Part shown: positions 1-64,000 of the stretch, in pieces
Layout: each line of letters begins with the position of its first letter
Numbering within the stretch: the stretch's first letter is position 1
IMG/VR virus record: IMGVR_UViG_3300035156_000206
Span: 227,968-291,967 of that record
Direction: 5' to 3' (one strand)
DNA length: 64,000 bases
Position numbers and translations under genes: made by a program
The notes under the pieces: model-generated
The model's database searches: none
The model's input: the letters and a program-made list of their open reading frames with translations, nothing else
Told to the model about the DNA's origin: nothing

Positions 1-28
1 ATTATATACAAAATTTTATTTTTGTCAA
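1..28 (-). promoter_or_regulatory. sigma70-type promoter TTGACA-N16-TATAAT pointing out of the window
   Basis: ATTATA at 1-6 and TGTCAA at 23-28 on the + strand. Confidence 0.8.
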
Positions 29-154
29 CGATGTCGATACTGCCGAGGACTTGCGGTACCTGCGCACCATTATGACGATTGTAAACTCAAACCCGCCGAA
101 CGTACGGCGGTCGTGATAAATACCACGATCAATACTAGAACGGAGCAAAAATTA

Positions 155-3487
<3,333 letters not shown>

Positions 3488-3519
3488 ACACAACAAACAA
3501 GCAATCTGAGTTCATTACC

Positions 3520-3525
3520 TAAATA
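3520..3525 (+). promoter_or_regulatory. T4-late-like TAAATA promoter core
   Basis: TAAATA 60 nt upstream of ORF 3585; same motif precedes other + strand genes. Confidence 0.45.
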
Positions 3526-3526
3526 G

Positions 3527-3554
3527 GGGAGTAGAGAAATCTACTCCCTTTTTT
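3527..3554 (+). terminator. intrinsic terminator
   Basis: GGGAGTAGA-GAAA-TCTACTCCC followed by T6. Confidence 0.9.
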
Positions 3555-3584
3555 ATTCGATCAAACAGTTCTTAGGAGACAAGC

Positions 3585-4133
3585 ATGGAATACAACAAAG
3601 TAAGAGACACGCTCAAGGATGGACAAGTTGTGTTCATCCTGGCGAAGACCTGGAAACAAAAATTAATCTGCTTGGTGACAGGTGGGCGATTCTCACACGT
3701 TGGATTCCTCGTGTGGATGTATGATGGATTAGGGCGGAAACGTCTCATGTGCATCGAATCAAACTTCGGCGGAGCACGTCTTGTGCAAGCAAGTGCATAC
3801 ATTCCACGTGGAATGACAGTGCTCGACATAGGAATCGATTGGACAGAATACGAGGACAGTGCATTTGGAGATACAGGCAAGTTGCCGTACAGCATACCGA
3901 ACTTAGTACTGATCGGCATGAAGACCTTGCTGAATAAGGTGGGTTTGCGCAAGCTGGCAAAACTGGTACCACGTGATCACCACGGTGAGGTGTGCAGTGA
4001 GTATGTTGCTACCTTGCTTGTTGAAGTTGGTAGATACCAACTGGATGCATTTATCAGCCCACACGAACTATATGAAATGCTGATGTCTGCACCTGTGTTG
4101 CGGGGCGTGACGGTAATTGAAGCGGTTGACTAA
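3585..4133 (+). CDS. permuted papain-like NlpC/P60 amidase (YiiX/YaeF-like)
   Basis: Catalytic His first (GRFSHVG), Cys later (EVCSEYV), C-terminal ISPHEL motif. Confidence 0.8.
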   Translation: MEYNKVRDTLKDGQVVFILAKTWKQKLICLVTGGRFSHVGFLVWMYDGLGRKRLMCIESNFGGARLVQASAYIPRGMTVLDIGIDWTEYEDSAFGDTGKLPYSIPNLVLIGMKTLLNKVGLRKLAKLVPRDHHGEVCSEYVATLLVEVGRYQLDAFISPHELYEMLMSAPVLRGVTVIEAVD

Positions 4134-4264
4134 AAGGGCTTTCCTTTATGTTGATAACGCATAACCCATAGTTTATCCCCCTCATTCCACATCGCAAACC
4201 GTTTCCAAAATGATAAACGTTTACGCGATTATCATTTGTTTTGGAATGCTAATCCACCAGACGT

Positions 4265-4290
4265 AAAAAAAGCCCCGAAGGGCTTTTTTT
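4265..4290. terminator. bidirectional terminator
   Basis: A7-GCCC-CGAA-GGGC-T7 between convergent genes; same hairpin at 13394-13418. Confidence 0.9.
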
Positions 4291-4305
4291 ATTGCTTGTG
4301 TGGTA

Positions 4306-4899
4306 TTAACCCTTGACGTTGCCGCCGTAGCCGATGACGAATTCTGCCAGGCCCATCGCATAGCCGGCGCCGACCGCTTTGAAGGTCCAGTCGCCCGACG
4401 ATTTCTTGTAGACCGAACCGAACTGGACAGCGGTTTCGTTGCTAAAGTCGTCTTCCAGTTTGTAACCGCCGATGATGTCGTTGGTTTCGTCGTTGAACAG
4501 CGTAATCGATGCTTTGGAAACCTGGCCGAAGTTCTGGCGGCGCGCTTCGGCGTCGTGGATGGTAACAACGAATGCGATCTCGTCGACTGCTGCATCCAGC
4601 TTGGTGAAGTCGACAACTGCATCTTCGCCATCGCCACCGCCGGTGGTGTTGTCTGGGCTCTTGACCACGGAACCGTTCGGGAGCGCCAGCATGTTGTAGA
4701 AGACGAAGTGGCCATCATCGATCAGCTTTGGATCGCCAGCGGTATCGTAGTGGCAAACGAAGATGCTCAGGTCGAGATCGAAGTCGCTTCCGGTATCGGT
4801 TGCGTTTGTAGTCCACTTCAATTCCGCGCGAACGCGATTCAGGCCGACGACTTTGGACAGGTCAATGCGACCGCCTTTGGAAAGATTGATTCCCGACAT
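4306..4899 (-). CDS. terD: TerD family stress protein
   Basis: INLSKGGRIDLSK, FDLDLS, FVFYN, SPDNTTGGGDGED and WTFKAVG motifs; start at 4899 with GGAG RBS. Confidence 0.92.
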   Translation of the reverse strand: MSGINLSKGGRIDLSKVVGLNRVRAELKWTTNATDTGSDFDLDLSIFVCHYDTAGDPKLIDDGHFVFYNMLALPNGSVVKSPDNTTGGGDGEDAVVDFTKLDAAVDEIAFVVTIHDAEARRQNFGQVSKASITLFNDETNDIIGGYKLEDDFSNETAVQFGSVYKKSSGDWTFKAVGAGYAMGLAEFVIGYGGNVKG

Positions 4900-5004
4900 A
4901 ATAACTCCAGTGTGATGTTTTGTGAGATTGGGCGTCATCGCTGACAACACCCACTTTACTGCAAGCTGACAAAATTGTCAACAATTACTTTTTACTACTG
5001 TCGA

Positions 5005-5649
5005 TCAGATCGAGTCAAACTTGGCATCGGACATGCGCTGGAAGTGACCGCTAACTGCACGGTAGATTGCTTCTGCCAGTTCGGTGACCAGATCTGCAAC
5101 GATGAACCAGATGACCGAGATTGGCCAGTAAGCGATCCAGATCACGATCGATCCTTTGTTCGTGCTCGCTTGTGGAGCCACCAGCTTCAGCAGTTCCGAC
5201 ATCTTGGTGATATCTGCCCAGTTGGTCCCACGTGGAGCACCATACTTGATTTCTTTGACAAATGATGCCAGCATTTCAGCATCTGCTGAGTGAGCCTTGA
5301 AGTAGTCCAATGGCAGATTCTTCTGCCTCAGGAACGCTGCGCGCGAAGCAACAAACGCTTCGGCCTTCTTGGTCAGAAAGTTTGACCACTTGTATCGTGC
5401 CCAAAGTACCCCAATCACGGCATACAGTACGAGGGCGCCGGCCACGTAGAGTGGATTGGTGATGAAGTCGATGACTACTGGGAACTTTGCGGCAATGGCC
5501 ACGCCCAGTGCGATGGTGGCAATTGTTGCCCAACCTCCGCGTTCGTGGACAACGAAACACCAGAGAATGATCGTGATGATTGCCAATGGCACCCAGAAAA
5601 TTGGGAGTAAGGCAAGTAGTGCCAAATCTGCGAAAAGGGATGTGATCAT
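5005..5649 (-). CDS. membrane protein in Ter cluster
   Basis: Several hydrophobic helices; start at 5649 after AGGA. Confidence 0.7.
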   Translation of the reverse strand: MITSLFADLALLALLPIFWVPLAIITIILWCFVVHERGGWATIATIALGVAIAAKFPVVIDFITNPLYVAGALVLYAVIGVLWARYKWSNFLTKKAEAFVASRAAFLRQKNLPLDYFKAHSADAEMLASFVKEIKYGAPRGTNWADITKMSELLKLVAPQASTNKGSIVIWIAYWPISVIWFIVADLVTELAEAIYRAVSGHFQRMSDAKFDSI

Positions 5650-5715
5650 TTGAGATCCTGTAAGTGGGGTTAGAAAAAGGCTTGCTAGATTCAGCAAGCC
5701 TCTTGGTGTTTCAGA

Positions 5716-6786
5716 TCAGTACTCGTTGGTTACTGGCTCGTAAGGTGGCTTGATGACAGCACGGTCTTTGCGATTGTGCATGATCGATGAGATCAGCGCG
5801 ACGACAATGAATGCTGCACCAATTGTTCCCGATACCAGCTCGGACATGTGGTGGAATGTGCTGATGAACATGATCGTTGCCAGAGCACCAATTGCGTAGA
5901 ACGCACCGTGTTCAAGGTATCGGAATTCAGCCAGCGTGCCCTTGTCGACGAGATACAGTGTCATTGACCGGACGAACATTGCACCAACACCCAGGCCAAG
6001 CGCAATCACGAGCAGGTTGTTTGTCACAGCAAATGCACCAATCACACCATCGAACGAGAAGGACGCATCCAACACTTCGAGGTACAAGAAGCCCATCAGA
6101 CCGTTCTTTGCAACCATCACGGCCGTGCCGTTGGTAACAACTTCCTCTTCCTCGTTACCAGTGAACAACTCGAGGCTATCAACAAGCACGTATGTGATGA
6201 TGCCAGCCCCGCCTGCCATGAGGAACGAGATAGCTTCTGCAGGGATCGCAATATATTTGCTGACGATGTACAGGATAGCCATGGTAATGACGATCTGGAT
6301 GGATTCAGCATTGCCGATCTTGGCGAGCGGTTTCTCAATCATAGCAACCCAGTGCGTATCTTTCTCAGCGTCCAGAAAGAACTTGAGGAAGACCAACATC
6401 AGGAATGCTCCACCAAAGCCGGCGATCATGGAATGGGTTGCGGTCAATGTAGCAGCGTACTTGGCAGGATCATTCATTGCCATGACACTAACATCCCACA
6501 TGCCCATGCCTGTCGTGATTGCCACGATCAAGATAGGGAACACGATCCGCATGCCAAATACAGCGATCACCATACCGACGGTGAGGAACATCTTGCGCCA
6601 GAATGGCGTCATTTTGTTCAACTGCTTTGCATTTACCACCGCGTTGTCGATAGACAGCGATGTTTCGAGCAGACCCAACATCAGGACTGCGTAGAGGCCT
6701 GGCATACCACCGAAGTAGTAGCCCGCCCCTACAGCCAAGATCGTGAAAACGAACGACCAGTTAAAATAGCTGAGGGTGGACTTCAT
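5716..6786 (-). CDS. DUF475 / TerC-like integral membrane protein
   Basis: LETSLSIDNAVVNA, FLYLEVLDASFSFDGVIGAFA and YLEHGAFYAIG motifs. Confidence 0.9.
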   Translation of the reverse strand: MKSTLSYFNWSFVFTILAVGAGYYFGGMPGLYAVLMLGLLETSLSIDNAVVNAKQLNKMTPFWRKMFLTVGMVIAVFGMRIVFPILIVAITTGMGMWDVSVMAMNDPAKYAATLTATHSMIAGFGGAFLMLVFLKFFLDAEKDTHWVAMIEKPLAKIGNAESIQIVITMAILYIVSKYIAIPAEAISFLMAGGAGIITYVLVDSLELFTGNEEEEVVTNGTAVMVAKNGLMGFLYLEVLDASFSFDGVIGAFAVTNNLLVIALGLGVGAMFVRSMTLYLVDKGTLAEFRYLEHGAFYAIGALATIMFISTFHHMSELVSGTIGAAFIVVALISSIMHNRKDRAVIKPPYEPVTNEY

Positions 6787-6790
6787 GGTA

Positions 6791-7576
6791 TTAGGCGCCC
6801 GTCTTTGCTTTGTACCATTCGATGAATTCGCGGTTCAGCAGCTTGCCGTACAGGTCTTCATCGGACATATTTTCGATCTGGTTGGCATTGAAGAAGCCAA
6901 CATTGTCGTACTTGTCTGCCATGCGCTGCAGGAAGCGGAACGCGCAGCCCGAACCTGGGTCGCTGATGCCGATGAACTGGTAGTAGACGGCGGCATCTTT
7001 GAATTCTTCGAACAGCGTTTCGGTGGCCGTTTCGTCACCATTGTCACCATCGGTTACGATGATTGCGTAAGCTGGTGGCTTGGCTTTACCAGTAGCAGCC
7101 GGGGCAACAGGCTCAGGAGCCGGGGTCGCTTTGCCAAACAGCTTGCCGAGGATGCCCTTTGCTGCGGTAGTGGCGCCGGCAATACTGGCCGAGACGGCAC
7201 TTGGCTTGTAACGATCGTTGATCAGGCGCAGCAGTGGCGAATAGTTGGTGCCGGACCAAAGACGCAGGGAGCTGTTGTTCAGGATATGCTTGTTGACGTA
7301 GTCACCGAACATTGATTCTTTGACGTCCGGTGCTTCTTGTGCGTTTGAACCGAACACGAATGCATCGAGCGTTGCATTGTCGTCGAACTTCATGGCCAGC
7401 GGGAAGACGCGCTGCACGGTGTTGTGCATGACGCCGCGCGAGAACAACCCTTGGGCGGAGCCGGACACGTCCAGCGAAATGCTGACCTGGGCACAGATTT
7501 TCGGTGCCGAGCGTTTCATCAGGATGATATCGACTTTCTTGCGCAGGTCGATGAGGTTTGGTTGGTCAATGGCCAT
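6791..7576 (-). CDS. Ter-associated vWA domain protein
   Basis: MIDAS motifs DVSGSA, GTNY and IIVTDG; YYQFIGI. Confidence 0.88.
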   Translation of the reverse strand: MAIDQPNLIDLRKKVDIILMKRSAPKICAQVSISLDVSGSAQGLFSRGVMHNTVQRVFPLAMKFDDNATLDAFVFGSNAQEAPDVKESMFGDYVNKHILNNSSLRLWSGTNYSPLLRLINDRYKPSAVSASIAGATTAAKGILGKLFGKATPAPEPVAPAATGKAKPPAYAIIVTDGDNGDETATETLFEEFKDAAVYYQFIGISDPGSGCAFRFLQRMADKYDNVGFFNANQIENMSDEDLYGKLLNREFIEWYKAKTGA

Positions 7577-7578
7577 GG

Positions 7579-8727
7579 TTATTTCCTTTGGATAAGTTTG
7601 GTTTGCAACTCTTTTTGCATCTCGGCTACGCGGTTTGACACGAGCTTACGATGTTTGGCACCTTCTTCGGTGATCTGGAATACTCCCTGGATCCCCGAAA
7701 TAAGTTCTGATTGGACATGCTCGATCGTTGTTAGATCGATAATGCCACGCTGACTTTGTTGCGCAACCGCAATGGACGTCTGCTTCAGCTTGGTAGCTGT
7801 ATCGCGAGCCATTTGGTTGGTAAAGTCATTGATTTGGGTTGACAGCTGGGCACCACGAGCTTGCTCGTCTACCATCATCCCGACCATGAACTGACGCTTC
7901 CAGTTCGGGACAACGTGTGCCTTCACGAGCTTGAACTGCTCGATCAGGTGAACACCATTCTGTTGCATCAAGCGAATTGCCGGTGCCGTTTGATAGGCAG
8001 CCATTTTCAGGCGCTCGAAGTTCGATGCCTTCATGTCGAGACTTACCAAATAGTTCTTGGCATCATTGACTTGTTGGACATCGTAAGGATCTGGGTTGGG
8101 GCCAAGGCTGGCTACGAAGGCATCGGTCTCGACCTGCAGCTCTTCAATCGCCAAGCGGGAAGCAAGCACGAGCTTGTCCAGAGCATGGTACTGATCCATG
8201 TTGGCTTCGTACAGGTCTTCCATGATGTCGAGTCGCTTGCTGATGCCCGAGGAGAATACATCCACCTCATTGACGATCTTTTCCACCTGGGTGGTAGCCA
8301 AATCAAATTGGCCAACGACGCGATCTTTTGTATTGCGGAATTTGTCGAGCCAGCCACCAATGACAGGCAGGCGGCTCTTCTGGTTCAGCACACCAATGTT
8401 GATACCTTTGGCTGCGATGATGATGTTAGTGAGCTTGTCACCAACAAAGTCCAAATCGCTGGACTTGCTGTGTTGCAGCATATTGTCTGCCATATCGGCA
8501 ATACGATCCTGCACATCATCACCGAACGCTACCAGAGCCGTAGGATCTACCTTCACCAGCTGATCCTTGAGCTTACGGATCTCGGCCATTCCTTCTGAGC
8601 TGTACTTGGCCATCGCCGTGTTTAATACAGAAGGACTACCGTTCAGCGAAGCATTTGTCGCTACAGCGGATGAGCCAAAAGGACTCGATTCGCTTGTGCG
8701 CGCAGACTGCGATTTGAACTGTTTCAT
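7579..8727 (-). CDS. telA: toxic anion resistance protein TelA
   Basis: Coiled-coil with AFGDDVQ, QTAPAIRLMQ and VPNWKRQ motifs; start at 8727. Confidence 0.85.
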   Translation of the reverse strand: MKQFKSQSARTSESSPFGSSAVATNASLNGSPSVLNTAMAKYSSEGMAEIRKLKDQLVKVDPTALVAFGDDVQDRIADMADNMLQHSKSSDLDFVGDKLTNIIIAAKGINIGVLNQKSRLPVIGGWLDKFRNTKDRVVGQFDLATTQVEKIVNEVDVFSSGISKRLDIMEDLYEANMDQYHALDKLVLASRLAIEELQVETDAFVASLGPNPDPYDVQQVNDAKNYLVSLDMKASNFERLKMAAYQTAPAIRLMQQNGVHLIEQFKLVKAHVVPNWKRQFMVGMMVDEQARGAQLSTQINDFTNQMARDTATKLKQTSIAVAQQSQRGIIDLTTIEHVQSELISGIQGVFQITEEGAKHRKLVSNRVAEMQKELQTKLIQRK

Positions 8728-8814
8728 TCGATCTCCCTTAACAATGACATCATTATACGGATGGGCTATACGAAAAGTCAACAAATATTTCTGCTAACTT
8801 TGAAACTGAAGGGT

Positions 8815-10059
8815 CTAAGCCAGAATTTGTTTCAGGGAGGTGAACGATTGCTCGATTTCAGCCAATACACCTTTCTTGCGAATGAACTGCTTATCCATCT
8901 GCAAGTCGGCGATCTTGGATGCCGAGGATGTCTCGAGAGCGGACATCAACACAACACATTGCTGTTTCCACGTGGGAACAACTGTCTGCGATATTTGTTG
9001 AATTCGATCTGCCTTGTCTTTACTTGCCATCTGCAACATTCGGATCGCAGGTGCATTCAGAATAACTGAGTGGGCAAGCTTTTCAAGTTCAGTGACCTTA
9101 CGCTCAAACCGAGTAACACTGTCACGGAAGTATGCCAAGTCCTGCCCAGCAAAAATGTTGGTAGTATCGACTGTCTTTTCCATTTCAGGAAGAGTCTTGG
9201 TGAGGTGACGTTCTGTAATGATCTTGCCAGCAATAACGTGCAGGTTCAATAAGGTGAAGTTGTCACGATTGTTCTTGAATACATCATCAAACGAATCAAT
9301 CAATTTGAGCAGTTCAGACACGCTAGACTTCAGTTCCACAACCAGCACGTCCACTCTATTGATATTGTTTTGGAACTTCTGTACAACTTCGTTAACGGAA
9401 GGTACGTACGCTCCTTGACGGATCCAACGCATCAGACCAGATTCTTGTGGAGTGGTGAGGATGGTGGTGAGCTCTTTGGATGCTTCCATTGTGATCAATA
9501 GGTCTTGGATCTTGTCATTGACCTGGGAAGTCTTACCAGATGTCTGCTCTTTGATGATCCCATCGATCAGCGTACCAAACCGAACGCGCTGCTCGTCGGA
9601 ATAATGCAACACGTAGGATGCGTCTGCAATGTCGGCAGCATCAACGATGTTACGTACTCGAGCTATGTCTTTGTGGGAGAGTTTAACACAAAGTGGGTGG
9701 TCGCGGTAGAATGGATCCACCACATCAACACCAACAGCTTTACTCGGGAAAAGTACTTTCCCGGCAGTGCCCTTGGGAGCAGGCTTAGGTATAGGTATAG
9801 GTATAGGTATAGGGGATTTTGGTGCCCGTTCGAGTTCCATCCGCTTCTGCAATTCCTCCCGGACCATGCGCCGTTGTTCTTCGAGGCGCAGATGTTCTTC
9901 GTTGGTCATTACCGATTTGGTAGGATCGTCTACAACAGGAGAAGGCTTTGGTGCTGGAGTAGGCATAGTCCGCGCAGGAGCGGACTTGAATACCTGCTTC
10001 GGTTTGTTTGGTTGTGCCATGGTCGTTACTTTATTTGGGAAGAGCGGTTTCGGTTCCAT
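8815..10059 (-). CDS. TelA-like paralogue with Pro-rich N-terminus
   Basis: APAIRMLQ and VVPTWKQQ match the adjacent TelA; (GGTATA)n repeat encodes PIPIPIP. Confidence 0.7.
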   Translation of the reverse strand: MEPKPLFPNKVTTMAQPNKPKQVFKSAPARTMPTPAPKPSPVVDDPTKSVMTNEEHLRLEEQRRMVREELQKRMELERAPKSPIPIPIPIPKPAPKGTAGKVLFPSKAVGVDVVDPFYRDHPLCVKLSHKDIARVRNIVDAADIADASYVLHYSDEQRVRFGTLIDGIIKEQTSGKTSQVNDKIQDLLITMEASKELTTILTTPQESGLMRWIRQGAYVPSVNEVVQKFQNNINRVDVLVVELKSSVSELLKLIDSFDDVFKNNRDNFTLLNLHVIAGKIITERHLTKTLPEMEKTVDTTNIFAGQDLAYFRDSVTRFERKVTELEKLAHSVILNAPAIRMLQMASKDKADRIQQISQTVVPTWKQQCVVLMSALETSSASKIADLQMDKQFIRKKGVLAEIEQSFTSLKQILA

Positions 10060-10072
10060 TACACAACTTTGG

Positions 10073-10543
10073 TTACTTCCCTGAGGCTAATTTGTAGATG
10101 TCGAGCCAAGTGCCCTCGTGGTAGATCTTTTCGACCGTCACTGGGTTGATAATCGTCTCGCTGTGTATTGGAGGAGTGAAATCCACCGCAGCATTGCCGG
10201 TCACTTCACGGGCGGCAATACGCTCTGGTTCCACAAGCATTACGATGTATGAGGACTTTTTGCCAGTGATCTTAATAACATCACCTGGCTTAAGCTGAGT
10301 TACAGCCCAACGGCCGCAAATGGATTGCATGGTAGCTTTCCGGGCAGTTTTGGCGGCAGCAGCTTTCTCGCGCACCTTGTTCCAGCCATTAGCTTTTTCG
10401 CTGATGTGTTCGTCTAACATCACATTCAATGCCTTCTTGAAGGCAACCATCTGACCTTTGTTCTTGAAAGGCAAAGACTTAAATCGGCCTACCATTCCTT
10501 GAATGATAGTTGCATGTGGTACTACTTTTGTTTCGTCAGTCAT
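10073..10543 (-). CDS. hypothetical protein
   Basis: ORF with AAGGA RBS and its own upstream promoter. Confidence 0.7.
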   Translation of the reverse strand: MTDETKVVPHATIIQGMVGRFKSLPFKNKGQMVAFKKALNVMLDEHISEKANGWNKVREKAAAAKTARKATMQSICGRWAVTQLKPGDVIKITGKKSSYIVMLVEPERIAAREVTGNAAVDFTPPIHSETIINPVTVEKIYHEGTWLDIYKLASGK

Positions 10544-10613
10544 GATGTCCTTTAGGGAATCGCTTCACAATTACCTATACTGTAAAGCAATTCCTCTTAA
10601 TAGTCAACAAAAA

Positions 10614-10946
10614 TTAGCAGGTGAGAATGTTCTTCCCAATGCCTGGCATCATCGGTGGATTGACGTCTACTGGATGATACGGAAACTGTGGGTACACCGG
10701 GAGGACATTAGGTGATGGTGCCTGCTTGTCAATCTCCTTCATCAGGCGCTGAAGCGCTTCATTAGGAGACACCTTAACTGTACCTGGTGCTACTACCGCT
10801 GCTGGCTTAGCCAATGGCGGTGTTGTTTTTGTCAACACAGTGTCCAAATGTTGACAAATCGATAACCATTGCTCTGGTGTAGGGACTTTGTCCCCCGCCA
10901 GCTCAACGAAACCTGTTAACCAATATGCGAATTGTTCTGGGTTCAT
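10614..10946 (-). CDS. small phage protein (MNPEQFAYWLTGFVEL type)
   Basis: ATGA overlap with the ligase stop codon. Confidence 0.75.
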   Translation of the reverse strand: MNPEQFAYWLTGFVELAGDKVPTPEQWLSICQHLDTVLTKTTPPLAKPAAVVAPGTVKVSPNEALQRLMKEIDKQAPSPNVLPVYPQFPYHPVDVNPPMMPGIGKNILTC

Positions 10947-11980
10947 GCTATTTCCTTTCCGATGTTTGCGATATACCAATCTTTACCTACACGATTGACC
11001 TTGCCCATTACTTCTTTTGCGACCAGACCACTTGCTTCAATGGTATCCAGTTCTTCTTTGATGACGTCCGAACCCAGGAACTTCAGGAATGTTCCGATGT
11101 TCTTCACATCATCAGCATCTAGGCCCATTTCGACCACTTTGCCCTTCATCTGCATCAGACGGTTCTCCGTAACCACTTTGGTTGCGAATTCGTTGATGCT
11201 GTTGACCTTCTCCACATCCACCTCAGCCAGAACTTTGACCTTCGATGCCGAGTGCTTCTCGCCTTTTACTTTGAACAGAAGTCCACGCTGGTAAAAACGC
11301 TCGTCTGTGTCTACACAGCTCCAAACAATGCCTTCACCTACGCCATTGTCAACGCCAAAGTGCTTAGCTACTGGGCACTCTGTTTCGACCTCAATTGTCA
11401 GTTCAACCAGTTTGTTTTGGCTCAGCTCAGGGTTGGTGAAATCAATGTCCATCTCCCAAGTTGGGAATTCGAAGATTGAGTACACGTTCTGTGAACTGAA
11501 TGCTTCGCCCATTGCTGAGAAGAGTTCGTCCTGGATGTTTTTGCCTAGGTAGCGAGTTGTTTCGCCCGTGCCGTGACGGATACCAAAGATCACAAACATC
11601 TTTGGTAAGCCACTGATCCCAACACCCTTTTGGATGTTGCCACCGCACCACTCACCGTAGATCGTGAGGGTTTCATCAGTACCCAGGCCGGCCAGTTGGC
11701 GGATATTGCCGAAAGCCAGTTCCCACATTGCTGTACGGGTGTGGACATACTGAGCAAACCCTGCATTGTCACTTTCAGGTGTGATGATGCGCTCACGCGA
11801 TTGAGCCCAAAGTACACCGGACTCTTGCACCACTGACGAATTGGTTCCGTGCAGCTTAACAGTTCCACGGAACTTCAGCACCGGAGCTGGGATTGTGTGA
11901 TAGTTGCACATATCACGGACGTGTTTGACGATCGAGCGAAATTGGTCGATCGATGGGTATTTAATGTGTTCCATGGTCAT
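10943..11980 (-). CDS. Rnl2-family RNA ligase
   Basis: Motif I TVKLHGTN, IYGEWCGGNIQKG, FVIFGI, GEGIVW, FKVKGEKH. Confidence 0.88.
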   Translation of the reverse strand: MTMEHIKYPSIDQFRSIVKHVRDMCNYHTIPAPVLKFRGTVKLHGTNSSVVQESGVLWAQSRERIITPESDNAGFAQYVHTRTAMWELAFGNIRQLAGLGTDETLTIYGEWCGGNIQKGVGISGLPKMFVIFGIRHGTGETTRYLGKNIQDELFSAMGEAFSSQNVYSIFEFPTWEMDIDFTNPELSQNKLVELTIEVETECPVAKHFGVDNGVGEGIVWSCVDTDERFYQRGLLFKVKGEKHSASKVKVLAEVDVEKVNSINEFATKVVTENRLMQMKGKVVEMGLDADDVKNIGTFLKFLGSDVIKEELDTIEASGLVAKEVMGKVNRVGKDWYIANIGKEIA

Positions 11981-12177
11981 TCTCCTTGTTTGGGGACCCA
12001 ATAAAATATGGGATTGTTTCGTTTGTGTTGGCGTTGCCGCTCTTCTACGCCGTACCAATAGGTGCCGCTCCATTCCATCAGAAAGCTCACCACTCCACAC
12101 CGCAGTTGCATCACTACAATATAATGCCCCGGGTTGATTGGTGTTCTTTCGTATATCCCAAAGCGGCGGTTACTCAT
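11977..12177 (-). CDS. hypothetical protein
   Basis: ATGA-coupled on both sides. Confidence 0.6.
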   Translation of the reverse strand: MSNRRFGIYERTPINPGHYIVVMQLRCGVVSFLMEWSGTYWYGVEERQRQHKRNNPIFYWVPKQGE

Positions 12178-12536
12178 TTTGAATTGTGCTGATCGTACCA
12201 GCTCACATGGAAGTGATCATCAACCGTCTGCACAATATCGCTCACATTGAATCGCAACGCTTGTTGGATATTGGCAAACAGCGTCTTCGCATCATCTCCA
12301 AACCACAAAAATCCATAGCCTGGTAACCCATAGTTGGTATTTGGCTTGATGATGCCGCTGAACCGATCGCACACCAACTCCAGATGTTTGCCTTGTACTT
12401 CAATTGACTCGACTTGTTCCGGACGAATCCACGTCTTGAATTGTGCGATCACTGTCTCGTACTCTTCTCGCTTGTACTCGTATGGAAGGTCCGAGAGCGT
12501 TACTCCACGACCACCTTCTGTAGTGACGATGATCAT
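12174..12536 (-). CDS. hypothetical protein
   Basis: ATGA-coupled ORF. Confidence 0.7.
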   Translation of the reverse strand: MIIVTTEGGRGVTLSDLPYEYKREEYETVIAQFKTWIRPEQVESIEVQGKHLELVCDRFSGIIKPNTNYGLPGYGFLWFGDDAKTLFANIQQALRFNVSDIVQTVDDHFHVSWYDQHNSK

Positions 12537-13066
12537 TCTGGTACCCTGTCAGCTACACTATCTCCCACCGGGTCAAACTGCAGCAGGAAGTTGAGCACTT
12601 GAGCCCAGCTCTGGTATTCGTTCTGGTGACCATAAGTCAACAGAGTGCCAGCAAACTCTTCGATGTGAGCCTTGTGTGGCCGATCATCGATCAGGAAGTC
12701 CCGCTGGGTACCAAGAGTACCTTTATTTGGGGTGATGATCACACTTTTGAACAGCTCAGGGATGTGCTCTTGGACCCAGAACAGCTTTTCGGCCGCTGCA
12801 TACGGGTTATCATGAGGAATCTTGGTAGCGATCCAGACATCAAACCCATGAGCGATCAGGATGCGTATGCTGTCGATTGCGTGAGGAAGGGGCTTCAGAT
12901 TGCGGTATGCACCAGGACGAAGTTTGAACTCTTCAGAGGTAAGACCGGATTTGTCTCGGCATGAGCCGAAGTCAGCAGTGACACCATCAAGGTCAACGAA
13001 GACGCGACGGGCGCCACCATTGTAGCCTTTGGCGGTATAGAATTTGCGACGGGTAATGTTGGACAT
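12533..13066 (-). CDS. 5'(3')-deoxyribonucleotidase, NT5C/HAD family
   Basis: VFVDLDGVTADF and LIDDRP motifs. Confidence 0.88.
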   Translation of the reverse strand: MSNITRRKFYTAKGYNGGARRVFVDLDGVTADFGSCRDKSGLTSEEFKLRPGAYRNLKPLPHAIDSIRILIAHGFDVWIATKIPHDNPYAAAEKLFWVQEHIPELFKSVIITPNKGTLGTQRDFLIDDRPHKAHIEEFAGTLLTYGHQNEYQSWAQVLNFLLQFDPVGDSVADRVPE

Positions 13067-13137
13067 CGATGTCTCTCAGGTTGTTTGTTCCAGATGGAAC
13101 TATACGACAACCTGATCAACATGTCAACTGAGGGAAA

Positions 13138-13332
13138 CTACTTTTTCTTTGGAAAGGTGTCTAACCAGCACTCGTGGACGAACGGAGGCACTTGAGTCGT
13201 AGGCTCAGAGCGACCATTGCACAACAGTTGCATGGTAGTTACTTGCCAATAAATCTTGAAGCATAGCAGGACAGCAATGATGCATGAGACAGCAAAGACT
13301 AGGCCAGCAAAGACGCGTAGAAGCTTCTTCAT
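13138..13332 (-). CDS. small membrane protein
   Basis: GGAGG RBS, N-terminal hydrophobic helix. Confidence 0.65.
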   Translation of the reverse strand: MKKLLRVFAGLVFAVSCIIAVLLCFKIYWQVTTMQLLCNGRSEPTTQVPPFVHECWLDTFPKKK

Positions 13333-13424
13333 AATGTACCTCCATATTTAGGGTATATTGGTATATAGTACCATATCCCTAAACAATGGACGGAAAAAAA
13401 GCCCCGAAGGGCTTTTTTGATGTC

Positions 13425-13853
13425 TTAGTGAATGCGCTTGTATCCACGTTTCAGGCGAGCAAGTGCCAGATCCTTGTGTTCTTGTTTTGTTACAGATCCC
13501 CACTTCCGGCCTAGGTGATTATCCCACAACCCACTTCCATACGGCGTGAAGTATTTGTCCCAGGCTTCTTTACCAAACAGATACTCTGCAGCGTCCTCTT
13601 GATACATCTCTTCGCCATTGGCAAGCTTGAGATATACTTGGCCTTGGCTCAGAAACAATCCTTGAGCAGTGAAGTATGGGTGCATGGACAGCCAACCAAA
13701 CGTACAACCAATAGTACCACATGTTGGTTTGGTTGTACGATTGTTTGAACAGATTTTGTCCAGGTCAAAGTTCTTAGGTGGGATACCACCGACAATCGAA
13801 AAAGCTACCGCAAGGTTTTCCTTGCGGACGGCCATAGGCAACATCTTGGTCAT
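13425..13853 (-). CDS. hypothetical protein, paralogue 3 of tandem triplet
   Basis: ENLAVAFSIVGGIP...CGTIGCTFGWLSMHPYF. Confidence 0.85.
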   Translation of the reverse strand: MTKMLPMAVRKENLAVAFSIVGGIPPKNFDLDKICSNNRTTKPTCGTIGCTFGWLSMHPYFTAQGLFLSQGQVYLKLANGEEMYQEDAAEYLFGKEAWDKYFTPYGSGLWDNHLGRKWGSVTKQEHKDLALARLKRGYKRIH

Positions 13854-14362
13854 TTTGGAACTTCCAGTTTGGAGTTGAACTTCGAGTAGTAACCACGCTT
13901 AAGACGAGCTAGGGCAAGTGCTTTATGTTCCTGTTGGGTCCCACTGCCATAATCTTTGGGCTGGTTTAGTTCTTTGAGTAGAAACTTATCAGCTGCACCA
14001 TCCCCGTATGCATCGAAGAATCGATTGAAGGCACGCCGTCCAAACAAGCGTTGTGCAATTAATTCAACGTCGGTGCCGTAACCGTACCCATAACCATGTG
14101 GGTTATCAGCAGTATCAATCACACTGCCGTTGCGCAGCCCCAGTCCTTGGGCAGTAAAGTACGGGTGAATAGCTAGCCATCCCAAGGTACACCCAATGGT
14201 ACCACAGCGGTGCTTACTGGCAACCTCAATATCTTCTGGTTTTTGGACCTTGTAACTATTACAGAAAGTGTCCAGATTGAACTGTTCTGGCGGAATACCA
14301 CCAATGATGGAATAGGCTACGGCGATGTTTTCGCGTTGTTGTTCCGGTGTAATACGTTTCAT
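13850..14362 (-). CDS. hypothetical protein, paralogue 2 of tandem triplet
   Basis: ENIAVAYSIIGGIP...CGTIGCTLGWLAIHPYF. Confidence 0.85.
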   Translation of the reverse strand: MKRITPEQQRENIAVAYSIIGGIPPEQFNLDTFCNSYKVQKPEDIEVASKHRCGTIGCTLGWLAIHPYFTAQGLGLRNGSVIDTADNPHGYGYGYGTDVELIAQRLFGRRAFNRFFDAYGDGAADKFLLKELNQPKDYGSGTQQEHKALALARLKRGYYSKFNSKLEVPK

Positions 14363-14898
14363 TTTGGGACTTCCAGTTTGGAGTTGAACTTCGAGTAGTA
14401 GCCACGCTTCAGCCGTGCAAGAGCTAGCGTCTTTTGTTGTTCTTTGGTGGCATCATGATCACAGTACTCATGATCATATGGAAGACCCAACTCCTTGCAC
14501 AATGCAGAATCAGCCGAACCACCACCATACGGCTCAAAGAAACGCTTGAATGCGCGGCGCCCGAACAGTGCATCAGCAATGTAAACTACATTGACCTTCT
14601 GGTAATAATACTTGTCCTGGTCACCATCACGAATTACTTCGCCTTGGTGCAAGCGGATACCTTGGGACACAAAGTGTGGGTGAGTAGCGAGCCAGCCTAA
14701 CGTACAACCAGTTGAGCCACAAGACTTTACAATGTCTTCTGCTGTTGTGGCACTTGATGTGCTACAAAAACTGTCTAGGTCGAAGTGCTTCGCTGGGATA
14801 CCACCAATGATGGAATAGGCTACGGCAATGTTTTCGCGTTTTTGTGCTGCGGAGAGTCGTTTCATAATTTGAGTCCAATTTGTTGAAGACAGATGCAA
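14359..14898 (-). CDS. hypothetical protein, paralogue 1 of tandem triplet
   Basis: ENIAVAYSIIGGIP...CGSTGCTLGWLATHPHF; start may be later (MKRLS). Confidence 0.85.
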   Translation of the reverse strand: MHLSSTNWTQIMKRLSAAQKRENIAVAYSIIGGIPAKHFDLDSFCSTSSATTAEDIVKSCGSTGCTLGWLATHPHFVSQGIRLHQGEVIRDGDQDKYYYQKVNVVYIADALFGRRAFKRFFEPYGGGSADSALCKELGLPYDHEYCDHDATKEQQKTLALARLKRGYYSKFNSKLEVPK

Positions 14899-15092
14899 AC
14901 TGTAGATGAAACAAAACTACAAGTCAACAACTTTTTGTTCAAGTTGCGACTGAAGCTCACGGATTGTGTACAACAGCTGGTCAACTATGATCTCGTGGTC
15001 TGTATGGTACACAAGATGTCCATGAGCAGCAGGGAGAACACATTCAACTACATCTGGGTTGGTATCGTACCGGGTGATATCTGGTGCTTCGA

Positions 15093-15311
15093 TCATGTGT
15101 GTAGGAACTTTTTGTAAAAGGCTTCGAAATGGCGTTCACAAGCAATCAGCACCATCTCTTCTTCGGATGGGCGACCTTTTAGTGACTTACGGCGACGGCG
15201 GATCTCTTCGAAATCCTGCTGCATCTTGGAATAGAACTCCTTATCAAAGAAGTCCTTGTTGGGCATGGGAGGCTTATAAGGCTTCTCGTGCTCTTCTTTA
15301 CTTGGCTTCAT
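15093..15311 (-). CDS. hypothetical protein
   Basis: ORF in a tightly packed operon. Confidence 0.55.
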   Translation of the reverse strand: MKPSKEEHEKPYKPPMPNKDFFDKEFYSKMQQDFEEIRRRRKSLKGRPSEEEMVLIACERHFEAFYKKFLHT

Positions 15312-15540
15312 TTCGTGCCTTCATCCATTCAGAACATTGCAAATGGCCTCCACGTGAATCCAACCGTGGGATGATGCCACCGAACATCCCGCCGCTGATA
15401 TACTGCAAGCCAGTCCGCTGATCGGTGTAGACGGTCAGCCCACTACGACGTCTCCCAGTCTTTGGGTCACTATCGTCCCGTGGGGCAAGGCGGCCATTGA
15501 TCACCATTACGACAATGACAACCACAATCAAATAAAACAT
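15298..15540 (-). CDS. small membrane-anchored protein
   Basis: N-terminal TM helix; VYTDQRTGLQYI...GGIIPRLD motif. Confidence 0.7.
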   Translation of the reverse strand: MFYLIVVVIVVMVINGRLAPRDDSDPKTGRRRSGLTVYTDQRTGLQYISGGMFGGIIPRLDSRGGHLQCSEWMKARNEAK

Positions 15541-15548
15541 GCTGTTCC

Positions 15549-15812
15549 TTAAATTGAACCATCGATCATTGTGAATTTGGTATACTTCATTGATGCTTCA
15601 GAAAAGGTATCGTACGACACACTTTCAAACTCAACATCAATGATGTTCATATTACGCAGCTTGCTCCAACGAGACAACCGCTTTTGTGATGAGGCTACAG
15701 TCCTCGCTTGCACGAACAGGTGATTCTTACCCACACCATTTGAATACACAAACCATTGCATTGCACTATTCCTTTGTTTCGGGCATTTCGTGAGTTGACC
15801 AGGCTTTGCCAT
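15549..15812 (-). CDS. hypothetical protein
   Basis: ORF track, operon packing. Confidence 0.55.
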   Translation of the reverse strand: MAKPGQLTKCPKQRNSAMQWFVYSNGVGKNHLFVQARTVASSQKRLSRWSKLRNMNIIDVEFESVSYDTFSEASMKYTKFTMIDGSI

Positions 15813-15926
15813 CCCATTTCCAAAGCTTACCCCAGATTACCATTTCCATCGGAAATACAACTGGTGGTAGGGTTGGCGCTTTTGGTAAATTGCCCATCAT
15901 TATGTTGAACATGCTCAGACCGGACA

Positions 15927-16118
15927 TCATGATTGTTCCTTTGGAACATAGATCACACCACTCTTGCCCTTGTCCTGGATTTGTGCAACGCCCTCAACTT
16001 CGTAGTTGTCTTCGTTGACGCGCTTATATGTGAAGCCCCCGTATTCGGAGGTATCTTCAATGATGTTCTGTTTGATCTTCTCGATGATGTCGAGTAGGGC
16101 GAATTTGTCGATTAGCAT
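15927..16118 (-). CDS. hypothetical protein
   Basis: ORF track, operon packing. Confidence 0.55.
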   Translation of the reverse strand: MLIDKFALLDIIEKIKQNIIEDTSEYGGFTYKRVNEDNYEVEGVAQIQDKGKSGVIYVPKEQS

Positions 16119-16330
16119 GAGGCAGCCTGTATGAGTTGTACGTTGCGGATCACATCTTGGGCACGCATCTCTTTTAGAACAGCACCAACACGGACACGAG
16201 TGGGAAGCGACAGCGTCTGCTCCTTCCAGGTATTACCTGATTTGGTCTCGTATGTGATGACGTGTTTATCGATAGTTTGCTTGGACATTTGTGGCTCCGT
16301 GATTGAATTTGTGCAATAATCATAGAACAA
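16112..16330 (-). CDS. hypothetical protein
   Basis: ORF track; start probably the later MSKQ. Confidence 0.55.
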   Translation of the reverse strand: MFYDYCTNSITEPQMSKQTIDKHVITYETKSGNTWKEQTLSLPTRVRVGAVLKEMRAQDVIRNVQLIQAASC

Positions 16331-16423
16331 AACACAGAATGAGACAACAAATTTTGCTGTGGATTCAGCTGAATGCCAAAATCGTTAGATAGCTTGTAAG
16401 CAGGGGAAATGTAAAATGTTCGG

Positions 16424-16912
16424 CTATTCGATTGAAGCCTGAAGGTAGTTGATGGCTGATTGGAGCCGCAGAATATCGTCCTTAGCCAATCCAATCATCT
16501 TATTGCACTTACCACATAATAGCCCACGCACATTACCTGTACTATGGCAATGATCTAAGTTGGCGGCTGTAGATTGGTTTCCTGTCCCAATGAACAGTTG
16601 AAAACATATTGCACATTTGTGATCTTGTTTTGCCAACAAAGTGGCATGTTGCTCTAATGTGATCCCATAGTTTCGGAGCAAGTGATTACGACGGGTAGAG
16701 AGTTTGACTTGGTCTGTCTGAAGGTATTCTTGATAGTTCTTGCTGGCTCTGTACTTAGCCCTGGCTGCGGTCTTGGCCTCAGAAGGAATGTAGGTGCATT
16801 CAATACACCTGCCAGAGACGTGGCGCTCACCTATGTGACCACGCTTGCATGGTGTGGTTGACATGTATTTGGTTAAGCCTGCAGCAATGGCTTGTTGTCT
16901 TGGTGAATTCAT
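16424..16912 (-). CDS. endonuclease VII-like HNH homing endonuclease
   Basis: CAIC...NLDHCHSTGNVRGLLCGKCNKMIG; N-terminal PCKRGH...CIEC zinc motif. Confidence 0.88.
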   Translation of the reverse strand: MNSPRQQAIAAGLTKYMSTTPCKRGHIGERHVSGRCIECTYIPSEAKTAARAKYRASKNYQEYLQTDQVKLSTRRNHLLRNYGITLEQHATLLAKQDHKCAICFQLFIGTGNQSTAANLDHCHSTGNVRGLLCGKCNKMIGLAKDDILRLQSAINYLQASIE

Positions 16913-17051
16913 TATTGCTTTCCGGTTCTGGAATAGGTGAAGGCCCGACACTAACCTGGCCGGGCCTTCTATTTGATTTGATGACAAGTCAATGTGTTTA
17001 CCAATTTCACCAACCCCGCATCAGAAGTACTCTGCTGATGCAACGCACTTT

Positions 17052-17260
17052 TGGTGCGGGGTGAAGGACTCGAACCTCCAAGGAGTTAACTATATGTCAT
17101 TGGTTCCAGATTATGTATCACGTCGACTGCTGAGCTTTGCTAATAAAATGGCACTCTACCTCTGAGCTACCAGCCACCAAAAGAGACTATTGCGAATCTG
17201 TTTTGGTTGGCCGGGATGGATTCGAACCACCGACTTCCGATTTGGGACTCAACACCGCGC
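17052..17260 (-). ncRNA. composite tRNA-like RNA containing a circularly permuted (YrlA-like) tRNA domain
   Basis: Inner order: T arm GGTGG-TTCGAAT-CCATC, then CCGGCCA, a hairpin-closed linker, TGGCTGG, then D arm TAGCTCAGAGGTAGAGT. Outer stem GCGCGGT/ACCCCGC (6 of 7 pairs) with a second T arm and ACCA. Confidence 0.7.
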
Positions 17261-17424
17261 TTTATTGTACAATCCAATAAACCGATAAAGCTGTATAGGC
17301 AAGAAACTAAGGCTGACTAGATACTAAATGTACCTGTTAAGCTAAGACTAATGATAAAGCTACCTATTCTTTAATACCTTGCGTGCGGTGGGAATCACTA
17401 ACTATGACCCCACCCACATATTTC

Positions 17425-18225
17425 TTAGAAGCCTTCTGGGTGCAAGAACGAGATCAGCTTTTGCCCGATCTTGGTCTGGCGCACTGGCGTCGCGTTTGCA
17501 CGCATACGCGCTTGCTTCGTGGCCTGGATCAGATCGTCCAGACGACCCAGCAAGGCCGATTTTTCGGTGGTGGTCATTGCCGACGACCAGGTTTCTTTGG
17601 TGAAGGTGCCGACGTTGACGGTCTCTTCCCACTTTTCGATCTGTGCCGGATGCTTGTCCGTTGGAGCGACCAGCACTTTGTGCTTGATTTCTTTCGCGGT
17701 CTTGGCGCGAACTTCGGCATTTGCCTGGCGGAAGACGTGCTTGCCGCGGGCCGAATCAGGAACCCAGTTGATGCCTGGCGCCAGCGTAGGAATGACTTCG
17801 TACACGGTGCGCAGCGCTTTCAGCTTGGTTTCCATGCCCAGCAGGAAGCCGACTGGCAGCTTTTCTGCCAACACGGTGCCGTCAGTCAGGACCAGGTCAG
17901 CGACGGCGTCTTGATTCGTTGCTTCTTTTTGCAGCACGACGTCGTAGTAACGGGTGACGCCGTCGAGTACGTACTGCAGCTTTTCGTGGACGGTGGTAAC
18001 CATTTCCAGGTGCTGCTCTTCAGCCTTTTCCGTTGCTGCGGTTGCCGCTTCGTTACTGGCGTCGCCGGAGAACATTTTCAGGGTACGATGCGAACCGGTG
18101 AAGTGGGTTGCTTTGTCCGAGAAGGTCTTGATTGCTTCAGGGATGATCTTGTTTGCAACGCCTTGAACATCGACTTCAACTGCCAGAATCTCATGCAGCA
18201 TTGGTGCTTTTTTGTTATCGCTCAT
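17425..18225 (-). CDS. conserved uncharacterised helical protein
   Basis: LHEILAVE...LPVGFLLGMETKL...TDKHPAQIEKW; recalled as similar to a conserved actinobacterial/large-phage family (unverified); strong codon bias. Confidence 0.8.
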   Translation of the reverse strand: MSDNKKAPMLHEILAVEVDVQGVANKIIPEAIKTFSDKATHFTGSHRTLKMFSGDASNEAATAATEKAEEQHLEMVTTVHEKLQYVLDGVTRYYDVVLQKEATNQDAVADLVLTDGTVLAEKLPVGFLLGMETKLKALRTVYEVIPTLAPGINWVPDSARGKHVFRQANAEVRAKTAKEIKHKVLVAPTDKHPAQIEKWEETVNVGTFTKETWSSAMTTTEKSALLGRLDDLIQATKQARMRANATPVRQTKIGQKLISFLHPEGF

Positions 18226-18301
18226 ATACCCTCAAAATGGTTACGTGTTAATCTGATATTTGTTGTTCAGAGGATTTCTCTCTCAAAACATCATGAAGTG
18301 C

Positions 18302-18330
18302 ACTTTAAACTGTTTACTTCATTTTGACAA
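18302..18330 (-). promoter_or_regulatory. sigma70-type promoter TTGTCA-N17-TAAAGT
   Basis: Direct reading; would drive ORF 17425-18225 and the downstream RNA. Confidence 0.65.
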
Positions 18331-18357
18331 CGATTATTTCAACTGATTTTTCAACAA

Positions 18358-18470
18358 CTCTTGGGAGTGGATATGCTTCTTCGGACCGCACTCCCAAAAC
18401 TACTTACTACCGCCCTTCCTCCTACAAACCATCCGCATGCACATCTCTGTAGGCAGTCTCTAACGTGACA
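18358..18470 (-). ncRNA. putative small RNA with its own promoter
   Basis: Promoter at 18477-18506; hairpins TCTCT/AGAGA, CCTACAGA/TTTGTAGG and TTGGGAGTG/CACTCCCAA; no ORF. Confidence 0.4.
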
Positions 18471-18515
18471 GAGATCAGTATATAGAAATCTCCGTTTGGT
18501 TGACAACGATTATTT

Positions 18516-19553
18516 TTATGGACGAAAGTGGCGTGGTGGCATCTCTGCCAGCTGTTTGATGCGGTTCTTTTTGCTGGACGTAAATCCGAAGTCGCCTTCC
18601 GATTCTGATGATGAGGGGCTCTCAGTCATCATAGCACGCAGCTTCTGTGCCGCCCAATCGACATCACGCCGGAACACACGGGTCAGAATGATGAACTCGC
18701 GCAGGTGGGCAATCGAGAACCCTTCTGACAGGTTTACGTACTTTTCCACTTCCTCTGCTGTCAGCCCTGGCTCTTTGGCTTTCAGGTAAATTGCCCGCGC
18801 CGCTGATGTTGGCATACCAACCTTGATCACCGAATCGAAACGGGATGGACGGTCGATGAACCGACGATCCATTCGTTCAGGGTAGTTTGTGGTAGCAACA
18901 AAGATGATGTTGTCCACTTGGTTCTCCCCGTCCAGAATGGAAAGGTAGTTTGCTTCACCGTATGTTTGTACCAGTGCATCCATATCTTCCAACAGCGCCA
19001 CGATTTGGCGATGTGGTTCGATTTTTCGGATCAGCTTCAGGCACTCAGCGGCATAATGTGGATGACCAACCACAAATGCGATACCTTGCATTTTGTTGAT
19101 AACGATATCTACCAGCTGGGCAAGGGTAGACGTCTTTCCTGAACCAGGAGGACCCCACAGAAAAATACCACGCTTGTAGATCATCTTGCGGGCAATGAAT
19201 TCAGGCTTGAGGTCAGCAAACTCCTCAATCTCACGCAGTACCGATTCGGACGCGCTATCAGGGAGATGAATGAGGCCATCAGTGGCATTCTCTACCTTGG
19301 TCAGGTAGAATCCAGCAGCATCTGAGTGGCCCCCTGTATACATGCCACATTCGAGAGCTGGAGTAGAATCTTGCACACCCCAGTAAGTCTTACCACTTCG
19401 TGCCCAACGAGATGGGTTATTGGAGCTGGAAATATCAGACGAGTTGGTAGAGACAGGTGTCTCTGATACCGCCACACAGTCTCCGCTAGACGTTGGTTTG
19501 AGATCGGTACCAACTGTGGACATCAACTCACTGATTTCATCTACATTACTCAT
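18516..19553 (-). CDS. AAA+ ATPase
   Basis: Walker A GPPGSGKT, Walker B LLEDMD, SRH TTNYPERMD...RPSRFD. Confidence 0.92.
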   Translation of the reverse strand: MSNVDEISELMSTVGTDLKPTSSGDCVAVSETPVSTNSSDISSSNNPSRWARSGKTYWGVQDSTPALECGMYTGGHSDAAGFYLTKVENATDGLIHLPDSASESVLREIEEFADLKPEFIARKMIYKRGIFLWGPPGSGKTSTLAQLVDIVINKMQGIAFVVGHPHYAAECLKLIRKIEPHRQIVALLEDMDALVQTYGEANYLSILDGENQVDNIIFVATTNYPERMDRRFIDRPSRFDSVIKVGMPTSAARAIYLKAKEPGLTAEEVEKYVNLSEGFSIAHLREFIILTRVFRRDVDWAAQKLRAMMTESPSSSESEGDFGFTSSKKNRIKQLAEMPPRHFRP

Positions 19554-19622
19554 TATTGCTCCAGGGTGTGTTGTGGAAAACTAAGGTGAACTATATCTTT
19601 TTTCGTTGCTGGTGGACAACGA

Positions 19623-20153
19623 TTATTTCTTCGGATGTTTGGCTAATATGTCCTTCATGATGAAGTGGCTCATGATACGAGTCTCTATCATCTGCCTGTT
19701 AGGGTTATCAATCTTAGCCAATTTTGGATCCCCATCGTACGCCTCCCACCAAGCCTGCATCTCCTTCATCAGAGCAAGACCTTCAGATCGTTTGAAGTAC
19801 CCTGCTTGGTCCGTTAAATGCCAACTTGGTCTGTAGCCATCAATGGTTGGGTGACCACGAACGATTCCCTCAAAGGAACACCAATGAAATGTACCATCGG
19901 TATCTTCTGTGTATTCGTGAAGCATTGTCCGGACTTCTGTAGCATTCTCAGGTGTGTCTGGCTTATACATAGCATGGTAATCGTCAGCAGATGCATTCAT
20001 GTATTGCCCCGGCGCCCGATATGTTGCTAAACGGACGTCTACAAGTTGCCAACACCTGGTGCCTTCGTAAAGTTCCATTAGAGCTACTCTATCACTTTCC
20101 CATGGCTTCATATCTGGATTGACTAGGATTAGGGCAATCTGTCCCCGGCGCAT
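19623..20153 (-). CDS. hypothetical protein
   Basis: ORF track; start uncertain. Confidence 0.7.
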   Translation of the reverse strand: MRRGQIALILVNPDMKPWESDRVALMELYEGTRCWQLVDVRLATYRAPGQYMNASADDYHAMYKPDTPENATEVRTMLHEYTEDTDGTFHWCSFEGIVRGHPTIDGYRPSWHLTDQAGYFKRSEGLALMKEMQAWWEAYDGDPKLAKIDNPNRQMIETRIMSHFIMKDILAKHPKK

Positions 20154-20210
20154 TATGATTCTGGTTTTCATTATTGTGCTCACAAAAAAGGCGCACAAGG
20201 CGCCTTTTGG

Positions 20211-20642
20211 TTACAGAGATGCCATCAGGCGTTCGACCTCAATCCGACGACGCTCATCTGGTGATAGTACCGTGTTGAGACGGTCTTCAAGTTCATCCAG
20301 TGCCTTCTTTTCTTCACGGATGGTAATACCAGCAAGGCGCTTCTTGCTGTCTTCTACCCACGAGTTGAATGTGTAGCCTTGATAGCTCTTCGGTGGATCC
20401 AGCTCCAACAGCATTGCAGCCTCTTCACGAGCCTTGCGCTGGATCATCAGATCAGCCACCACATCAAGTACTTGGCTAGCAGTGCTAGTGCCAAGGCTCA
20501 CAGGGGTGGTAGATCCCAGCAGACGGTAGCTGCAATTTGTAGTCCAGCTTTTTGCCAGCTGGGATTCCAATTCGGCTACTTTTGCCTTGCGTGCATTCAG
20601 TTTGTCGAATAGGGTACGAATTTGGTCGTCAAGTGTTGACAT
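20211..20642 (-). CDS. coiled-coil hypothetical protein
   Basis: AGGAG RBS. Confidence 0.8.
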   Translation of the reverse strand: MSTLDDQIRTLFDKLNARKAKVAELESQLAKSWTTNCSYRLLGSTTPVSLGTSTASQVLDVVADLMIQRKAREEAAMLLELDPPKSYQGYTFNSWVEDSKKRLAGITIREEKKALDELEDRLNTVLSPDERRRIEVERLMASL

Positions 20643-20656
20643 ATTATTTCTCCTTG

Positions 20657-22003
20657 TTAGTAAATTTGTGTTTTGCTTACATGGCTATTCTGCAGAATTG
20701 CATACAGATCACCGAAGTTGTGTGCCCGCGCTACGGCAATTAACCTTTCCAGGCCATGGAGAATATCCTCGGTTAGTGGAGCAGCGCCATGGTGCATTGG
20801 TACCCAGCCCACCAGAGCTTCTGTGAAGTCATTATGCACACCATTGATTCGCTCAGCAACACCAGGGGTGCGCTCATTGAAGTCTTCCAATACCAATTTG
20901 GGCTGATTGCGACCGTAGTAGCCAGTTGCACCGGGATTGCTGAACCGCACCCGACGTTCAGCAGGATCATACACTGCCACACGAGAATACGTGACCGAAT
21001 ATTTTGGTGGTTGTGGGCCCGGGGCGTAGTGCGACGATGGGTGTAGATCAATCTCCACACAGATCTCGATGAAGCGCGTCTCGTCGAATTGGATCCAATG
21101 GTTGCCCTTGACTGAGTGGTCAATCCCGTTGCTGCAGGCATAATATCCCAGGTTTTGAGTGTATGAATCATGATCCTTGTAGTGCTTGAGGAAATCATCA
21201 TTGCGCACATCAGGGAAATTATTGGGCACCAGTTTGACACCGATCATTGGTTGTGACGAGTACAGCTTGTAGAAGGTGTCCATGAGCTCAGCGTACTGAG
21301 GATGGCACTCTTCGCTCACCACTTGAGCCAGGTACTGGGTTGGCGACTTGAATTCCACTGCACCAGTTTCGGGGTTGATGAAGACGTGTTGCGGCTTCTT
21401 ATCTACCTGGGTGCTTGTTAGACTACTACCCCAATTTTCAGCACGTTCGCTCACCATGTCGTACGTAGGAAAGCGACCCAAATACACCACTTGTTTGCGG
21501 TCAGTTTTGATCTCGTAGGTGTACCCAATGCCCAGTTCTTTAGCACCAACCTTCATTCCTTGCTTGTCAGTGTGTGTTACGGATTCTTGGTATTCCACGG
21601 AGTTCGTAGGCAACAATACCAAGTCGGCGCCATGCCAAGCATATACGCACGGCTCGACGATATCACGCTTTGACACATCTGAGTGCATCAGGATGCCAAT
21701 AAGGTTGTCGACCTCAATTTCCATCTCGAAGTTGCGTGGATCCCAGACGCGAATCTTGGACCGACCACTACCCCAATGGCCATCGCGTTGGATACCCTTG
21801 TTGAATGTGAAGTTTGGTTGTGGCGTGTTGTCGAAAGTCTCGACCTCGATATTCTTATCGCGCCAGTTTTCCCAGGACGTTTGCTTACGCAGTTTGCCCT
21901 TGTGATCCGTGTAGATGACGTACGCCAGCTTTCCTGTGAATGTATCGGGGCGTGATACGTACCCTACGGTAATTGTTTTTGGTATATAGAGATCTGTTTT
22001 CAT
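20657..22003 (-). CDS. large-phage hypothetical protein
   Basis: YIPKTITVGY...GKLAYVIY...SWENWRD; directly behind a promoter. Confidence 0.8.
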   Translation of the reverse strand: MKTDLYIPKTITVGYVSRPDTFTGKLAYVIYTDHKGKLRKQTSWENWRDKNIEVETFDNTPQPNFTFNKGIQRDGHWGSGRSKIRVWDPRNFEMEIEVDNLIGILMHSDVSKRDIVEPCVYAWHGADLVLLPTNSVEYQESVTHTDKQGMKVGAKELGIGYTYEIKTDRKQVVYLGRFPTYDMVSERAENWGSSLTSTQVDKKPQHVFINPETGAVEFKSPTQYLAQVVSEECHPQYAELMDTFYKLYSSQPMIGVKLVPNNFPDVRNDDFLKHYKDHDSYTQNLGYYACSNGIDHSVKGNHWIQFDETRFIEICVEIDLHPSSHYAPGPQPPKYSVTYSRVAVYDPAERRVRFSNPGATGYYGRNQPKLVLEDFNERTPGVAERINGVHNDFTEALVGWVPMHHGAAPLTEDILHGLERLIAVARAHNFGDLYAILQNSHVSKTQIY

Positions 22004-22107
22004 TCGGCCAATATGATGGGGAGTTAGTAAAAACCAAACACCATCATAATGGATCAAGTCTAGATAGTCAACAACTATTTTGCAAAAGAAAAGGAGCCGA
22101 AGCTCCC

Positions 22108-22320
22108 TTATTTGACGGGCTTTCGATCAATCTCGGTGATTTGAGAGTGATGTGCCCATAATATTTCACGCCATCCACCAGGCTCCTGAAATTCTACGCC
22201 TGCTTGGTCAATTTTGACAAATGTGCCGTCGATGAATTCTGGGCTGATCCTGCCCTCTACCCGAATCCTGACGGCACAATTTGGTGTCAGTTTGACTTTA
22301 AGTGCCTTCGGGAACATCAC
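22108..22320 (-). CDS. hypothetical protein
   Basis: ORF track. Confidence 0.55.
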   Translation of the reverse strand: MMFPKALKVKLTPNCAVRIRVEGRISPEFIDGTFVKIDQAGVEFQEPGGWREILWAHHSQITEIDRKPVK

Positions 22321-22654
22321 GTGGCTTTGGCTCTGGGAACTGTTCTCGGCGATCGTACCATTCTTTGGTAAATTTCTTACTCTTTGACCGCATGGTATCG
22401 CTGTCGTAGAAGTACTTCAGCCTGCGGTCCCAGATAACGCGGTCTGGGATTGGCAGAGAACCCTTGACGTTCTTGAGGTGTTCCTGCAATGCATCGTACA
22501 GCATCTTGTCGAGGCCGCGCAACATTAAGGCCAGCATTTGTACGGTGTCGCCCACATTCATGTTGCGATCCCGCATCATCTGCATCAATTCGCCACTGAT
22601 TTCGGCCATCTCATCTGGCGTTTTGTTTGGCGGCCTGGTATGTTCATTATCCAT
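22298..22654 (-). CDS. hypothetical protein
   Basis: AGGAG RBS. Confidence 0.7.
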   Translation of the reverse strand: MDNEHTRPPNKTPDEMAEISGELMQMMRDRNMNVGDTVQMLALMLRGLDKMLYDALQEHLKNVKGSLPIPDRVIWDRRLKYFYDSDTMRSKSKKFTKEWYDRREQFPEPKPRDVPEGT

Positions 22655-22666
22655 GGCTATCTCCTG

Positions 22667-22852
22667 TTAGGTTTGTCGCAACTTAGTTTGAACCCACTTC
22701 CAGTAATTAGGCTCCATGGTCTCACACTCTACAATGGAGGTGACCCAGGCTTGTCTTGTGAAAACTGGGTGAGTATCGATATACTTGTCTTCCAGTTGAT
22801 CAATGGTCAACGTTTTGTCTTCTTTTGTGATCTGGGCATAATCCGCTGACAT
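22667..22852 (-). CDS. hypothetical protein
   Basis: ORF track. Confidence 0.65.
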   Translation of the reverse strand: MSADYAQITKEDKTLTIDQLEDKYIDTHPVFTRQAWVTSIVECETMEPNYWKWVQTKLRQT

Positions 22853-22869
22853 TGCTCACACCTTATAAA

Positions 22870-23490
22870 TTATTGGTACGACCGATCCATATCGCAATGG
22901 CAATAGTCGCAAACTACCTTGCCGTCAATGATGTTGCAATTGCCAGCAACACCACCACGAGCCCCTTTGCAGATCGAACAGTTATCGGCCGCCCGGTACA
23001 GAATTGTCTTAGCCTTGTGGCCGTAGAAACCATCCGTGATAATCTCGACGTCGTCAATCAACACTTGAAATGCTGCAACTTGCAGTACCAAATCCTTTGG
23101 AATCTGGGCAAGCACTTCCGGGATGGTAGGCTTGAAGAACATATGATACCCACAGGTATGATACGTCTCAATTTCAGCAAGTACGTGGAACCGGGACATA
23201 TCCGCCTTTTCCGTAATGACTGGGTCCCACCGGAATGCTGTGTTGCGAAGGTTGTCGGGCAATGCAATGAATGCCTGTTCGCCACTGTCGCCCTTAAAAC
23301 ATACCAAGGGTTTAATGTAGGTCAACATTTCAGCAATCTCTTCATCACTGATTACCAGCTTTGCCTTGATGCTAGCTTCTTTTTCAGCCTTGGCAGCTTG
23401 GTCAGCAGCAAAACGCTCGAGCGTCTCATGTTGCCGCTTTACTTCCCACGCGCCATCATACTTTGGGTCTGTGTAATCGATCACGTGCAC
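22870..23490 (-). CDS. hypothetical protein with C-terminal Cys cluster
   Basis: IETYHTCGYHMFFKPTIPEVLAQIP; CxxC motifs. Confidence 0.75.
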   Translation of the reverse strand: MHVIDYTDPKYDGAWEVKRQHETLERFAADQAAKAEKEASIKAKLVISDEEIAEMLTYIKPLVCFKGDSGEQAFIALPDNLRNTAFRWDPVITEKADMSRFHVLAEIETYHTCGYHMFFKPTIPEVLAQIPKDLVLQVAAFQVLIDDVEIITDGFYGHKAKTILYRAADNCSICKGARGGVAGNCNIIDGKVVCDYCHCDMDRSYQ

Positions 23491-24074
23491 TCCTCTGGTT
23501 CAGATACTTTAACAACCTTCTCTTTTACTTTACGCGGTTTCGTTTTGCGCGTTTCCTTCAGGTAGTCCCCAAACGGAATGATGCGGATGTTGGCATTGCT
23601 GATTGCTACGTCCTTATCCTTCTGAACGAGCACAAACATCCCGTCTGGATTGCGCTTGTGTTGGCCCCACTTGCCAGAATCTTTCCAGGCAGTCCACCAT
23701 TCCCACAAGCTCAATTCAAAAGCAACGTCAGGGTACAAGTTCTGGAAGTTGTTCTTGAACGTGTGGAATGCCGCGAGAGGAGTCTTCTTGTAGTCCTCGT
23801 CGAAGGCGCGCAGTTCATCCCACTGCTCTTTAGTGCACCCGTACTTGTCGCACATAACGGGAGCCATATCTACGATACCGTCATCGCGGATTGCAACTTG
23901 AGCTGCTTTGCCACCATCTTTGCGGCCCAACCCATTCTTCTTCAAGATGCGGTGAACCCCTTGGTATGAAATATTCCCAAGCTCGAGGCTGATCTCTGTC
24001 ACCGTAGCAGGTTCCTTTCCAGGAATCAAACCACGGAACCGATCGCAAATGTATTGTTCGTCTTGCTTAGCCAT
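23481..24074 (-). CDS. HTH protein with a degenerate endonuclease-like C-terminal domain
   Basis: HTH-like VTEISLELGNISYQGVHRILKKNG; SLWEWWTAWKDSGKW segment. Confidence 0.55.
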   Translation of the reverse strand: MAKQDEQYICDRFRGLIPGKEPATVTEISLELGNISYQGVHRILKKNGLGRKDGGKAAQVAIRDDGIVDMAPVMCDKYGCTKEQWDELRAFDEDYKKTPLAAFHTFKNNFQNLYPDVAFELSLWEWWTAWKDSGKWGQHKRNPDGMFVLVQKDKDVAISNANIRIIPFGDYLKETRKTKPRKVKEKVVKVSEPEECT

Positions 24075-24077
24075 CTA

Positions 24078-24395
24078 TTACCTTTTCCTGGAATTCTCTT
24101 GCGCCAATACTTGGCTCGCTACGATATTGAACCGTTCTTCTTCGGTCATGGCAGTGCACATGGACATCAAGATATTAAACTCAACATCACATGGCATCAT
24201 TACCTGTCGTTCTGGACCATCGCCACTTCTTGCTGTGGCAAGCGTAACCAGCACGTCCCAATCGGCATGATACACACCAGATGGGGCTATTATATCGTCA
24301 CCCGCTTTAATTAAGCGGAACGTACGACCTTTCAGCTCCACAGGAAAACCAGATGCCAATGCCCGCAAAAAGATTTCTGAATTGGTACGCATCAC
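24078..24395 (-). CDS. hypothetical protein
   Basis: ATGA-coupled. Confidence 0.7.
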   Translation of the reverse strand: MMRTNSEIFLRALASGFPVELKGRTFRLIKAGDDIIAPSGVYHADWDVLVTLATARSGDGPERQVMMPCDVEFNILMSMCTAMTEEERFNIVASQVLAQENSRKR

Positions 24396-24805
24396 TTCTT
24401 CATCCCCGCAAACACACCATCAATGTGGCTGCACTTGCGACGATATCCAAAGCCCGAACAAGTGCAACTGCCATGGCCTTTGGAATCAATTGTCACGGTG
24501 TAATCTGCACCCTTTGACCCTTTTACAGGAAAGGTAAGCAATGTTGCCTGAGGAGCAGAATGAGTCTTCTGTACCTTCTTGCCGTTCGCTCCAATAACGT
24601 GCCGCAGACTTATCACACGAACAGGCATCTGGTCATTTCCTGACATGCGAAATGATTCAGGTGGATCGTAAGGTGCACCTGGAAGAACCGTCCCTGAGTA
24701 GGTAATAGTGTCATTGCCGGGAAACATGCGACGGTCGACTGCAGAACTGTTTCTCAATTCCACAGTGATCTCTTCTCCCACTCTTGCTACAAATTGTTCA
24801 GCCAT
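24392..24805 (-). CDS. SWIM zinc-finger protein
   Basis: YTVTID...SCTCSGFGYRRKCSHI. Confidence 0.8.
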   Translation of the reverse strand: MAEQFVARVGEEITVELRNSSAVDRRMFPGNDTITYSGTVLPGAPYDPPESFRMSGNDQMPVRVISLRHVIGANGKKVQKTHSAPQATLLTFPVKGSKGADYTVTIDSKGHGSCTCSGFGYRRKCSHIDGVFAGMKK

Positions 24806-24831
24806 GATAATCTTCCCGAAGCGTTTCCACT

Positions 24832-24860
24832 ATTATAACGTAAAAATCTAGACTTGTCAA
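24832..24860 (-). promoter_or_regulatory. perfect sigma70 promoter TTGACA-N17-TATAAT
   Basis: Direct reading. Confidence 0.9.
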
Positions 24861-24870
24861 CGAAGATTGA

Positions 24871-25503
24871 TCAGATATCTAAATCGTACATCGAAGCGCC
24901 TAGGGCTGCTAGAGCTGCCTTTCCAATGGGCGTTGGCCCGTTTCGCTTAGCAGCCGCTTCCCGAGCAGCGTGACCACGAGCTTTGATCCGTGCAAGTAGG
25001 TCTTCCGCATCTGCAGTGCGTTTGTCTTGGACTAGAGGCTCATCTTCGTCTTCTCCCAACCAATCGCGGCAGGCTTTGGCGGCCATCTTGGGTGTGGGTA
25101 AATGCCCATCTTCGTCTTCTTCCACATCGTCGTCACGGTTAATGCGGATGATAGCTGGGAACTGGATTGTGATTTCCATGAATAGCCGTTGGTTGGAGAA
25201 AGTACTCTTATTATACACCAGGTCTGCTGTTACCTTGATAGGGAGCGTGTCCATTAGTAATGCTAGCTGGGTGTTTTCTTCCTTCGGTACCCAACCAAGC
25301 AGACGACCCGACCAGCGGTCTACAACCTGGATGGCGTTCTTGTCGTATTTGTTCGTTGGGTCACGCACTAGGTCAAATGTGACCATTCCTTCATCTTTGG
25401 AGCGTCGCGCCCGAAGCCGTTCGTACCCATCGATGTTATTTTTGTAGTGGTGGTACACCCCAGCAATCCGGTGCTGTGTCCATTTGACGCTAACGTAGTT
25501 CAT
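24871..25503 (-). CDS. HIRAN-domain protein
   Basis: IAGVYHH...LVRDPTNKYDKNAIQV...LGWVPK. Confidence 0.85.
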   Translation of the reverse strand: MNYVSVKWTQHRIAGVYHHYKNNIDGYERLRARRSKDEGMVTFDLVRDPTNKYDKNAIQVVDRWSGRLLGWVPKEENTQLALLMDTLPIKVTADLVYNKSTFSNQRLFMEITIQFPAIIRINRDDDVEEDEDGHLPTPKMAAKACRDWLGEDEDEPLVQDKRTADAEDLLARIKARGHAAREAAAKRNGPTPIGKAALAALGASMYDLDI

Positions 25504-25511
25504 GGTGATCC

Positions 25512-25937
25512 TTATACGAGGAAGGCTAACAGTGGACCGACCAGGTCGGTATTGAATTTTGCGAAGGTTTTCTTGGTCAGTTCTGAGAACGGAACATAAC
25601 CAACCCAGATGCCTGGTTCATTCTCACGAACGCCGTCACTGTACTGGGCAGCTATTGAGATCAGTTCTGCACGGTCGGTAACCACGAAGACACTGACAGC
25701 CCAGCCTTCTTCATCAATGAAGGTACCGAGGTATTCTGGTTTAGAACGGAGGTGATGGTTGGTTTCTTCTGCAAACTCGCGCATTGCAGCAGCCTGAGTA
25801 TCTTCTCCCAGGTCTTGTTTACCACCAATGATGCCCCAATCGTCGTAGGTGCCACGACGAGTTGCTGCGAGAATGCGACCATTCTGGGGGTGAATGGCAA
25901 TGACGCAAGAGGCTAGTTTTGTGCTGTCGATTTTCAT
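25512..25937 (-). CDS. NUDIX hydrolase
   Basis: Nudix box GGKQDLGEDTQAAAMREFAEET. Confidence 0.9.
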   Translation of the reverse strand: MKIDSTKLASCVIAIHPQNGRILAATRRGTYDDWGIIGGKQDLGEDTQAAAMREFAEETNHHLRSKPEYLGTFIDEEGWAVSVFVVTDRAELISIAAQYSDGVRENEPGIWVGYVPFSELTKKTFAKFNTDLVGPLLAFLV

Positions 25938-26024
25938 ATTGTGTCTCTGGAAGTGGATGAGAACACAATACTGGACTTGAACAAACAAGTCAACAAAAAG
26001 AAAGGAGACCTAGGTCTCCCATTT

Positions 26025-26351
26025 TTAGAACGCTACGGTGTTGTCCAATGTATGCAGCGCTTTTGATAGACGCTCCTTATTGGCACCGGCTTCTCGGAAC
26101 GATTCTGCTCCATTGAAGAAGCCAATTAAGGCTGGAATGCCTCGCACTCCGTACTTTGCCGGAGCATCCGCTACTGCTTGGACGTCGATCTTGGCAAATG
26201 AGACACCTGGGAAATCGATGCTCAGTGCCTCGAAGATTGGTGCAACTGCTTTGCAAGGGCCACACCATGGTGCCCACAGATCGATAATTGCCTTCTCGTT
26301 GTTGGCAATGAAAGCCTCCATTGCTTCTACTGAATCTAATACTTCTACCAT
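26025..26351 (-). CDS. trxA: thioredoxin
   Basis: WAPWCGPCK active site. Confidence 0.95.
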   Translation of the reverse strand: MVEVLDSVEAMEAFIANNEKAIIDLWAPWCGPCKAVAPIFEALSIDFPGVSFAKIDVQAVADAPAKYGVRGIPALIGFFNGAESFREAGANKERLSKALHTLDNTVAF

Positions 26352-26360
26352 TGTTCTTCC

Positions 26361-26549
26361 TTATTTTAAAAGTTCTGGGACCCAGAAGGCGCCCAGGACG
26401 ACTGCGATGATGATAGCTTGGAGGACCCAAGCCTTGGCGTCTGCTGATTGTAGCTTCAACCGGTCGGTAATGTACCGCATTTGTTCTCCCATTTCATAAA
26501 TAATGTACTGAATCAGATACAGCTTACGAGCATCCTCACCAAAGCACAA
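26361..26549 (-). CDS. small membrane protein
   Basis: C-terminal TM helix; start probably the later MRYIT. Confidence 0.55.
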   Translation of the reverse strand: MCFGEDARKLYLIQYIIYEMGEQMRYITDRLKLQSADAKAWVLQAIIIAVVLGAFWVPELLK

Positions 26550-26562
26550 CAGCTTTTGGTGC

Positions 26563-26597
26563 TAAATACTGATAACAATGGGATAGGACACTATTTA
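26563..26597. promoter_or_regulatory. divergent pair of TAAATA late-type cores
   Basis: TAAATA on + at 26563-26568 and on - at 26592-26597, between divergent genes. Confidence 0.45.
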
Positions 26598-26971
26598 TGC
26601 GCTTTACAGAATACCTTACAGAGCATGTTATGCTCGCACAAACAGTTGAGATGGCAGAGTTGCCTATCGTCGAAGAGGTTCGCCGTCAGGTGGGATCGTA
26701 CATGCAGTTCACAGGCAACACTGTGAAACGGAACATGGATCGCCTACTTTTGAAAACAGCTAGGGAATTACAGGAGTGGGCTGAACATATCAGACCGTTT
26801 GCAGAGAAGAATGGGTATCGTACCCAGGTGCTTGACAAGATCTTGGCAGACCCACAGAAGGCAGCTAAAGCTCTAATTCGGAAGTACGTGATGGATCACG
26901 TAGGTAGTACAGGTGCTGACATTCCTGCTCTTGATGACAAGGTAATGCCAGCTGCTCCCCCAGCGCTATAA
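26597..26971 (+). CDS. hypothetical protein (probably late)
   Basis: AGGA RBS and TAAATA upstream. Confidence 0.7.
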   Translation: MRFTEYLTEHVMLAQTVEMAELPIVEEVRRQVGSYMQFTGNTVKRNMDRLLLKTARELQEWAEHIRPFAEKNGYRTQVLDKILADPQKAAKALIRKYVMDHVGSTGADIPALDDKVMPAAPPAL

Positions 26972-27376
26972 TTTACTTACCAGACCAGCAAGCAAGGGAC
27001 TAGGCTTACAAGCTTTGGTCCTTTTCCTTTTGTGGGCTGGCACTTTCCAATCGGCCTTCTTGGGCTGCCAGTCCGTCACCAAGTCATTTTTCCAGAAAGT
27101 GTACTCCGGCTGTGGACGAAGTACAAATGTGTTATTGCCCCATCCTGAATTGGCCTTGTAGATGTCAAGAGCCAACTTGTCCCGAAGTTGGACCATAATG
27201 TCATCGCCCTCATGGCACATCATGATACGAGCACCAGGGTCTTTAATCAGCATTTGTTGAAGCAATGCGATTTGCAGTCCCATTTTGCCAGACCTTGCAG
27301 CCCTATATCCCATCAGAGTTCCATCGAGCAAGATGGTTCGAGGAATGTTGATGTGGATTGGTGTAGTACGACTCAT
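26966..27376 (-). CDS. hypothetical protein
   Basis: ATGA-coupled. Confidence 0.6.
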   Translation of the reverse strand: MSRTTPIHINIPRTILLDGTLMGYRAARSGKMGLQIALLQQMLIKDPGARIMMCHEGDDIMVQLRDKLALDIYKANSGWGNNTFVLRPQPEYTFWKNDLVTDWQPKKADWKVPAHKRKRTKACKPSPLLAGLVSKL

Positions 27377-27936
27377 ACCAAAGGCTCCAAAGGATGCATC
27401 TCTTCAATGAACCGGAACAGCTCACGACGTACGTGACGCTCACTTTTCTCGTAGATCACAAATTGTGGGAACTCTTCGATCCGACCTTCCCATCTAGCAC
27501 AAGGAGGCATTCCTGTAACTGTCATGTCCTGCTCTTGCACAACGAACGTGAATGCAGTCGGATCAAAATCGGATCGCGCCTTAACAACATGTCGGCCATG
27601 TTGTGGACTAACTGGTTCCCACCCTTGATCTACCAGTGATTCGTAGAAGCCATCATTCTGGATCGACTCAATGTAGGTATATTCGCAAGTGTGCTGGCTA
27701 TTGATCCACTCGAGCAGTTCATGCATAATCCCTACACCACGGAACAGAGGCAGGATTGTGACATTAGCAACATCGAAACACGTGTGTGTTACATCATTGA
27801 AGTTGTGAAACCCTTGGCCACGCATGTAGAACTCGCCCACTTTACATGAGACCCACGCATTGCGTTGACCACTATCAATGAAGCGCTTGATCTCTTCCTT
27901 GGCATCTGCTACCAATTCAGCTCGTGTGTAGGTCAT
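27373..27936 (-). CDS. GNAT-like acetyltransferase domain protein
   Basis: [21 protein letters not shown] resembles GNAT motif A. Confidence 0.5.
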
Positions 27937-28397
27937 GGCCGCACCGATTCAACACCACGGTTAGCCAACAAGTCGGCACGCTCATTACCAATGTCACCGG
28001 CATGGCCCTTGACCCATTGCCAGGTCACGTTGTGGATCTCGCGAGCTTTATCCAGGCGGCGCCACAGCTCAGCATTCTTCACTGGCTCTTTTGCAGCCGT
28101 TTTCCAACCGTTCCTTTTCCAACCGTGAATCCATTCACTAATTCCTTTTTGGACGTACTTACTGTCCGTATACACGATGATTGAAGCGCTGTCTTGCAGA
28201 TACTCCAATGCTTGGATTACTGCCATTAGCTCCATGCGATTGTTGGTGCTGTTCAACTCGCCACCAAACATCTCGTGGATCCACTCGTAGTTGGTGATCA
28301 TTGCGCCCCATCCGCCAATGCCACCAGGGTTGCCTTTGCAGGCCCCATCTGCATAAATGTGGATTGGTTCAGCTGTGATTGGTTTTGATTTGGTCAT
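27933..28397 (-). CDS. rnhA: ribonuclease HI
   Basis: [43 protein letters not shown]. Confidence 0.95.
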
Positions 28398-28839
28398 TTG
28401 ATGCTTTCTTGGATTCGCCGCCATGCAAGGCCATAAATTCGGGAGTGGGAAGTTCGCATCCCTTTTCGCCGTTGCATACTGTGCACATCGGGATGCTGTT
28501 TTTGATTGTGTCAGCACCGTTTTGCTTAATAGGAATGATATGGTCCATCGTCATCATACGGATCTCGCCAGTAGGCATGATACCATACAGATTCATGTGG
28601 TATGGTCCTGTGTATGGCTTGTTCTTCTTTTTATTGAACCACGACTGGCGCTCAACCGAGAAGAACGAACCTTTGCAACCACATACCACACAATCTGTTC
28701 CCTTGTGCTTAAATGTCTGAAGACGCAGTGAACAGGAATTGATCTTGTTGCCCTCGTGGATGAAGCTGGCTCCCTCCGCAATCAAAGGCAGCACATCAAC
28801 AATCTGCAGAACACCAATACTTTCCATCTTCTGGGACAT
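28369..28839 (-). CDS. HNH endonuclease
   Basis: CVVC...[28 protein letters not shown]. Confidence 0.88.
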
Positions 28840-28870
28840 CTGCTACTCCAAGTTGTGAGATAATGCAATC

Positions 28871-28899
28871 ACTATACTTCACAACTCGGATTTTGTCAA
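28871..28899 (-). promoter_or_regulatory. sigma70 promoter TTGACA-N17-TATAGT
   Basis: Direct reading. Confidence 0.85.
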
Positions 28900-28902
28900 C
28901 TG

Positions 28903-29649
28903 TTAGCGAACGAACTTGTCATTGTAAGGGTTGATGGTACCTTTTTTAGCCCACACCTTTTTTCGCTCAGTCAAACTATCACCAACTTGGCACATCGTCA
29001 GCTTTGATACAGGATGTGGTTCAGTAGGAGAAACAACACCAGCTAGGATTTGCTCCCACACATGATCGAGCTCCTTCGTAGAGAAGGAAGCGTTCTCGTC
29101 GATGATGTACTTCATGTACACCAGCTTGCCTAGTTCAGCTTCCAACCTTGGCTGATTCAATTCGGCTGCTTTAAACGATATGCTGCGTTGGCGATCGCCA
29201 AACACTTTCAGCACGAGCTGGAGAGTATACTGCCCTTTGACTCGTTGGCGCCAACACGCACTGATTCCAGCAACACCAAATTCAACATTCTTGATGCACG
29301 ACTCTTTGTAATCTCGGTCAGGCAAATCGGCTGCGCTGGTGTGGTAGTGTGCACGTAGGAACTGGGATGCTCGGGCCAATGATTCTTCAGGGAGATCTAG
29401 GTATCGATCGTCACGGAAATATACTGCCGGGAAGTGGCGCTTTGGGATTTTCACCACCCAGTTATGATCGCCATTGCGAACGATATATTGTGGCACCGAT
29501 AAAATCTTGCCACGTACACAAACGTCACGGTGAGGTAGCGCTACAGAAACGAGTGGATTGTTCCGGTAATCGACATCTACATATGTGACATCAGCATTGC
29601 GGGTAACAGGAGTACGTACGTGAGGGAATTGTTTGGTCTTGGTTAACAT
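28903..29649 (-). CDS. hypothetical protein
   Basis: 248 aa ORF behind a promoter. Confidence 0.7.
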   Translation of the reverse strand: MLTKTKQFPHVRTPVTRNADVTYVDVDYRNNPLVSVALPHRDVCVRGKILSVPQYIVRNGDHNWVVKIPKRHFPAVYFRDDRYLDLPEESLARASQFLRAHYHTSAADLPDRDYKESCIKNVEFGVAGISACWRQRVKGQYTLQLVLKVFGDRQRSISFKAAELNQPRLEAELGKLVYMKYIIDENASFSTKELDHVWEQILAGVVSPTEPHPVSKLTMCQVGDSLTERKKVWAKKGTINPYNDKFVR

Positions 29650-29812
29650 GTGAGGTGAGTTCCGATAGATGTTTGGTGTAGAACATCATAGTTCGAACAG
29701 AACAGAAGATCAACAACTATTTGAACAGACAAAAAGAAACCCGCAGGGGGTAATCTGCGGGTTTCTTTTTCACAACACCAATCACTCTACTCAAGGAACA
29801 TGCACAAGATAT

Positions 29813-30127
29813 TTATACAGGTTCTGTTGACGGGCCTGGAAGGATAACTGGAGTACCCTTCATGTGGTTATAGTCTGTACGTCGAATTTCGACTGCCTCA
29901 ACTTCCGTGATTGATGCCTCTTCTATTTGTATACCACCAAAATGATCCTTAGTGTATGCTAATTCAAATAGCCTACCATCACGTTTCAGCAGCACGCTGT
30001 ACTGCGTGTAGGTCATGTAAGAGCTCCAGCCGATTAGCTCACCCTCCTCAATCAGAGCCTTGAGGTCTTCTAGGGTTTCAAATTTAAACATTGGTTGTGG
30101 TCCTTGTATGGATATTAAAAAACCCAC
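29813..30127 (-). CDS. hypothetical protein
   Basis: Start probably the later MFKFE. Confidence 0.65.
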   Translation of the reverse strand: MGFLISIQGPQPMFKFETLEDLKALIEEGELIGWSSYMTYTQYSVLLKRDGRLFELAYTKDHFGGIQIEEASITEVEAVEIRRTDYNHMKGTPVILPGPSTEPV

Positions 30128-30318
30128 CGGCCTGTAAAACCGGTGGGTTCCTTCCGTCTAGGGTCATAAGCCCTTAACGGTCGCTTCAATTGTCAAGGTG
30201 GTAAGTCTCAACTAGAGAAGCATACTATACTGCTGGTCAACAGTATTATCAATTGCAATCCTGCAATTGACAATTACCATTCTACACATTTATTGACAAA
30301 AGTCAACGGTTACTAATA

Positions 30319-30414
30319 TGGCGGAAAAAGTGGGGCTCGAACCCACACACCCCATCCCTGGAGCCTTCGGTTTTCAAGACCGCTGCCGCTAGTCCTCGCT
30401 CGGCTAATTTTTCC
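30319..30414 (-). tRNA. tRNA-Ser(TGA)
   Basis: Anticodon loop CTTGAAA, long variable arm, GCCA end. Confidence 0.9.
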
Positions 30415-30442
30415 TTTGTTCTGGCTTTTGTAATATGCTATG

Positions 30443-30527
30443 CTGTGTAGGTAGGGATCGAACCTACAGTTGGCAATTAAGCCGTCTCATTAACAGTGAG
30501 GTGCCTTACCGTTCGGCGCACTACACA
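30443..30527 (-). tRNA. tRNA-Asn(GTT) with long variable arm, no encoded CCA
   Basis: Loop CTGTTAA; variable arm GGC-TTAATT-GCC; acceptor stem extended to a 15 bp inverted repeat. Confidence 0.75.
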
Positions 30528-30556
30528 GCATAGCATACTACAGGTAATGCACTTTG

Positions 30557-30631
30557 TCTGGATGGTTGGATTCGAACCAACGTCCTCCCGCATCCAAGGC
30601 GGGCCGTCTACCAGGCTGACAATACACCCAG
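30557..30631 (-). tRNA. tRNA-Pro(TGG)
   Basis: Loop CTTGGAT, canonical arms. Confidence 0.88.
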
Positions 30632-30658
30632 ACAAAATGCACTACTAAATTTGTTTTG

Positions 30659-30731
30659 CTGACAAACCTGGGTTCGAACCAGGGACCCTCTGATTAACAG
30701 TCAGACGCTCTGCCAGCTGAGCTATATGTCA
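30659..30731 (-). tRNA. tRNA-Asn(GTT)
   Basis: Loop CTGTTAA, canonical D and T arms, no CCA. Confidence 0.85.
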
Positions 30732-30744
30732 GCAAAACAAACTA

Positions 30745-30822
30745 TGGTCTCTCGTGCTGGATTCGAACCAGCGTTATGCTCCGCCCCAAACGGAGTGCCA
30801 TACCAGACTAGGCGAACGAGAG
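30745..30822 (-). tRNA. tRNA-Pro(TGG)
   Basis: Loop TTTGGGG, ACCA end. Confidence 0.9.
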
Positions 30823-30850
30823 ATTGATACTTCTAAAACAAACAGACAAT

Positions 30851-30878
30851 AAAAAAGGGCCTCTTGTGGAGGCCCTTT
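30851..30878 (-). terminator. attenuator 1 terminator
   Basis: AAAGGGCCTC-CACAA-GAGGCCCTTT plus T tract, 28 nt before the first tRNA. Confidence 0.92.
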
Positions 30879-30908
30879 CAAAATTTTGTAACATCTTCTA
30901 TGGATGCT

Positions 30909-31022
30909 TTACATTTTGGTAAGACCTCTGAGGGCGATAGTTGAATTCGACGGACGCGAAGCAACAACCGGGTTATTCACCGGGTTGGAATTGCTATTTG
31001 AGTTGCGGACGAATGATTTCAT
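30909..31022 (-). CDS. 37-aa leader peptide MKSFVRNSNSNSNPVNNPVVASRPSNSTIALRGLTKM
   Basis: 7 Asn, 7 Ser, 3 Pro; its 3' end (GAGGTCTT, 30921-30928) can pair with the terminator 5' arm. Confidence 0.75.
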   Translation of the reverse strand: MKSFVRNSNSNSNPVNNPVVASRPSNSTIALRGLTKM

Positions 31023-31048
31023 GATTAACCTAAATGTGTTTGTATTTC

Positions 31049-31054
31049 TATTTA
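31049..31054 (-). promoter_or_regulatory. TAAATA late-type promoter for leader 1
   Basis: 27 nt upstream of the leader ATG. Confidence 0.6.
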
Positions 31055-31059
31055 TTATC

Positions 31060-31425
31060 AAGCCCCAAACGGGAACTGTGAGGGTACAAAAGGGTTTGGC
31101 CTGCCGGCCTTTCACCAGCTACGTTTTCGGCGCCAGATGGGTTGAGTACCATCAAGGACTTACATGCTTGCAACCCATTGACTGCTTACGAATGAGTGGA
31201 GGGCTATTACACCCTCCGTGCCTTTCGGCGAACTACAACGTCCTGACTGATACCAAGTCGTTTATACCCAGACGTTGCCACAAAAGGTATAACACTTAGG
31301 CTCTGCATCAGCACAATGTGACGATAGGGGCTCCGCTCTTCTGTTGCCGTATGGGACCACATTGCTAACCCACGAAAGGTTTAATGGAGCCGGCTCCAGG
31401 ACTAGTGGAGAGTCTTCCGGCATTG
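31060..31425 (-). ncRNA. putative structured ncRNA(s)
   Basis: Stems GCAACGTC/GACGTTGT, GCC-GAAA-GGC, GGAGGG/CCCTCC, GCTGG-TGAAA-GGCCGGC; no credible ORF. Confidence 0.5.
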
Positions 31426-31427
31426 AC

Positions 31428-31611
31428 TGGTGTTCCTTCAGGGAATCGAACCCACTTTTCTTGCATACCTCAGCGCACTTCATGATCCATCCAGGTCACT
31501 ATCTTCACCTACTTCCGCATTACTTGCCCGGTCCAGCCTAACACACTGATTTAACTTTCGCCCCAGGCCGGATGGTTGCCTGTGGTCAGTGATATAGCCC
31601 GAGGAAGGAAC
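31428..31611 (-). ncRNA. tRNA-ended RNA with about 140 nt interior
   Basis: GTTCCTTC/GAAGGAAC-A-CCA stem with GGG-TTCGATT-CCC T loop. Confidence 0.55.
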
Positions 31612-31616
31612 TTGTT

Positions 31617-31690
31617 TGGAGCGGGTAGAGAGAATCGAACTCTCGTCTTGAGCTTGGAAGGCTCTTGATCTGCCACTGACCTATACCCGC
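31617..31690 (-). tRNA. tRNA-Gly(TCC)
   Basis: Loop CTTCCAA, TCCA end. Confidence 0.93.
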
Positions 31691-31762
31691 ATTGTTCTTA
31701 CACCGCTTATTATGTACCGAGCGGATGTCACGGTAACCTCTTCCTACCAATGGTAGGTGAGC

Positions 31763-32098
31763 TTATTCAGCTGCTGGACTCGCTTTTGCGACATCAACCA
31801 CTTTGGCTTTTTTGCCTTTGTGTTTGTGCTCCTTAGGAGTTTCCACTACTTTTGTCTCTTCGACAACAGCAGTTTCAGCTGGTACTTCAACTTCTTTTTG
31901 TTCTTCGACCACTAGTACTTCAACTTCAACAACTGGGACAACTACTTCTTTTTGCTCTTCAACTACTGGAGCGACAACTGGAGCGACAACTGGAGCGACA
32001 ACTGGAGCGACAACTGGAGCGACAACTGGGGCAACTACTTCCGCTGGCGGAGCGTACGGGGCCGGCGTTGGCTGTAACGTAAAACCTTTGAGTTCCAT
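31763..32098 (-). CDS. low-complexity Val/Pro/Glu protein
   Basis: AGGA RBS; 12-bp tandem repeat (ACTGGAGCGACA) encoding VVAP. Confidence 0.65.
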   Translation of the reverse strand: MELKGFTLQPTPAPYAPPAEVVAPVVAPVVAPVVAPVVAPVVAPVVEEQKEVVVPVVEVEVLVVEEQKEVEVPAETAVVEETKVVETPKEHKHKGKKAKVVDVAKASPAAE

Positions 32099-32174
32099 AA
32101 TGGTTCCTATCATAGATGTGTGATCTATTTAGACAGAAACACTTTCAAAGGGACCTGGGTCCCTCTGAACTATC

Positions 32175-32426
32175 TTACGACTGCCATGACTTTGCTTCTT
32201 TTGCTGCCAATGCGGCTGCTGCAGCTGCGTCAGCGGCCAGGGCTGCTGTCAGAGGAGCACCGGTCAGGGTTGCTAAGAATGTCACACGAGCTGCTGCGAG
32301 AGCGGCTTGGTCGGTAACGTACTTTGCAGTAATTTCCTTCATGATGCCTTCTTTAACCCACAACTTGCGCTGTTTCAGCAACAGAGTGGTTGGGTCGTAT
32401 TGGGCTGGGGTGTTAACTAATGCCAT
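32175..32426 (-). CDS. Ala-rich small protein (probably late)
   Basis: AAGGA RBS; TAAATA at 32456-32461. Confidence 0.7.
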   Translation of the reverse strand: MALVNTPAQYDPTTLLLKQRKLWVKEGIMKEITAKYVTDQAALAAARVTFLATLTGAPLTAALAADAAAAAALAAKEAKSWQS

Positions 32427-32488
32427 AATGTTTTCCTTTTAAGAGGGTTGTCCTCTATTTATGGAATACATCACAGATACTACAAATA

Positions 32489-32563
32489 TGGCAGGCAAGC
32501 AAGGAATCGAACCTCAGACTGATGGTTTGGAGCCACCCGTTTTACCACTGAAACTACTCACCC
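32489..32563 (-). tRNA. tRNA-Trp(CCA)
   Basis: Loop CTCCAAA, GCCA end. Confidence 0.9.
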
Positions 32564-32573
32564 GTTGTACATC

Positions 32574-32648
32574 TTATTCCCAGTTGCGAACAATAATGCT
32601 CACTACCAAGGCTATTGCAAGCAGCCCTACAACATAAATCGCTGTCAT
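32574..32648 (-). CDS. 24-aa membrane micropeptide MTAIYVVGLLAIALVVSIIVRNWE
   Basis: Directly behind the promoter at 32682-32710. Confidence 0.45.
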   Translation of the reverse strand: MTAIYVVGLLAIALVVSIIVRNWE

Positions 32649-32681
32649 ATTTAATGTTCCGTTTGCAAATGCATGAGAAGA

Positions 32682-32710
32682 AGTATATATGATTGTTTTT
32701 CAACTGTCAA
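32682..32710 (-). promoter_or_regulatory. sigma70 promoter TTGACA-N17-TATACT
   Basis: Direct reading; lies upstream of tRNA-Trp and tRNA-Gly. Confidence 0.85.
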
Positions 32711-32726
32711 CAGTTATTTTTCTGGG

Positions 32727-33056
32727 TCACAATGTATGGTGGTCTACCAACACATCCCCAGGGAACAATACCTGGGTATCGCATTCCTTTTTCAATCGGA
32801 TCTGCATTTCAGTCATTTCTGGACGGCGACTCATCTTGCACATCCGCGTCATGAAGATGGCATACCCAGCACACTGCTGAGCTTTGTGGGGAGCAATGTC
32901 CGGGCCACCTGGTTGGGTGACCGTCATGTGGCAGGCGAAAGGAATGTCCGCTCGTACCAAGTCGACGAAGTCTTGTGGATCGTGTTCACCAACCCATCCC
33001 TTCATTTTGCCCACATAGGGACATTCAGCACAAGGCTCTTTAAGATCGTGTTTCAT
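32727..33056 (-). CDS. Cys/His-rich zinc-binding hypothetical protein
   Basis: PCAECPY...FACHMT...QQCAG. Confidence 0.75.
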   Translation of the reverse strand: MKHDLKEPCAECPYVGKMKGWVGEHDPQDFVDLVRADIPFACHMTVTQPGGPDIAPHKAQQCAGYAIFMTRMCKMSRRPEMTEMQIRLKKECDTQVLFPGDVLVDHHTL

Positions 33057-33769
33057 GCAAGTTCAGCCCAAAATGCAGCGGCCTGCACAACTTGCTTTAC
33101 TTTATGCAAGTCAAACTCGTTGTCCGTACGAATACCAGTTTCCATGTCTGCCCAATATGGCACAGCATGGGCTTCCATCGTCACAATTGCTTGTTCGATG
33201 TTGCTTGGGCCAAGTCCACCAGCAAACCCACAAAACATGTGTTCCAATCCCTCGGGCAGTTCCCAATTGTCAGGAGATTGCCCGCGGCCGCGCGAGTCGT
33301 CCATCAGGATGTGGACCCGGCCTCGGTCAACATTTTGCAATGAATTGATGAAAGAGGTGATGACGGATGCCGTCCCTGCATGGTATTGCAGAATAACAGC
33401 TGGGCTGATGTCCATTGCACGCTTGTACACATCAAGCACCTGGGACGTTGTGAAACTGGGCTTGCGAGCATTGATGTTGAGCTGCATGCGGTCCGCATAT
33501 TCCAGCTCAGCAGGCAATTGATTAGCCAGAAGCTGTTCGAACGCCAGGTCACCGCAAAGGTGGATAGCATTGTGCCCCGGCAATTGCATATCGAAGAACT
33601 CTTGTCGCCAACGTTGTGAAGGATTGCGCTGTTTGCCCTCCGTATACGGCGAATACAGCAATGCCCACTCAATGAAGGAGAATTCGGTGCTCAGATTGGC
33701 CAAATCAAGCAAAAGGGTATTGTCGTCTGCTCCGGTGAGCGACAGGCGGTCGAGGTATACAGGTTTCAT
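33053..33769 (-). CDS. TrpF/PRAI-like TIM-barrel protein
   Basis: SLTGADD, ILMDDSRGRG, GFAGGLGPSNI, WADMETGIRT motifs. Confidence 0.7.
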   Translation of the reverse strand: MKPVYLDRLSLTGADDNTLLLDLANLSTEFSFIEWALLYSPYTEGKQRNPSQRWRQEFFDMQLPGHNAIHLCGDLAFEQLLANQLPAELEYADRMQLNINARKPSFTTSQVLDVYKRAMDISPAVILQYHAGTASVITSFINSLQNVDRGRVHILMDDSRGRGQSPDNWELPEGLEHMFCGFAGGLGPSNIEQAIVTMEAHAVPYWADMETGIRTDNEFDLHKVKQVVQAAAFWAELA

Positions 33770-34005
33770 AGGATGCGATCTAGCACTTTCAGGTTGGGGC
33801 GTTTGTCAAAATACACCTGGCACGTGATGCAATACTTGCACCCTACTTGTGCCTCGCGACGAGCTTGAGGGATTGGGTCATGGCATTCGCGGCAGAACTT
33901 ATTGCTTGGACCAGTTGGTAACATCAACCGAGCAATGTCGATGGCATTTTCTACCATTGCCATCGCGTTGACTGATTCGTCGTCTGCTCCGCCGTAACCG
34001 CTCAT
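33766..34005 (-). CDS. DksA/TraR-type C4 zinc-finger protein
   Basis: CRECHDPIPQARREAQVGCKYCITCQ. Confidence 0.9.
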   Translation of the reverse strand: MSGYGGADDESVNAMAMVENAIDIARLMLPTGPSNKFCRECHDPIPQARREAQVGCKYCITCQVYFDKRPNLKVLDRIL

Positions 34006-34008
34006 TGT

Positions 34009-34368
34009 TTACCCTTTTTCCATTACCGTAATGCCATTATCACCCTTTTGCACAAAAATGTCAACGGGGTCCGACTTTGAAGCAGCAGCAATGGCTAGGA
34101 TCTTGTTGTATGTGGTCCTGCGGATGACAAGGGTTGTCAATTGTTCTTCACGTACACCATTCACAATACGGTGGACGCCTATGTGCACGTCCTTTGAGAG
34201 AGGCCAGCCCAGCTCGCACATCTGACAATCAAGAGGTTCTTGCATGCGCAAGGCTTGCTCAAGTGGCATGAACAAATCAGGGACACGTTCCTCGAATTTG
34301 ATGAGCGATGTGGATGGTTCAGGATCTCTCCAGAAGTGCAGATCTGGGGCTGTCATACTTTGACCCAT
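34009..34368 (-). CDS. hypothetical protein
   Basis: ORF track. Confidence 0.6.
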   Translation of the reverse strand: MGQSMTAPDLHFWRDPEPSTSLIKFEERVPDLFMPLEQALRMQEPLDCQMCELGWPLSKDVHIGVHRIVNGVREEQLTTLVIRRTTYNKILAIAAASKSDPVDIFVQKGDNGITVMEKG

Positions 34369-34832
34369 TCGGAAAATGGTATCATTGCAAGGGTGCTGTT
34401 GCTATACCGGAAGTCATTGGATACTTCTGCACCAACCCAATGAGGCTTGACAAAGCGCTGGGACTCATCATCCAGTTCCACTTCGACAGTGATCAACCCC
34501 TTGTTGACGCCCAAGAACTCATCAACTTCCCAGATCAGACCATCAAATTTGATCAGGCTCCGAATCTTGTCGATTGTGTGAGTTCCGTCCGCACGCAGGT
34601 CAAATAACTGCAGGGCATCTTCTTGGTGGAGTTCCACCTCTACCTCTGTACGTGACAAACCAACAGGCTTACCCTTGATGCCAAGGATGTGACTGTCACC
34701 ATCGATGCGCACTCGAACGGTGCGGGCTGGGTCTGTGGAAATATACCACTGTTGCATCCGCCGCTTGGACATCACAACATCACGCCAACCATCATCTGTG
34801 ACTAGGAACTTACGCTCAATCTCGATACCCAT
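34353..34832 (-). CDS. CYTH-domain triphosphatase / adenylate cyclase-like protein
   Basis: EIERKFLV, VRVRI, KIRSL, WEVDEF, YSNSTL. Confidence 0.92.
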   Translation of the reverse strand: MGIEIERKFLVTDDGWRDVVMSKRRMQQWYISTDPARTVRVRIDGDSHILGIKGKPVGLSRTEVEVELHQEDALQLFDLRADGTHTIDKIRSLIKFDGLIWEVDEFLGVNKGLITVEVELDDESQRFVKPHWVGAEVSNDFRYSNSTLAMIPFSEWVKV

Positions 34833-34959
34833 AATATTCCTCGTAAACGATTAGCAAATGCATTTGGAAATGCAGCAAACTTCATTATACGCGGTGTAAA
34901 CAAGATTATCAACAAGGATCGTAAAAAGAAAAACCCGCACAAGGCGGGTTCTCTAATTC

Positions 34960-35036
34960 TGGCGGAGTTGACGGGACTCGAACCCGCGACCTCTACCGTG
35001 ACAGGGTAGCGCTCTAACCAGCTGAGCTACAACTCC
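34960..35036 (-). tRNA. tRNA-Asp(GTC)
   Basis: Loop CTGTCAC; own TAAATA at 35045-35050 and a terminator near 34930. Confidence 0.95.
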
Positions 35037-35074
35037 AGAATGTTTATTTATGCTTCACTTTTTCAGATGTATTT

Positions 35075-35152
35075 TGGCGGTAGCTCTGGTTATTCAACAG
35101 CCAGGAAAGATAGCTGAACACTACTAACTAGTCTTCGTGCCCAAAGCCACCA
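35075..35152 (-). ncRNA. CCA-ended stem RNA
   Basis: 11-bp GGTGGCTTTGG/CCAGAGCTACC stem plus GCCA; no T loop. Confidence 0.5.
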
Positions 35153-35181
35153 CAGAATACGACTGCTAATGCACATTTGTT

Positions 35182-35255
35182 TGGGTTGAGAGACGGGAAT
35201 CGAACCCGCGCTACTTCCGTCACAAGGAAGGGCTCTACCATTGAGCTACTCCCAA
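35182..35255 (-). tRNA. tRNA-His(GTG)
   Basis: Loop TTGTGAC, C discriminator plus CCA. Confidence 0.9.
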
Positions 35256-35266
35256 ACAAATGTGCA

Positions 35267-35464
35267 CTACAAGTACACCATCCTACCTTCAATCATTTTG
35301 CCCCGTACCCTTCCGGTACCTTCACAGGAAGAACATTTGGGGCTTCTTCCTGAGTCGTATCTACCAGAACCATTGCATGCAACACAGGGAAATAACTTGA
35401 ACCCGTGCACATGCATATGGTAATGTGCAAACCGACGTGCTTTACGTATCGCGAAATCGCTCAT
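35267..35464 (-). CDS. DnaJ-type zinc-finger small protein
   Basis: CVACNGSG...CSSCEGTG. Confidence 0.75.
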   Translation of the reverse strand: MSDFAIRKARRFAHYHMHVHGFKLFPCVACNGSGRYDSGRSPKCSSCEGTGRVRGKMIEGRMVYL

Positions 35465-35732
35465 GTCTCATTGACTCTATGTAATCTTCAATCTCATTGT
35501 ACTGCATGCTGCGTGGTCGCACGATTACAAGGTATTCTCCTTTGTAGTCTGGGCTGCGATCTTTTAGGATCTTGAATGCGCCCGTAACATCAATGACAAT
35601 GCACCGATGTGCTTCACAGATGTCACGCATGGTTAGCTTTACATCACCAATTGTGATCTCGGATAGGGGCAATTTCATCCCATCCTTGTGTAGATCTAAA
35701 TGGGTATACAAACGAAGTTCAATTGGCCGCAT
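35442..35732 (-). CDS. hypothetical protein
   Basis: ORF track. Confidence 0.6.
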   Translation of the reverse strand: MRPIELRLYTHLDLHKDGMKLPLSEITIGDVKLTMRDICEAHRCIVIDVTGAFKILKDRSPDYKGEYLVIVRPRSMQYNEIEDYIESMRHERFRDT

Positions 35733-35754
35733 GATATACCTGGTTACATTGTTG

Positions 35755-35841
35755 TGGAGTAGGGGACAGGATTTGAACCTGCGGTGCGCTTTCGCATCGA
35801 GATTTGCAGTCTCGCTCCTTCGACCACTCAGACACCCCTAC
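35755..35841 (-). tRNA. tRNA-Cys(GCA) with long variable arm
   Basis: Loop CTGCAAA; variable arm ATGC-GAAA-GCGC; TCCA end. Confidence 0.85.
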
Positions 35842-35847
35842 ATTGTT

Positions 35848-36204
35848 CTATTCTGCTACTAAGGCTGTCTTGGCCTCAGTTTCTGCTCGCTTGACCTTTG
35901 ACGCACCATCTATCAGAGCAAACATCTGATCCATATTCAGGTCGCACATCCCTTTCGGGCAATTCATTTTTGCATACCTGTCAACTGGTACTTGGATGTC
36001 CTTGTAGATGAACATTAGCTCATCGTGCTTGAGAATGCCATCTATTACCATCAACCGGAACTGATTTACCATCACATCCGAGCCAACACAAACATTGGAC
36101 ACACTTTCGTCACAGTAATTCTCGATCCACTTCAGCACGCGTTTTGCTACTTGGCCATCAGGGACTACAGTCCCGTATTGCTCATCATATTCAACATACA
36201 GCAT
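35848..36204 (-). CDS. hypothetical protein
   Basis: AAGGAG RBS; start at 36204. Confidence 0.75.
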   Translation of the reverse strand: MLYVEYDEQYGTVVPDGQVAKRVLKWIENYCDESVSNVCVGSDVMVNQFRLMVIDGILKHDELMFIYKDIQVPVDRYAKMNCPKGMCDLNMDQMFALIDGASKVKRAETEAKTALVAE

Positions 36205-36213
36205 ATTACTCCT

Positions 36214-36289
36214 TGGTAGAGATAGTTGGATTCGAACCAACGTAGCCTTCCTTATGAGGGAAGTTCATAAACCACTCTGACACATCTCC
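36214..36289 (-). tRNA. tRNA-Met/Ile2(CAT)
   Basis: Loop CTCATAA, ACCA end. Confidence 0.88.
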
Positions 36290-36295
36290 AGCGAT

Positions 36296-36414
36296 TGGTG
36301 GAAGAGGGACCTGTCGTAGGCTATCGACTCCCTTTGCACTACCCTTAGCCTTCACATCCATAACCGCCTGCGCAGGCTCTATGGGTAGCTCCAGTTAGAG
36401 TACCGTTAACTTCC
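36296..36414 (-). ncRNA. CCA-ended structured RNA
   Basis: GGAAG/CTTCC-A-CCA; inner stems GCTACCC/GGGTAGT, GCCTG/CAGGC, GTCG/CGAC. Confidence 0.5.
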
Positions 36415-36420
36415 ATTGTT

Positions 36421-36496
36421 TGGCACGGGATCTAGGATTCGAACCTAGGACCTACGCAGTCAAAGTGCGTTGCTCTACCAGCTGAGCTAATCCCGA
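36421..36496 (-). tRNA. tRNA-Gln(TTG)
   Basis: Loop CTTTGAC, GCCA end. Confidence 0.92.
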
Positions 36497-36520
36497 ACAG
36501 TCTTTACTTACTACATATTC

Positions 36521-36597
36521 TGGCGGGGATGGTAGGATTCGAACCTACGCATGGCGGAATCAAAATCCGCTGCCTTAACCAACTTGGCGACATCCCT
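36521..36597 (-). tRNA. tRNA-Gln(TTG)
   Basis: Loop TTTTGAT, GCCA end. Confidence 0.92.
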
Positions 36598-36614
36598 CTT
36601 GTTACAATACTACT

Positions 36615-36909
36615 AAAGAAGCACTCGAACGCGTGCTGCTACGCCTAATGCTCTAAGGGTCTTGATAAGCATCTGCTTGGGCTTTTATCCCCTATTACCC
36701 GCACATTAAGTCACCGGCTTGGCCCGCGTGACACAGCATCCCCGAAACATCGCGATTGAATCGAGTTGACGCTTTACCTATCAAACTGTACTTGTCCTTC
36801 CCCTGTGGTTATACGGTCTAAACGCACCCTGGGATCGGGCGGACACGGCTCCACTTGCAACTCATTAAAGATGGCTGCCCTTAAGCCAACTGCATACGAG
36901 CGCTTCTTT
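36615..36909 (-). ncRNA. 295-nt stem-closed ncRNA with a 23S H43-like element
   Basis: 13-bp closing stem AAAGAAGCGCTCG/CGAGTGCTTCTTT; contains GTTGGCTTA-AGG-GCAGCCATC-TTTAATGAG. Confidence 0.65.
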
Positions 36910-36925
36910 AGTACCACTAAACTAG

Positions 36926-37009
36926 ACCATGTACCGGGGATTCGAACCCACGTTAATCGCCGCTTGACCTGTTACCATGAACCTTACTGTGAGGCGATTA
37001 CATCCATGG
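36926..37009 (-). ncRNA. tRNA-like RNA lacking canonical D and anticodon arms
   Basis: CCATG/CATGG ends, T loop GGG-TTCGAAT-CCC, AATCGCC/GGCGATT stem. Confidence 0.5.
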
Positions 37010-37046
37010 AGTCCGTACATGACTTAAAAACTCGTATTACAAATTT

Positions 37047-37234
37047 TATAATGGTCGGGCTCTTCAAAATATGCATATTGCCTGGGAGGGAGTCAAACCC
37101 TACCGTCTCTCCCAGTAGTCGCCTAAAAGGCTTTCTGGAAGCATCCATTGTCGCTGGACCACATGCTACACATTTCGATCTGGCCAGATACTCAACAGTG
37201 TCTAGAATTTGTTGAGCAGAGCCCGATCATTATA
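37047..37234 (-). ncRNA. 188-nt stem-closed ncRNA
   Basis: 17-bp closing stem TATAATGATCGGGCTCT/AGAGCCCGACCATTATA. Confidence 0.55.
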
Positions 37235-37240
37235 AAACTT

Positions 37241-37315
37241 TGGTGCCGCTAATTGGTATCGAACCAATCTCCCTGGGGTTTCAGGCCAGTGCTAATCCAT
37301 CTCAGCTACAGCGGC
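37241..37315 (-). tRNA. tRNA-Phe(GAA)
   Basis: Loop CTGAAAC, ACCA end. Confidence 0.88.
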
Positions 37316-37333
37316 ATGGTAAAGCCACTAAAG

Positions 37334-37543
37334 TCACTTTTCATTTTGTTTCTTTCTCCACGCATATGTGCGTTCAAGTGCTGCATCTAATAAAACTTGG
37401 TCAATTTTGCCAGCCACAATGTAGTGCTCGTAACAAACATCACAACATGCAAAGCAATGTTTTATGTTCGAACCCACTACATGACAATTACATATACAGG
37501 CTGTGATTGATTCTCCCAGCCATGTAAATGTGCGCTTACTCAT
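37334..37543 (-). CDS. Cys-rich hypothetical protein
   Basis: ORF track. Confidence 0.55.
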   Translation of the reverse strand: MSKRTFTWLGESITACICNCHVVGSNIKHCFACCDVCYEHYIVAGKIDQVLLDAALERTYAWRKKQNEK

Positions 37544-37651
37544 TTCTTCATGACCCTTGACATTAAGTCATTGTAAACTGCCATGACAGGGTCATTTCGC
37601 ATCTTGCGTGCTTCTCGGGATGCTTTTGCATCCTCATACATCTTTAGGTAA

Positions 37652-37873
37652 TCAGGGACAGCTCTTGGATCCATTTGTTTCTCCTACAGGTATAACTTCA
37701 TCACTATCAACGGAAATGATAACCATTTCCGACTTTTCCCGTGCCTTGACCAATGGATTTACTTTCCAAGGGTAGCAACACGGAACACAATGTAGTATTG
37801 TGCCTTCTGGGTACCGATGACAAGCACAACTACATTTCTGCTCTTCATATACCATCGGAATGATCGCAGCCAT
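37652..37873 (-). CDS. Cys-rich hypothetical protein
   Basis: CSCACH...HCVPCC. Confidence 0.65.
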   Translation of the reverse strand: MAAIIPMVYEEQKCSCACHRYPEGTILHCVPCCYPWKVNPLVKAREKSEMVIISVDSDEVIPVGETNGSKSCP

Positions 37874-38172
37874 TACTCTTCGTCCATTGGCACTTCAACA
37901 GCATCATTTGCGTTGAACTTGCGCTCATTGTTGCGGCGCTTCGTCCAACCATAATCCGCCGCCACCTGGGCCACACCCATCTTCCCAACTTGGTTAGGAT
38001 TCTGGCTTACCATCGTCACAAAAGTGTGACCCAGGTCGTCTCGGTGCTTGCGAACACATTCAAGTGCTCCAACAAGATCATTATCACCGAAATCTGAGAA
38101 ATGAGCAACATTAATGTTGTCGTTTCCTGTCTTACCACCTAAAAAACTTTCAGTCCAATAGACTCGAAACAT
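37873..38172 (-). CDS. hypothetical protein
   Basis: Overlapping stop/start codons. Confidence 0.75.
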   Translation of the reverse strand: MFRVYWTESFLGGKTGNDNINVAHFSDFGDNDLVGALECVRKHRDDLGHTFVTMVSQNPNQVGKMGVAQVAADYGWTKRRNNERKFNANDAVEVPMDEE

Positions 38173-38537
38173 TACTTTCCTTGGCCTCGCGGCAAATTCA
38201 GTTCAAGAGCAGCGCGTTCCAACATGTCATCATTTGGTAAGGCATCAGTACCATACTTGGCGCTTACTTCCTTTGGCGACATTGTCACCGGGCCAAATAC
38301 AACCTTCATTACCTGAACCGAATCAACATACCGCTTCCCACCTTTACCTTCAGCCTTAGCGATGTGCGCTGCTGCCTGAATCAAACATGGGATGCTTGCA
38401 TGGATGTCATATTCAAAGGTGATCTCCGTATTAGCCTTTTCATCCCTAGGACCAGATACTGCATCGGTTGGGGTGTTTACGCCTTTTGGATCACCAGAAC
38501 CTGGCAAACGCATTTCTTTCAATTCAATCAACTTCAT
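38172..38537 (-). CDS. hypothetical protein
   Basis: AAGGAG RBS. Confidence 0.75.
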   Translation of the reverse strand: MKLIELKEMRLPGSGDPKGVNTPTDAVSGPRDEKANTEITFEYDIHASIPCLIQAAAHIAKAEGKGGKRYVDSVQVMKVVFGPVTMSPKEVSAKYGTDALPNDDMLERAALELNLPRGQGK

Positions 38538-38563
38538 GTTAGCTCCTTAGTTACAGTATTGTA

Positions 38564-38773
38564 TCACCTATTTACTGAAGAGTCAACATCAAGTTCCTTA
38601 TTTGGTACTGCATCTTTGATTTTCAGGTCATTAAACTTGTCAATGACCTCCATGGGTATCGATTCGTACTTGAACTCCGATTCCCCTGGCTTTTGTTCGT
38701 TTCGTTCTTCTTGGTCACAACCTGCACATGACCCACCGCTACCTGAGTAGCCATGATAGTAACAATCCGCCAT
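38564..38773 (-). CDS. hypothetical protein
   Basis: ORF track. Confidence 0.6.
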   Translation of the reverse strand: MADCYYHGYSGSGGSCAGCDQEERNEQKPGESEFKYESIPMEVIDKFNDLKIKDAVPNKELDVDSSVNR

Positions 38774-38784
38774 CTTTTATCCTT

Positions 38785-38867
38785 TGGTGCCCCCGCAGAG
38801 ACTCGAACTCTGAAAGGCGCGGCTTCTGAGGCCGCTAGCTGTACCAATTTGCATTAGCCACAGGGGC
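38785..38867 (-). tRNA. tRNA-Leu(CAG) with short variable loop and enlarged D loop
   Basis: Loop CTCAGAA, ACCA end. Confidence 0.85.
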
Positions 38868-38869
38868 GT

Positions 38870-39052
38870 TTATCGTAAAGTACCAATAAAATCTTGGTAA
38901 TCTTTAACCTGACGCACAATTTGTTCGTGGATGCGCTTCAAATCAGCTTCATCCGTATACGTCTCAATTGTACCATCAAGATACTCTACTACAGCCTTTC
39001 GGCCTGGCTCAACCGCGATGTCTTCATAATCCACCGATTTGATGAGCTTCAT
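38870..39052 (-). CDS. hypothetical protein
   Basis: ATGA-coupled. Confidence 0.65.
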   Translation of the reverse strand: MKLIKSVDYEDIAVEPGRKAVVEYLDGTIETYTDEADLKRIHEQIVRQVKDYQDFIGTLR

Positions 39053-39219
39053 TCGTCGTCATCCTCGTACTGACGATACTCATCTTGAGCACATTCATAA
39101 CCTTGCCAGTTATCAACACCAGCATTGCGCAGACAGTTTAGGAACAGACTGTCGTCATACAACTTTTCATACTCTGCCACAGACATCGTGACCACATCAT
39201 CTTTAATTTCAATAGCCAT
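39049..39219 (-). CDS. 56-aa acidic phage protein (not in ORF track)
   Basis: MAIEIKDDVV...AGVDNWQGYECAQ; GAAGG RBS. Confidence 0.7.
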   Translation of the reverse strand: MAIEIKDDVVTMSVAEYEKLYDDSLFLNCLRNAGVDNWQGYECAQDEYRQYEDDDE

Positions 39220-39234
39220 TTGCTACCTTCATTA

Positions 39235-39321
39235 TGGTGCGAGTAGAGGGACTCGAACCCCCACGATATTCCTACCGCCAGGACCTAAACCTGGTGCGTC
39301 TACCAATTTCGCCATACTCGC
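39235..39321 (-). tRNA. tRNA-Leu(TAG)
   Basis: Loop TTTAGGT, long variable arm, ACCA end. Confidence 0.93.
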
Positions 39322-39341
39322 ATGCTTCAAACAACAAAATC

Positions 39342-39450
39342 TGGGGGGAGTGAGGGGAGTCGAACCCCATGATGGAACGTCATGCCTGGACAACCCGACG
39401 CCTGGTGGTGTCCCCATCTTCCCGCATACTGAGCCCGCACTGCACTCCCC
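39342..39450 (-). ncRNA. tRNA-like RNA with 8-bp acceptor stem and no anticodon loop
   Basis: GGGGAGTG/CACTCCCC, T loop GGGG-TTCGACT-CCCC. Confidence 0.55.
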
Positions 39451-39459
39451 ATTGTTACA

Positions 39460-39606
39460 TTTGTAGCAACCGGTACTGATCTCCGGTTTGTCCCCAAGCC
39501 GTATGAGGCCGCTTACAAGGGGTTCGGGCATTACGTAGAACAAGGTGGCCACACCTACGCAACCTCTTTTATGTTCCCGCGCATCAGTCTGCGCATTTGC
39601 TACAAA
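39460..39606 (-). ncRNA. 147-nt stem-closed ncRNA
   Basis: TTTGTAGCAA/TTGCTACAAA closing stem with four internal hairpins. Confidence 0.55.
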
Positions 39607-39609
39607 ATC

Positions 39610-39780
39610 TTCGCTTTAGGCTTTCACCTACCCTGGCCTTGAGGCTGCGTATGAAGAGTACCGATCCATGCCGATACCTCCGAGCAATCGCTAAGTTGAT
39701 TCACTCTTCGGTTTCCCGAACGCTGATCAAGCGCTGCCTAGAAGGGCCGTATAATAATTTACAACCCCACGTACAATTGC
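39610..39780 (-). ncRNA. putative structured ncRNA
   Basis: TCGG-GAAA-CCGA, GAAGAGT/ACTCTTC, TAGG-TGAAAG-CCTA. Confidence 0.4.
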
Positions 39781-39785
39781 GAAAC

Positions 39786-39915
39786 TGGTGCCGGCGGCTG
39801 GAATCGAACCCGCAAGAACTGCTTTTCACACAGTCTCATCACCCTGAGCATCAACTGGGACTAGTACTCCAGTCTATCTCTTATCGATGCTACCCTTTTG
39901 CATGGGGCGTCCGGC
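39786..39915 (-). ncRNA. tRNA-ended RNA with enlarged interior
   Basis: GCCGG/CCGGC-A-CCA, TTCGATT T loop, AGCATCGA/TTGATGCT arm. Confidence 0.55.
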
Positions 39916-39921
39916 ATATCT

Positions 39922-39999
39922 TGGTGGATGCGAAGGGAATCGAACCCTCATGCCCCGCTACTACCGTTTGTCCAGGATGACCTAGGCGGGAGCGCACCC
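39922..39999 (-). ncRNA. tRNA-like RNA without canonical D or anticodon arms
   Basis: GGGTGCG/CGCATCC-A-CCA, GAGGG-TTCGATT-CCCTT, CCCGC/GCGGG. Confidence 0.55.
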
Positions 40000-40006
40000 A
40001 ATGTTA

Positions 40007-40082
40007 TGGTGGAGGATGCCGGGATCGAACCGGCCACCTGATGCTTGCAAAGCACCCGCTCTCCCAAATGAGCTAATCCCCC
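40007..40082 (-). tRNA. tRNA-Ala(TGC)
   Basis: Loop TTTGCAA, G3-U70 pair, ACCA end. Confidence 0.95.
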
Positions 40083-40087
40083 AAATT

Positions 40088-40366
40088 CTATACTACTTGA
40101 ATCTTTACCTTCTTGATCTCGATCGTGTCGAGTGCCTTAAGCTGTTCATCAAGGGAAGCAAGTTTTTCTTTCTTTTGTGCTCGTGAAAAGAAGCTACTCT
40201 TCGTTTCCACCAGCTTTTTCTTCTCGTACTCGAGGTTGCTACGAACCTGATTGATGTTTCGTACCACTGATGGTCTGTGAGCGTACAACTTATCAGGCGC
40301 AGTCCACATGTTCAGAATCGAACCATCAGGGAAAACCCCAACATACATCTCGTCATCAATATTCAA
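40088..40366 (-). CDS. hypothetical coiled-coil protein
   Basis: TTG start after GGAG. Confidence 0.65.
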   Translation of the reverse strand: MNIDDEMYVGVFPDGSILNMWTAPDKLYAHRPSVVRNINQVRSNLEYEKKKLVETKSSFFSRAQKKEKLASLDEQLKALDTIEIKKVKIQVV

Positions 40367-40399
40367 GGTCTTCTCCAAGTTCTTAATGAGACATCCTAT

Positions 40400-40477
40400 C
40401 GAACAAAGAGGAATCGAACCTCTTGAGCCCAACCGCGGATGTGGAGAACGTACCCAACTGCTTCCGTTACTTTGCTC
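40400..40477 (-). pseudogene. degenerate tRNA
   Basis: AGAGG-TTCGATT-CCTCT T arm and GAGCAA/TTGTTC stem only. Confidence 0.4.
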
Positions 40478-40588
40478 TCTTCCTAGGTGCTTCCGGCGAT
40501 ATTGAAGTCTCGGCCGGTACCAGCCTTCCTTCTCGACGTGCCATCTTCAATCTAGTCGCCCAGTGTTTCACGTTAAGGGTGTCTCATT

Positions 40589-40788
40589 AAAAACTCTTGT
40601 TACAGTAACCATGCCAGGCAGGGTAATGCTCCCCGAACTCCGCGCGCAAAAGGTGGAGTCAACATCTGTGATACTAACCACTTACAGGTACTTGCTAGGT
40701 TTACTAATTGGCGGCATAGGGGCCCCTACTACCAACTTTCACTTCGTTTTCGCTATCCATGTTTAGGCTACTGAAACAAGAACTCTTT
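40589..40788 (-). ncRNA. 200-nt stem-closed ncRNA
   Basis: Imperfect closing helix of about 22 bp (AAAGAGTTCTTGTTTCAGTAGCC with GGTTACTGTAACAAGAGTTTTT). Confidence 0.5.
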
Positions 40789-40789
40789 A

Positions 40790-40868
40790 TGTGAGACCAG
40801 GCGGGATTCGAACCCACGGCCCTCCGCCATCACTGGCGGTGCTCATCCCACTCGAGCTCACCGGTCCC
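40790..40868 (-). ncRNA. tRNA body whose anticodon loop is a GNRA tetraloop
   Basis: Normal D and T arms, 8-bp acceptor stem, CCGCCA-GTGA-TGGCGG. Confidence 0.65.
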
Positions 40869-40879
40869 CCATTATTCTT

Positions 40880-40955
40880 TGGAGGGGCGGGGTGGAATCG
40901 AACCACCGACCTCCTGGATTAACCCTGGCGCTCTCTCCCCCGAGCTTGCCGCCCC
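40880..40955 (-). tRNA. non-canonical tRNA with 6-nt anticodon loop GTTAAT
   Basis: GGGGCGG/CCGCCCC-T-CCA, D and T arms intact; identity not assignable. Confidence 0.5.
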
Positions 40956-40961
40956 ACAACT

Positions 40962-41036
40962 TGGTGGACAGTGTAGGGATCGAACCTACGACCAATGCCT
41001 TGTAAGGGCACCGCTCTACCGCTGAGCTAACCGTCC
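40962..41036 (-). tRNA. tRNA-Val(TAC)
   Basis: Loop CTTACAA, ACCA end. Confidence 0.93.
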
Positions 41037-41096
41037 GTATTTCTTACTACTTGTTCATTTTACTGCTGATGTTCTCAAAAGACAACATCTAAATTC

Positions 41097-41172
41097 TGGT
41101 AGTTAGAACAGGGCTCGAACCTGTGACCTGTGGTTTATCGAACCACTGCTCTACCAACTGAGCTATCTAACT
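41097..41172 (-). tRNA. tRNA-Ile(GAT), C33 variant
   Basis: Loop TCGATAA, ACCA end. Confidence 0.88.
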
Positions 41173-41176
41173 AAAC

Positions 41177-41250
41177 TGGTGTTGTGTTCAGGAGTTTAAC
41201 CTGAGTCTCTCCCAGGAAGAGGGAACATCCTAACACTAGACGAACACAAC
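41177..41250 (-). tRNA. tRNA-Glu(TTC), atypical loop
   Basis: Loop TCTTCCT, T loop TTAAACT, ACCA end. Confidence 0.7.
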
Positions 41251-41272
41251 GATGAAACGGTACAACAAAATC

Positions 41273-41348
41273 TGGGTGCGTCCCCGAGGAGTTGAACCTC
41301 GCTTAAGCTCTCTATACGTAGCCTGCCCTAGCACTAGACGAAAGACGC
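41273..41348 (-). ncRNA. Glu-type tRNA body with 10-nt anticodon loop
   Basis: D arm GTCTAGTGCTAGG as in the neighbouring tRNA; loop ACGTATAGAG. Confidence 0.5.
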
Positions 41349-41352
41349 GGTG

Positions 41353-41541
41353 TTACTCTGCCGAAAACCTTGATGCCAGGATGATGATTCTCTCTTCACC
41401 ACCATCTGTTTGGATAATGACACCATTACCCATTACACCCAGTATTTCGTACTTCTTTCCTATTGTCAACATAGGGTGAAACTTTTTAGCATCACACAAT
41501 GATTGTAGAATCATACTGCATCCATTCAAACAAGACAACAT
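41353..41541 (-). CDS. hypothetical protein
   Basis: ORF track; start uncertain. Confidence 0.5.
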   Translation of the reverse strand: MLSCLNGCSMILQSLCDAKKFHPMLTIGKKYEILGVMGNGVIIQTDGGEERIIILASRFSAE

Positions 41542-41549
41542 TTAAAATC

Positions 41550-41627
41550 TGGTATGGATAACGGAATTCGAATCCGTGTTTGCAGAGTGAAAGTCTGCCG
41601 TCCTAGTCCTATCTAGACGATATCCAT
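41550..41627 (-). tRNA. tRNA-Glu(TTC)
   Basis: Loop CTTTCAC, ACCA end. Confidence 0.92.
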
Positions 41628-41633
41628 ATTGTA

Positions 41634-41888
41634 CTACTTTTTAACCTTCTCGTACTGCACACCATCAATCACCACTACTGCTTTCGGTGACTTTTCTTGT
41701 GTGACCGTTGATGTTGAACTATTCGGACATCGAACAACCGTGATTGCATTTCCGTTTGTGTTCCTCATGTATGTAAAGGAACAATCGTTCAAGTGCTCGG
41801 GCACCGAATACCGCGTCTTCGAATCTTCGGTTGTTGCTTCACATCCTGCTACCAACACGCATAATACCACTGCCGCAACCTTGTTCAT
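41634..41888 (-). CDS. putative lipoprotein
   Basis: Lipobox LVAGC; VVRCPNSSTST. Confidence 0.75.
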   Translation of the reverse strand: MNKVAAVVLCVLVAGCEATTEDSKTRYSVPEHLNDCSFTYMRNTNGNAITVVRCPNSSTSTVTQEKSPKAVVVIDGVQYEKVKK

Positions 41889-42334
41889 TTGATACCTTGT
41901 TGTGTAAACTTCTGGTCACTTAGGTCGATCTTAACGATCTTGCTTTCGTCCCTTGTCTCTGCATCAATGAAAATGGTTCGTAACACAACCCATTCCCCAA
42001 CAAATGAAACTGGAACAATAAGGTAATCAATTACAAACTCGACCCTTCCAATCTTTTCACCATTAACATATCGGGTATGAAAGTAAAGCAACTCACACAA
42101 CCCATAATTAACAATGCGCTTTAGCAGCTTTCCTAGACGATCTGCATTGTCTTTGGTAATCCGCTCCTTCATCCTATCAATCGCATGGCTCGACAGCTTT
42201 AGCTTGAACCGCGTGTGATAATCAATCAGGTCAAATACTTCAAGCAGTTTCTGGTTCAATGGAACCATCAAATGCCGGTTTAGTGTTTTATTGTCGTATT
42301 CCATGTGGTGTATTCTACAACATGTTCTATTCAA
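41885..42334 (-). CDS. hypothetical protein, possible RelE/DUF4258-like fold
   Basis: LSSHAIDRMKER and VVLRTIF motifs; start probably the later MEYDN. Confidence 0.55.
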   Translation of the reverse strand: MNRTCCRIHHMEYDNKTLNRHLMVPLNQKLLEVFDLIDYHTRFKLKLSSHAIDRMKERITKDNADRLGKLLKRIVNYGLCELLYFHTRYVNGEKIGRVEFVIDYLIVPVSFVGEWVVLRTIFIDAETRDESKIVKIDLSDQKFTQQGIK

Positions 42335-42354
42335 AAATCAACAACTATTTGTTC

Positions 42355-42439
42355 TGGTGGATCATGATGGAGTCGAACCACCTATGACTAGCATGCTTGC
42401 GGGTTACAGCCGCACCCCTTACCGTTCGGGCAACGATCC
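42355..42439 (-). tRNA. tRNA-Tyr(GTA)
   Basis: Loop CTGTAAC, long variable arm. Confidence 0.92.
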
Positions 42440-42446
42440 AATGTTC

Positions 42447-42531
42447 TGGTGGGTTGGGTAGGGATCGAACCTACTTACCATAAGGAACGGGGGTTACAGC
42501 CCCGCAGCACGACCTTTGTGCCATCCAACCC
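42447..42531 (-). tRNA. tRNA-Tyr(GTA)
   Basis: Loop CTGTAAC, long variable arm. Confidence 0.9.
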
Positions 42532-42539
42532 GGTATTCT

Positions 42540-42758
42540 TTACTTCAACTTCTTGATGTCCATTTTCAGGTCAGCGATCTTTCGCATGGTGCCTGGTACG
42601 TCAAATGCTGGACCCTTACCCTTTTGTTGCAAAGCGAGCTTCATTTCTGACTCGAGCTGTACAACACGGGCTTCCAGGTTTGCAATCTTCTTATCGTTCT
42701 TGGCCATCATAAACTCCTGTTGTTGTGTTAATGAATCAACATGATACATCTTAAACAC
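42540..42758 (-). CDS. small coiled-coil protein
   Basis: AGGAG RBS before MMAK. Confidence 0.65.
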   Translation of the reverse strand: MFKMYHVDSLTQQQEFMMAKNDKKIANLEARVVQLESEMKLALQQKGKGPAFDVPGTMRKIADLKMDIKKLK

Positions 42759-42778
42759 GTTTACTGCAACTTCTAATT

Positions 42779-42853
42779 TGGTAGGGCCGGAGGAGCTCGA
42801 ATCCTCTTTTGCTGGTTAAAAGCCAGCTACTTCACCGTTAAAGTTTCAACCCC
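42779..42853 (-). tRNA. tRNA-Lys(TTT)
   Basis: Loop CTTTTAA, ACCA end. Confidence 0.92.
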
Positions 42854-42867
42854 AAAATTCGGATAAC

Positions 42868-42899
42868 AAAAAAGAGCACCGTCTTTCGAGGGTGCTCTT
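42868..42899 (-). terminator. attenuator 2 terminator
   Basis: AAGAGCACC-loop-GGTGCTCTT plus T tract, 15 nt before tRNA-Lys. Confidence 0.92.
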
Positions 42900-42921
42900 G
42901 TCGTTGGAATAAAATGGAGGT

Positions 42922-43035
42922 TTACTTCTTAGACACTCCACCTTTGACAAAAGCACACACGCGTTTATATTGGGCAGCATACGCTACTTCAATAATAAAC
43001 ATCTCGTGTTGTTCTAGTTGGCAAAGGGTAAACAT
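42922..43035 (-). CDS. 37-aa leader peptide MFTLCQLEQHEMFIIEVAYAAQYKRVCAFVKGGVSKK (not in ORF track)
   Basis: GTGCTTTTGTC (42946-42956) pairs 11 of 11 with GACAAGAGCAC, which overlaps the terminator 5' arm. Confidence 0.75.
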   Translation of the reverse strand: MFTLCQLEQHEMFIIEVAYAAQYKRVCAFVKGGVSKK

Positions 43036-43071
43036 TTTATAATCCAAGTGTTGGGTGATTCGTTATAATGC

Positions 43072-43077
43072 TATTTA
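43072..43077 (-). promoter_or_regulatory. TAAATA late-type promoter for leader 2
   Basis: 37 nt upstream of the leader ATG. Confidence 0.6.
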
Positions 43078-43109
43078 GTGCTGATACTCTCAAAGGCAAG
43101 AGGGTATAA

Positions 43110-43540
43110 ACAGGGTAACAATTCTTATGGGGGCACCGCGTCTACTCGTCCTGTAAATTTGCACAGCAACGCCGCCAGCGCGCGCTATCTACAAGGCCAC
43201 ATAGGCTGCATATGAGTTAGATGTCCGGACATCTGCGGCGCGGTACCTTCATAAGGACTGTCAAAGAACTTAGGTGAGTCACTAGGGAATACCCCAACAA
43301 ATGTAGTCGACATCAACTTTGCGTCAGCTTAGCCGGTTGAATAATCCGGACTTCGTAGGGACACCCTTTTGATGGGGTGAGCTTTGCATCCTCATTCCTG
43401 AGGAAGTTTCCTTGCCATAAAGCTCCATGGAGCACGCGCATTTCATCCGTCTAGTACATTTGCGTCAGTTTGTTTCCGTGGGCTCTTTCCTTCCCACTAC
43501 GTCTTCCACTGGCGTGTGACTCGCCTAAATTCTCTAGGCC
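43110..43540 (-). ncRNA. putative large structured ncRNA (about 430 nt)
   Basis: No credible ORF; many hairpins; CTGACGCAAA twice; boxA-like AGTTCTTTGACA near 43258-43270. Confidence 0.5.
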
Positions 43541-43545
43541 AATAC

Positions 43546-43661
43546 TTTGTTTGACACTCGCGGGGCGTATGGCAGTGTGTACAATCCCATACGGTCGTGC
43601 AAGTATCGTCTGCAAGTCCCACAACGCTCTGGCCGGAGCATCACTGCGAGTGTCAAACAAA
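43546..43661 (-). ncRNA. 116-nt cloverleaf-like RNA closed by a perfect 16-bp stem
   Basis: TTTGTTTGACACTCGC/GCGAGTGTCAAACAAA; arms GCTC/GAGC, TGCAG/TTGCA, CGTATGG/CCATACG. Confidence 0.6.
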
Positions 43662-43668
43662 ATACTGG

Positions 43669-43756
43669 TGGTGCCGGCACCGAGACTCGAACTCGGATGC
43701 GCTTGCGCGCGGGAGATTTTAAGTCTCCTGGGTCTAACCAATTTCCCCATACCGGC
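43669..43756 (-). tRNA. tRNA-Leu(TAA)
   Basis: Loop CTTAAAA, long variable arm, encoded ACCACCA. Confidence 0.93.
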
Positions 43757-43797
43757 CATTCTTTACAGCAACTGATCGTTTCCGATTCAGTTAGAAG

Positions 43798-43826
43798 AGT
43801 ATATATGGACTCTTCATTTATGACAA
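43798..43826 (-). promoter_or_regulatory. sigma70 promoter TTGTCA-N17-TATACT
   Basis: Sits at the head of the RNA island. Confidence 0.8.
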
Positions 43827-43850
43827 CAGTTATTTCTGCTGGGTGATGCG

Positions 43851-44351
43851 TTACACTATTTCATTATATTCAGCTGATGCAACTTCATTTATGGGCCCGA
43901 GCCCACACATCAGTGAATCCACGTCCAGGTTCGCATAGCGCATTGAAAATTCTGTACGCAACGAAGACTGCACGTCTCCCCAGGCGGGAAGGTGTGCCCG
44001 CGAGGTATATAGCGTCCGCAGTGCCGCTATAGCATGGTAAGGATTGGCAAGCTTTGCATCCACCTGCCTCAGCAATTGGTTGACGTTGGTGAGATGGTTT
44101 GGTGCGTCTGCTTCCACGTTTCGCAAAAGCGATTTGATAGTCTTCGACACTGCCACCAGACTTTCTGGTGCATCAGGGTTGTTCACATTCCTCAGCCACG
44201 CGGGAAGCTGCACTGGCTCAGTGATGCCTGATGCCTGTTTGTTTCGGCTGGTCAAATTATTCTCCCAACTGTTTCTGCATCTCTTTACGAGCCAGGCGCT
44301 TTTGACGGGCACGCTTTGCATGTTCACCAACTTTAGGCTCATGAACGCCAC
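43851..44351 (-). CDS. hypothetical protein
   Basis: ORF behind a promoter. Confidence 0.6.
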   Translation of the reverse strand: MAFMSLKLVNMQSVPVKSAWLVKRCRNSWENNLTSRNKQASGITEPVQLPAWLRNVNNPDAPESLVAVSKTIKSLLRNVEADAPNHLTNVNQLLRQVDAKLANPYHAIAALRTLYTSRAHLPAWGDVQSSLRTEFSMRYANLDVDSLMCGLGPINEVASAEYNEIV

Positions 44352-44473
44352 CCTTCTTTGTCATCAGGACAGCGTTTACATGGGCTGCACGTGGCTTACG
44401 AAGTTTTCTTACCTTGGCCATCTTGTTCTCCATTTGAATATGTGTAGCATTATATATCCAAATGGGAGGGAAG

Positions 44474-44797
44474 TCAACAGCTTTTCTTCAGCTCAGGCAT
44501 GAAATCGTTGACCCATTCTGCTGTCACCATCTCGATGGTGAGCTTATCGACCCACTTCTCTTGATTGGGAACCTTAAGTGCTTCCCTGTCCTTGCCGTAG
44601 ATGGACACAGTTCCATCCTCATCCACTTCACCATCGAAGTAGAACCGATCGTCGTCCCAATAAAACCCAACCTCTCCGTCATCGTTCTGCATGAGGATAG
44701 GTGATCGTACGCCAAGCTCTACCAAACGGGCAATGAACTTCTCCCGAATGGCGAGGTCTTCTGGCTTGGGATTGTCTGGTGGTAGATCGCGAATCAC
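44474..44797 (-). CDS. hypothetical protein
   Basis: GTGA-coupled. Confidence 0.7.
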   Translation of the reverse strand: MIRDLPPDNPKPEDLAIREKFIARLVELGVRSPILMQNDDGEVGFYWDDDRFYFDGEVDEDGTVSIYGKDREALKVPNQEKWVDKLTIEMVTAEWVNDFMPELKKSC

Positions 44798-45117
44798 GAT
44801 GGCTGCAGCTTTGTTTGCATATGTTCACCCAGGCCAAACTTCACTGGGTCCAGATTGCGCAGGTGGTCAAATTGCGGCAGTGGTGAGCCTACCCCAGCCT
44901 CCAGTTCCTTCAGGCCAGCAATTGCCTTCTTGTAGTGACGCATCGCGGCCCCCAGGTTGTACTTGTTGCGATTGTAGATCATCTGCTTTTCCTGGCTATC
45001 GACGAATTCCGTCAATGCCTCCGAGAATACCATCATGTCGATGACGGTGTGATTCTTAGGCTGATTCATGTCCATTTGCTGTCCTTGAAGAGGTGGTGAA
45101 ACTATAGAGTAGCTCAC
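44794..45117 (-). CDS. hypothetical protein
   Basis: ORF track. Confidence 0.65.
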   Translation of the reverse strand: MSYSIVSPPLQGQQMDMNQPKNHTVIDMMVFSEALTEFVDSQEKQMIYNRNKYNLGAAMRHYKKAIAGLKELEAGVGSPLPQFDHLRNLDPVKFGLGEHMQTKLQPS

Positions 45118-45130
45118 ATTCTGATTCGAG

Positions 45131-45406
45131 TCAACCGTTTTTTCTTGTCATAATGCGCTTCCACCCGTATGGACTGGTGCACTTTCTGACGCTATGAAAG
45201 AAGATCGCCCCGTTCTCACGATAGCAGATTCTGAGCAGGTCCATCTTCACTTTCAGTCTCAGCCCGATGTGAGGGTGAATATCATACATGTAGCGACCGG
45301 CATAAATCTGCTTGTGTGCCCGATCGCCACGGGTACGGAGCTGGCGGTGCTTTGATACCATCAGCGTCTTGCGCGGCACTACATCATACATTGGTACATA
45401 GTTCAT
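45131..45406 (-). CDS. basic hypothetical protein
   Basis: ATGA-coupled. Confidence 0.6.
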   Translation of the reverse strand: MNYVPMYDVVPRKTLMVSKHRQLRTRGDRAHKQIYAGRYMYDIHPHIGLRLKVKMDLLRICYRENGAIFFHSVRKCTSPYGWKRIMTRKNG

Positions 45407-45774
45407 GCTGGCTCCTTGGTGATATATTTGGCCATGAACTCCTGCAGCAAGTCCTCAGCTTCCATTCCCACATCATACGCACGGTACTCATCAATGATCT
45501 TGAGGAACCACGTGCGCCCTTTGGTATCTTTCGCAAATCCTTCGTAGCATTTGATACCACGGAAGCCATGCGTCTCGATGCGCGTAACCTGCTCGAAGTC
45601 CATCGTAATAAAGCTCCCAATACCACGTGAGCCTTCGCTGTTCTTGATGATTGCCTGAACGAGATCGTCGTAGGCCTCACCATCAAATTCATCCAGCTTG
45701 ATCACAATGTCATGTTCTGGCAGTATACCAGACAGTGGCATCCCTTTTTGCATCTCATATTCATGTAGGTACAT
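45403..45774 (-). CDS. hypothetical protein
   Basis: Behind the promoter at 45804-45832. Confidence 0.75.
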   Translation of the reverse strand: MYLHEYEMQKGMPLSGILPEHDIVIKLDEFDGEAYDDLVQAIIKNSEGSRGIGSFITMDFEQVTRIETHGFRGIKCYEGFAKDTKGRTWFLKIIDEYRAYDVGMEAEDLLQEFMAKYITKEPA

Positions 45775-45924
45775 TTGTATATCCCCATAATAGCCTTACA
45801 GTCATTATAAGCAACTTTCCAATAAAAGTCAACAAGAATACGCTTGAATGAAGTGGAACCCGGCATATGTGCACTTAGTTCAGTTACAACATAAATAATC
45901 CACCAATCATAAAAGGACATCAAT

Positions 45925-46275
45925 ATGCAACTCAACGACCTGTTAACTGAAGCCGAAATAGACGCACTGCTGGAAGCGCCTCTCGATATGCCTGAGGGAG
46001 CTTCCCTTGTTACTCAATTAGAGACACTGATGCATCGTTTGGAATCGGCCAAACGTGCGTTGGGGATCACAAACCGCCTTACCAATCCTGAAGACCGTAA
46101 GCGCCATCGTTCGCGTGTAATGAGCTTCATGAACCAACTGCGTGCGATGTTCAATCGTGTGGCAGATCAGATGGAAGCAGATATGGCTAAAGAAGATCAG
46201 CCAAATCCTGAAGAACGAGGAAGTGTTGCACCACAAGCGGGTGCGATGCCATCAGATATGCGGATGGCAGCATAA
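45925..46275 (+). CDS. hypothetical protein (probably late)
   Basis: AAGGA RBS, TAAATA at 45892-45897, bidirectional terminator after the stop. Confidence 0.8.
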   Translation: MQLNDLLTEAEIDALLEAPLDMPEGASLVTQLETLMHRLESAKRALGITNRLTNPEDRKRHRSRVMSFMNQLRAMFNRVADQMEADMAKEDQPNPEERGSVAPQAGAMPSDMRMAA

Positions 46276-46318
46276 GAAAAAGGCCGCGCGATGCGGCCTT
46301 TTTCTAAGCAGGCAGCGA

Positions 46319-47176
46319 TTAAGCAGCCGGCGTTTCTTCGGCAGGCGTTTCTTCAGCTGGTGCTTCGCTGGTAGCAGCCAGGCCGGTGCCTTCGTCGGCT
46401 GGAACCGAGACGCCTTCTGCGGCAACTTCGATCACTTCAGCGTCATTCGCTGTTGTGGTTTCGGCCACGGTCTCGCCAGCTGGAGTTTCAGTGGACGCTG
46501 GTGTTGCCGAGCGTGGCGTTACCATGCCGGCGGCCTTGCGCATGTTGTAGATGTAGGTGTTGGCACCATTTTTGCTCAGGCCGACAGCTGGGTCAGTGAG
46601 CAGGCCCATCAGGATCTTGCGCTCGGCGCCCTTGTTTGCGTTGAACACTGCACGTGCACGCTCGGCCTTGGTTGGACCCGCGGTTTCGACGATCGTTTCG
46701 GTGCCGGTGGCAGCAGCCACTTCAACCTTGGTATCGACGATGTCGGTAGCTTTGGTGGTGATAACCGCCGGCGCTCCGGTAACAGCTTCGGCCAGTTCGG
46801 CCTGCAGTTCGTTCTGGATCTCGATTTCGGCAACAGCCGTCGAAACGATTTCGGCGCTGATTTCTTCCACGATGCCGGCTGCGACGTTGGTGTCGGTTAC
46901 AGCGGTCACGACTTCTTCGGTGTCAACTGGCTTGACGGTTGACGGCGTATTGGTACCGAATTCGAAGTTTGCTTCGGCCGTGGGCACCAAGATGCCGTCT
47001 TCGATTACCACGTACCCGCGCTTTTTGAGCGTTGCCAGGGAACCAGTGACTGTGGCGACGGACACGCCCAGGTATTCAGCGATCTTGGGTGCGGTTGCAG
47101 TCTTGTCGAGCAAGATAGCGTCCATCACATCTTTTGCCTTTTCGGACAGAGGCTTTGTTTCAATGGCAGTAGTCAT
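46319..47176 (-). CDS. winged-HTH protein with acidic linker and C-terminal helical module
   Basis: TAPKIAEYLGVSVATVTGSLATLKKRGYV; strong codon bias. Confidence 0.8.
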   Translation of the reverse strand: MTTAIETKPLSEKAKDVMDAILLDKTATAPKIAEYLGVSVATVTGSLATLKKRGYVVIEDGILVPTAEANFEFGTNTPSTVKPVDTEEVVTAVTDTNVAAGIVEEISAEIVSTAVAEIEIQNELQAELAEAVTGAPAVITTKATDIVDTKVEVAAATGTETIVETAGPTKAERARAVFNANKGAERKILMGLLTDPAVGLSKNGANTYIYNMRKAAGMVTPRSATPASTETPAGETVAETTTANDAEVIEVAAEGVSVPADEGTGLAATSEAPAEETPAEETPAA

Positions 47177-47328
47177 GGTACATCCTTTTCAAGTCATTAT
47201 AAATTAGTCTCAGAATCGGTTGTATGGGACGTCTCGCTTACTGCTTAATTTCCCTAACCGATGAGGCAATTATAGATGGGTAAAGAATCGAAGTCAACGG
47301 GACATACACAAGTTTATTGACAAATATA

Positions 47329-47727
47329 TTACGGAACAGGCATCCAATGTCCAATCCACTCGCTTTCGTCCTCTTTGCAATACCATCCCAGCCCAACATT
47401 CCCATCGAAGTCCTTGAAGATAAACTGCTCATTCTCGAGCGGACGACGGACGGGATCTGCGAAAGGTATCCAAGGAGTCCCAGACCAGGCGAACCGAACT
47501 ACCCATGGATTATCCTGGCGTTGTACAAGACCTGCAAGTGCGAATGAGAACTTCATAAGGTCGTGGGTCATGTTTACATCACCAAAGAGGTCTCCAACAC
47601 CATTATCTTTGGCTAGTTCCATAATATGGGCTTCAGTAATCTCCATATTGGTACGACTAAGCTGGGCCAGACGGGCTTTCGCCCAGCTTAGTTCCTGTTT
47701 GAGGCGATCGATCTCACTTGTTTCCAT
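47329..47727 (-). CDS. hypothetical protein (DUF551-like C-terminus possible)
   Basis: PWIPF...IGHWMPVP. Confidence 0.65.
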   Translation of the reverse strand: METSEIDRLKQELSWAKARLAQLSRTNMEITEAHIMELAKDNGVGDLFGDVNMTHDLMKFSFALAGLVQRQDNPWVVRFAWSGTPWIPFADPVRRPLENEQFIFKDFDGNVGLGWYCKEDESEWIGHWMPVP

Positions 47728-47728
47728 C

Positions 47729-48316
47729 TTACGATTCCATTTCCTTGTTCCAAAGTTCCAACATACAGAACATCGCTGCCACTACACCCAGGCCAATAGC
47801 CCAAGGTACCACGAAGTACGACGCCGCCAGGTAAAACACCACTCCGACGATTGCTGATGCTACCAGCTTATCGAACATTGTGTCCACCGCGAACCCAACA
47901 GCAAACTCGTAACTTGAGTCATCGTCGTCCTCGTCGAATTCATCCCACTCACTTTGTACCGTATCGTGGCGCTCCATGGCATGATGCAATTTGATTGCCT
48001 CATCGATTGTGAGGCACCAAGTTCGGTAATCCGTGTCTTCAATTTCGGACAGAACCTCACCATCATCGATGTTTGCGATGAATTTCAGTCGCTCTGTGTC
48101 CTTGTTGTTGGCCGATTCTTTGCTGAGAGCAGCGTACTTAACCAACAGGTTAAAGTATTCTGTTTCCCAATTCACACCCGGCACAGCTGCGACTACCTCA
48201 TCTAGTGCGGATACTGGCTCATTAGCGGGTGTAACAAAGACATCCCCATTCGTCGCATCCACAACCGTCATCACGTCCATCACGGGCTCCAACTTTCTTA
48301 ACACCACTTGTTCCAT
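47729..48316 (-). CDS. hypothetical protein with C-terminal TM helices
   Basis: GGAG RBS. Confidence 0.7.
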   Translation of the reverse strand: MEQVVLRKLEPVMDVMTVVDATNGDVFVTPANEPVSALDEVVAAVPGVNWETEYFNLLVKYAALSKESANNKDTERLKFIANIDDGEVLSEIEDTDYRTWCLTIDEAIKLHHAMERHDTVQSEWDEFDEDDDDSSYEFAVGFAVDTMFDKLVASAIVGVVFYLAASYFVVPWAIGLGVVAAMFCMLELWNKEMES

Positions 48317-48476
48317 TGTCGTTCTCCAATTCTGCAATTTTTGTTTCCGCCGTGATGAGCCGTGTAATCAGGCTTGCAACGACGGCGGGATTAACCGTTG
48401 CAATCCACTCTGCTACATTTGATTCTACAACCATGTTTTCATCAGCACAAAGTTGTGCTAGGAAGGCATCTGTGAT
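48222..48476 (-). CDS. Ead/Ea22-like protein
   Basis: WIATVNPAVVASLITRL motif; long overlap with the next gene. Confidence 0.5.
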   Translation of the reverse strand: MTDAFLAQLCADENMVVESNVAEWIATVNPAVVASLITRLITAETKIAELENDNGTSGVKKVGARDGRDDGCGCDEWGCLCYTR

Positions 48477-48718
48477 CATAATGCTACCACCTTGGAGCAC
48501 TTACGCTGCAGCATACAGAATTTCTCTGCTTCTGGTGAAAAACACATACAATTGGGAAGTGGAACGTACGCCTCAGGCGCCGGTTTAAAGTTCAGCAGAG
48601 CACGAGCAAACTCGTACACATACGGGTTCAGTTCTAGAGTGCCGTTCGGTTGCTCTTTCAGCTTGAATCCGTTGTCCAGGGCTAGTTCCTGGATTTGTTC
48701 GTTTGTGATGGTGATCAT
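48476..48718 (-). CDS. hypothetical protein
   Basis: IQELALDNGFKLKEQPNGTLELNPYVYEFARAL. Confidence 0.75.
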   Translation of the reverse strand: MITITNEQIQELALDNGFKLKEQPNGTLELNPYVYEFARALLNFKPAPEAYVPLPNCMCFSPEAEKFCMLQRKCSKVVAL

Positions 48719-48810
48719 GTTTTCTAAGGAGTGTTCGCAACAGAAACATATTATATAGGAACTTGAACGAATGACAACAGATAAAAAGAAAGGACCCGAA
48801 GGTCCTGTAT

Positions 48811-49146
48811 TTATTTGGTTGTGAAGCGGGGTCTTGGAATATCGTGTTGGAAGCGTTGACCTTCCATTTCCGGCTCCAGATGCGCATACTTTGGACTTAC
48901 CAAATCTGTAGGAACAATAATGAACTGTCCAACAAACTTTGCTACCTTCTGTCGTGCATCCTCAATGTCAGTCCACTTCCGTTTGTAAGTATACCAACCA
49001 GACCCACCATATTCGCTGTCCGAGTCGTTGATGTAGAACTCCATCACACCATTGTGGACACGCATATCTGCCGCATCTGGATTGAGCATCAACTCATATG
49101 CCCAATCCATTGCCTTGCCGCTTAGTTCATCAGGCGTCAGGATCAT
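48811..49146 (-). CDS. hypothetical protein
   Basis: ELSGKAMDWA motif. Confidence 0.65.
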   Translation of the reverse strand: MILTPDELSGKAMDWAYELMLNPDAADMRVHNGVMEFYINDSDSEYGGSGWYTYKRKWTDIEDARQKVAKFVGQFIIVPTDLVSPKYAHLEPEMEGQRFQHDIPRPRFTTK

Positions 49147-49870
49147 ATGTGAGCTCTGTAGCTGGATCACCCAATGTATCGATCTGAAACTGACGCTCAC
49201 GGAGAACATCAATGCCAGTGCGTTGTGCGAGATTGGTCACAAACGATTCGATGTCTGTCTTGGCTTGCTCAGTAGTCTTTTCCATTGCCTCAGCAAACTG
49301 TGATTGCGTGAATGCCATGTTGGAAGGCAGGTTGCGCTCAAATACATCCAGCTGGCCAACGATCTCTTTGAGTTGCGTCTTGGTAGCCTTGCCAGCATCG
49401 GCCATTTCAGATACCTTGGCTTTCAATGCACCGATTTCAGCCACATACTCTTTGCAGCGGCGGCGGATCTCACGCTCAAACGTCTGCTTCATCGTCTCCG
49501 TGTGGGCAATGCCCGGCACCATTGCGATTTTGTAGTCCCCCGTTGGCTTATACCGGAAGGTGATTGGAGTACCTCGACCCATTCCCGAAGCAACAAACGA
49601 TGCCCACTGTGCTTCACTCATCATGAACTCACAGAGCACATTGCGCTCGCGCACCCAATTCATATTGAGTCCACGATCCATATCTGCGGAGCAGATCTTG
49701 ACGCTAACGAAATCATTGTGGCCAACCGCCGAGTCAAACAGCTTTACGCCTTTGCCTCCAGCTGCTGGGCGAGTAACACTGATTTGACCAAACGCGGGGT
49801 GGCTGTAGGTCTCTTGATCGTCACGCCGACCTGTGGTGACGGTTGGTTCTTCTGTTGTGTATTCTGACAC
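49130..49870 (-). CDS. conserved phage hypothetical protein
   Basis: SHPAFGQI...LFDSAV...MSEAQWASFVAS; GTG start with AGGAG RBS. Confidence 0.8.
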   Translation of the reverse strand: MSEYTTEEPTVTTGRRDDQETYSHPAFGQISVTRPAAGGKGVKLFDSAVGHNDFVSVKICSADMDRGLNMNWVRERNVLCEFMMSEAQWASFVASGMGRGTPITFRYKPTGDYKIAMVPGIAHTETMKQTFEREIRRRCKEYVAEIGALKAKVSEMADAGKATKTQLKEIVGQLDVFERNLPSNMAFTQSQFAEAMEKTTEQAKTDIESFVTNLAQRTGIDVLRERQFQIDTLGDPATELTYDPDA

Positions 49871-49927
49871 GATGGCTCCTATCAATTCAATAGGAACATC
49901 ATAGCACAAGTTGAACAACAAGACAAC

Positions 49928-50239
49928 TTATTTGTGCGTACGCAACATCATCTGGACTATTTGAAGTGGGTAGTCCGCTTCTGGTGGTTTTCCTGTGCGA
50001 AGCATTACAAGGGAAGCAAAGGTGGACCACGCAAAGGTGTCTACTTCCCTGCAATTTGCATTAGAACCCATGATTACCAGCAACTCAGCGACCGTCATAT
50101 CGTACTGGTATCGTAGATTCTCCAAGCCATCAGGTTGCATCGCATATGTAGCTTTCTGGAGCTTTTCTGATAGTACTTGTTGCTGTCGCTGTAATTCGAC
50201 AACCTGCTTGTTGCAATCTGGTATAGCAAAGTGTTCCAT
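49928..50239 (-). CDS. hypothetical protein
   Basis: Behind a promoter. Confidence 0.7.
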   Translation of the reverse strand: MEHFAIPDCNKQVVELQRQQQVLSEKLQKATYAMQPDGLENLRYQYDMTVAELLVIMGSNANCREVDTFAWSTFASLVMLRTGKPPEADYPLQIVQMMLRTHK

Positions 50240-50409
50240 ATGTTCCCTTCGTCAGTGTATTGGGGCATCAATATAAGCTATTGATTATACTCGGAAACAT
50301 AAAATTTTGACAACGAAAGTCAGTCGTGAGACCAGACCTTTACCTCAATGAAGATTCTCGTGGACGTAAAAAAAGCACCCGAAGGTGCTTTTCAAGGGCG
50401 GGTGGCTAT

Positions 50410-50736
50410 TTAGCCCCATTCAGTACTTACATATTGCATCTGGGTACGAAGGTGAGCCTTGAACTTGTCGTCGCAATCCAATTTACTGATATGCCCTACC
50501 ATTTGCTCTTTAGCTGCCTTACGCTTTGTGTAGCGTTCAACCTCAGCTTGGAGATTAGGGCAAGGGCGCTCGATTGCAATACGACGAAAGTTGGGACTAT
50601 AATGCAACTTCATGCCACAACCAAACCGGCGAGTCTCGTTGTACTCGCCACTGCAGTGTTGAGAGTCCCGGGTCTCAGCAACTATCTGGGCACCACAACA
50701 ATCACAGACTTCTTGGTGGATATTATCGAGTTTCAT
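50410..50736 (-). CDS. Cys-rich hypothetical protein
   Basis: CDCCGA...QHCSG...FGCG. Confidence 0.7.
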   Translation of the reverse strand: MKLDNIHQEVCDCCGAQIVAETRDSQHCSGEYNETRRFGCGMKLHYSPNFRRIAIERPCPNLQAEVERYTKRKAAKEQMVGHISKLDCDDKFKAHLRTQMQYVSTEWG

Positions 50737-51033
50737 CTAGGTCAGCTTTTCAAAACCATGGCTACCGATCATCATCAGCTTGCCGTCTGTACGGAGAACA
50801 TCACCGATCCCTGTGGGCCGACAGCTCTCTACCTCTACTGGGACAATCAATCCAGGGTTACGCACCCAGTTGTCATCCGATGATGTGCGCACGACTGCAT
50901 CCACCATATTTGTGGTATCCACGCGGGCCACCAAATGGTAACCACCACGCAGAAGAAGAGCACGAGCACCATCACGGTCAATCATGTGGCCATAGTGGGC
51001 AAGTGCAGGGTGAAGTTGGAGGACTTCAATCAT
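50737..51033 (-). CDS. hypothetical protein
   Basis: AGGAG RBS. Confidence 0.7.
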   Translation of the reverse strand: MIEVLQLHPALAHYGHMIDRDGARALLLRGGYHLVARVDTTNMVDAVVRTSSDDNWVRNPGLIVPVEVESCRPTGIGDVLRTDGKLMMIGSHGFEKLT

Positions 51034-51198
51034 CGTGGGCTCCTTTTGTTTTTGTCAGTACGGATATTATACTGGATTCAACAAATTTGTCAACGGGAAA
51101 TATACGCCCTGTTTTCCAAATATCGCTCTCTTCTTACTCTCTATCGAAAACGTTTTGGAAATCGATTATCCCGCGTTTAATTGCGGGATAAATGTGGT

Positions 51199-51693
51199 TT
51201 ACTTCGATTTGTCAACACTCATTTTGCGGGTGACCTCTGCATCAGGAGCAAAGCGCTGGTACAACTCGAACTTTTGCTTGCTGACCTTGATGAGGTTGCC
51301 TGAGGCTTCAGCCAACATTGTCTTGTACTTTGGCACCTGGCGGATCTGCTGTTCAGTCATCCGCGTCTCTGCCATCAAACGACGAAGCATTTTAGCTTCC
51401 GTTTTGTTGGCGACGTGTGGGCGCTTCGTCAATTCAGCCTTGATGGAATCCATCGAGCCCTCGTAGATGCGACTGGTGCTAGAGGTCTCCGGACGATACC
51501 AGCAGGTAGTTTCCGAGTAGCTATTGCGGAGATCGTCCACCATAGCCAGGAGAACCCGGGTAGGCAGCTCCGATATTGACCCGCGCGAATGGCGAGGTGC
51601 TGGAGGATTGAGTTCTGCCTTGGTCTTGCCAGCGTTAATGGCACGATCCATCTCGGCGATTTCTTCGGGCGTGTTTTCGTATTCGTGTTCCAT
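51199..51693 (-). CDS. hypothetical protein
   Basis: AAGGA RBS. Confidence 0.75.
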   Translation of the reverse strand: MEHEYENTPEEIAEMDRAINAGKTKAELNPPAPRHSRGSISELPTRVLLAMVDDLRNSYSETTCWYRPETSSTSRIYEGSMDSIKAELTKRPHVANKTEAKMLRRLMAETRMTEQQIRQVPKYKTMLAEASGNLIKVSKQKFELYQRFAPDAEVTRKMSVDKSK

Positions 51694-51701
51694 ATTTTCC
51701 T

Positions 51702-52187
51702 TTATTGTTGTGGATCGTACTTACGGAAGATGCTCACGACGTGCTGCATGTCACTGCGCACCCCATCTAATTGGTTCGACAGTTGGTTCGTGTACTGATC
51801 ACGTTTGGCCAATTCAGCCGCGTGTTCCTTGGTCAGAAGAGATGCAGCCATTAACGCTCCCTTCAACACTTCATCCTTGTGGTCGGATTCAACATATCCC
51901 ACCATATTCTTGATGCGCTTAGTGACCATTTCAGCAGTCGAAGGTGGTGCTGGTTCGTACGGGCATCCTTGATCAGGGTACGGACCACGGTGGAGCTGGG
52001 TGCCTGCACCTCGCCAAGGATATGGCACTTTGTTGGCAGGGTCTTTGTTTTGTGCATCTTGACCTGCACAATAGAAGTAATGGAAATCATGGATCCCCAA
52101 ATGCTTACAACCAGTGCACATTAGAATGGGATGGTCAAGATTACCATCTTGGTCTGTGAGGATTGGACCGCTGTTGTTTCCCCGCAT
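51702..52187 (-). CDS. hypothetical protein with Cys motifs
   Basis: AGGAG RBS. Confidence 0.7.
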   Translation of the reverse strand: MRGNNSGPILTDQDGNLDHPILMCTGCKHLGIHDFHYFYCAGQDAQNKDPANKVPYPWRGAGTQLHRGPYPDQGCPYEPAPPSTAEMVTKRIKNMVGYVESDHKDEVLKGALMAASLLTKEHAAELAKRDQYTNQLSNQLDGVRSDMQHVVSIFRKYDPQQ

Positions 52188-52246
52188 GATATCTCCTGTT
52201 TAGAGAGATTATCATAACGGAACCTTGACAAAAATGTCAACGAGGT

Positions 52247-53080
52247 TTAATAAACATCATTCTCGTACAGCTTCTTGCAGTTGGCATAGTAGGTAGCGGC
52301 GCCAGCGGATGTGCAGCCACACTCATTAACAAAGATGTTGATGAACATGTTGCGATCGTAATCTGGTTGGCCAACATAAGCCAGGTACCAACTCCAGCAA
52401 GCCGCCATTTTGGTGCCTTGCTTGGGCGCCTTCATCTTGAGCTTGAACTTGGCTTCTGGGCCCTTTTCCCGAGTCCCAGCAGCCACTTCTTTGGCCTGCA
52501 CATAGTTAACACGACCGAGTTCTTGTTTAAACTTCAACAGCATCTCTTCGTATATTGGCTCAACCAGTCCACATGCGGTGCAATAGAATCGTGGCCTGAC
52601 TTGTTGGTTAGAATGGGCCTTTGGCCCGAATACGTGAGACTTCTGGCAATTTGGGCAGATGTACTCGTACTTTGTCTTTGGCTTGTGTGTTTGGGAGGTA
52701 TCGTATTCGTGACAGCGCGATGGTTCAACACCAAGTACAGCCATCACTTCCATCCAGCGCGCACCATGGATGATTCGCTTGGGCTCTTTCTTTGGTCTTC
52801 TGGGAGTATATTCTTGGCCGTAGATCTTATCGGTGGCAAGATGTGCCAGCTCATGGGGGACTGTACGAGCAATGTAGTCTTCCACATGCTGTACCAGTAG
52901 CGCACCATTGAAGCTGATTTGGTTGGTGTACGAATTAGCCCACCCGCCAACCCTGCCCGTCAAGTTGAAGTCAACGGTGGGTTCATTAAGGACAACCCCG
53001 TAATGGGTGTGGATCTTACGCATACATTCACGCAATTTGGCCCACACCCGGGACTGCAAAGCTTCGTTCACTGTTGTCAT
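52247..53080 (-). CDS. SprT-like zinc metalloprotease with C-terminal helical module
   Basis: TVPHELAHL, HGARW, RCH, YICPNC...YCTACG. Confidence 0.9.
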   Translation of the reverse strand: MTTVNEALQSRVWAKLRECMRKIHTHYGVVLNEPTVDFNLTGRVGGWANSYTNQISFNGALLVQHVEDYIARTVPHELAHLATDKIYGQEYTPRRPKKEPKRIIHGARWMEVMAVLGVEPSRCHEYDTSQTHKPKTKYEYICPNCQKSHVFGPKAHSNQQVRPRFYCTACGLVEPIYEEMLLKFKQELGRVNYVQAKEVAAGTREKGPEAKFKLKMKAPKQGTKMAACWSWYLAYVGQPDYDRNMFINIFVNECGCTSAGAATYYANCKKLYENDVY

Positions 53081-53142
53081 CTCATCACCATTTCGTCAGT
53101 TGATGAGACTATTATAGCGATTATTTTCCGAAAGTCAACAGT

Positions 53143-53493
53143 TTAATCCCCGAACTCGTAATCAAAGTCGGCATTCTTGGCCACAGCCCGCATGTTCTCG
53201 ATTGCAGCCATGAATTCTGCTTCTGTCTTAGGCATTGGCACATCCATCACGTGGCTACGGGCCCAGCGATCAAAATGTTTGTTGCTGAGGGACACAGAAA
53301 ATTGGTTGTAACAGTTGACACGCCACCGGCGGCCAAGACCAATCAATGAGAACCAGCCCCACGACGGCCTGACAAACCGACACTCGCCTTTGTGGCCTTC
53401 GGGTTTCAGCCCTGCCTTGCGGCACCAGTGACGCCACTGCTTAGGCAGCAGGACATCACCTTCTTCTACCTTCTTTTTGACAAAAGTCGCCAT
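53143..53493 (-). CDS. hypothetical protein
   Basis: ORF track. Confidence 0.7.
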   Translation of the reverse strand: MATFVKKKVEEGDVLLPKQWRHWCRKAGLKPEGHKGECRFVRPSWGWFSLIGLGRRWRVNCYNQFSVSLSNKHFDRWARSHVMDVPMPKTEAEFMAAIENMRAVAKNADFDYEFGD

Positions 53494-53495
53494 GA

Positions 53496-53996
53496 TTACG
53501 AACGACGGATCCGGCCTTTGCTGGCCTTTGGTCCCATAAAGCAGCCCGAAGTCGATTCAGCAATCTGATCCTTCGCGCCATCACTGATCTTGGACAGGCG
53601 CTTGTGATCGATAATTGTGCTTTCTGGGAACGCGCCGTTGTCGGTGGTGGTTGGTGTCACAGCGAACTGCACGCAACCCTGCAAGCTTTCCAACTTCATG
53701 GTGGCGACGCCATTGAAGCCAGTGATGATGTCCTCTGCGTGGTCGCCGAGCTCGATGCTGATGACGGGATCTTGTGGATGCACCTTGTCAGCAATGCCAT
53801 CACTGACGAAGTCCACTTGGCAGGCATCGACAGCAATGTCTTTAGGGCAGACGGTGCCATTATCGGTTGCGGGAGGTTGGATGCATACGTGGACGGTGCC
53901 GCCCAGATAGGTAGCAAACATCACAGCCATACCAGTGAAGCCGGTGCTCTGGCATTTTACGATGTTGCCCAAACGGATGTGTGTCGGTGTAGTCAT
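53496..53996 (-). CDS. hypothetical protein with internal duplication
   Basis: IRLGNIVKCQSTGFTG repeated as IELGDHAEDIITGFNG. Confidence 0.75.
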   Translation of the reverse strand: MTTPTHIRLGNIVKCQSTGFTGMAVMFATYLGGTVHVCIQPPATDNGTVCPKDIAVDACQVDFVSDGIADKVHPQDPVISIELGDHAEDIITGFNGVATMKLESLQGCVQFAVTPTTTDNGAFPESTIIDHKRLSKISDGAKDQIAESTSGCFMGPKASKGRIRRS

Positions 53997-54022
53997 AATG
54001 ATCTCCCTGTGAAAGTAAGATC

Positions 54023-54051
54023 ATTATACTGAACATACTCTATAAAGTCAA
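54023..54051 (-). promoter_or_regulatory. sigma70 promoter TTGACT-N17-TATAAT
   Basis: Direct reading. Confidence 0.85.
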
Positions 54052-54100
54052 CAAATATTTCAACTGGGCACAAAAAAGGGGCCAGATGGCCCCTTTGGTG

Positions 54101-54346
54101 TTACTCTTCACCACCCGACTGAAACTCTTGGAAGAACTGGAACAGTGCCTGGACTTCGTTTTCATCTAGGGTAAGCTCGTCTTGCCCTTCCACTTGAGCC
54201 GTCATTTCCTTGGTGCTGTTGTTTGCTACGTACAACACAGGACCAATCTGCAGTCTGGTTATCCGTTGAATCAACTCCCCCTCCTGCATTTGTCCATTGC
54301 CTTGACCTTGTTGCTCCTGTCCTTGATCTTGCTTAGCCATGCTCAT
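54101..54346 (-). CDS. hypothetical protein
   Basis: GAGGAG RBS. Confidence 0.7.
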   Translation of the reverse strand: MSMAKQDQGQEQQGQGNGQMQEGELIQRITRLQIGPVLYVANNSTKEMTAQVEGQDELTLDENEVQALFQFFQEFQSGGEE

Positions 54347-54440
54347 CTCCTCAAAAGGTTAATCAACCATCGGTACGCTGGGCACCGATAATTAATTATA
54401 AAGCAATTTTGCGAAAAAGAAAATGGCTTTTTGGGACGGG

Positions 54441-54806
54441 TTATCCCAGTAGGCTGGTAAACTCGATTGGCAGGTCAACGTTTTCGGGGGGATCAGCAAA
54501 CATCCAAGCAATATCTTCTGGCTTGTAACCAGCAAGGCCACATCCTATAGGAGTTACTTGGAATTGGAGATCAGGGTTGTTTAGAGCAAAGATGTAGAAC
54601 TTGAGGACACCAATGTAAATGGTATCCGGGGACAATGTTTGTAGGGATCGATTCTTGGTAGGTATTGCATAACTTTGCCCTTGCAGCCCACTGGGACGCC
54701 CCTGAATCGCTCCCCGGTAACGCTTAGCAAACAGGGCAGCACCTTTTCCGTGCCTCCCTGCTAAGTTGCTACCAAAGACGAAGACCCTGTGATCAGGCGC
54801 TGGCAT
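54441..54806 (-). CDS. macrodomain-related phage protein (FVFGSN family)
   Basis: RVFVFGSNLAGRHGKGAA, SYAIPT, VTPIGCGLAG. Confidence 0.8.
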   Translation of the reverse strand: MPAPDHRVFVFGSNLAGRHGKGAALFAKRYRGAIQGRPSGLQGQSYAIPTKNRSLQTLSPDTIYIGVLKFYIFALNNPDLQFQVTPIGCGLAGYKPEDIAWMFADPPENVDLPIEFTSLLG

Positions 54807-55368
54807 CGGGCTTTTGCACCGGGAGACGTTTCATCACGAAACAGATATCATCTTCGTACCATCCGTGTACGAAGATGATATCCTTTAGGTCTGGGCGAAG
54901 TGCGCTGATTTTGTCGAACAGCTTTTGAGTACCAGCATAGATCAGTACAGGCTGTTGAATTTCCAGCAGTGCCTTAATCTTGCGGGCATCCGTTACGAGG
55001 ATCGAATGCTGAGTCCAGAATACGGCCGGAATATCTGGGTCGTCTGTTGCAATGCGTTCACCTGCCAGTGTCTCGAGGTAGTGGTCTTCCCACTCATTCC
55101 CAAACTTCAGGTTCGCATCCTGGAACTGCTTGAATTGTTTCTCGCCCATATTGGCCTCTTTGTATTCAGCATACTTGGTTTTTGCGCGGTACGGCAAGCA
55201 GCTTGCCCCGTTGCTATTGCGGATGAAGGTGAGGTGGCCCGTGATTTGCTCCAGGTCTTCTAACACCTCTGCGACATTTGGGCGAGTTGGCAGGATTTGA
55301 ATGCTGCGGAACTTGTGGCACCCTTTGATAACTACACCAGTATAACTGGTTGATTCATTCCACTGCAT
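54793..55368 (-). CDS. hypothetical protein
   Basis: AAGGAG RBS. Confidence 0.75.
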   Translation of the reverse strand: MQWNESTSYTGVVIKGCHKFRSIQILPTRPNVAEVLEDLEQITGHLTFIRNSNGASCLPYRAKTKYAEYKEANMGEKQFKQFQDANLKFGNEWEDHYLETLAGERIATDDPDIPAVFWTQHSILVTDARKIKALLEIQQPVLIYAGTQKLFDKISALRPDLKDIIFVHGWYEDDICFVMKRLPVQKPDASA

Positions 55369-55402
55369 AACTGCTCCTTAAAACATTACTTTACAGCAAG
55401 TA

Positions 55403-55810
55403 TCACGTAGCAGACAACTCTTCAATTACTGGCCAATGGCTTCCCAATTGTTCTTTTGTGATCTCTGCCCAGCTATCAGCAAGTGCCATATAGGCTTTGT
55501 CGTTGTGGAAGAAGATATCACCAATGGAGGATCCCCTTGGTTTGCATTCAAGGTACCCCGGGCGTTCCCAGTACTGGGCGACCACATTGATGTTATCCAT
55601 CCACCAATCGTAGGTGGAGTGAGTGGTGTCTTCGTAGGCTTGGTTAAGCTCTACTTCGTGGTCTGCTGGCTCATCCTCGCAAGCAATGGCCGCCGTGTGG
55701 ATATAAAGGCCCATTTTGAACCACTTGATGCCCCACTCAACGTGGCCTTCTTCTCGATGCATACCTATCCAAGCAGCACCATTAGCATGAAACACGTGGA
55801 CGATTGACAT
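55403..55810 (-). CDS. hypothetical protein
   Basis: PRGSSIGDIF motif. Confidence 0.7.
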   Translation of the reverse strand: MSIVHVFHANGAAWIGMHREEGHVEWGIKWFKMGLYIHTAAIACEDEPADHEVELNQAYEDTTHSTYDWWMDNINVVAQYWERPGYLECKPRGSSIGDIFFHNDKAYMALADSWAEITKEQLGSHWPVIEELSAT

Positions 55811-55869
55811 TTTTGACTCCCAATTATGGATAGAAGTATTATCTCCCATCCATAACAAAAAGTCAACGG

Positions 55870-56352
55870 CTACTTCAGGTAGCGATCAAGAAACTCTTGA
55901 CGATCGTAGACACGAATCTCTGCATTCTTGGCACCACCCTTTTCAGGGTCAATAACGCCCATCAGCATGCCATGTGTGAACAGTACGAGGTTCCAGTGAT
56001 GGCTCTTAACCAACGACCGTACTCGTTCTACCACTGATTCACGTGATTCGTCTGGCTTGCTTCGTGCACAATGGTATACTTCATTGATGCGGTGATCGAT
56101 AATGATCTGTGGACTTGTCTTGGACATCACGATCTGGGCAGTCAATTGCGCCCGTTGGTAGCGGGAAGCGATGACCGTTGTATGCAGACCATGAAAATCA
56201 TTAGGCAAATATGTGTGGATTTCTTGGGAAAGAGCCACACATTGATCCACACCCTTTTGGCTCAAGATGTTGGCAACATCAGGAAGCTGGTAATATGCTT
56301 CGTCTGTGTTGCCAAGACTTTCGCCATGACGGATAAGGATCACTTTGCTCAT
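55870..56352 (-). CDS. histidine phosphatase (PGM family)
   Basis: ILIRHGES, SRYQRAQLTA, LFTHG. Confidence 0.9.
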   Translation of the reverse strand: MSKVILIRHGESLGNTDEAYYQLPDVANILSQKGVDQCVALSQEIHTYLPNDFHGLHTTVIASRYQRAQLTAQIVMSKTSPQIIIDHRINEVYHCARSKPDESRESVVERVRSLVKSHHWNLVLFTHGMLMGVIDPEKGGAKNAEIRVYDRQEFLDRYLK

Positions 56353-56762
56353 GCTGCGTGAGCCACCACATAGAAGTTTGCCAAGATGGCAGCAATTTGC
56401 TCCTGGCTGATGCTGGTGGTCATTCCGATCACGGCGATGCGGTCTTTCAGTGCGTTATTGACACTGAGGTGCACACGTACGCGCTGTTCGCCAGTCTTTT
56501 CCCACAATCGGATCAGGCGGACGCGAACTTCCGATACACTTTCGGAGTCGATCTGCGATTCGATCACGTCACACGTCTCTGCCAACATAGCAACGGTAAA
56601 AGATGCAGCTTTACTGCGTGGCACCATGATGTAGATGCTGTGCTTTACTTCTTCCACTGGCTTCTCACCATCCATGATGCGTGCGAACCCTTCATTGAAG
56701 TTCTTGTTGTTAGCGCGACTTACGAGCCGTGCGCCCGTAACGTCATTCCATGCTGTTGCCAT
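56349..56762 (-). CDS. hypothetical protein
   Basis: Coupled ORF. Confidence 0.7.
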   Translation of the reverse strand: MATAWNDVTGARLVSRANNKNFNEGFARIMDGEKPVEEVKHSIYIMVPRSKAASFTVAMLAETCDVIESQIDSESVSEVRVRLIRLWEKTGEQRVRVHLSVNNALKDRIAVIGMTTSISQEQIAAILANFYVVAHAA

Positions 56763-57043
56763 TAGTCGTTCCTTTTCTTTGCGGCTGCAATTGCCAGTTT
56801 GAGAGTTTCCACTCGTTCTGGATCACCCTTTTCCCACCATTGCTGAAGAGTCTTGTACTGTTCAAGAACTCGTTCTGGTTTAAAGGTCATCCAGAGGGAC
56901 AGCGCTTTGCTTTTGATGTCCTCTTTCTCTGCCCACCGCATCGTAGTTTCTACGTCTTGAATGGCAGCACATACGAATGTCTGTGCTCCATTTTCTATCA
57001 GAACAAGTGCTTCTGACAACACCAATGATGACTTTACTTTCAT
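56762..57043 (-). CDS. hypothetical protein
   Basis: Start trimmed to MKVKS. Confidence 0.6.
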   Translation of the reverse strand: MKVKSSLVLSEALVLIENGAQTFVCAAIQDVETTMRWAEKEDIKSKALSLWMTFKPERVLEQYKTLQQWWEKGDPERVETLKLAIAAAKKRND

Positions 57044-57044
57044 G

Positions 57045-57320
57045 TTAGGAGCACCAATCTTTGTGGATGACGACCATAGCTTCTTCATGGTGCCAGACAG
57101 CACGCTGACCCTTTTCGTCAATGTCCCATGCCAGATCTTCCCGAAAACCCCACTTGTCTTGAAACTTTTCAAGATCAGCAATAGCTGTGTGGATATCGGT
57201 GCAGTTCAGCTCGGTAGTGCTTATCGATTGGGCTGCATCTGGACCAAGTTCGATCATCACTACTTGGTACATAATTGGTACAAAAACTTCTCGTTTGGTA
57301 AAGCCAGCTGGTGTAATCAT
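57045..57320 (-). CDS. hypothetical protein
   Basis: ORF track. Confidence 0.55.
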   Translation of the reverse strand: MITPAGFTKREVFVPIMYQVVMIELGPDAAQSISTTELNCTDIHTAIADLEKFQDKWGFREDLAWDIDEKGQRAVWHHEEAMVVIHKDWCS

Positions 57321-57721
57321 GGTTGGTATGATACGTTTATGGTAATAGGTGTTGGTAGGGGTTTAACCAAAAGGCTAACCGTGTGGTGTTTCGTGTCAGC
57401 AAATCCCTTGCAATAAACATCCCGTCGGTTAGCCGTTTGGGGCACTCGCACATCAATTAGCCGGTTGACCTTATCCGTCAACACATGGTATGCTAAGAAC
57501 AATCCGTATGGCTTTAGGAACTCATTTGCAGTCAGCATCAAGCGGTCTATGCGCTCACCACTGAAAGGAAAGACGTTCCACAGCTTGATTGTTTGCCCAA
57601 ACACTGGAAAATAGCTACCATCATTCATGTCAGTCGTGTCACTATACAATGTGTACTTGAGACCGACAGCATCAATCATGGCGACCAGGCTGGCCTTAAT
57701 GTAGGTGTGATTTGCGTTCAT
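57317..57721 (-). CDS. hypothetical protein
   Basis: Start trimmed to MNANH (AGGA RBS). Confidence 0.6.
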   Translation of the reverse strand: MNANHTYIKASLVAMIDAVGLKYTLYSDTTDMNDGSYFPVFGQTIKLWNVFPFSGERIDRLMLTANEFLKPYGLFLAYHVLTDKVNRLIDVRVPQTANRRDVYCKGFADTKHHTVSLLVKPLPTPITINVSYQP

Positions 57722-57782
57722 GAACAATCCTAGTATCAAAACTAGAACTGTACATGAACGAACGAAAGGGTTGCAACTGTTT

Positions 57783-58022
57783 TTACTGAACTGAAATGTT
57801 GTCGTTGTCGAGGTGGAGAACGCTAGACAGGATGAATGCCAAATCCGAAGGGCGCAGATTGACAGTATTGTCAATAACGCGGGTGTAATGCTTGCCAGTC
57901 GCATCGCGGTGGATGTCAGCAATGCGAATCTCTCCACATTTGATAGTGTAAAGATCCGATGCTTGTTGCAGCATGCTGTGGGTTTGTTTGGCCATGATAA
58001 TCTCCGTCAATTGATAGCTCAC
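57783..58022 (-). CDS. hypothetical protein
   Basis: Behind a promoter; start probably MAKQT. Confidence 0.55.
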   Translation of the reverse strand: MSYQLTEIIMAKQTHSMLQQASDLYTIKCGEIRIADIHRDATGKHYTRVIDNTVNLRPSDLAFILSSVLHLDNDNISVQ

Positions 58023-58056
58023 TATACTGCAGGTAAGCTAAAAAGTCAACAAAAAT

Positions 58057-58281
58057 TTATAGGTACGATGCGGTCTGCTTAAACTCAGCTTGGTTCAAGT
58101 AGTGTAGATGAAGCGTCGTTACAGCGGGATCGTACACGGCTGCAACCACGACAGGGTATTCGTTTCCGAATTGGTCCTTGTCGTGCTCTTTAATTGTCCA
58201 TCCTGGGTGGGCGAGTCTGAAGCCACTAATACCCATTAAACGCTTCTTTGGAGATAGGAAAGCTGTGATACGCATCGTCAT
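58057..58281 (-). CDS. hypothetical protein
   Basis: ATGA-coupled. Confidence 0.6.
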   Translation of the reverse strand: MTMRITAFLSPKKRLMGISGFRLAHPGWTIKEHDKDQFGNEYPVVVAAVYDPAVTTLHLHYLNQAEFKQTASYL

Positions 58282-58469
58282 TCCTGATCGATTCCGTGTA
58301 CGGGTACACTATCTGTGGCGATTACTGTGCCCGTTCCTTCTTGCTTTTGGGTATCTGCTAAGCACGCATAGTGCACTTTGACGGAATGACCGTCGCGGGT
58401 GGTGGCAATGGCATGCGATACAGCCATCAATTTCTTGTTGCACCACCAGCAGGTAAGATGGCTAAACAT
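58278..58469 (-). CDS. small zinc-binding protein
   Basis: CWWC...VHYAC; GGAGG RBS. Confidence 0.6.
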   Translation of the reverse strand: MFSHLTCWWCNKKLMAVSHAIATTRDGHSVKVHYACLADTQKQEGTGTVIATDSVPVHGIDQE

Positions 58470-58470
58470 T

Positions 58471-58770
58471 TTAGCCTCCTTCTTCGGGATCAAGTGGGTC
58501 GTGGAGTTCAGCATCCAGCCTATCCACCCACTCACGTGCGTTCTGTTTACCAATCCAGTTCTGGATAGACTCAATCGCACCAGGGTTGTCCTCAAAGAAA
58601 AGGACGAGGCTGCCGATAGAAGCACGATTGTTCAATGTGCCAAAGTATTGAGGATCTTTATAACCAAGTGTTTCCACCAGCTTACACAGATGCTCAACGC
58701 CACGGCGCCCTTCTATCTGATGCATGTTCTCTTGGTCGAGGTATGCAGTCAATGTGGTACTCATGCTCAT
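58471..58770 (-). CDS. hypothetical protein
   Basis: FFEDNPGAIESI motif. Confidence 0.75.
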   Translation of the reverse strand: MSMSTTLTAYLDQENMHQIEGRRGVEHLCKLVETLGYKDPQYFGTLNNRASIGSLVLFFEDNPGAIESIQNWIGKQNAREWVDRLDAELHDPLDPEEGG

Positions 58771-58828
58771 AATTACCTTTCGTCAGTTATGAGAATATTA
58801 TCTCCCGCCTACACTAAAATGTCAACGA

Positions 58829-59338
58829 TTATTTCATCAACATAAAGTTGGAACCGAATACTGCCGTTTCCTGGAAGGTAAGCTTCACATCCTTCCCTTT
58901 TAAAGCGCGGCCGTAACTGGACGAACTTTTGAACCACCCAAGCCCCGATTCGATGAATTGCTCCGCACACTGCTCAATGCGCCATGGCGTATTTGGTTCC
59001 TTATATGCCTTGTACAGGGCAGCAGACAAGTGTTCATGTACGCCCATCTCGAGATTGATCAGAAGCACGCCGGCAGTCCGATCGTAATGCCAGTTCTCCG
59101 TCTTGAACTCCGGACGGTCCAATGCTTCTTTGGCCTGTTCCAATGGAAAAATTTGCAACAACCCTGACCGTCCAAGCTCAGGGTCAAAGCAAAATGCCTC
59201 CATGCAGGAGCGAAGACTTTGCTCCCGATCGTCGCTGGGCAAGCAGGACTTAACATCATTGGTCAGGTCGTCGTCCTTACAGACTGCGTTGGATCGGACA
59301 AGCACCAAGTAGTCACCCTTCGATATCGGGGTCAGCAT
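58829..59338 (-). CDS. hypothetical protein
   Basis: AAGGAG RBS. Confidence 0.75.
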   Translation of the reverse strand: MLTPISKGDYLVLVRSNAVCKDDDLTNDVKSCLPSDDREQSLRSCMEAFCFDPELGRSGLLQIFPLEQAKEALDRPEFKTENWHYDRTAGVLLINLEMGVHEHLSAALYKAYKEPNTPWRIEQCAEQFIESGLGWFKSSSSYGRALKGKDVKLTFQETAVFGSNFMLMK

Positions 59339-59347
59339 ATTCGCTCC

Positions 59348-60184
59348 TTAGTTTGTGGCGGGCAGCTTGCGCTTGTGAGCGGTGATGTAAAATTGGGTGA
59401 TGATCTTGTCAGCTGCTTCTTCTGGGATCAAGTCGCCCACCAGGAATGCATCAATCTCGGCATATGTCACGCCGAATGCATCTTCGTCTGGCTTACCTGG
59501 CTTCAGATCTTCCAGATCGGCCGTTGGGATCTTCATCGACAGTGCAACTGGGGCACCAAGTTCGATAGCGATCTGGCGAACCTGGCCTTTGTTGAGCCCG
59601 GAAAGAGGTGTGATGTCACAGGCACCGTCACCATGCTTCGTGAAGAACCCCATCAGCGCTTCTGCTGCATGATCGGTACCAACGACCAGGCCTTTGACGG
59701 CACCGGCGATTGCGTACTGTGCGATCATGCGTTGGCGCGCCTTGACATTGCCCTTGATGAAGTCGAACTGGACTGGGTCCTGCTTGGCAATACCATTTTC
59801 CAGCAGCTGACGCATCATCTCGTCCGTTGGAGCTTTGATGTTTACCACCATGCTGCCAGTAGGCTGGATGAATGCAAGCGCTTGCTGGGCTTCAGCTTCA
59901 TCCGCCTGGACGCCATATGGGAGACGAACGGCAATGAACTTGTAGAAATCTGGCGTAACCGCATGCTCGTTGAGCTGGTTTACAGCCATTTGGCACAGCT
60001 TGCCGGTGGTTGTCGAATCAACACCGCCACTGATGCCCAGCACATAAGCACGGCTCCCGCTGTCTTCCAGGTAGTTTGCCAGCAATTGGACACGTCGCTG
60101 GATTTCAAACGCCAGATCAATGGTAGGCAAAACGCCCAGCTCGCGAATGATCTGATGCTGGGTATTACGAGTGTTGTATTTCAT
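59348..60184 (-). CDS. nadE: ammonia-dependent NAD+ synthetase
   Basis: LGISGGVDST, GNVKARQRM, GTDHAAE, GFFTKHGDG, PTADLED. Confidence 0.96.
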   Translation of the reverse strand: MKYNTRNTQHQIIRELGVLPTIDLAFEIQRRVQLLANYLEDSGSRAYVLGISGGVDSTTTGKLCQMAVNQLNEHAVTPDFYKFIAVRLPYGVQADEAEAQQALAFIQPTGSMVVNIKAPTDEMMRQLLENGIAKQDPVQFDFIKGNVKARQRMIAQYAIAGAVKGLVVGTDHAAEALMGFFTKHGDGACDITPLSGLNKGQVRQIAIELGAPVALSMKIPTADLEDLKPGKPDEDAFGVTYAEIDAFLVGDLIPEEAADKIITQFYITAHKRKLPATN

Positions 60185-60193
60185 GATGGACCC

Positions 60194-60685
60194 TTAGTCG
60201 TCGATTTTTATGGTTTCGTGGATGATGCTGAGTTGACGAGCAGTTGCCCACGCGCGATAGTGCTCATCAATTTTGGTGGTTGGAGAGAACATGTAGTCAT
60301 AGTTCATGTCCCGAATTTGCTTTTTGTACTCTTCCGATTGCATCCGAAGGGCAAAGATCTGGTCAATGCGCAGCTTTTGTTCAGGAGAGCAGCCAGGTTG
60401 GTATGCAGGAGCGAATGACCGGGTGGATATGGTATTTGACAACTTGATCGGATCTCGATCCCAATCGTTGACCTCACTGCCACCATTATTACCATCAGAA
60501 CAGGACACGTACCAGAGCTCATCGCCAACAACAATGCTGGCTTCGAAGTCGTAGTTGATCGCATCTATCCTCCGCTTCTTAATGATCTCGATGTCCGGAG
60601 ACGTCGTATCACCGTAGAATACGGAAAATAACAGCTCGTAAAGCTCTTTGCCAAACTTCTGTTTAAACTGATCGGTCGTTGTCAT
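60194..60685 (-). CDS. hypothetical protein
   Basis: ORF track. Confidence 0.7.
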   Translation of the reverse strand: MTTTDQFKQKFGKELYELLFSVFYGDTTSPDIEIIKKRRIDAINYDFEASIVVGDELWYVSCSDGNNGGSEVNDWDRDPIKLSNTISTRSFAPAYQPGCSPEQKLRIDQIFALRMQSEEYKKQIRDMNYDYMFSPTTKIDEHYRAWATARQLSIIHETIKIDD

Positions 60686-60695
60686 GGAAAGGCAA

Positions 60696-60974
60696 TCACG
60701 ACGGTTCTACTGCAACAGCCGGAGCTGGCGTCAGCAAATGAGCAACCAAGCGATACGTGCCTGTGAGGTCCAAATGTTGCTGGGCACGTTTCATTGCCTC
60801 GTAAGGACGATCGCGTTCCAGGTATTTTGATACAGCTTCAATCATTGCCCATGCTTCTTGGCTGGACATCGAGGCATTCTCTTTGAGAAAGTCGTACCCA
60901 GCTTGGCGACGGTCGCCGCAAATGGGCTTACCCATTGCGTTCCAACCAGAAGATGTTGTCATGTCAGTCTCCAA
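60696..60974 (-). CDS. hypothetical protein
   Basis: Behind a promoter. Confidence 0.65.
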   Translation of the reverse strand: METDMTTSSGWNAMGKPICGDRRQAGYDFLKENASMSSQEAWAMIEAVSKYLERDRPYEAMKRAQQHLDLTGTYRLVAHLLTPAPAVAVEPS

Positions 60975-61016
60975 ACGTTTGTGATGAAAATATTATCTCC
61001 CATATCAACAAAATTG

Positions 61017-61322
61017 TCAACGAGGCTTTGCTGTGCAAGCTTTCAAGAGTGCTTTATTGAGGTGATCCACTGAATAGTGATGAAAGTTGTACAGCACATT
61101 GCGCGCTTTCGACATTCCATTGTAGCAGACTTGGGCAGGGGCATAGGCGCGCTGCGACATATACCGTTCGTAATGGATCGTATTGAAACAGATTGTTGCC
61201 AAGAGCTGTTGTTTTGGCATATCTTTTGCTTCTGCGTACTCGATTACATCACACTGGGAGTTTTCACCAGCAAACGCAAGAGTGGCAACGGAGAGAAGCA
61301 GTACAGCAATCAAGCGTTTCAT
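61017..61322 (-). CDS. secreted protein
   Basis: Signal peptide MKRLIAVLLLSVATLAFA. Confidence 0.75.
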   Translation of the reverse strand: MKRLIAVLLLSVATLAFAGENSQCDVIEYAEAKDMPKQQLLATICFNTIHYERYMSQRAYAPAQVCYNGMSKARNVLYNFHHYSVDHLNKALLKACTAKPR

Positions 61323-61388
61323 GTTGGAACCAAAAAGGGTGAATTAGATATCAATATTATCATTGGGTCACACGCACCAACTCAACAA

Positions 61389-61769
61389 TTAATTGTGTTG
61401 TTCGATCAATTGAATAATATGTTCCCGAGGAATAGCAGTGCTGGTAAGAGGAGCTTTGTATCGTCTCGTGCCAGTGTCTCGCAATTGCTTGCGATCATGA
61501 AAATGGATAACCGCACAAGCCTTTTTGATCAGGCCACTTACGGCATGAGGCTCAATGGACAGAGATTCAGCAATGTCTGCCAACGCTTTTCGTTCCACCA
61601 AGCGCATGGCCAGCACAGCCTTCTCTATTGGCCGAAGTTGCCTGTTGTTGACGCCACCAAATGCCGCATAGACCGGACGGTACGGTGGAGCATGTTGGGC
61701 TTCTTGTGCCCAACTGCGCACTACTGCTTTATAGCGGCCCGGGTTGCCCTCCACTTTCATGTATCCCAT
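61389..61769 (-). CDS. sigma-region-4-like HTH protein
   Basis: LRPIEKAVLAMRLVERKALADIAESLSI. Confidence 0.6.
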   Translation of the reverse strand: MGYMKVEGNPGRYKAVVRSWAQEAQHAPPYRPVYAAFGGVNNRQLRPIEKAVLAMRLVERKALADIAESLSIEPHAVSGLIKKACAVIHFHDRKQLRDTGTRRYKAPLTSTAIPREHIIQLIEQHN

Positions 61770-61783
61770 GCTTGGCTCCTGGA

Positions 61784-62026
61784 CTAGATGAGCTTGATGT
61801 GCTGCTTGTCAAGTTGTTCCTGTGTGAACTGGTAGCCATTTGCTTCACCAGTCTTCTGTTTCAATGCATACTGCAACACCAAGCGCTCTGCGTTATCATT
61901 TGTCGACAGAGCATTGCCCAAGGCTACCTTTAATTCAGCCTCAGTATACTTCTGACTCAGTTCGACACCACGGGCGATCATTTGGGTTACGCTAGCCATG
62001 TTGCTTTCTCCTGAATACATACACAT
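61784..62026 (-). CDS. hypothetical protein
   Basis: Start probably MASVT (AGGAG RBS). Confidence 0.65.
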   Translation of the reverse strand: MCMYSGESNMASVTQMIARGVELSQKYTEAELKVALGNALSTNDNAERLVLQYALKQKTGEANGYQFTQEQLDKQHIKLI

Positions 62027-62270
62027 TTTTTGGAAGGGGCTCGTCGTTGCGACGGCGGCGATTCAGATTGTCGCGGACAGCTGGTTTCAGCTCTTGCCCG
62101 AAACAACGGCTACACATCCGTTCTCCATGAACTTCATAATATGTGTCCGTGATCTTGTACCCACATACATCACACTTCTTATCAAACCGATCCTTGTACA
62201 CTTTGTATACGAAGAACCCTACTACGCACACAAACAACACGATACCAATATAAGTTGCAACAATTTCCAA
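61992..62270 (-). CDS. membrane-anchored zinc-finger protein
   Basis: TM helix plus CDVC...CSRC. Confidence 0.7.
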   Translation of the reverse strand: MEIVATYIGIVLFVCVVGFFVYKVYKDRFDKKCDVCGYKITDTYYEVHGERMCSRCFGQELKPAVRDNLNRRRRNDEPLPKNVYVFRRKQHG

Positions 62271-62272
62271 AA

Positions 62273-62578
62273 TCAGACCCTCGTGTGGTTAAAGGTTTTA
62301 GGCCAGAACTGACAGCCAACTTGTTGATATTGTGGTTCCCAGCCACGTGCATCCAGCCAATCATACAGTGCAATCTGTACGTGCGACTTGTAGCCACCAG
62401 GAGTGCCGTACGGGCGATATGCCCAAAGGCCGTCCTGTACCTTGCTTTTATCTTCCCGACTCCAGATGCATGCACGCTCAGTCCCATAAAACTTGGTACC
62501 ATCTACTGCATCAACATTGGGAAAGTCCTTCGCTAAGGCAACGAGAAGTTGGGCTTTGCTAAGTGCTCGTTTAGCCAT
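62273..62578 (-). CDS. hypothetical protein
   Basis: AAGGA RBS. Confidence 0.7.
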   Translation of the reverse strand: MAKRALSKAQLLVALAKDFPNVDAVDGTKFYGTERACIWSREDKSKVQDGLWAYRPYGTPGGYKSHVQIALYDWLDARGWEPQYQQVGCQFWPKTFNHTRV

Positions 62579-62580
62579 GG

Positions 62581-62865
62581 TTATTCCTTCAGGAGATGTT
62601 TCAAGTGGTCACGCACTAGATGGGCAGCTTCAGCAATCAGTTCAGGGTCATCCTCGAACAGGACGCAAGCCGCAGCATACTGCTCAACGATGATCATGTG
62701 CTGTTCGACTTGCATCGAATCTTGTTTGACCCCGTACATTGGCATTCCCAATAAAGTCATCAGGTCATTGCGAGACAAGGTGAAATTGTGGGTAGCCTTG
62801 GATAAGTTCACAGCACGTTCCAGCTGTGCTCTTAAATCTGGGGGTGATGCATCGTTGTTGCTCAT
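62581..62865 (-). CDS. hypothetical protein
   Basis: GGGAG RBS. Confidence 0.7.
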   Translation of the reverse strand: MSNNDASPPDLRAQLERAVNLSKATHNFTLSRNDLMTLLGMPMYGVKQDSMQVEQHMIIVEQYAAACVLFEDDPELIAEAAHLVRDHLKHLLKE

Positions 62866-62950
62866 TACTAAACTCCCTCATCATTTGGTGAGTCTATTAT
62901 ACGCAAATTTCCACAAAAGTCAACGGGGGAGCTTCGCGGATGGACAGGTA

Positions 62951-63397
62951 TTACCGGCCGCCAGTGATCTGCAGCATAGTTTGCACCGTGCCTTGGTTAT
63001 CTTCGTAGCGGAACAGGCTTGGGTACTGTGAAGCAGATACCAGCTGTGCTTCCAGGTCGCGGCATTGCTCGAGCACTTTGCCACACAGGCGCATATTGTA
63101 CTCGTATGCGTAGTCGTCGGGAGGATTGGGGTAGAATTTGAACAGCCGCTTCATGAATGGAAGGGCTTTGTAGGCGGCAACATCCATATGGTGTGCCATC
63201 CATGCTGCTTTCTTTGCTTCCACGTGACCAAGGAGACGGTCGTGGATGATATCAATTGCCTTGGCAGTCAACGACGCAAGAGCTGCGTGGTCTTCACCGA
63301 AATAGATCAGCTGGGTGTACGAAGTGTCAACCCAGCTGGATCCTGGTCCTTCTGCATGGGACCTGTAATACCCTTGTTTTACATAGAGCGCTTCCAT
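62951..63397 (-). CDS. hypothetical protein
   Basis: AAGGAG RBS, promoter upstream. Confidence 0.75.
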   Translation of the reverse strand: MEALYVKQGYYRSHAEGPGSSWVDTSYTQLIYFGEDHAALASLTAKAIDIIHDRLLGHVEAKKAAWMAHHMDVAAYKALPFMKRLFKFYPNPPDDYAYEYNMRLCGKVLEQCRDLEAQLVSASQYPSLFRYEDNQGTVQTMLQITGGR

Positions 63398-63463
63398 TTC
63401 GTTGTCTCCTTTGAATAGGTAAGATAATTATATCCCACCTACACAAAAAAGTCAACGAAAAGT

Positions 63464-64000
63464 TTATACAACTACAGGGAAGGCTGCAGCCCGAACCAAT
63501 CCGTCAGCTCCTGTTACCACGGCTGCGTAGTTCTTACCAGCAACAAACGAAGCATCAGTCAAAGTTACGTGACCTGTAGCATCAGAAACTAAACCAGCAA
63601 AGTTACGCAGGGTCAATGGGAACGACAATCCGATCACACTAACACTGACCTCCTTCTGACCCAGACCAACCAATACCTTCATTGTACCCTTAACTACAGG
63701 AACAGGTGTTGGTACCACAACTACAGGAGGAACAGGTGTTGGAGTAGGAACAACGACCACTGGTGGAACCGGCGTTGGCGTTGGCGTTGGAACTGGGGTA
63801 GGTGTTGGCACTGGTGTAGGCACTACAACCACTGGTGGAATCGTCACAACTGGTGGCGGAACCGGCAGAGGAGTAACAACCACTGGTGGAACTGGTGGAA
63901 CTGGCGTTGGCGTTGGCGTTGGCGTTGGCGTTGGCGTTGGCGTTGGCGTTGGCGTTGGCGTTGGCGTTGGCGTTGGCGTTGGCGTTGGCGTTGGCGTTGG
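63464..64000 (-). CDS. Pro/Thr/Val-rich protein, 5' end outside the window
   Basis: Frame stays open to the window edge through the (Pro-Thr)n tract. Confidence 0.75.
   Translation of the reverse strand, partial: PTPTPTPTPTPTPTPTPTPTPTPTPTPTPTPTPVPPVPPVVVTPLPVPPPVVTIPPVVVVPTPVPTPTPVPTPTPTPVPPVVVVPTPTPVPPVVVVPTPVPVVKGTMKVLVGLGQKEVSVSVIGLSFPLTLRNFAGLVSDATGHVTLTDASFVAGKNYAAVVTGADGLVRAAAFPVVV
63903..64000. repeat. (GGCGTT)n hexamer microsatellite encoding (Pro-Thr)n
   Basis: About 16 perfect copies running to the window end. Confidence 0.95.

What the first reader, a model, noticed from the sequence alone, without database searches (positions are those of the whole stretch)
30319..31054. tRNA-sensing attenuator 1: an Asn/Ser/Pro leader peptide gates a Pro-Asn-Pro-Asn-Ser tRNA operon
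Seen on the minus strand, in order: TAAATA (31049-54), a 37-codon ORF (31022-30909), a strong intrinsic terminator (30878-30851), then tRNA-Pro, Asn, Pro, Asn, Ser. 17 of 37 codons are Asn (7), Ser (7) or Pro (3), including 16 of 21 in residues 7-27. These are exactly the three tRNA species downstream. GAGGTCTT (codons 32-34) can pair with AGGGCCTC in the terminator 5' arm, nested around CAAAAT/ATTTTG and GCATC/GATGT, forming a mutually exclusive antiterminator. The N/S/P run ends where a stalled ribosome would stop covering that arm. Established: this is trp/his-type attenuation geometry. Inference: the phage makes these tRNAs only when cognate tRNAs are depleted, for example by anticodon-nuclease defences or starvation. 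I know of no described leader-peptide attenuator controlling phage tRNA genes.
Basis: partly seen in the sequence, partly recalled or inferred. Interest (0 to 1): 0.95.

Follow-up and report, generated by a model that had tools for sequence, protein, structure and literature searches.

The report
Leader-peptide switch gating phage tRNA genes
A short reading frame rich in Asn, Ser and Pro codons sits with a terminator/antiterminator switch just before a phage's tRNA-Pro, -Asn and -Ser genes, and four unrelated phage groups (including cultured Caulobacter phages) show the same layout, so phages probably make certain tRNAs only when ribosomes run short of them.

Summary
On the minus strand lie a 37-codon ORF (31022-30909; Asn 7, Ser 7, Pro 3), a strong intrinsic terminator (30879-30853) and then tRNA Pro-Asn-Pro-Asn-Ser. 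The proposed antiterminator is the minimum-energy fold of the transcript before the terminator's 3' arm is made.

The window's phage (a 292-kb IMG/VR contig) has no relatives, so this element cannot be tested by covariation. Its N/S/P run is unique in all six frames of the window. {N,P,S} is the single best of all 1140 residue triples for this peptide.

While building controls I found the same layout four more times, in unrelated phages, each with a leader whose codons match the tRNAs downstream. One case is conserved in 38 cultured Caulobacter phage records (phiCbK, CcrBL9 and others). There it shows compensatory changes in all three helices, third-position changes in Tyr, Arg and Phe codons that leave the residue unchanged, and an in-frame codon deletion. 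I found no description of it in the papers searched.

Weak points in the window: a poor Shine-Dalgarno site, only a weak promoter, two non-cognate Ser codons and a possible tRNA-remnant stretch.

Verdict: probably (about 0.65) a leader-peptide transcription attenuator, a new variant of a known kind that regulates tRNA genes.

The parts
31054..31082 (-). Weak sigma70-like promoter match CTCACA-17-GATAAT. It is doubtful; transcription may instead arrive from the strong promoter at 32710-32682.
   Evidence: 9 of 12 matches, and sites of this quality are no commoner than in shuffles.
31028..31031 (-). Weak Shine-Dalgarno AGGU, 5 nt before the ATG.
   Evidence: anti-SD duplex -3.1 kcal/mol. This is weaker than 78% of confident genes of the window and no better than 40% of random ATGs.
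30909..31022 (-). Leader ORF of 37 codons plus TAA.
30942..31004 (-). Regulatory run, codons 7-27. 16 of 21 are Asn, Ser or Pro. In the whole ORF, 15 of the 17 N/S/P codons can be read by the downstream tRNAs (AGC and UCC cannot).
30869..30928 (-). Antiterminator. GAGGUCUU (30928-30921) pairs with AGGGCCUC (30876-30869), nested round CAAAAU/AUUUUG and the GCAUCC hairpin. The stop codon lies inside it.
   Evidence: MFE -19.9 before the 3' arm exists; shuffle p 0.002; barrier to the terminator about 9.9 kcal/mol.
30845..30879 (-). Intrinsic terminator: 11-bp stem, loop CACAA, U tract. It starts 29 nt after the stop codon and ends about 30 nt before tRNA-Pro.
30745..30822 (-). tRNA-Pro(UGG), with CCA encoded.
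30658..30731 (-). tRNA-Asn(GUU), inside a 15-bp extended acceptor helix.
30556..30631 (-). tRNA-Pro(UGG), inside a 21-nt flanking helix.
30442..30527 (-). 86-nt long-variable-arm tRNA with anticodon GUU ('Asn'), inside a 22-nt flanking helix.
30319..30414 (-). tRNA-Ser(UGA), the last gene of the unit. The next promoters start at 30306.

Best explanation
The element is a leader-peptide transcription attenuator that controls a five-gene tRNA operon. RNA polymerase transcribes the 37-codon leader. If a ribosome translates it smoothly to the UAA, it melts the base of the antiterminator, because the stop codon and codons 32-34 lie inside that helix. The terminator 29 nt further on is then free to fold, and transcription stops before the tRNA genes. 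If the ribosome stalls in the Asn/Ser/Pro run (codons 7-26) because the cognate charged tRNAs are scarce, or if no ribosome loads, GAGGUCUU pairs with the terminator's 5' arm first. Polymerase then reads through and tRNA-Pro, -Asn and -Ser are made. This relieves the stall, giving negative feedback. Shown: the anatomy, the competing folds, the statistical match of codons to tRNAs, and the existence of the same layout, with covariation, in other phages. Inferred: that the leader is translated, that stalling decides read-through, and what depletes the tRNAs in vivo.
For: The anatomy and folds are verified. The N/S/P run is unique in the six-frame window. The leader was the top outlier of 422 ORFs upstream of 113 phage tRNA clusters, p 6e-10 against 2e-5 for the next. 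{N,P,S} is the best of all 1140 triples. No promoter lies between terminator and tRNAs, so the five tRNAs need read-through. Antiterminator gain: 0.2% of shuffles, top 5% of natural terminators. The barrier of about 10 kcal/mol makes it kinetically competitive. The stop-to-terminator distance of 29 nt lets a terminating ribosome leave the terminator free; PMC4824070 found that termination efficiency reaches its maximum beyond about 30 bp. Independent analogues: the QQSFYWCPP leader before Trp-Tyr-Pro-Ser-Gln-Cys in 7 loci, with a promoter, an SD and 30 nt from stop to terminator; TFNSHNTFNQLP before His-Pro-Thr-Asn-Phe-Gln-Ser in L075; a P/D/F/Y/H-rich leader before Pro-Asp-Pro-Asp-Phe-Tyr-His in L040; and YRQFVRQIQVVRNIR before a Val/Ile/Gln/Arg cluster (with Phe in most and Asn in some genomes) in Caulobacter phages. 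Each true tRNA set is at or near the top of all same-size sets. In the Caulobacter family there are compensatory changes in the 1:2, 2:3 and 3:4 helices, including a three-way covarying column; the aligned leaders also show third-position changes that keep the residue and an in-frame codon deletion.
Against: There is no homologue of the window's own element anywhere searched. The SD is weak and the promoter match is at background level. Two of seven Ser codons (AGC, UCC) are not read by tRNA-Ser(UGA). At equilibrium the terminator wins. A 14/15-nt match to a tRNA T-loop/acceptor (p about 0.025) suggests that part of the ORF is a decayed tRNA, which in one frame reads Ser-Asn-Pro/Ser. A terminator hairpin without a U tract at 32169-32144 and a canonical terminator at 30147-30123 also lack downstream promoters, so read-through may be a general habit of this phage. 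In L060 and L058 the leader is kept although the downstream tRNA set is reduced. No other cluster of the window has a matching leader.
Confidence: 0.65

Rival explanations
1. A plain or constitutively leaky internal terminator. The hairpin ends, or dampens, the transcript that starts at the strong promoter 32710-32682. The upstream hairpin merely sets a fixed read-through level, or a phage antitermination factor overrides it at a set time. The ORF is not translated, or is irrelevant.
For: The SD is weak and there is no convincing promoter of its own. Two further hairpin sites without downstream promoters lie nearby, at 32169-32144 (no U tract) and 30147-30123 (canonical). Anti-pairing of this strength occurs in about 5% of natural terminators. 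Without translation the antiterminator forms by default.
Against: It does not explain why the one extreme N/S/P run of the 64-kb window lies exactly before the only Pro/Asn/Ser tRNA cluster. It also does not explain why four other phage groups repeat the codon-to-tRNA match.
Confidence: 0.2
2. Coincidence in a graveyard of decayed tRNA genes. The stretch between tRNA-Gly and tRNA-Pro (31616-30880) is degenerate tRNA DNA, and the T-arm motif GGTTCGAATCC reads Gly-Ser-Asn-Pro in one frame, so an N/S/P-rich spurious ORF is expected there.
For: There is a 14/15-nt match of codons 25-29 to the T-loop/acceptor of tRNA-Met (p 0.025). tRNA-Gln and tRNA-Met align in register over the ORF. A T-arm-like GGGTTCGATTCCC lies in the 560-nt ORF-free stretch upstream.
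Against: The whole-tRNA alignment is not significant (p 0.08). Rfam's tRNA model finds nothing there even at E 10. No real tRNA of the window reaches 14/21 N/S/P in any frame. The main run NSNSNSNPVNNP is not T-arm-like. A remnant origin would not exclude present function.
Confidence: 0.1
3. A small regulatory RNA or small-protein gene whose 3' end is the terminator, unrelated to the tRNAs.
For: Weak sub-threshold Rfam matches to Hfq-binding sRNAs, driven by the terminator alone.
Against: All matches are far below the gathering scores. The five tRNAs downstream would then be left without any promoter.
Confidence: 0.05

Closest known systems
ilvGMEDA (ilvL) and thr leader-peptide attenuators of Enterobacteria (multivalent attenuation)
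   Same: A short leader ORF in which several different amino acids are over-represented (from my own knowledge: ilvL has 15 of 32 residues Ile/Leu/Val). An intrinsic terminator with a mutually exclusive antiterminator. Ribosome position decides the outcome.
   Different: Those regulate amino-acid biosynthesis enzymes. Here the regulated genes are the tRNAs themselves and the setting is a phage. No 1:2 hairpin sequesters the antiterminator strand in the window's element, so its untranslated default is read-through.
pheST (pheM leader) attenuator of E. coli
   Same: A leader-peptide attenuator that controls a component of the translation apparatus for the same amino acid as the leader codons (from my own knowledge).
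   Different: It regulates an aminoacyl-tRNA synthetase, a single amino acid and a cellular gene.
T-box riboswitches
   Same: They sense the supply of a specific tRNA and act through a terminator/antiterminator choice.
   Different: A T-box binds uncharged tRNA directly through a specifier codon and the T-box sequence, and needs no translation. No T-box match was found here, and here the codons sit in an ORF.
Analogous phage elements found here: Caulobacter phage leader MSKTYRQFVRQIQVVRNIR..., the QQSFYWCPP family, L075 and L040
   Same: The same order of parts: leader with codons cognate to the downstream tRNAs, a segment in or just after the 3' part of the ORF that pairs with the terminator 5' arm (in the Caulobacter family it lies mid-ORF), 23-30 nt from stop to terminator in the three metagenomic groups, then the tRNA cluster.
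   Different: No sequence similarity to the window's element. They have better ribosome-binding sites and, mostly, clear promoters. The QQSFYWCPP and Caulobacter families have a 1:2 helix as well.

Membership tests
Leader-peptide (trp/his/ilv-type) transcription attenuator | Short ORF with a usable start signal in the leader transcript | tested here: inconclusive
   An ATG ORF of 37 codons is present. The SD is only AGGU, -3.1 kcal/mol, which is background level. The public gene call set holds no protein for it.
Leader-peptide (trp/his/ilv-type) transcription attenuator | A run of codons for the amino acid(s) whose supply is sensed, matching the regulated genes | tested here: met
   16/21 N/S/P, unique in the window. 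It is the best of 1140 triples and the top outlier of 422 ORFs upstream of phage tRNA clusters.
Leader-peptide (trp/his/ilv-type) transcription attenuator | An intrinsic terminator between the leader and the regulated genes, with no promoter in between | tested here: met
   About 30 nt lie between the terminator and tRNA-Pro, with no promoter-like site.
Leader-peptide (trp/his/ilv-type) transcription attenuator | An antiterminator mutually exclusive with the terminator | tested here: met
   It is the MFE of the truncated transcript. Shuffle p 0.002. Rank 5 of 92 natural terminators. Barrier 9.9 kcal/mol.
Leader-peptide (trp/his/ilv-type) transcription attenuator | Geometry: a stalled ribosome frees the antiterminator strand, and a terminating ribosome blocks it but not the terminator | tested here: met
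   Masking simulation: stalls at codon 26 or earlier leave the helix intact, while a ribosome at the stop removes it. The 29 nt from stop to terminator compare with the roughly 30-bp threshold in PMC4824070.
Leader-peptide (trp/his/ilv-type) transcription attenuator | A 1:2 (pause/anti-antiterminator) helix giving termination when the leader is not translated | tested here: not met
   With the whole upstream RNA present, the antiterminator is still the MFE before the 3' arm is made. A 5'UTR:ACCAAAAUGU pairing appears only in the full-length fold.
Leader-peptide (trp/his/ilv-type) transcription attenuator | Conservation and covariation in homologues | tested here: inconclusive
   No homologue of the window's element exists in any collection searched. 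Covariation was shown only for the analogous Caulobacter phage family.
Leader-peptide (trp/his/ilv-type) transcription attenuator | Read-through responds to the supply of cognate charged tRNA | not testable with these tools
   This needs reporter assays, Term-seq or Ribo-seq.
T-box riboswitch | Stem I with a specifier loop, and the conserved T-box sequence in the antiterminator bulge | tested here: not met
   No T-box hit in Rfam, even at E 10, over 30830-31620 or 28000-46000.

The most novel reading that the evidence does not exclude
Phages of several unrelated lineages carry a previously undescribed class of leader-peptide attenuators. In each, the leader spells out, codon by codon, the tRNA species encoded just downstream. 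The phage thereby measures which tRNAs the infected cell lacks and switches on exactly those genes. The window's N/S/P element is one member. The class is present in cultured Caulobacter phages such as phiCbK and CcrBL9, where it can be tested directly.
Probability: 0.6. Interest if true: 0.9.

Novelty: new variant of a known kind. Interest (0 to 1): 0.88.

Why it matters
Leader-peptide attenuation is a textbook mechanism, but as far as I know and could find it is described only for amino-acid biosynthesis and a few synthetase genes of bacteria. Attenuators that regulate tRNA genes, in phages, would have three consequences. (1) They would be the first cis-regulatory logic known for the large tRNA arrays of big phages, whose purpose is still debated (codon usage, host tRNA decay, or escape from anticodon nucleases). 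(2) They would show that the phage monitors the translational state of the host codon by codon and responds homeostatically. (3) They would give a simple way to read from sequence which tRNAs are limiting for a given phage. Because the same layout is conserved in phiCbK-like phages of Caulobacter crescentus, a laboratory model, the idea is directly testable.

Tried and rejected
Homologue searches for the window's element all failed.
- megablast and blastn against 50,697 phage records hit only the tRNAs.
- Exact-pattern and protein scans of IMG/VR returned only the source contig.
- The 248-aa neighbour has one relative, on a 1-kb contig. The 92-aa neighbour has none.
- A wobble-degenerate leader pattern in the metagenome collection gave seven chance hits.
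- Loci found through RNase H or CYTH are not syntenic.

Other searches that gave nothing.
- Rfam gives only tRNAs and sub-threshold noise, with no T-box and no known leader.
- The 560-nt stretch upstream has no unusual folding energy (z = 0.18) and no blastn match.
- T5-like Vibrio phage Thalassa has small ORFs abutting its tRNAs, but without any codon match.
- Leaders of the QQSFYWCPP, L040 and L075 groups have no match in cultured phages.

Leads examined and set aside.
- The E/S-rich ORF in L057 overlaps tRNA-Thr, so I dismissed it.
- The His-rich start of the 65-aa zinc-finger ORF before tRNA-His is at chance level among 422 ORFs.
- The tRNA-Tyr-like element after the Caulobacter phage terminator is not recognised by Rfam or ARAGORN, so I do not count Tyr as cognate.
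- I did not type the E. coli trp leader as a yardstick. The energies I recall for it are from memory and are not used as evidence.

Full report
**What is there.** The window is part of IMGVR_UViG_3300035156_000206, a 292-kb phage contig. It carries at least 23 tRNA genes, all on the minus strand, between 43756 and 30319.

At the downstream end of this tRNA region, reading the minus strand, the parts lie in this order:
- A weak promoter-like match at 31082-31054 (9 of 12 positions).
- A weak Shine-Dalgarno AGGU at 31031-31028.
- A 37-codon ORF at 31022-30909, MKSFVRNSNSNSNPVNNPVVASRPSNSTIALRGLTKM.
- An imperfect hairpin.
- A strong intrinsic terminator at 30879-30853: 11 bp, dG -17.8, a run of six U in UUUUUUAUU.
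- About 30 nt later, tRNA-Pro(UGG), Asn(GUU), Pro(UGG), an 86-nt long-arm tRNA with anticodon GUU, and Ser(UGA).
- The next promoters, which begin at 30306.

The exception is the -10 element, which is not convincing.

**Is it more than chance?** Three tests bear on the codon match.
- A run of 16 N/S/P in 21 residues occurs once among 62,382 stop-free windows of the six-frame translation of the 64 kb; the next best place has 14.
- I screened 422 ORFs upstream of 113 tRNA clusters in about 60 phage loci fetched as controls. This leader was the extreme outlier for enrichment in residues cognate to the downstream tRNAs (p 6e-10, next 2e-5).
- Of all 1140 possible residue triples, {N,P,S} is the single best for this peptide.

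A cruder null gives a weaker figure. Low-complexity ORFs of this degree make up about 2% of small ORFs, and NPS is not among the thirty commonest of their residue sets. By my rough estimate that still leaves a chance of the order of 0.5% for the window.

Fifteen of the 17 N/S/P codons are readable by the encoded anticodons. AGC and UCC are not.

**RNA switch.** In the full-length RNA the terminator plus a small upstream hairpin is the MFE. GAGGUCUU (codons 32-34) pairs with AGGGCCUC of the terminator 5' arm, around two inner helices, at -19.9 kcal/mol.

The energy gained by this pairing is reached by 0.2% of dinucleotide shuffles of the upstream 80 nt. Among 92 natural terminator-like sites in about 940 kb of phage DNA it ranks only fifth. 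Taken alone, this feature is therefore worth about p = 0.05.

The direct refolding path to the terminator has a barrier of about 10 kcal/mol. By my estimate that is slow enough to compete with polymerase escape.

Masking the RNA as a ribosome would gives two outcomes. Stalls at codon 26 or earlier leave the antiterminator intact. A ribosome at the stop codon destroys it.

The terminator starts 29 nt after the stop codon. At about that distance a terminating ribosome no longer represses a terminator (PMC4824070).

Unlike trp, no helix sequesters the antiterminator strand when the leader is untranslated, so the default is read-through.

**Weak points of the window's element.**
- The SD is no better than that of 40% of random ATGs, and weaker than that of 78% of confident genes.
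- The promoter match is at background level.
- Nearby, a terminator hairpin without a U tract (32169-32144) and a canonical terminator (30147-30123) also lack downstream promoters. Read-through may therefore be general in this phage.
- Codons 25-29 match the T-loop/acceptor of tRNA-Met at 14 of 15 nt (p about 0.025). Whole tRNAs align in register over the ORF, though not significantly (p 0.08). Part of the ORF may thus be a decayed tRNA, whose T-arm reads Ser-Asn-Pro in one frame.
- Against that last point, Rfam's tRNA model finds nothing there, and no real tRNA of the window reaches 14/21.

**No relatives.** Every search for homologues of the leader, of the terminator or of the neighbouring genes returned only the source contig or chance hits. 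Covariation cannot be tested for this element.

**The same layout elsewhere.** This is the result that changes the assessment. The control loci contained independent, non-homologous elements with the same order of parts.

(A) Seven IMG/VR loci (L036, L052, L054, L062, L058, L060, L088).
- They have a sigma70-type promoter (TTGACA-17-TATATT in L054) and an SD AGGAA.
- The 20-codon ORF is MHKTAQQSFYWCPPTGRGLS.
- Thirty nt after the stop comes a strong terminator, then tRNA Trp-Tyr-Pro-Ser-Gln-Cys.
- All six species are spelled in the run QQSFYWCPP, with matching codons.
- Before the 3' arm exists, codons 17-20 pair with the terminator 5' arm around an inner hairpin. In the full-length RNA, codons 2-5 pair with the same segment, which is a 1:2 helix.
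- The inner hairpin differs in sequence between loci but stays a hairpin. C-to-U changes in region 1 keep G-U pairs.

(B) L075.
- The leader is MRKLANVTFNSHNTFNQLPLK...
- The tRNAs downstream are His-Pro-Thr-Asn-Phe-Gln-Ser(GCU).
- Eleven of 12 residues in the run are cognate, and all seven species are present.
- The Ser codon is AGU, as the GCU anticodon requires.
- This terminator had the strongest anti-pairing of all 92.

(C) L040.
- The leader is MFTHSSPHFDFAFSDSDYPMSPVDYGVSTD.
- It ends 29 nt before a terminator.
- Pro-Asp-Pro-Asp-Phe-Tyr-His follow.

(D) Caulobacter phages.
- The element is present in 38 records, including phiCbK, CcrBL9, Magneto, Karma and Rogue.
- It consists of a conserved promoter, an unannotated 31-32-codon ORF MSK.YRQFV(R)QIQ.VR..R..., a strong terminator (annotated as such in two records) and a Val/Ile/Gln/Arg tRNA cluster that also holds Phe in most genomes and Asn in some.
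- In six of the eight distinct genomes compared, 13-14 of the 15 core residues are cognate. The figure is 10 in CcrBL10, 12 in Rogue and 9 in phiCbK, which has no tRNA-Arg.

For each of groups A-C and the window's own leader I compared the true tRNA set with all or 3000 same-size sets. The number scoring as well was 1 of 1140 for the window, 1 of 3000 for (A), 0 of 3000 for (B) and 19 of 3000 for (C). The cross-matching matrix has its highest value on the diagonal for each of the four leaders.

Of 20 clusters with a terminator within 110 nt upstream, 8 gave a leader with p below 0.005, counting the near-identical group (A) loci separately; these belong to four independent leaders: the window, groups A and B, and L040.

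**Covariation in the Caulobacter family.** I aligned eight genomes and counted pairs by script.
- 1:2 hairpin inside the ORF: 48 of 48 cells paired, one compensatory pair.
- 2:3 antiterminator: 88 of 96 cells paired, two compensatory pairs. Sliding the partner by 1-3 columns drops this to 26-48 of 96.
- 3:4 terminator: 95 of 96 cells paired, three compensatory pairs.
- Column 138 of the terminator 5' arm covaries with both of its alternative partners: A-U in CcrBL9 and CcrSC, G-C in the others.

The leader evolves like a coding sequence. It shows the third-position changes TAT/TAC, CGT/CGC and TTT/TTC, which keep the residue, and an in-frame loss of one Arg codon.

The phiCbK genome paper mentions no attenuator or leader, and reports that Rfam found no RNA element other than tRNAs (PMC3556154). 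Four further full-text searches found no description of leader-peptide control of tRNA genes.

**Caveats on the analogues.**
- The screen was post hoc.
- In L058 and L060 the leader is unchanged although the downstream set is reduced to Trp-Tyr-Pro or Trp-Met-Pro.
- phiCbK lacks tRNA-Arg although its leader keeps four Arg codons in the core.
- None of the other tRNA clusters of the window, nor those of Thalassa, shows a matched leader. The mechanism is therefore used for some clusters only.

**Conclusion.** The mechanism best supported for 31054-30319 is leader-peptide attenuation of a tRNA operon. Efficient translation of the N/S/P-rich leader allows termination. Stalling for lack of charged tRNA-Asn, -Ser or -Pro lets the antiterminator form, and the tRNA genes are transcribed.

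The existence of the class rests on good comparative evidence. Membership of the window's element rests on anatomy and statistics only, and is weakened by its poor start signals, so I put it at about 0.65.

What depletes the tRNAs is not addressed by any result here. Host anticodon nucleases, phage-induced decay of host tRNA, or demand from late proteins are all possible.

It is a new variant of a known kind: a known mechanism with a new class of regulated genes and a new biological setting.

Noticed in passing
window 30429-30741: Three of the five tRNAs of the cluster sit inside long helices that continue the acceptor stem, with no unpaired discriminator. The arms are 15 nt at 100% for Asn1, 21 nt at 86% for Pro2 and 22 nt at 95% for the long-arm Asn. 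No tRNA of the window outside this five-gene cluster has more than 3 bp of such extension. These could be processing stalks (RNase III-like), mobile cassettes, or tRNA-like decoys that cannot be charged.
   Followed up: partly
window 30442-30527; L073 7314-7398 and 7406-7493; L023 13166-13257: An 86-nt tRNA with a long variable arm (type II shape) but the Asn anticodon GUU and a G discriminator. Similar long-arm GUU tRNAs occur in two unrelated phage contigs. Which synthetase charges them (AsnRS, or SerRS through the long arm) is open.
   Followed up: partly
window 30123-30306: Three overlapping sigma70-like promoters are followed after about 80-100 nt by a strong terminator (30147-30123), just before the 92-aa ORF 30091-29813. 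This could be a small RNA gene or a second regulated internal terminator. No antiterminator-like pairing was found.
   Followed up: partly
window 31055-31616: A 560-nt stretch between tRNA-Gly and the leader has no convincing ORF, GC of 0.50-0.54 and a T-arm-like GGGTTCGATTCCC. It has no Rfam hit, no blastn hit and no unusual folding energy. It may be decayed tRNA genes or an unknown RNA.
   Followed up: partly
window 35267-35464: A 65-aa ORF with a DnaJ-like CxxCxGxG zinc motif starts with AHYHMHVH and ends 11 nt before tRNA-His. The His enrichment (p 2e-3) is what chance gives among 422 ORFs.
   Followed up: partly
window 39922-39999, 40880-40955, 41180-41250, 42782-42853: Odd members of the tRNA region: a tRNA with an undetermined two-base 'anticodon'; two tRNAs seen by Rfam but not by ARAGORN; and a short match to the tRNA-like part of tmRNA (E 2e-7, below the gathering score).
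   Followed up: no
L092 11621-11740 (Caulobacter phage CcrBL9 gp149): An annotated 39-aa hypothetical protein, MTRIHTTLPTAKPASTGALTLASWPASSKPLLRHSAVLA, has 20 of 21 residues cognate to the 13-tRNA cluster that starts 119 nt downstream (Pro, Thr, Lys, Leu, His, Ala, Ser, Trp). It may be a second leader in the same phage. The high GC content inflates Ala/Pro/Ser/Thr, so the evidence is weaker.
   Followed up: partly
L098 about 1680-1790 and the equivalent in L099-L101, L092 19300-19440: Between the terminator and the first annotated tRNA of the Caulobacter phages lies a tRNA-shaped element with an acceptor stem, CCA, a long variable arm and the anticodon loop CUGUAAA (Tyr). Neither ARAGORN nor Rfam calls it. 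The leader has a Tyr codon at position 5.
   Followed up: partly
window 113-3487 and 7579-10059: A 1124-aa collagen-repeat protein (Pfam Collagen, E 4e-71) and two adjacent TelA-like proteins. The Pro-rich collagen-like protein may be one source of demand for tRNA-Pro.
   Followed up: no

Follow-up and report, generated by a model that had tools for sequence, protein, structure and literature searches.

Ribosome-mediated transcription attenuators are well established for the amino-acid operons of Enterobacteria. In the thr, ilvGMEDA and ilvBN systems, and also in trp, his, leu and pheA, a promoter is followed by a short ORF enriched in regulatory codons, by an intrinsic terminator, and by a leader segment that can pair with the 5' arm of the terminator. 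More than one amino acid can be sensed, as in thr (Thr and Ile) and ilv (Leu, Val and Ile). Leader-peptide attenuation also controls a component of the translation apparatus in the pheST operon of E. coli, in which the pheM leader responds to the supply of the cognate charged tRNA. In T-box riboswitches, a terminator/antiterminator decision is driven by tRNA status, and the controlled genes act in tRNA charging and amino-acid supply. In the tRNA regions of phages T4 and T5, tRNA genes are interleaved with small ORFs, promoters and terminators, and phage tRNAs are thought to offset codon-usage mismatch or host tRNA depletion (PMC10264068). In the present study, two small ORFs that precede tRNA gene arrays in a jumbo phage were examined. 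No prior description of such control for tRNA genes was found.

Architecture of the two leader cassettes

The window analysed was a 64,000-nucleotide stretch (IMGVR_UViG_3300035156_000206:227968-291967), which is the end of a 292-kb XacN1-like jumbo phage contig from a biocrust metagenome. The features of the two cassettes lie on the minus strand. Both ORFs contain 37 codons plus a stop codon and have the same architecture, namely, a TAAATA promoter-like motif, the small ORF, a strong intrinsic terminator and a closely following tRNA. Leader 1 (30909-31022) starts 26 nt downstream of a TAAATA motif (31049-31054) and has a weak Shine-Dalgarno (SD) sequence (AGGT). Its terminator (30851-30884) comprises a hairpin at 30857-30875 (dG -13.3), a six-U run at 30851-30856 and the 5' flank. 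The tRNA array behind it (30319-30822) encodes Pro(UGG), Asn(GUU), Pro(UGG), Asn(GUU) and Ser(UGA), and the first tRNA-Pro starts 34 nt after the start of the U-run (28 nt after its end). A strong terminator (30117-30147, dG -18.1) closes the unit. Leader 1 was not called as a gene in public collections.

Leader 2 (42922-43035) starts 36 nt downstream of its TAAATA motif (43072-43077) and also has a weak SD (TGGA). Its terminator (42868-42902) comprises a hairpin at 42874-42897 (dG -13.6), a U-run at 42868-42873 and the 5' flank at 42892-42902. The first gene behind it is a tRNA-Lys(UUU) (42779-42853), 20 nt after the start of the U-run. This gene was missed by ARAGORN at default settings, but it was scored at 48.5 bits by Rfam RF00005, and ARAGORN at a lowered threshold gave a cloverleaf with anticodon UUU. 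The rest of the array (34960-42531) is interleaved with small ORFs and contains, in order, tRNAs for Tyr (two copies), Glu, a Glu-like tRNA, Ile, Val, an odd tRNA with a 6-nt anticodon loop, Ala, Leu(UAG), Phe, Gln (two copies), Met, Cys, His and Asp. No strong terminator was found on this strand between 42868 and 34953. The limits of this 8-kb array were set by predicted terminators. Internal promoter-like sites exist, so that the reach of leader 2 control is not known.

No sigma70-like site or TAAATA motif was found in the spacer between terminator and tRNA in either cassette. Of 41 small-ORF-plus-terminator candidates in the whole 292-kb contig, only these two have TAAATA upstream and a tRNA immediately downstream. 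Genome-wide, TAAATA is followed by an SD, a start codon and an ORF in 47 of 119 cases, against 7-22% for permuted hexamers (30% for the overlapping ATAAAT). The octamer is AATAAATA for leader 1 and ACTAAATA for leader 2, compared with the T4-type late promoter consensus TATAAATA; the promoter function of the motif is inferred.

The separate signals named in the preliminary description were confirmed. A TAAATA motif (35045-35050) lies directly upstream of tRNA-Asp (34960-35036), which is followed by a strong terminator (34929-34953), the first strong stop after the terminator of leader 2. A sigma70-like site (TTGACA-17-TATACT, 11 of 12 matches) lies at 32682-32710, upstream of tRNA-Trp (32489-32563).

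Correspondence between leader codons and tRNA arrays

The preliminary description proposed that the residues absent from the two leaders partition the genetic code to match the tRNA units. Its factual statements were correct: leader 1 lacks C, D, E, H, Q, W and Y, and leader 2 lacks D, N, P and W. However, this argument is weak on its own. A 37-aa segment of the proteins of this phage lacks 4.6 amino acids on average (range 2-8), and thus the four absences of leader 2 are ordinary. The partition is also not complete: Thr, Arg and Gly are covered by neither leader, and leader 1 has 20 non-cognate residues.

The strong signal is positive enrichment. In leader 1, 17 of 37 residues are Asn, Pro or Ser (binomial P 1.4e-5), a level reached in 0.26% of 37-aa segments of real proteins and in none of the 841 other small ORFs. 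Fifteen of 36 codons are readable by the five downstream tRNAs, and all of them lie in codons 3-27, which form the sensor part. In leader 2, 32 of 37 residues belong to the amino-acid set of its array (Lys, Tyr, Glu, Ile, Val, Ala, Leu, Phe, Gln, Met, Cys and His), with P 2.3e-4, or 2.6e-3 if Asp is counted, and 29 of 36 codons after the start are readable by the downstream tRNAs. The partition statistic has P 3e-4.

The two tests named in the preliminary description, co-evolution in relatives and a permutation test, were both carried out, and both supported a matched sensor. Cassettes in the IMG/VR relatives G002 (four cassettes), G003 and G006, in Ralstonia phage RsoM2USA, and probably in XacN1 have unrelated sensor parts that follow their own arrays. 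Several relatives (G001, G004, Xoo-sp13 and RAS14) showed no clear cassette. In an unbiased scan of 113 upstream ORFs in 9 phages, 6 reached z>=4 against 0.4 expected, and leader 1 had the top score (z = 5.2). The true pairing of 7 non-homologous leaders and arrays was the best of 5040 permutations at codon level. Moreover, an inclusive test of 13 architecture-defined cassettes, good or bad, gave P = 2.5e-5; every cassette with a terminator of dG <= -12 had z >= 2.5, whereas those with weak hairpins had z near 0. The signal exists only in the ORF frame, with a summed z of 38.4, compared with -3.8 to +1.2 in the other five frames.

These results bear on the possibility that the hairpins are leaky terminators or insulators at the ends of upstream transcription units, with small ORFs that are untranslated or irrelevant and a match that is a by-product or chance. 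The weak SD sequences of leaders 1 and 2, the absence of a gene call for leader 1, and the abundance of small ORFs in phage tRNA regions are in line with this view. Furthermore, in more distant phages a consensus sigma70 promoter sits between the equivalent terminator and the array, and the leader/array match there is weak or untestable; the module therefore does not gate the array everywhere. Nevertheless, the match is frame-specific, recurs in at least five phages with different arrays, and is absent from the other small ORFs upstream of tRNAs and from T5, with joint probabilities of about 1e-5. The G002 and G003 leaders also have GGAG at ideal spacing. Hence, this explanation was considered improbable.

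It is less likely still that the 37-aa products are functional peptides in their own right, such as small regulators or membrane peptides, placed next to tRNA arrays incidentally. Leader 2 was predicted as a gene in IMG, and both leaders and the RsoM2USA leader have exactly 37 codons. However, no homologues were found by tblastn, the clusters are singletons, and peptide sequences are not conserved between cassettes except where RNA pairing is. A composition that tracks the array is not expected of a peptide with its own function.

Leader-terminator complementarity and the proposed attenuation mechanism

A candidate antiterminator segment was identified in each leader. In leader 1 (30913-30929), it consists of AGAGGUCUUA (codons 32-34) plus CCAAAAU, which runs to the last sense codon just before the stop codon. 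It pairs with the terminator 5' arm AGGGCCUC and with AUUUUG at 30879-30884 once the 3' arm is withheld. Against shuffles, P was 0.02 with the long arm and 0.06-0.11 with the short arm, and this leader was the best partner of its own arm among 9 leaders. In leader 2, the segment GUGCUUUUGUC (42946-42956, codons 27-30) pairs over 11 bp, including one G-U, with 42892-42902 (P = 0.0085-0.028 for dinucleotide shuffles and 0.11 for codon permutation). Taken alone, these pairings are only marginal, and about 10% of other terminators in the genome reach the same duplex energy. At the family level, the leader 3' segment was complementary to the terminator 5' arm in all 7 cassettes tested (Fisher P 2e-8 for dinucleotide shuffles and 1e-7 for codon permutation). 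Its own leader was the best partner for 6 of 9 arms (permutation P 1e-5), and the true pairing was the best of 5040 for 7 non-homologous cassettes. The segment always lies in the last third of the ORF, after the cognate codons. Hairpins were also predicted inside the sensor parts, without comparison with a null.

The cassettes appear modular. G002c (one of the four G002 cassettes), G003 and G006 share a homologous C-terminal and terminator module, but their sensor parts differ to match different arrays, and leader codons change together with the terminator arm. Leader 1 shares its stop-codon region with another G002 cassette, G002d. Leader 2 shares its terminator loop (CGAAAG) and the sequence after the U-run with the RsoM2USA cassette, while the stems differ completely.

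According to these results, leader 1 and leader 2 are probably the leader peptides of two multivalent ribosome-mediated transcription attenuators that gate tRNA arrays, and a probability of about 0.65 was assigned to this reading. The transcription units, promoter identity, translation of the ORFs, the direction of the switch and any regulation in vivo are inferred, in the absence of expression, ribosome or termination data; RNA runs matched only tRNA pieces from other organisms. In the proposed model, transcription starts at or upstream of the TAAATA motif, and a ribosome begins translating the ORF behind the polymerase. The first two thirds of each ORF is made mostly of codons read by the tRNAs encoded just downstream. 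If those charged tRNAs are plentiful, the ribosome would keep pace and run over the 3' third of the ORF, which contains a copy of the terminator's 3' arm; with this segment masked, the terminator hairpin would form and transcription would stop 20-34 nt before the first tRNA. If any of the monitored tRNAs is scarce, the ribosome would stall in the sensor part, and the free 3' segment would pair with the terminator's 5' arm as an antiterminator. The polymerase would then read through into the array and make more of exactly those tRNAs. The candidate antiterminator of leader 2 lies 23-33 nt before the stop codon and would not be covered by a ribosome parked at the stop, so the model needs tight ribosome-polymerase coupling. 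The result would be demand-driven feedback on tRNA supply with two channels in the window, one for Asn/Pro/Ser and one for twelve amino acids. What would be sensed is the total charged-tRNA supply seen by a ribosome, not specifically the host tRNA pools suggested in the preliminary description, and the sensor described there as designed is better regarded as evolved.

The codon match and the architecture require some link between translating the leader and the array, but they do not fix its mechanism or sign. Another readout may operate, such as protection from Rho, control of precursor processing or stability at the terminator hairpin, or the opposite polarity, in which good translation promotes read-through. 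A conserved pre-tRNA 5' leader motif of unknown role follows the terminator in relatives. However, the leader-specific complementarity to the terminator's 5' arm and its position downstream of the cognate codons are predicted by classical attenuation and are not required by the alternatives, and the terminators are canonical intrinsic ones with 5-6 U. These variants were thus regarded as unlikely, although they ranked above the other rival explanations.

More tentatively, the cassettes may be a modular, evolvable family of multivalent attenuators in which a conserved terminator/antiterminator chassis carries an exchangeable sensor, rewritten whenever the tRNA array behind it changes. Their role could be an inducible counter-defence, in which the phage detects, codon by codon, the depletion of particular tRNAs by host responses such as anticodon nucleases or tRNA degradation, and answers by transcribing replacement tRNAs for exactly those codons.

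Comparison with known regulatory systems

The proposed logic is that of the trp, his, thr and ilv attenuators. Compared with the enterobacterial operon attenuators, the genes proposed to be regulated here are tRNA genes instead of biosynthetic enzymes, the candidate antiterminator segment lies inside the ORF, and the element is in a virus. Up to twelve amino acids would be monitored with one to four codons each, which is unlike classical attenuators with runs of one codon. A cmscan search of 29500-44500 at E<=1 gave no match to Rfam leader families at leader 1 or leader 2; the only hits were sub-threshold Thr and Leu leader matches at an unrelated bidirectional terminator (29655-29841). The pheST attenuator controls an aminoacyl-tRNA synthetase, senses a single amino acid and is cellular. 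A T-box binds uncharged tRNA directly through a specifier codon and the T-box sequence, with no translation; no T-box was detected here in the same search, and the signal in these cassettes is a frame-specific ORF composition. In phage T5, annotated promoters sit directly before the tRNAs, no such cassette is present, and no upstream small ORF matches its array, with the highest z being 1.96 among 11 ORFs.

Genomic context and anatomy of the two leader cassettes

The phage contig of 291,967 bp in IMG/VR was derived from a biocrust metagenome, and the 64-kb window is its last part. The major capsid protein was 62-65% identical to those of Xanthomonas phages XacN1 and Xoo-sp13 and Stenotrophomonas phages CM1 and RAS14, and 50% identical to that of Ralstonia phage RsoM2USA, so the virus is an XacN1-like jumbo myovirus. 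All 23 tRNAs called by ARAGORN in the window were on the minus strand. Two more, at 42782-42853 and 41180-41250, were added by Rfam, and at a lowered ARAGORN threshold these were tRNA-Lys(UUU) and a Glu(UUC)-like tRNA. The latter (41177-41250, minus strand) is a second gene of its type and carries C instead of U at position 33. The lowered threshold also gave a tRNA-like gene with anticodon CUA at 38789-38867 (minus strand), a possible amber suppressor; annotated suppressor tRNAs are carried by the relatives XacN1, RAS14 and RsoM2USA. A tRNA with a 6-nt anticodon loop at 40880-40955 (minus strand), reported by ARAGORN with the two-base anticodon 'ta', could be a pseudo-tRNA or an unusual decoder. 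A tRNA/tmRNA acceptor-like element was located inside the array at 39922-39999 (minus strand). A second tRNA group and a tmRNA are present near the other end of the contig, and the full tmRNA (G000:C1:8650-9044, in the coordinates of this phage contig) has the tag ANDSQFKVAAYA.

Protein genes were also found in the middle of the tRNA region. A CYTH domain protein, a DksA/TraR zinc-finger protein and a PRAI-like protein are encoded at 32727-34832 (minus strand), the first two of which hint at nucleotide-signalling or transcription control. A 116-aa ORF with tandem PVVA repeats (31763-32113, minus strand) lies between tRNA-Trp and tRNA-Gly. A collagen-like tail fibre (1124 aa), two tellurite-resistance-like genes and an RNA ligase are encoded at 113-12100.

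Leader 1 (30909-31022, minus strand) and leader 2 (42922-43035, minus strand), the two small ORFs of 37 codons each, had the same architecture. A TAAATAG motif lies 26 or 36 nt upstream of the ATG, the Shine-Dalgarno sequence is weak, and a canonical intrinsic terminator (dG about -13.5, six U) follows the stop. The first tRNA begins 34 nt (leader 1) or 20 nt (leader 2) after the start of the U-run. No sigma70-like site or TAAATA was found in that spacer, so the tRNAs would be made only by reading through the terminator, although the reach of leader 2 over its 8-kb array is set only by predicted terminators and internal promoter-like sites exist. A promoter between the leader 1 terminator and tRNA-Pro was rejected because the only -10-like hexamer would place the start inside the tRNA. 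A sigma70-like site (TTGACA-16-TATATT) lies antisense inside leader 2 at 42944-42971 (plus strand), which may be chance. Among 41 candidates with a small ORF and a terminator in the whole contig, only these two had TAAATA upstream and a tRNA immediately downstream. TAAATA was not over-represented in the window (18 observed against 19.3 expected), and only its position relative to gene starts was informative: it was followed by a Shine-Dalgarno sequence, start codon and ORF in 47 of 119 cases, against 7-22% for permuted hexamers. This is consistent with a T4-late-like promoter, but the assignment is an inference.

Leader composition and the tRNA arrays

The preliminary description, which stated that leader 2 lacks Asn, Pro, Asp and Trp and that leader 1 lacks Gln, Glu, Tyr, His, Cys, Trp and Asp, was correct in these compositions. 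It was also correct in placing a TAAATA motif before tRNA-Asp with its own terminator and a sigma70-like site before tRNA-Trp. However, the missing residues on which it relied prove little by themselves, since a 37-aa window of the proteins of this phage lacks 4.6 amino acids on average, and this argument was rejected as evidence on its own. The positive enrichment was the real signal. Leader 1 had 17 of 37 Asn+Pro+Ser residues in front of tRNA Pro-Asn-Pro-Asn-Ser (binomial P 1.4e-5), a value reached in 0.26% of 37-aa windows of real proteins and in none of the 841 other small ORFs. Leader 2 had 32 of 37 residues in the amino-acid set of its array (P 2.3e-4, or 2.6e-3 if Asp is included). The partition statistic over both leaders had P 3e-4.

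No close relative of either leader was found in the collections searched. Megablast and blastn against phages matched only tRNAs, tblastn of both peptides found nothing, an exact DNA pattern and the neighbouring proteins found nothing in IMG/VR, and the clusters at 90% were singletons. The architecture was therefore sought in larger related contigs found through the capsid protein and in cultured relatives. The cassette of small ORF, strong terminator and tRNA array recurred four times in G002 and also in G003 and G006 (all IMG/VR relatives), as well as in Ralstonia phage RsoM2USA, whose leader (MG752970 87248-87361) is unannotated in the record and again has 37 codons. Other cassettes had 31-34 codons. 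A further cassette, with 41 codons, is probable in XacN1; its hairpin has no U-run and it was found by the score-based scan. The fourth G002 cassette is followed by a ~120-nt tRNA-like RNA (L091:1395-1515, a locus of G002) with a perfect acceptor stem and CCA, which ARAGORN does not call. Some relatives had no recognisable cassette.

In each case the leader was different and followed its own array. A Gln/Arg/Ile/Val/Asp-rich leader stands before Gln-Gln-Asp-Arg-Val-Ile-Asp-Arg-Arg-Arg, a Phe/Thr/Pro/Ala/Glu/Trp/His/Met leader before Pro-Pro-Ala-Glu-Phe-Thr-His-Thr-Trp-Met, and an Asn/Val/Lys leader before Val-Asn-Lys-Lys-Lys, whereas in RsoM2USA an Asn/Ala/Phe/Gln-rich leader stands before Met-Ile-Asn-Asn-Gln-Lys-Arg-Phe-Ala-Val. 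In more distant IMG/VR phages, a consensus sigma70 promoter lies between the terminator and a conserved pre-tRNA 5' leader motif, and there the leader/array match was weak or untestable. This motif, CTGTTCATTAAAAATTTG, lies 2-13 nt before the first tRNA of an array in loci L092, L093, L091, L099, L109 and L171-L186 of the IMG/VR relatives. In the distant phages it starts right after the promoter, so it looks like the 5' end of the pre-tRNA transcript.

The match was evaluated by an unbiased scan of all 113 ATG ORFs of 20-60 aa that end within 160 nt upstream of a tRNA cluster, in 18 loci from 9 phages. Six ORFs reached z>=4 against 0.4 expected from cross-pairing, and leader 1 ranked first. 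An ORF of genome G005 with z = 4.6 has no terminator and was not counted as a cassette. At codon level with wobble rules, the true pairing of 7 non-homologous leaders with their arrays was the single best of all 5040 permutations. Moreover, a test of all 13 cassettes defined by architecture alone, weak ones included, gave a summed z of 31.6 against 2.9 +/- 6.0 (P 2.5e-5). Every cassette with a terminator of dG <= -12 had z >= 2.5, whereas the weak-hairpin ones had z near 0. The match existed only in the ORF frame, in which the summed z was 38.4, against -3.8 to +1.2 in the five other frames. Hence, base composition cannot explain it.

Leader-terminator complementarity and modularity

The folding of both leaders was explored with the 3' arm of the terminator withheld. 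Under this condition, a segment in the last third of the ORF paired with the 5' arm of the terminator. In leader 1 this candidate antiterminator was AGAGGUCUUA plus an inner CAAAAU/AUUUUG helix, and in leader 2 it was GUGCUUUUGUC against GACAAGAGCAC, with 11 bp. Taken alone these pairings were only marginal, with P 0.02-0.11 and 0.0085-0.11, respectively, against dinucleotide or codon shuffles, and about the tenth percentile of other terminators. Across seven cassettes, however, the pairing was always present and always lay downstream of the cognate codons (combined P 2e-8 to 1e-7). In a 9 x 9 matrix of leaders against terminator arms, the own leader of a cassette was the best partner for 6 arms, including that of leader 1, and ranked second or third for the other three, that of leader 2 among them. 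The permutation P was 1e-5, and for 7 non-homologous cassettes the true pairing was the best of 5040. According to codon-level maps, cognate codons filled the first two thirds of each ORF, and non-cognate codons filled the tail that carries the pairing segment.

The cassettes also appeared to be modular. G002c (one of the four G002 cassettes), G003 and G006 share a homologous C-terminal and terminator module, but their sensor parts differ and match different arrays. Leader codons in the pairing segment changed together with the terminator arm, for example CUUGG/CCAAG against CUUGUU/AACAAG. Leader 1 shares its last codons and stop region with G002d, another of the G002 cassettes. Leader 2 shares its terminator loop and the sequence after the U-run with RsoM2USA, while the stems are entirely different. 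A search of IMG/VR with this shared post-terminator sequence as a pattern gave 54 hits, none of which was next to a tRNA, so these are chance matches.

Attenuation as an interpretation and comparison with known systems

The simplest mechanism that accounts for these results is classical ribosome-mediated attenuation applied to tRNA arrays, although it is inferred from sequence and nothing here shows transcription, translation or regulation. A stall on a hungry sensor codon would leave the antiterminator segment free, and the polymerase would read into the array, whereas smooth translation would mask the segment and the terminator would form. The only sequencing run containing the locus was a DNA biocrust run, and four wastewater runs labelled as RNA, but flagged as probably DNA, matched only tRNA segments from other organisms. 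Under this interpretation, phage tRNA synthesis would respond to the supply of exactly the tRNAs it encodes, which fits the current view that phage tRNAs offset host tRNA depletion (PMC10264068).

The reason why phages carry tRNA genes has been debated for fifty years, and the regulation of those genes is almost unknown. A leader peptide that reads out ribosome speed on the same codons its array serves would mean that phage tRNA supply responds to demand, and would tie the codon-compensation and anti-defence hypotheses to a concrete, testable switch. The cassette is present in a cultured phage (RsoM2USA, and probably XacN1), so that it is directly testable. The modularity of sensor and chassis gives a rule for annotating transcription units in tRNA-rich phages and is a natural template for codon-specific translation sensors.

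No description of leader peptides, attenuators or terminators in front of phage tRNA genes was found in the full texts searched or in the XacN1 and RsoM2USA genome papers, although subscription journals were not covered and an older report, for example from the early T5 literature, cannot be excluded. As far as these searches show, the element would be the first leader-peptide attenuator that controls tRNA genes and the most multivalent one known. No matching Rfam family was found at either leader. A strong bidirectional terminator at 29717-29841 (dG about -19 to -20 on both strands) gave sub-threshold hits to the Rfam Thr and Leu leaders, but it is not related to the leaders studied. Phage T5, an unrelated tRNA-rich phage, showed nothing comparable to the match between leaders and arrays. 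The mechanism class proposed for the two leaders is textbook, whereas the regulated genes, the degree of multivalence, the viral setting and the modular sensor would be new.

Follow-up and report, generated by a model that had tools for sequence, protein, structure and literature searches.

A family of phage RNAs encoded in tRNA arrays carries a structural copy of the 23S rRNA GTPase-associated centre

Results

A phage RNA gene resembling the GTPase-associated centre

We identified an RNA gene of approximately 303 nt on the minus strand at positions 36913-36611 of the 64,000-nt stretch of viral DNA analysed here (the window), inside the tRNA array of a jumbo phage. This RNA copies the whole GTPase-associated centre (GAC) of 23S rRNA (E. 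coli 1051-1108), split between the equivalents of U1090 and G1091 by a 211-nt structured insertion. It belongs to what is almost certainly a real RNA family with the GAC fold, and computational analysis showed that the conserved core of the family is a structural copy of the GAC (H42-H43-H44), with both its A1067 and A1095 loops and with the tertiary contacts holding the two hairpins together. Helices 42-44 of 23S rRNA are where uL11, elongation factors and thiostrepton bind. Since the core is a copy of these helices, phages seem to produce a part of the ribosome that stands free of it. A first-pass annotation of the window had proposed a non-coding RNA mimicking the uL11/thiostrepton region, on the basis of a helix 43 copy. 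This proposal is supported, and the mimicry exceeds it, extending to the whole H42-H44 junction with tertiary contacts that covary.

At 36890-36861 the minus strand has exactly the annotated sequence, GTTGGCTTAAGGGCAGCCATCTTTAATGAG, and the E. coli sequence that the annotation had given for comparison is correct according to the retrieved sequence of E. coli K-12 rrlH 1051-1108 (GCCAGGAUGUUGGCUUAGAAGCAGCCAUCAUUUAAAGAAAGCGUAAUAGCUCACUGGU). The helix 43-like hairpin of the window, GUUGGC-UUAAGGGCA-GCCAUC (36890-36870, GUUGGCUUAAGGGCAGCCAUC), is equivalent to 23S 1059-1079 and bears the A1067 loop. It fits the family hairpin GUNGGC-UUAGAAGCA-GCCAUC, is identical to E. coli rrlH at 18 of 21 positions with differences only at 1068-1070, and retains the U1060.U1078 mismatch of rRNA. 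The loop variant AGG at 1068-1070 is also present in two other members of the family (L063 and L184). The window contains a single occurrence of the pattern GTTGGCTTANNNGCAGCCATC, and 100 shuffles contain none. Taken alone, 18 matching positions out of 21 somewhere in an rRNA of 2.9 kb would carry no significance; the similarity, and with it the annotated helix 43 copy, is real because hundreds of related phage loci conserve this hairpin.

The hairpin is followed by the junction UUUAAUGAGU (36869-36860), a 10-nt variant of 23S 1080-1090 that shortens the foot of H43 by one base pair and that at least eight other members share (including L007, L039, L041, L101 and L103). Most members have the junction N-U-x-UAA-y-GAGU, where x:y is U:A, C:G or A:U, and the junction of real non-proteobacterial 23S rRNAs reads ..UUUAAAGAGU-GCGUAA. 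After the insertion (36859-36649), a nearly invariant linker, UUAG in the window (36648-36645) and UUUG in most members, leads to the helix 44-like hairpin GCGUAGCAGC (36644-36635), which is equivalent to 23S 1091-1100 and bears the A1095 loop. The equivalent of 1101-1103 is ACG (36634-36632), in place of the ACA of most members and the UCA of rRNA. Positions 36859-36633 of the RNA, comprising a UGC/GCA stem, UUAG and GCGUAGCAGC-AC, fit the family arrangement, in which a stem-closed insertion precedes UU(U/A)G and the H44 hairpin G(C/U)GUARNA(G/A)C-AC.

The RNA is closed by a terminal stem equivalent to helix 42 and in the rRNA register, whose 5' strand UACUAAAGAAGCGCUCGUAUG (36913-36893) pairs with a 3' strand at 36631-36611 that was assigned by pairing and family covariation. 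This stem comprises 21 pairs including one U.U, and the span of the RNA therefore becomes approximately 36913-36611, instead of the annotated 295 nt with a 13-bp terminal stem. The TGCA/TGCA closure previously drawn for H43 is not a conserved pairing: UGC/GCA closes the insertion, and AUG (36895-36893) is part of the terminal stem. The copied elements are thus helix 43, the 1080-1090 junction, the helix 44 loop and the helix 42-like closing stem. The last three had not been seen in the first-pass annotation. Nucleotides that contact uL11 have been described at 1058-1060, 1062-1065, 1075-1083 and 1088 (PMC1802607), and these positions are conserved or covary in the family alignment. The loops at 1067 and 1095, which contact EF-G, are nearly invariant across the family.

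A tRNA-Gln gene (36597-36521) lies on the same strand 13 nt downstream of the terminal stem. Upstream, a tRNA-like remnant (37010-36926, minus strand), with a T-arm-like segment GGGUUCGAAUCCCC and possible acceptor pairing, stops approximately 12 nt before the RNA start; its membership in the unit is uncertain. It was rejected as a bona fide tRNA, having no ARAGORN or Rfam call and a fold no better than shuffles. The overlapping open reading frames at 36766-37215 (plus strand) and 36774-36917 (minus strand) were likewise rejected as genes, with no PHROG match. Scans for promoters and terminators found nothing above shuffles. A covariance model search detected only one copy of the RNA in the 292-kb genome.

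The fold and two tertiary contacts covary across the family

Covariation analysis, which had been suggested as a check in the first-pass annotation, supported both the fold and two tertiary contacts. In the family alignment, 92.8% of cells in the secondary structure were paired, compared with 69.1% in shuffles, and 184 double changes were observed versus 58 in shuffles; none of 500 shuffles reached the observed level. In the terminal stem, all four Watson-Crick pair types occurred at seven positions. The contacts 1082:1086 and 1072·(1092:1099) have both been described for the real GAC (PMC2952862). Across the phage family the 1082:1086 pair was U:A in 61 members, C:G in 51 and A:U in 18. Position 1072 was C in 102 of the 103 members with C:G at 1092:1099 and U in 63 of the 65 members with U:A, giving C(C-G) or U(U-A) triples (Fisher p=3e-44, in a test made solely on loci retrieved through the 3' motif). 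In the main set, 1091-1095 and 1098-1100 were fixed by the search pattern and 1096 and 1097 varied freely; a U1092:A1099 class of members also exists. The U(U-A) triple is common in the phage family and was present in 0 of 19 bacterial 23S rRNAs examined.

A covariance model (R1) built from 30 other members, with the window left out, matched the window at 36901-36623 on the minus strand over the full model (41.8 bits, E=1.2e-13). The same model scored 62-97 bits on cultured phages and 60.7 bits on E. coli 23S 1047-1112.

The insertion is structured and in the longest members carries a sarcin-ricin-loop-like hairpin

The insertion is closed by UGC (36859-36857) paired with GCA (36651-36649), a stem that covaries in the family. 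It holds an invariant loop, GGGGAAGGACAAGUACAGUUUG (36803-36782), as well as a hairpin, GGGCCAAGCC (36725-36716), and CAAGACCCUUAGAGCA (36664-36649). This signature is common to the window RNA and phages XacN1, ME3, RSP15 and GAP32, and an alignment and consensus fold of the insertion in this subfamily had compensatory changes in 27 of 44 predicted pairs. Hairpins resembling the sarcin-ricin loop (SRL) were found 14 times in 239 insertions, against 0.6 in shuffles. They are carried by the longest members (12-14 of them) at a conserved place within the insertion; the window RNA has no SRL copy. A search of the insertions for other rRNA regions (blastn-short against real 23S) gave 38 matches without clustering, compared with 25 for shuffled and 23 for reversed controls; the SRL-like hairpin of the long members was the only one to stand out.

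The family is widespread in phage tRNA arrays

The family was present in at least 241 viral loci, and at least 280 instances were validated, in at least 279 loci. Members are 105-440 nt long, a minimal one such as L012 measuring about 110 nt, with insertions of 50-370 nt, and come from hundreds of IMG/VR contigs from soil, gut and aquatic samples. A BLAST search with the window RNA gave no match in GenBank phages; with a more typical member as the query, cultured phages were found. These carriers, in which the RNA is unannotated, include pf16 of Pseudomonas putida, XacN1 of Xanthomonas citri, GAP32, CBB, RSP15, ME3 and Aeromonas phage 4_4572, and the hosts of cultured carriers are Pseudomonas, Xanthomonas, Ralstonia, Acinetobacter, Aeromonas and enterobacteria. 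Among 114 matches listed from a scan of genome contigs, 38 had both anchors, nearly all in MAG contigs, and the matches in isolate genomes were chance 16-mers. A scan with the 16-mer GGAAGGACAAGTACAG gave mostly chance matches, and a plasmid search returned essentially real rRNA operons.

The location among tRNA genes given in the first-pass annotation holds: the window contains 23 minus-strand tRNAs at 30.3-43.8 kb, and the RNA is embedded among them on the same strand. Of the tRNAs less than 1 kb from family members among the matches listed, 533 shared the strand of the member and 3 lay opposite; 54 of 236 members started within 40 nt of a tRNA 3' end. Neighbour clusters in 173 loci linked neither a conserved protein partner nor a defence-related gene to the RNA; GIY-YIG and HNH homing endonucleases formed the best clusters and occurred in no more than 14 of these loci. 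No uL11 or bL12 gene was found in the phage genome.

No counterpart of the RNA was found in Rfam or in the literature

Searches with Rfam 15, at the gathering threshold over the whole window and at E<=10 over a 1-kb region, found nothing but tRNAs. There was no match to the LSU rRNA model (RF02541) in the 1-kb region at E<=10, and the flanks of the RNA are tRNAs, not helices 41/45; true 23S controls (L113 and L484) did match the LSU model. The suggested leads to GOLLD (RF02032) and ROOL (RF03087) proved negative, with neither model matching in the window at gathering score or E<=10. When applied to 20 related loci, Rfam 15 found tRNAs, one GOLLD and one permuted tmRNA elsewhere, and the GOLLD detected in L017 indicates that the search works. 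ARAGORN and Rfam detected no tRNA or tmRNA domain in the RNA. There was also no match to a ribosomal protein leader in Rfam, and the gene following the RNA is tRNA-Gln, not a ribosomal protein operon. Full-text literature searches turned up no description of such an RNA.

No RNA sequencing runs of the phage itself were found. A relative of the RNA was present in one leaf-litter metatranscriptome as three contigs of 151-152 nt at low depth, with 87-95% identity to the window, for which DNA carry-over is possible; flanking non-tRNA DNA was absent from this metatranscriptome.

Discussion

A putative ribosome decoy

Co-transcription of the RNA with the tRNAs would be followed by release through tRNA-processing nucleases, with 5' processing of tRNA-Gln freeing the 3' end of the RNA, and the long terminal stem would protect the product. 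The free RNA would then fold as the ribosomal stalk base and bind host uL11; such binding is probable. An isolated 58-nt rRNA fragment binds uL11, thiostrepton and EF-G. The insertion beside A1088 and the change from U to A at 1101 may alter the junction and ligand binding, and binding of uL10 is doubtful because the H42-like stem is without the kink-turn region. We consider the whole chain up to this point, a free GAC-fold RNA acting through ligands of the ribosomal stalk base, to be slightly favoured.

The RNA most likely presents its factor-binding face as a decoy or sponge. The role that we prefer, while holding it only tentatively, is that of an anti-toxin decoy shielding ribosomes from toxins directed at the GAC or the sarcin-ricin loop. 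Such a decoy would divert from ribosomes the enzymes or small molecules that act against their factor-binding site. It would be for rRNA what phage tRNA arrays, which compensate for attack on tRNAs, are for tRNA. Candidate attackers include Tre23-type ADP-ribosyltransferases, nucleases and thiopeptides. There is a toxin precedent at H44, where Tre23-type enzymes modify 1095-1098 (PMC8661411). We count in favour of this explanation the presence of RNA-repair genes nearby, namely an RNA ligase gene in the window and a 2'-5' RNA ligase adjoining the XacN1 copy. Against it, tens of thousands of ribosomes would compete with a decoy, sequestration of uL11 or elongation factors would also harm phage translation, and no conserved protein partner or defence gene is linked to the RNA. 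More broadly, the odds seem to us even that RNA and host uL11 form a pseudo-ribosomal particle intercepting molecules directed at the GTPase centre, such as immune toxins, thiopeptides, RelA and translational GTPases, with the GAC in all members and the SRL in the largest, in many phages and especially jumbo phages with tRNA arrays.

Two other roles involving the stalk base are unlikely, and about equally so. The RNA could be a sponge that captures free or exchangeable uL11 and blunts the stringent response. RelA activation depends on uL11, so (p)ppGpp synthesis would cease to respond to the flood of partly uncharged phage tRNAs. In support, the complete binding site for uL11 is conserved, every family member among the matches listed shares its location and orientation with a tRNA array, and the phage is without its own uL11 or bL12. 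Set against this, ribosome-assembled uL11 would have to exchange, slow translation by uL11-less ribosomes would cost the phage too, the A1067 and A1095 loops are conserved more strictly than the uL11 C-terminal domain requires, and the SRL-like hairpin of the longest members is left unexplained. The RNA-uL11 particle could instead be a miniature factor-binding site for a translational GTPase (EF-G, EF-Tu, IF2, RF3, BipA or HflX) or another stalk-base ligand, which it would titrate, regulate or futilely activate; GAC and SRL would act jointly in the longest members. In rRNA the GTPase docking site is formed by two elements, the GAC and the SRL; the 12-14 long members contain both, and the near-invariance of the EF-G-contacting loops fits such a role; Munishkin and Wool are said to have shown in 1997 that isolated GAC and SRL oligoribonucleotides bind EF-G. 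This explanation is weakened by the absence of an SRL copy from the window RNA and most members and by the harm to phage protein synthesis that titrating essential elongation factors would do.

A cis-acting element, either a processing or punctuation signal of the tRNA polycistron or a leader regulating downstream genes, is considerably less probable still. The RNA is tightly packed, with 12-13 nt on each side between tRNA-like elements in the window, and rRNA mimicry by ribosomal protein leaders is a known principle. However, a punctuation signal needs neither rRNA-identical loops nor conserved tertiary contacts, both ends of the RNA lie in one helix, as in a free-standing stable RNA, the genome lacks a uL11 or bL12 gene, no Rfam leader matched, and the gene following the RNA is tRNA-Gln. 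The least credible reading, already contradicted by the covariation, is a non-functional relic or artefact, in which a captured host 23S fragment, rRNA contamination or mis-assembly sits passively in tRNA arrays. In its favour, the core hardly differs from rRNA, member L154 even retains E. coli-like H42 flanks, and some public phage records, such as Pd_22F, contain true 23S DNA. Nevertheless, hundreds of divergent copies hold the fold by compensatory changes, the flanks are tRNAs and phage DNA with no match to the Rfam LSU model, and the window contig was reproduced at even depth in the source sequencing run. The copies in ME3 and RSP15 are not recent host copies, because they have the U(U-A) triple where the host 23S has C(C-G).

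If the proposed identity is true, the family would be the first instance in nature of viruses encoding a functional rRNA domain as a free-standing copy, and the idea of spare or decoy translation parts in phages would reach beyond tRNAs and a few ribosomal proteins and take in rRNA. The GTPase-associated centre would then be a phage-host battleground, which suggests undiscovered host effectors aimed at H43/H44 and the sarcin-ricin loop. A pseudo-ribosomal particle would add a new RNA class to viral counter-defence or host takeover. The family is also a natural experiment on the GAC fold, tolerating an insertion at 1090/1091 and an isosteric U(U-A) triple. Since culturable phage-host pairs exist, the function is directly testable.

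Comparison with known systems

The real GAC shares with the phage RNA the H43 hairpin, the 1082-1086 U-turn mini-hairpin, the H44 loop and the G1055-C1104 stem register, together with the U1060.U1078 mismatch, the 1072.(1092:1099) triple and the uL11-contact nucleotides. The phage RNA differs in being a free-standing gene in a tRNA array, in its insertion at 1090/1091 and A instead of U at 1101, and in the plain helix that replaces the rest of H42 and the kink-turn. Extra-ribosomal imitation of a ribosomal protein binding site also occurs in the L10 and L1 leaders and in the plant 5S-rRNA mimic P5SM of TFIIIA pre-mRNA. These act in cis in the mRNA of the regulated gene and imitate loosely, whereas the phage RNA is apparently trans-acting, virus-encoded, nearly identical to the rRNA domain and linked to no ribosomal protein gene.

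Other stable RNAs are known from phage tRNA regions, including species 1 and 2 of the T4 tRNA cluster. GOLLD and ROOL, large and ornate, are likewise structured non-coding RNAs of phages and prophages that often lie beside tRNAs, and in L017 a GOLLD lies in the same array as a family member; the phage RNA has no sequence or structure match to either (Rfam 15, E<=10), and we know of no copying of rRNA by GOLLD or ROOL. The synthetic GAC and SRL "ribosome-in-pieces" fragments of Munishkin and Wool in 1997 and of the Draper laboratory reportedly bind EF-G, uL11 and thiostrepton. Those isolated RNAs, which retain ligand binding, were laboratory constructs, whereas the present RNAs come from a family of natural genes and carry an additional domain. 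The pseudo-ToxI antitoxin RNA of phage PhiTE is a phage RNA decoy (PMC3475682), and like phage tRNA arrays, whose setting the present family shares, it imitates or replaces a host RNA to neutralise a host system. In contrast to these, the phage GAC RNA imitates an rRNA domain that is not simply swappable into the ribosome, and its decoy role is hypothetical.

A phage RNA family with the fold of the GTPase-associated centre

The first-pass annotation had proposed that the window carries, at 36615-36909, a copy of 23S rRNA helix 43 (H43) within a ribosome mimic or decoy. The sequence it quoted from 36890-36861 (-) is exact, and the E. coli rRNA sequence it gave is correct (K-12 rrlH 1051-1108, GCCAGGAUGUUGGCUUAGAAGCAGCCAUCAUUUAAAGAAAGCGUAAUAGCUCACUGGU). 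Across the window the hairpin pattern is matched a single time, and 100 shuffles gave no match. A first pattern scan of IMG/VR with GTTGGCTTANNNGCAGCCATC retrieved at least 118 loci, three of which (L037, L098 and L113, the last confirmed by Rfam) continue as true 23S rRNA. The remaining loci read GGRAN-hairpin-N-U-x-UAA-y-GAGU and then diverge, but share a 3' motif, UUUG-GCGUARNAGC-ACAC, 50-370 nt further downstream, beyond which lies the complement of the sequence 5' of the hairpin. A second scan with the 3' motif alone recovered new loci, nearly all with an H43-like hairpin upstream, so that either half of the RNA is predictive of the other. A third scan used the H44 variant GGUGUA..AAC, and the number of loci from it is a lower bound.

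In E. coli numbering, the shared architecture comprises an H42-like strand, H43 (1059-1079), the junction (1080-1090), a stem-closed variable insertion, UUUG, the H44 hairpin (1091-1100), ACAC and the 3' H42-like strand, corresponding to the GTPase-associated centre (GAC) of 23S rRNA. In Nitrospirota, Clostridia, Actinomycetota and Bacteroidota the 23S rRNA sequence is ...UUUAAAGAGU-GCGUAAYAGCUCAC, and therefore the phage GAGU is native rRNA sequence and the insertion lies exactly between U1090 and G1091. We validated at least 280 instances, 105 to 441 nt long (median near 210), in 279 loci (241 viral and 38 from genome collections). The genome-collection loci are nearly all on MAG contigs, and isolate matches are chance 16-mers. 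Locus L411 holds two family members, and in L324 the start of another H43-like hairpin lies at about 380-410 (+), just downstream of the first RNA. In L154 (IMGVR_UViG_3300020172_006270, about 1053-1179 (-)), the H42 flanks match E. coli 23S perfectly or almost so (GACAGCCAGGAU ... CACUGGCCGAG) and the H43 3' strand contains a second extra hairpin, in a tRNA array and not an rRNA operon; this locus may be a clue to an origin of the family from rRNA.

Covariation of secondary and tertiary contacts

Covariation analysis, suggested as a check in the first-pass annotation, revealed that both secondary and tertiary pairs covary across homologues. In an alignment of 30 short members, with the structure written from the rRNA model, standard pairs filled 92.8% of cells (69.1% in shuffles) and two-sided changes 184 cells (58 in shuffles), and the observed score was attained by 0 of 500 shuffles. 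As a control, sliding the 3' partners out of register reduced pairing to 36-48%. Positions 6-12 of the H42-like stem used all four Watson-Crick pair types at 65-89% pairing among 173 unique members, and the three pairs closing the insertion were 93-99% paired with full covariation. Pair 1058:1080 was U:A in 57, G:C in 46, A:U in 43 and C:G in 9 cases, and 1057:1081 was A:U in 125 and C:G in 20. The U1060.U1078 mismatch was retained, and position 1061 was variable, as in rRNA. The junction mini-hairpin of the ribosome is closed by a single trans pair, U1082-A1086, which in Haloarcula marismortui is C-G (PMC2952862); in the family the equivalent pair, flanking an invariant UAA, was U:A in 61, C:G in 51 and A:U in 18.

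Position 1072 lies in the H43 loop, and in the real GAC C1072 contacts C1092 and G1099 (PMC2952862). Among loci retrieved via the 3' motif, C:G at 1092:1099 was accompanied by C at 1072 in 102 of 103, and U:A by U in 63 of 65 (Fisher's exact p=3e-44); U likewise replaced C at 1072 in RNAs of the GGUGUA..AAC class, among the matches listed. This U(U-A) class is large (loci L344-L459, plus the phages ME3 (L485) and RSP15 (L481)), whereas all 19 bacterial 23S rRNAs examined were C(C-G), including those of Acinetobacter and Ralstonia, the host genera of ME3 and RSP15. The phage RNA is therefore not simply tracking host rRNA, and recent capture or contamination is excluded. Across the family it is the fold that is retained, rather than sequence identity to host rRNA, and these RNAs form a conserved gene family with a core constrained to the GAC fold.

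The window RNA and its insertion

A covariance model of 30 other family members matched the window over the full length of the model at 36901-36623 (-) (41.8 bits, E=1.2e-13), the sole copy in the phage genome. The RNA consists of a 21-pair terminal stem (36913-36893 with 36631-36611), H43 (36890-36870), a 10-nt variant junction UUUAAUGAGU (36869-36860), a 211-nt insertion closed by UGC/GCA (36859-36649), a UUAG linker between insertion and H44, and H44 itself, GCGUAGCAGC (36644-36635), all on the minus strand. This junction variant is one base pair short at the base of H43, a nucleotide being absent from each side; the TGCA/TGCA closure initially annotated is therefore not the conserved pairing, and it is UGC/GCA that closes the insertion.

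The insertion belongs to a subfamily also present in loci L009, L237, L324, L331, L338 and L339, with common blocks GAGUUGCRAG, GAUCCCAG, GGGGAAGGACAAGUACAG, GGGCNNAGCC and CAAGACCCUUAGAGCA and a consensus fold in which 27 of 44 predicted pairs display compensatory changes. The same signature was detected in cultured phages XacN1, ME3, RSP15 and GAP32. Within it, GGGGAAGGACAAGUACAG (GGGGAAGGACAAGUACAGUUUG) is an invariant asymmetric internal loop (window 36782-36803 (-)), which recurs in all of these loci and in XacN1, ME3 and RSP15. This loop resembles the two strands of the bulged-G/sarcin-ricin loop (SRL) motif in permuted order.

The SRL sequence is universally conserved. We found this sequence, GUACGAGAGGA (cf. 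E. coli 23S CUCCUAGUACGAGAGGACCGGAG), at up to one mismatch 14 times in 239 unique insertions, compared with a mean of 0.6 in shuffles, nearly all in the longest class (insertions of 320-366 nt). The hairpins, which read (A)GUACGAGAGGA(A/G) between complementary flanks and are followed by UUAA, are carried by L028, L063, L109, L152, L267, L351, L352, L360, L409, L432 and L437. Both rRNA elements that make up the GTPase docking site are thus copied in these long members. The window RNA has no SRL copy, since a different small hairpin occupies the homologous place. Apart from this hairpin, insertions showed no excess similarity to other 23S regions.

Genomic context and expression

The window is the final 64 kb of a 291,967 bp virus record of 84% estimated completeness, and its DNA was recovered again in a biocrust metagenome run. 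The RNA does lie among tRNA genes, as first annotated: ARAGORN called a minus-strand array of 23 (30.3-43.8 kb), and Rfam an additional tRNA that ARAGORN missed (42782-42853 (-)). Its downstream neighbour is tRNA-Gln (36597-36521 (-)). Directly upstream is a tRNA-like remnant (about 37010-36926 (-)) with a T-arm-like GGGUUCGAAUCCCC and possible acceptor pairing, which was uncalled by ARAGORN or Rfam and folded no better than shuffles. ARAGORN reported a tRNA-??? with an undetermined two-base anticodon at 40880-40955 (-), and the array may be home to unusual or suppressor-type tRNAs. Two ORFs overlapping the RNA had no PHROG match, and no uL11 or bL12 gene was found in the phage genome. An RNA ligase gene (window 10943-12100 (-); Pfam PF09414, PHROG 548, E=2.5e-64) in a phage with 24 tRNAs and a GAC-like RNA suggests RNA repair capacity. 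The phage also carries, at 5716-10059 (-), a cluster resembling tellurite-resistance genes, with two TelA-family proteins besides a DUF475/TerC membrane protein, and, at 113-3487 (+), a 1124-aa protein that has seven stretches of collagen repeats and is probably a fibre.

Across the family, 533 of 536 tRNAs within 1 kb were on the same strand as the RNA, H43 started at most 40 nt from a tRNA 3' end in 54 of 236 members, and the next tRNA began as little as 92-107 nt past H43. This spacing and orientation fit co-transcription with tRNAs, from whose transcript the RNA would be released by tRNA-processing enzymes. No protein family consistently linked to the RNA was found among its neighbours, where homing endonucleases were commonest; in XacN1 the RNA sits directly downstream of a 2'-5' RNA ligase gene. 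Locus L007 has a permuted tmRNA (6723-6944 (-)) about 140 nt upstream of its GAC-like RNA, and in L017 a GOLLD RNA (685-1176 (-)) shares the tRNA array.

The family covariance model also matched unannotated intergenic DNA of cultured phages: Pseudomonas pf16, between tRNA-Asn and tRNA-Pro (97 bits), Xanthomonas XacN1 (91 bits), Cronobacter GAP32 (86 bits), Aeromonas 4_4572 (85 bits), Ralstonia RSP15 (70 bits) and Acinetobacter ME3 (62 bits). BLAST additionally indicated Pectobacterium CBB, Serratia BF and several Erwinia jumbo phages. The RNA is unannotated in the GenBank records of carrier phages. Separately, MZ092003.1 (L484, Paenibacillus phage Pd_22F) includes, near the record end, true bacterial 23S over at least 1.6 kb (83175-84808; Rfam LSU, 1465 bits), derived from host contamination or packaged host DNA; rRNA also accounts for several further small 'phage' records of the collection.

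No RNA sequencing run of this phage was found. One leaf-litter metatranscriptome contained three contigs of 151-152 nt from a relative, 87-95% identical to the window RNA and mapping to 36620-36674, 36779-36868 and 36801-36904; no contig in it covered flanking non-tRNA DNA. This is weak, indirect support for accumulation of the relative's RNA.

Possible functions

The A1067 and A1095 loops of the GAC bind thiostrepton and EF-G, tight binding of uL11 and thiostrepton is a property of the isolated 58-nt rRNA fragment, and oligonucleotides of the GAC and SRL are bound by EF-G. Both loops are conserved in the family, and the nucleotides that contact uL11 (1058-1060, 1062-1065, 1075-1083 and 1088; PMC1802607) are conserved or covary. 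The phage RNA is thus predicted to bind host uL11, and would present, off the ribosome, the surface of the stalk base to which factors bind. A weakness for the predicted binding is that the insertion and a U1101A change adjoin A1088, and uL10 binding is doubtful because the stem has no kink-turn.

Toxins classically attack two sites of the ribosome, the GAC and the SRL, and as the favoured role we tentatively suggest that the RNA may be a protective decoy against agents inactivating the ribosomal GTPase centre. The toxin Tre23, which ADP-ribosylates H44 at 1095-1098 and blocks EF-G (PMC8661411), is a precedent for such an agent, and the location of the RNA in tRNA arrays, with RNA-repair genes nearby, is in keeping with defence of the translation apparatus. 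However, a decoy would have to compete with many ribosomes. The predicted uL11 binding would also allow sequestration of uL11 that blunts RelA activation, which we consider rather unlikely; titration or regulation of a translational GTPase, for which the conserved A1067 and A1095 loops would be the contact, is similarly unlikely. The close spacing to tRNAs is what a cis-acting processing or leader element might display, but this we regard as improbable, and a functionless relic, set against the covariation throughout the core, as scarcely credible.

Comparison with known systems

Rfam 15 gave no family match to the window RNA region, even at E<=10. This included the LSU rRNA, GOLLD and ROOL families to which the first-pass annotation had pointed, and identity with GOLLD or ROOL was rejected accordingly. 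A ribosomal protein leader was rejected for want of both a linked r-protein gene and an Rfam match, and a tRNA or tmRNA because neither ARAGORN nor Rfam called one. Full-text literature searches found no description of the RNA family. Given this, and its absence from carrier-phage annotations and from the classes compared, we regard the GAC-like phage RNA as an element of a new type. Conceptually closest to it are leaders that mimic rRNA, the 5S mimic of plants and RNA decoys of phages. Unlike rRNA genes, the phage RNA stands without LSU context; its likeness to the rRNA GAC is one of fold and of presumed working.
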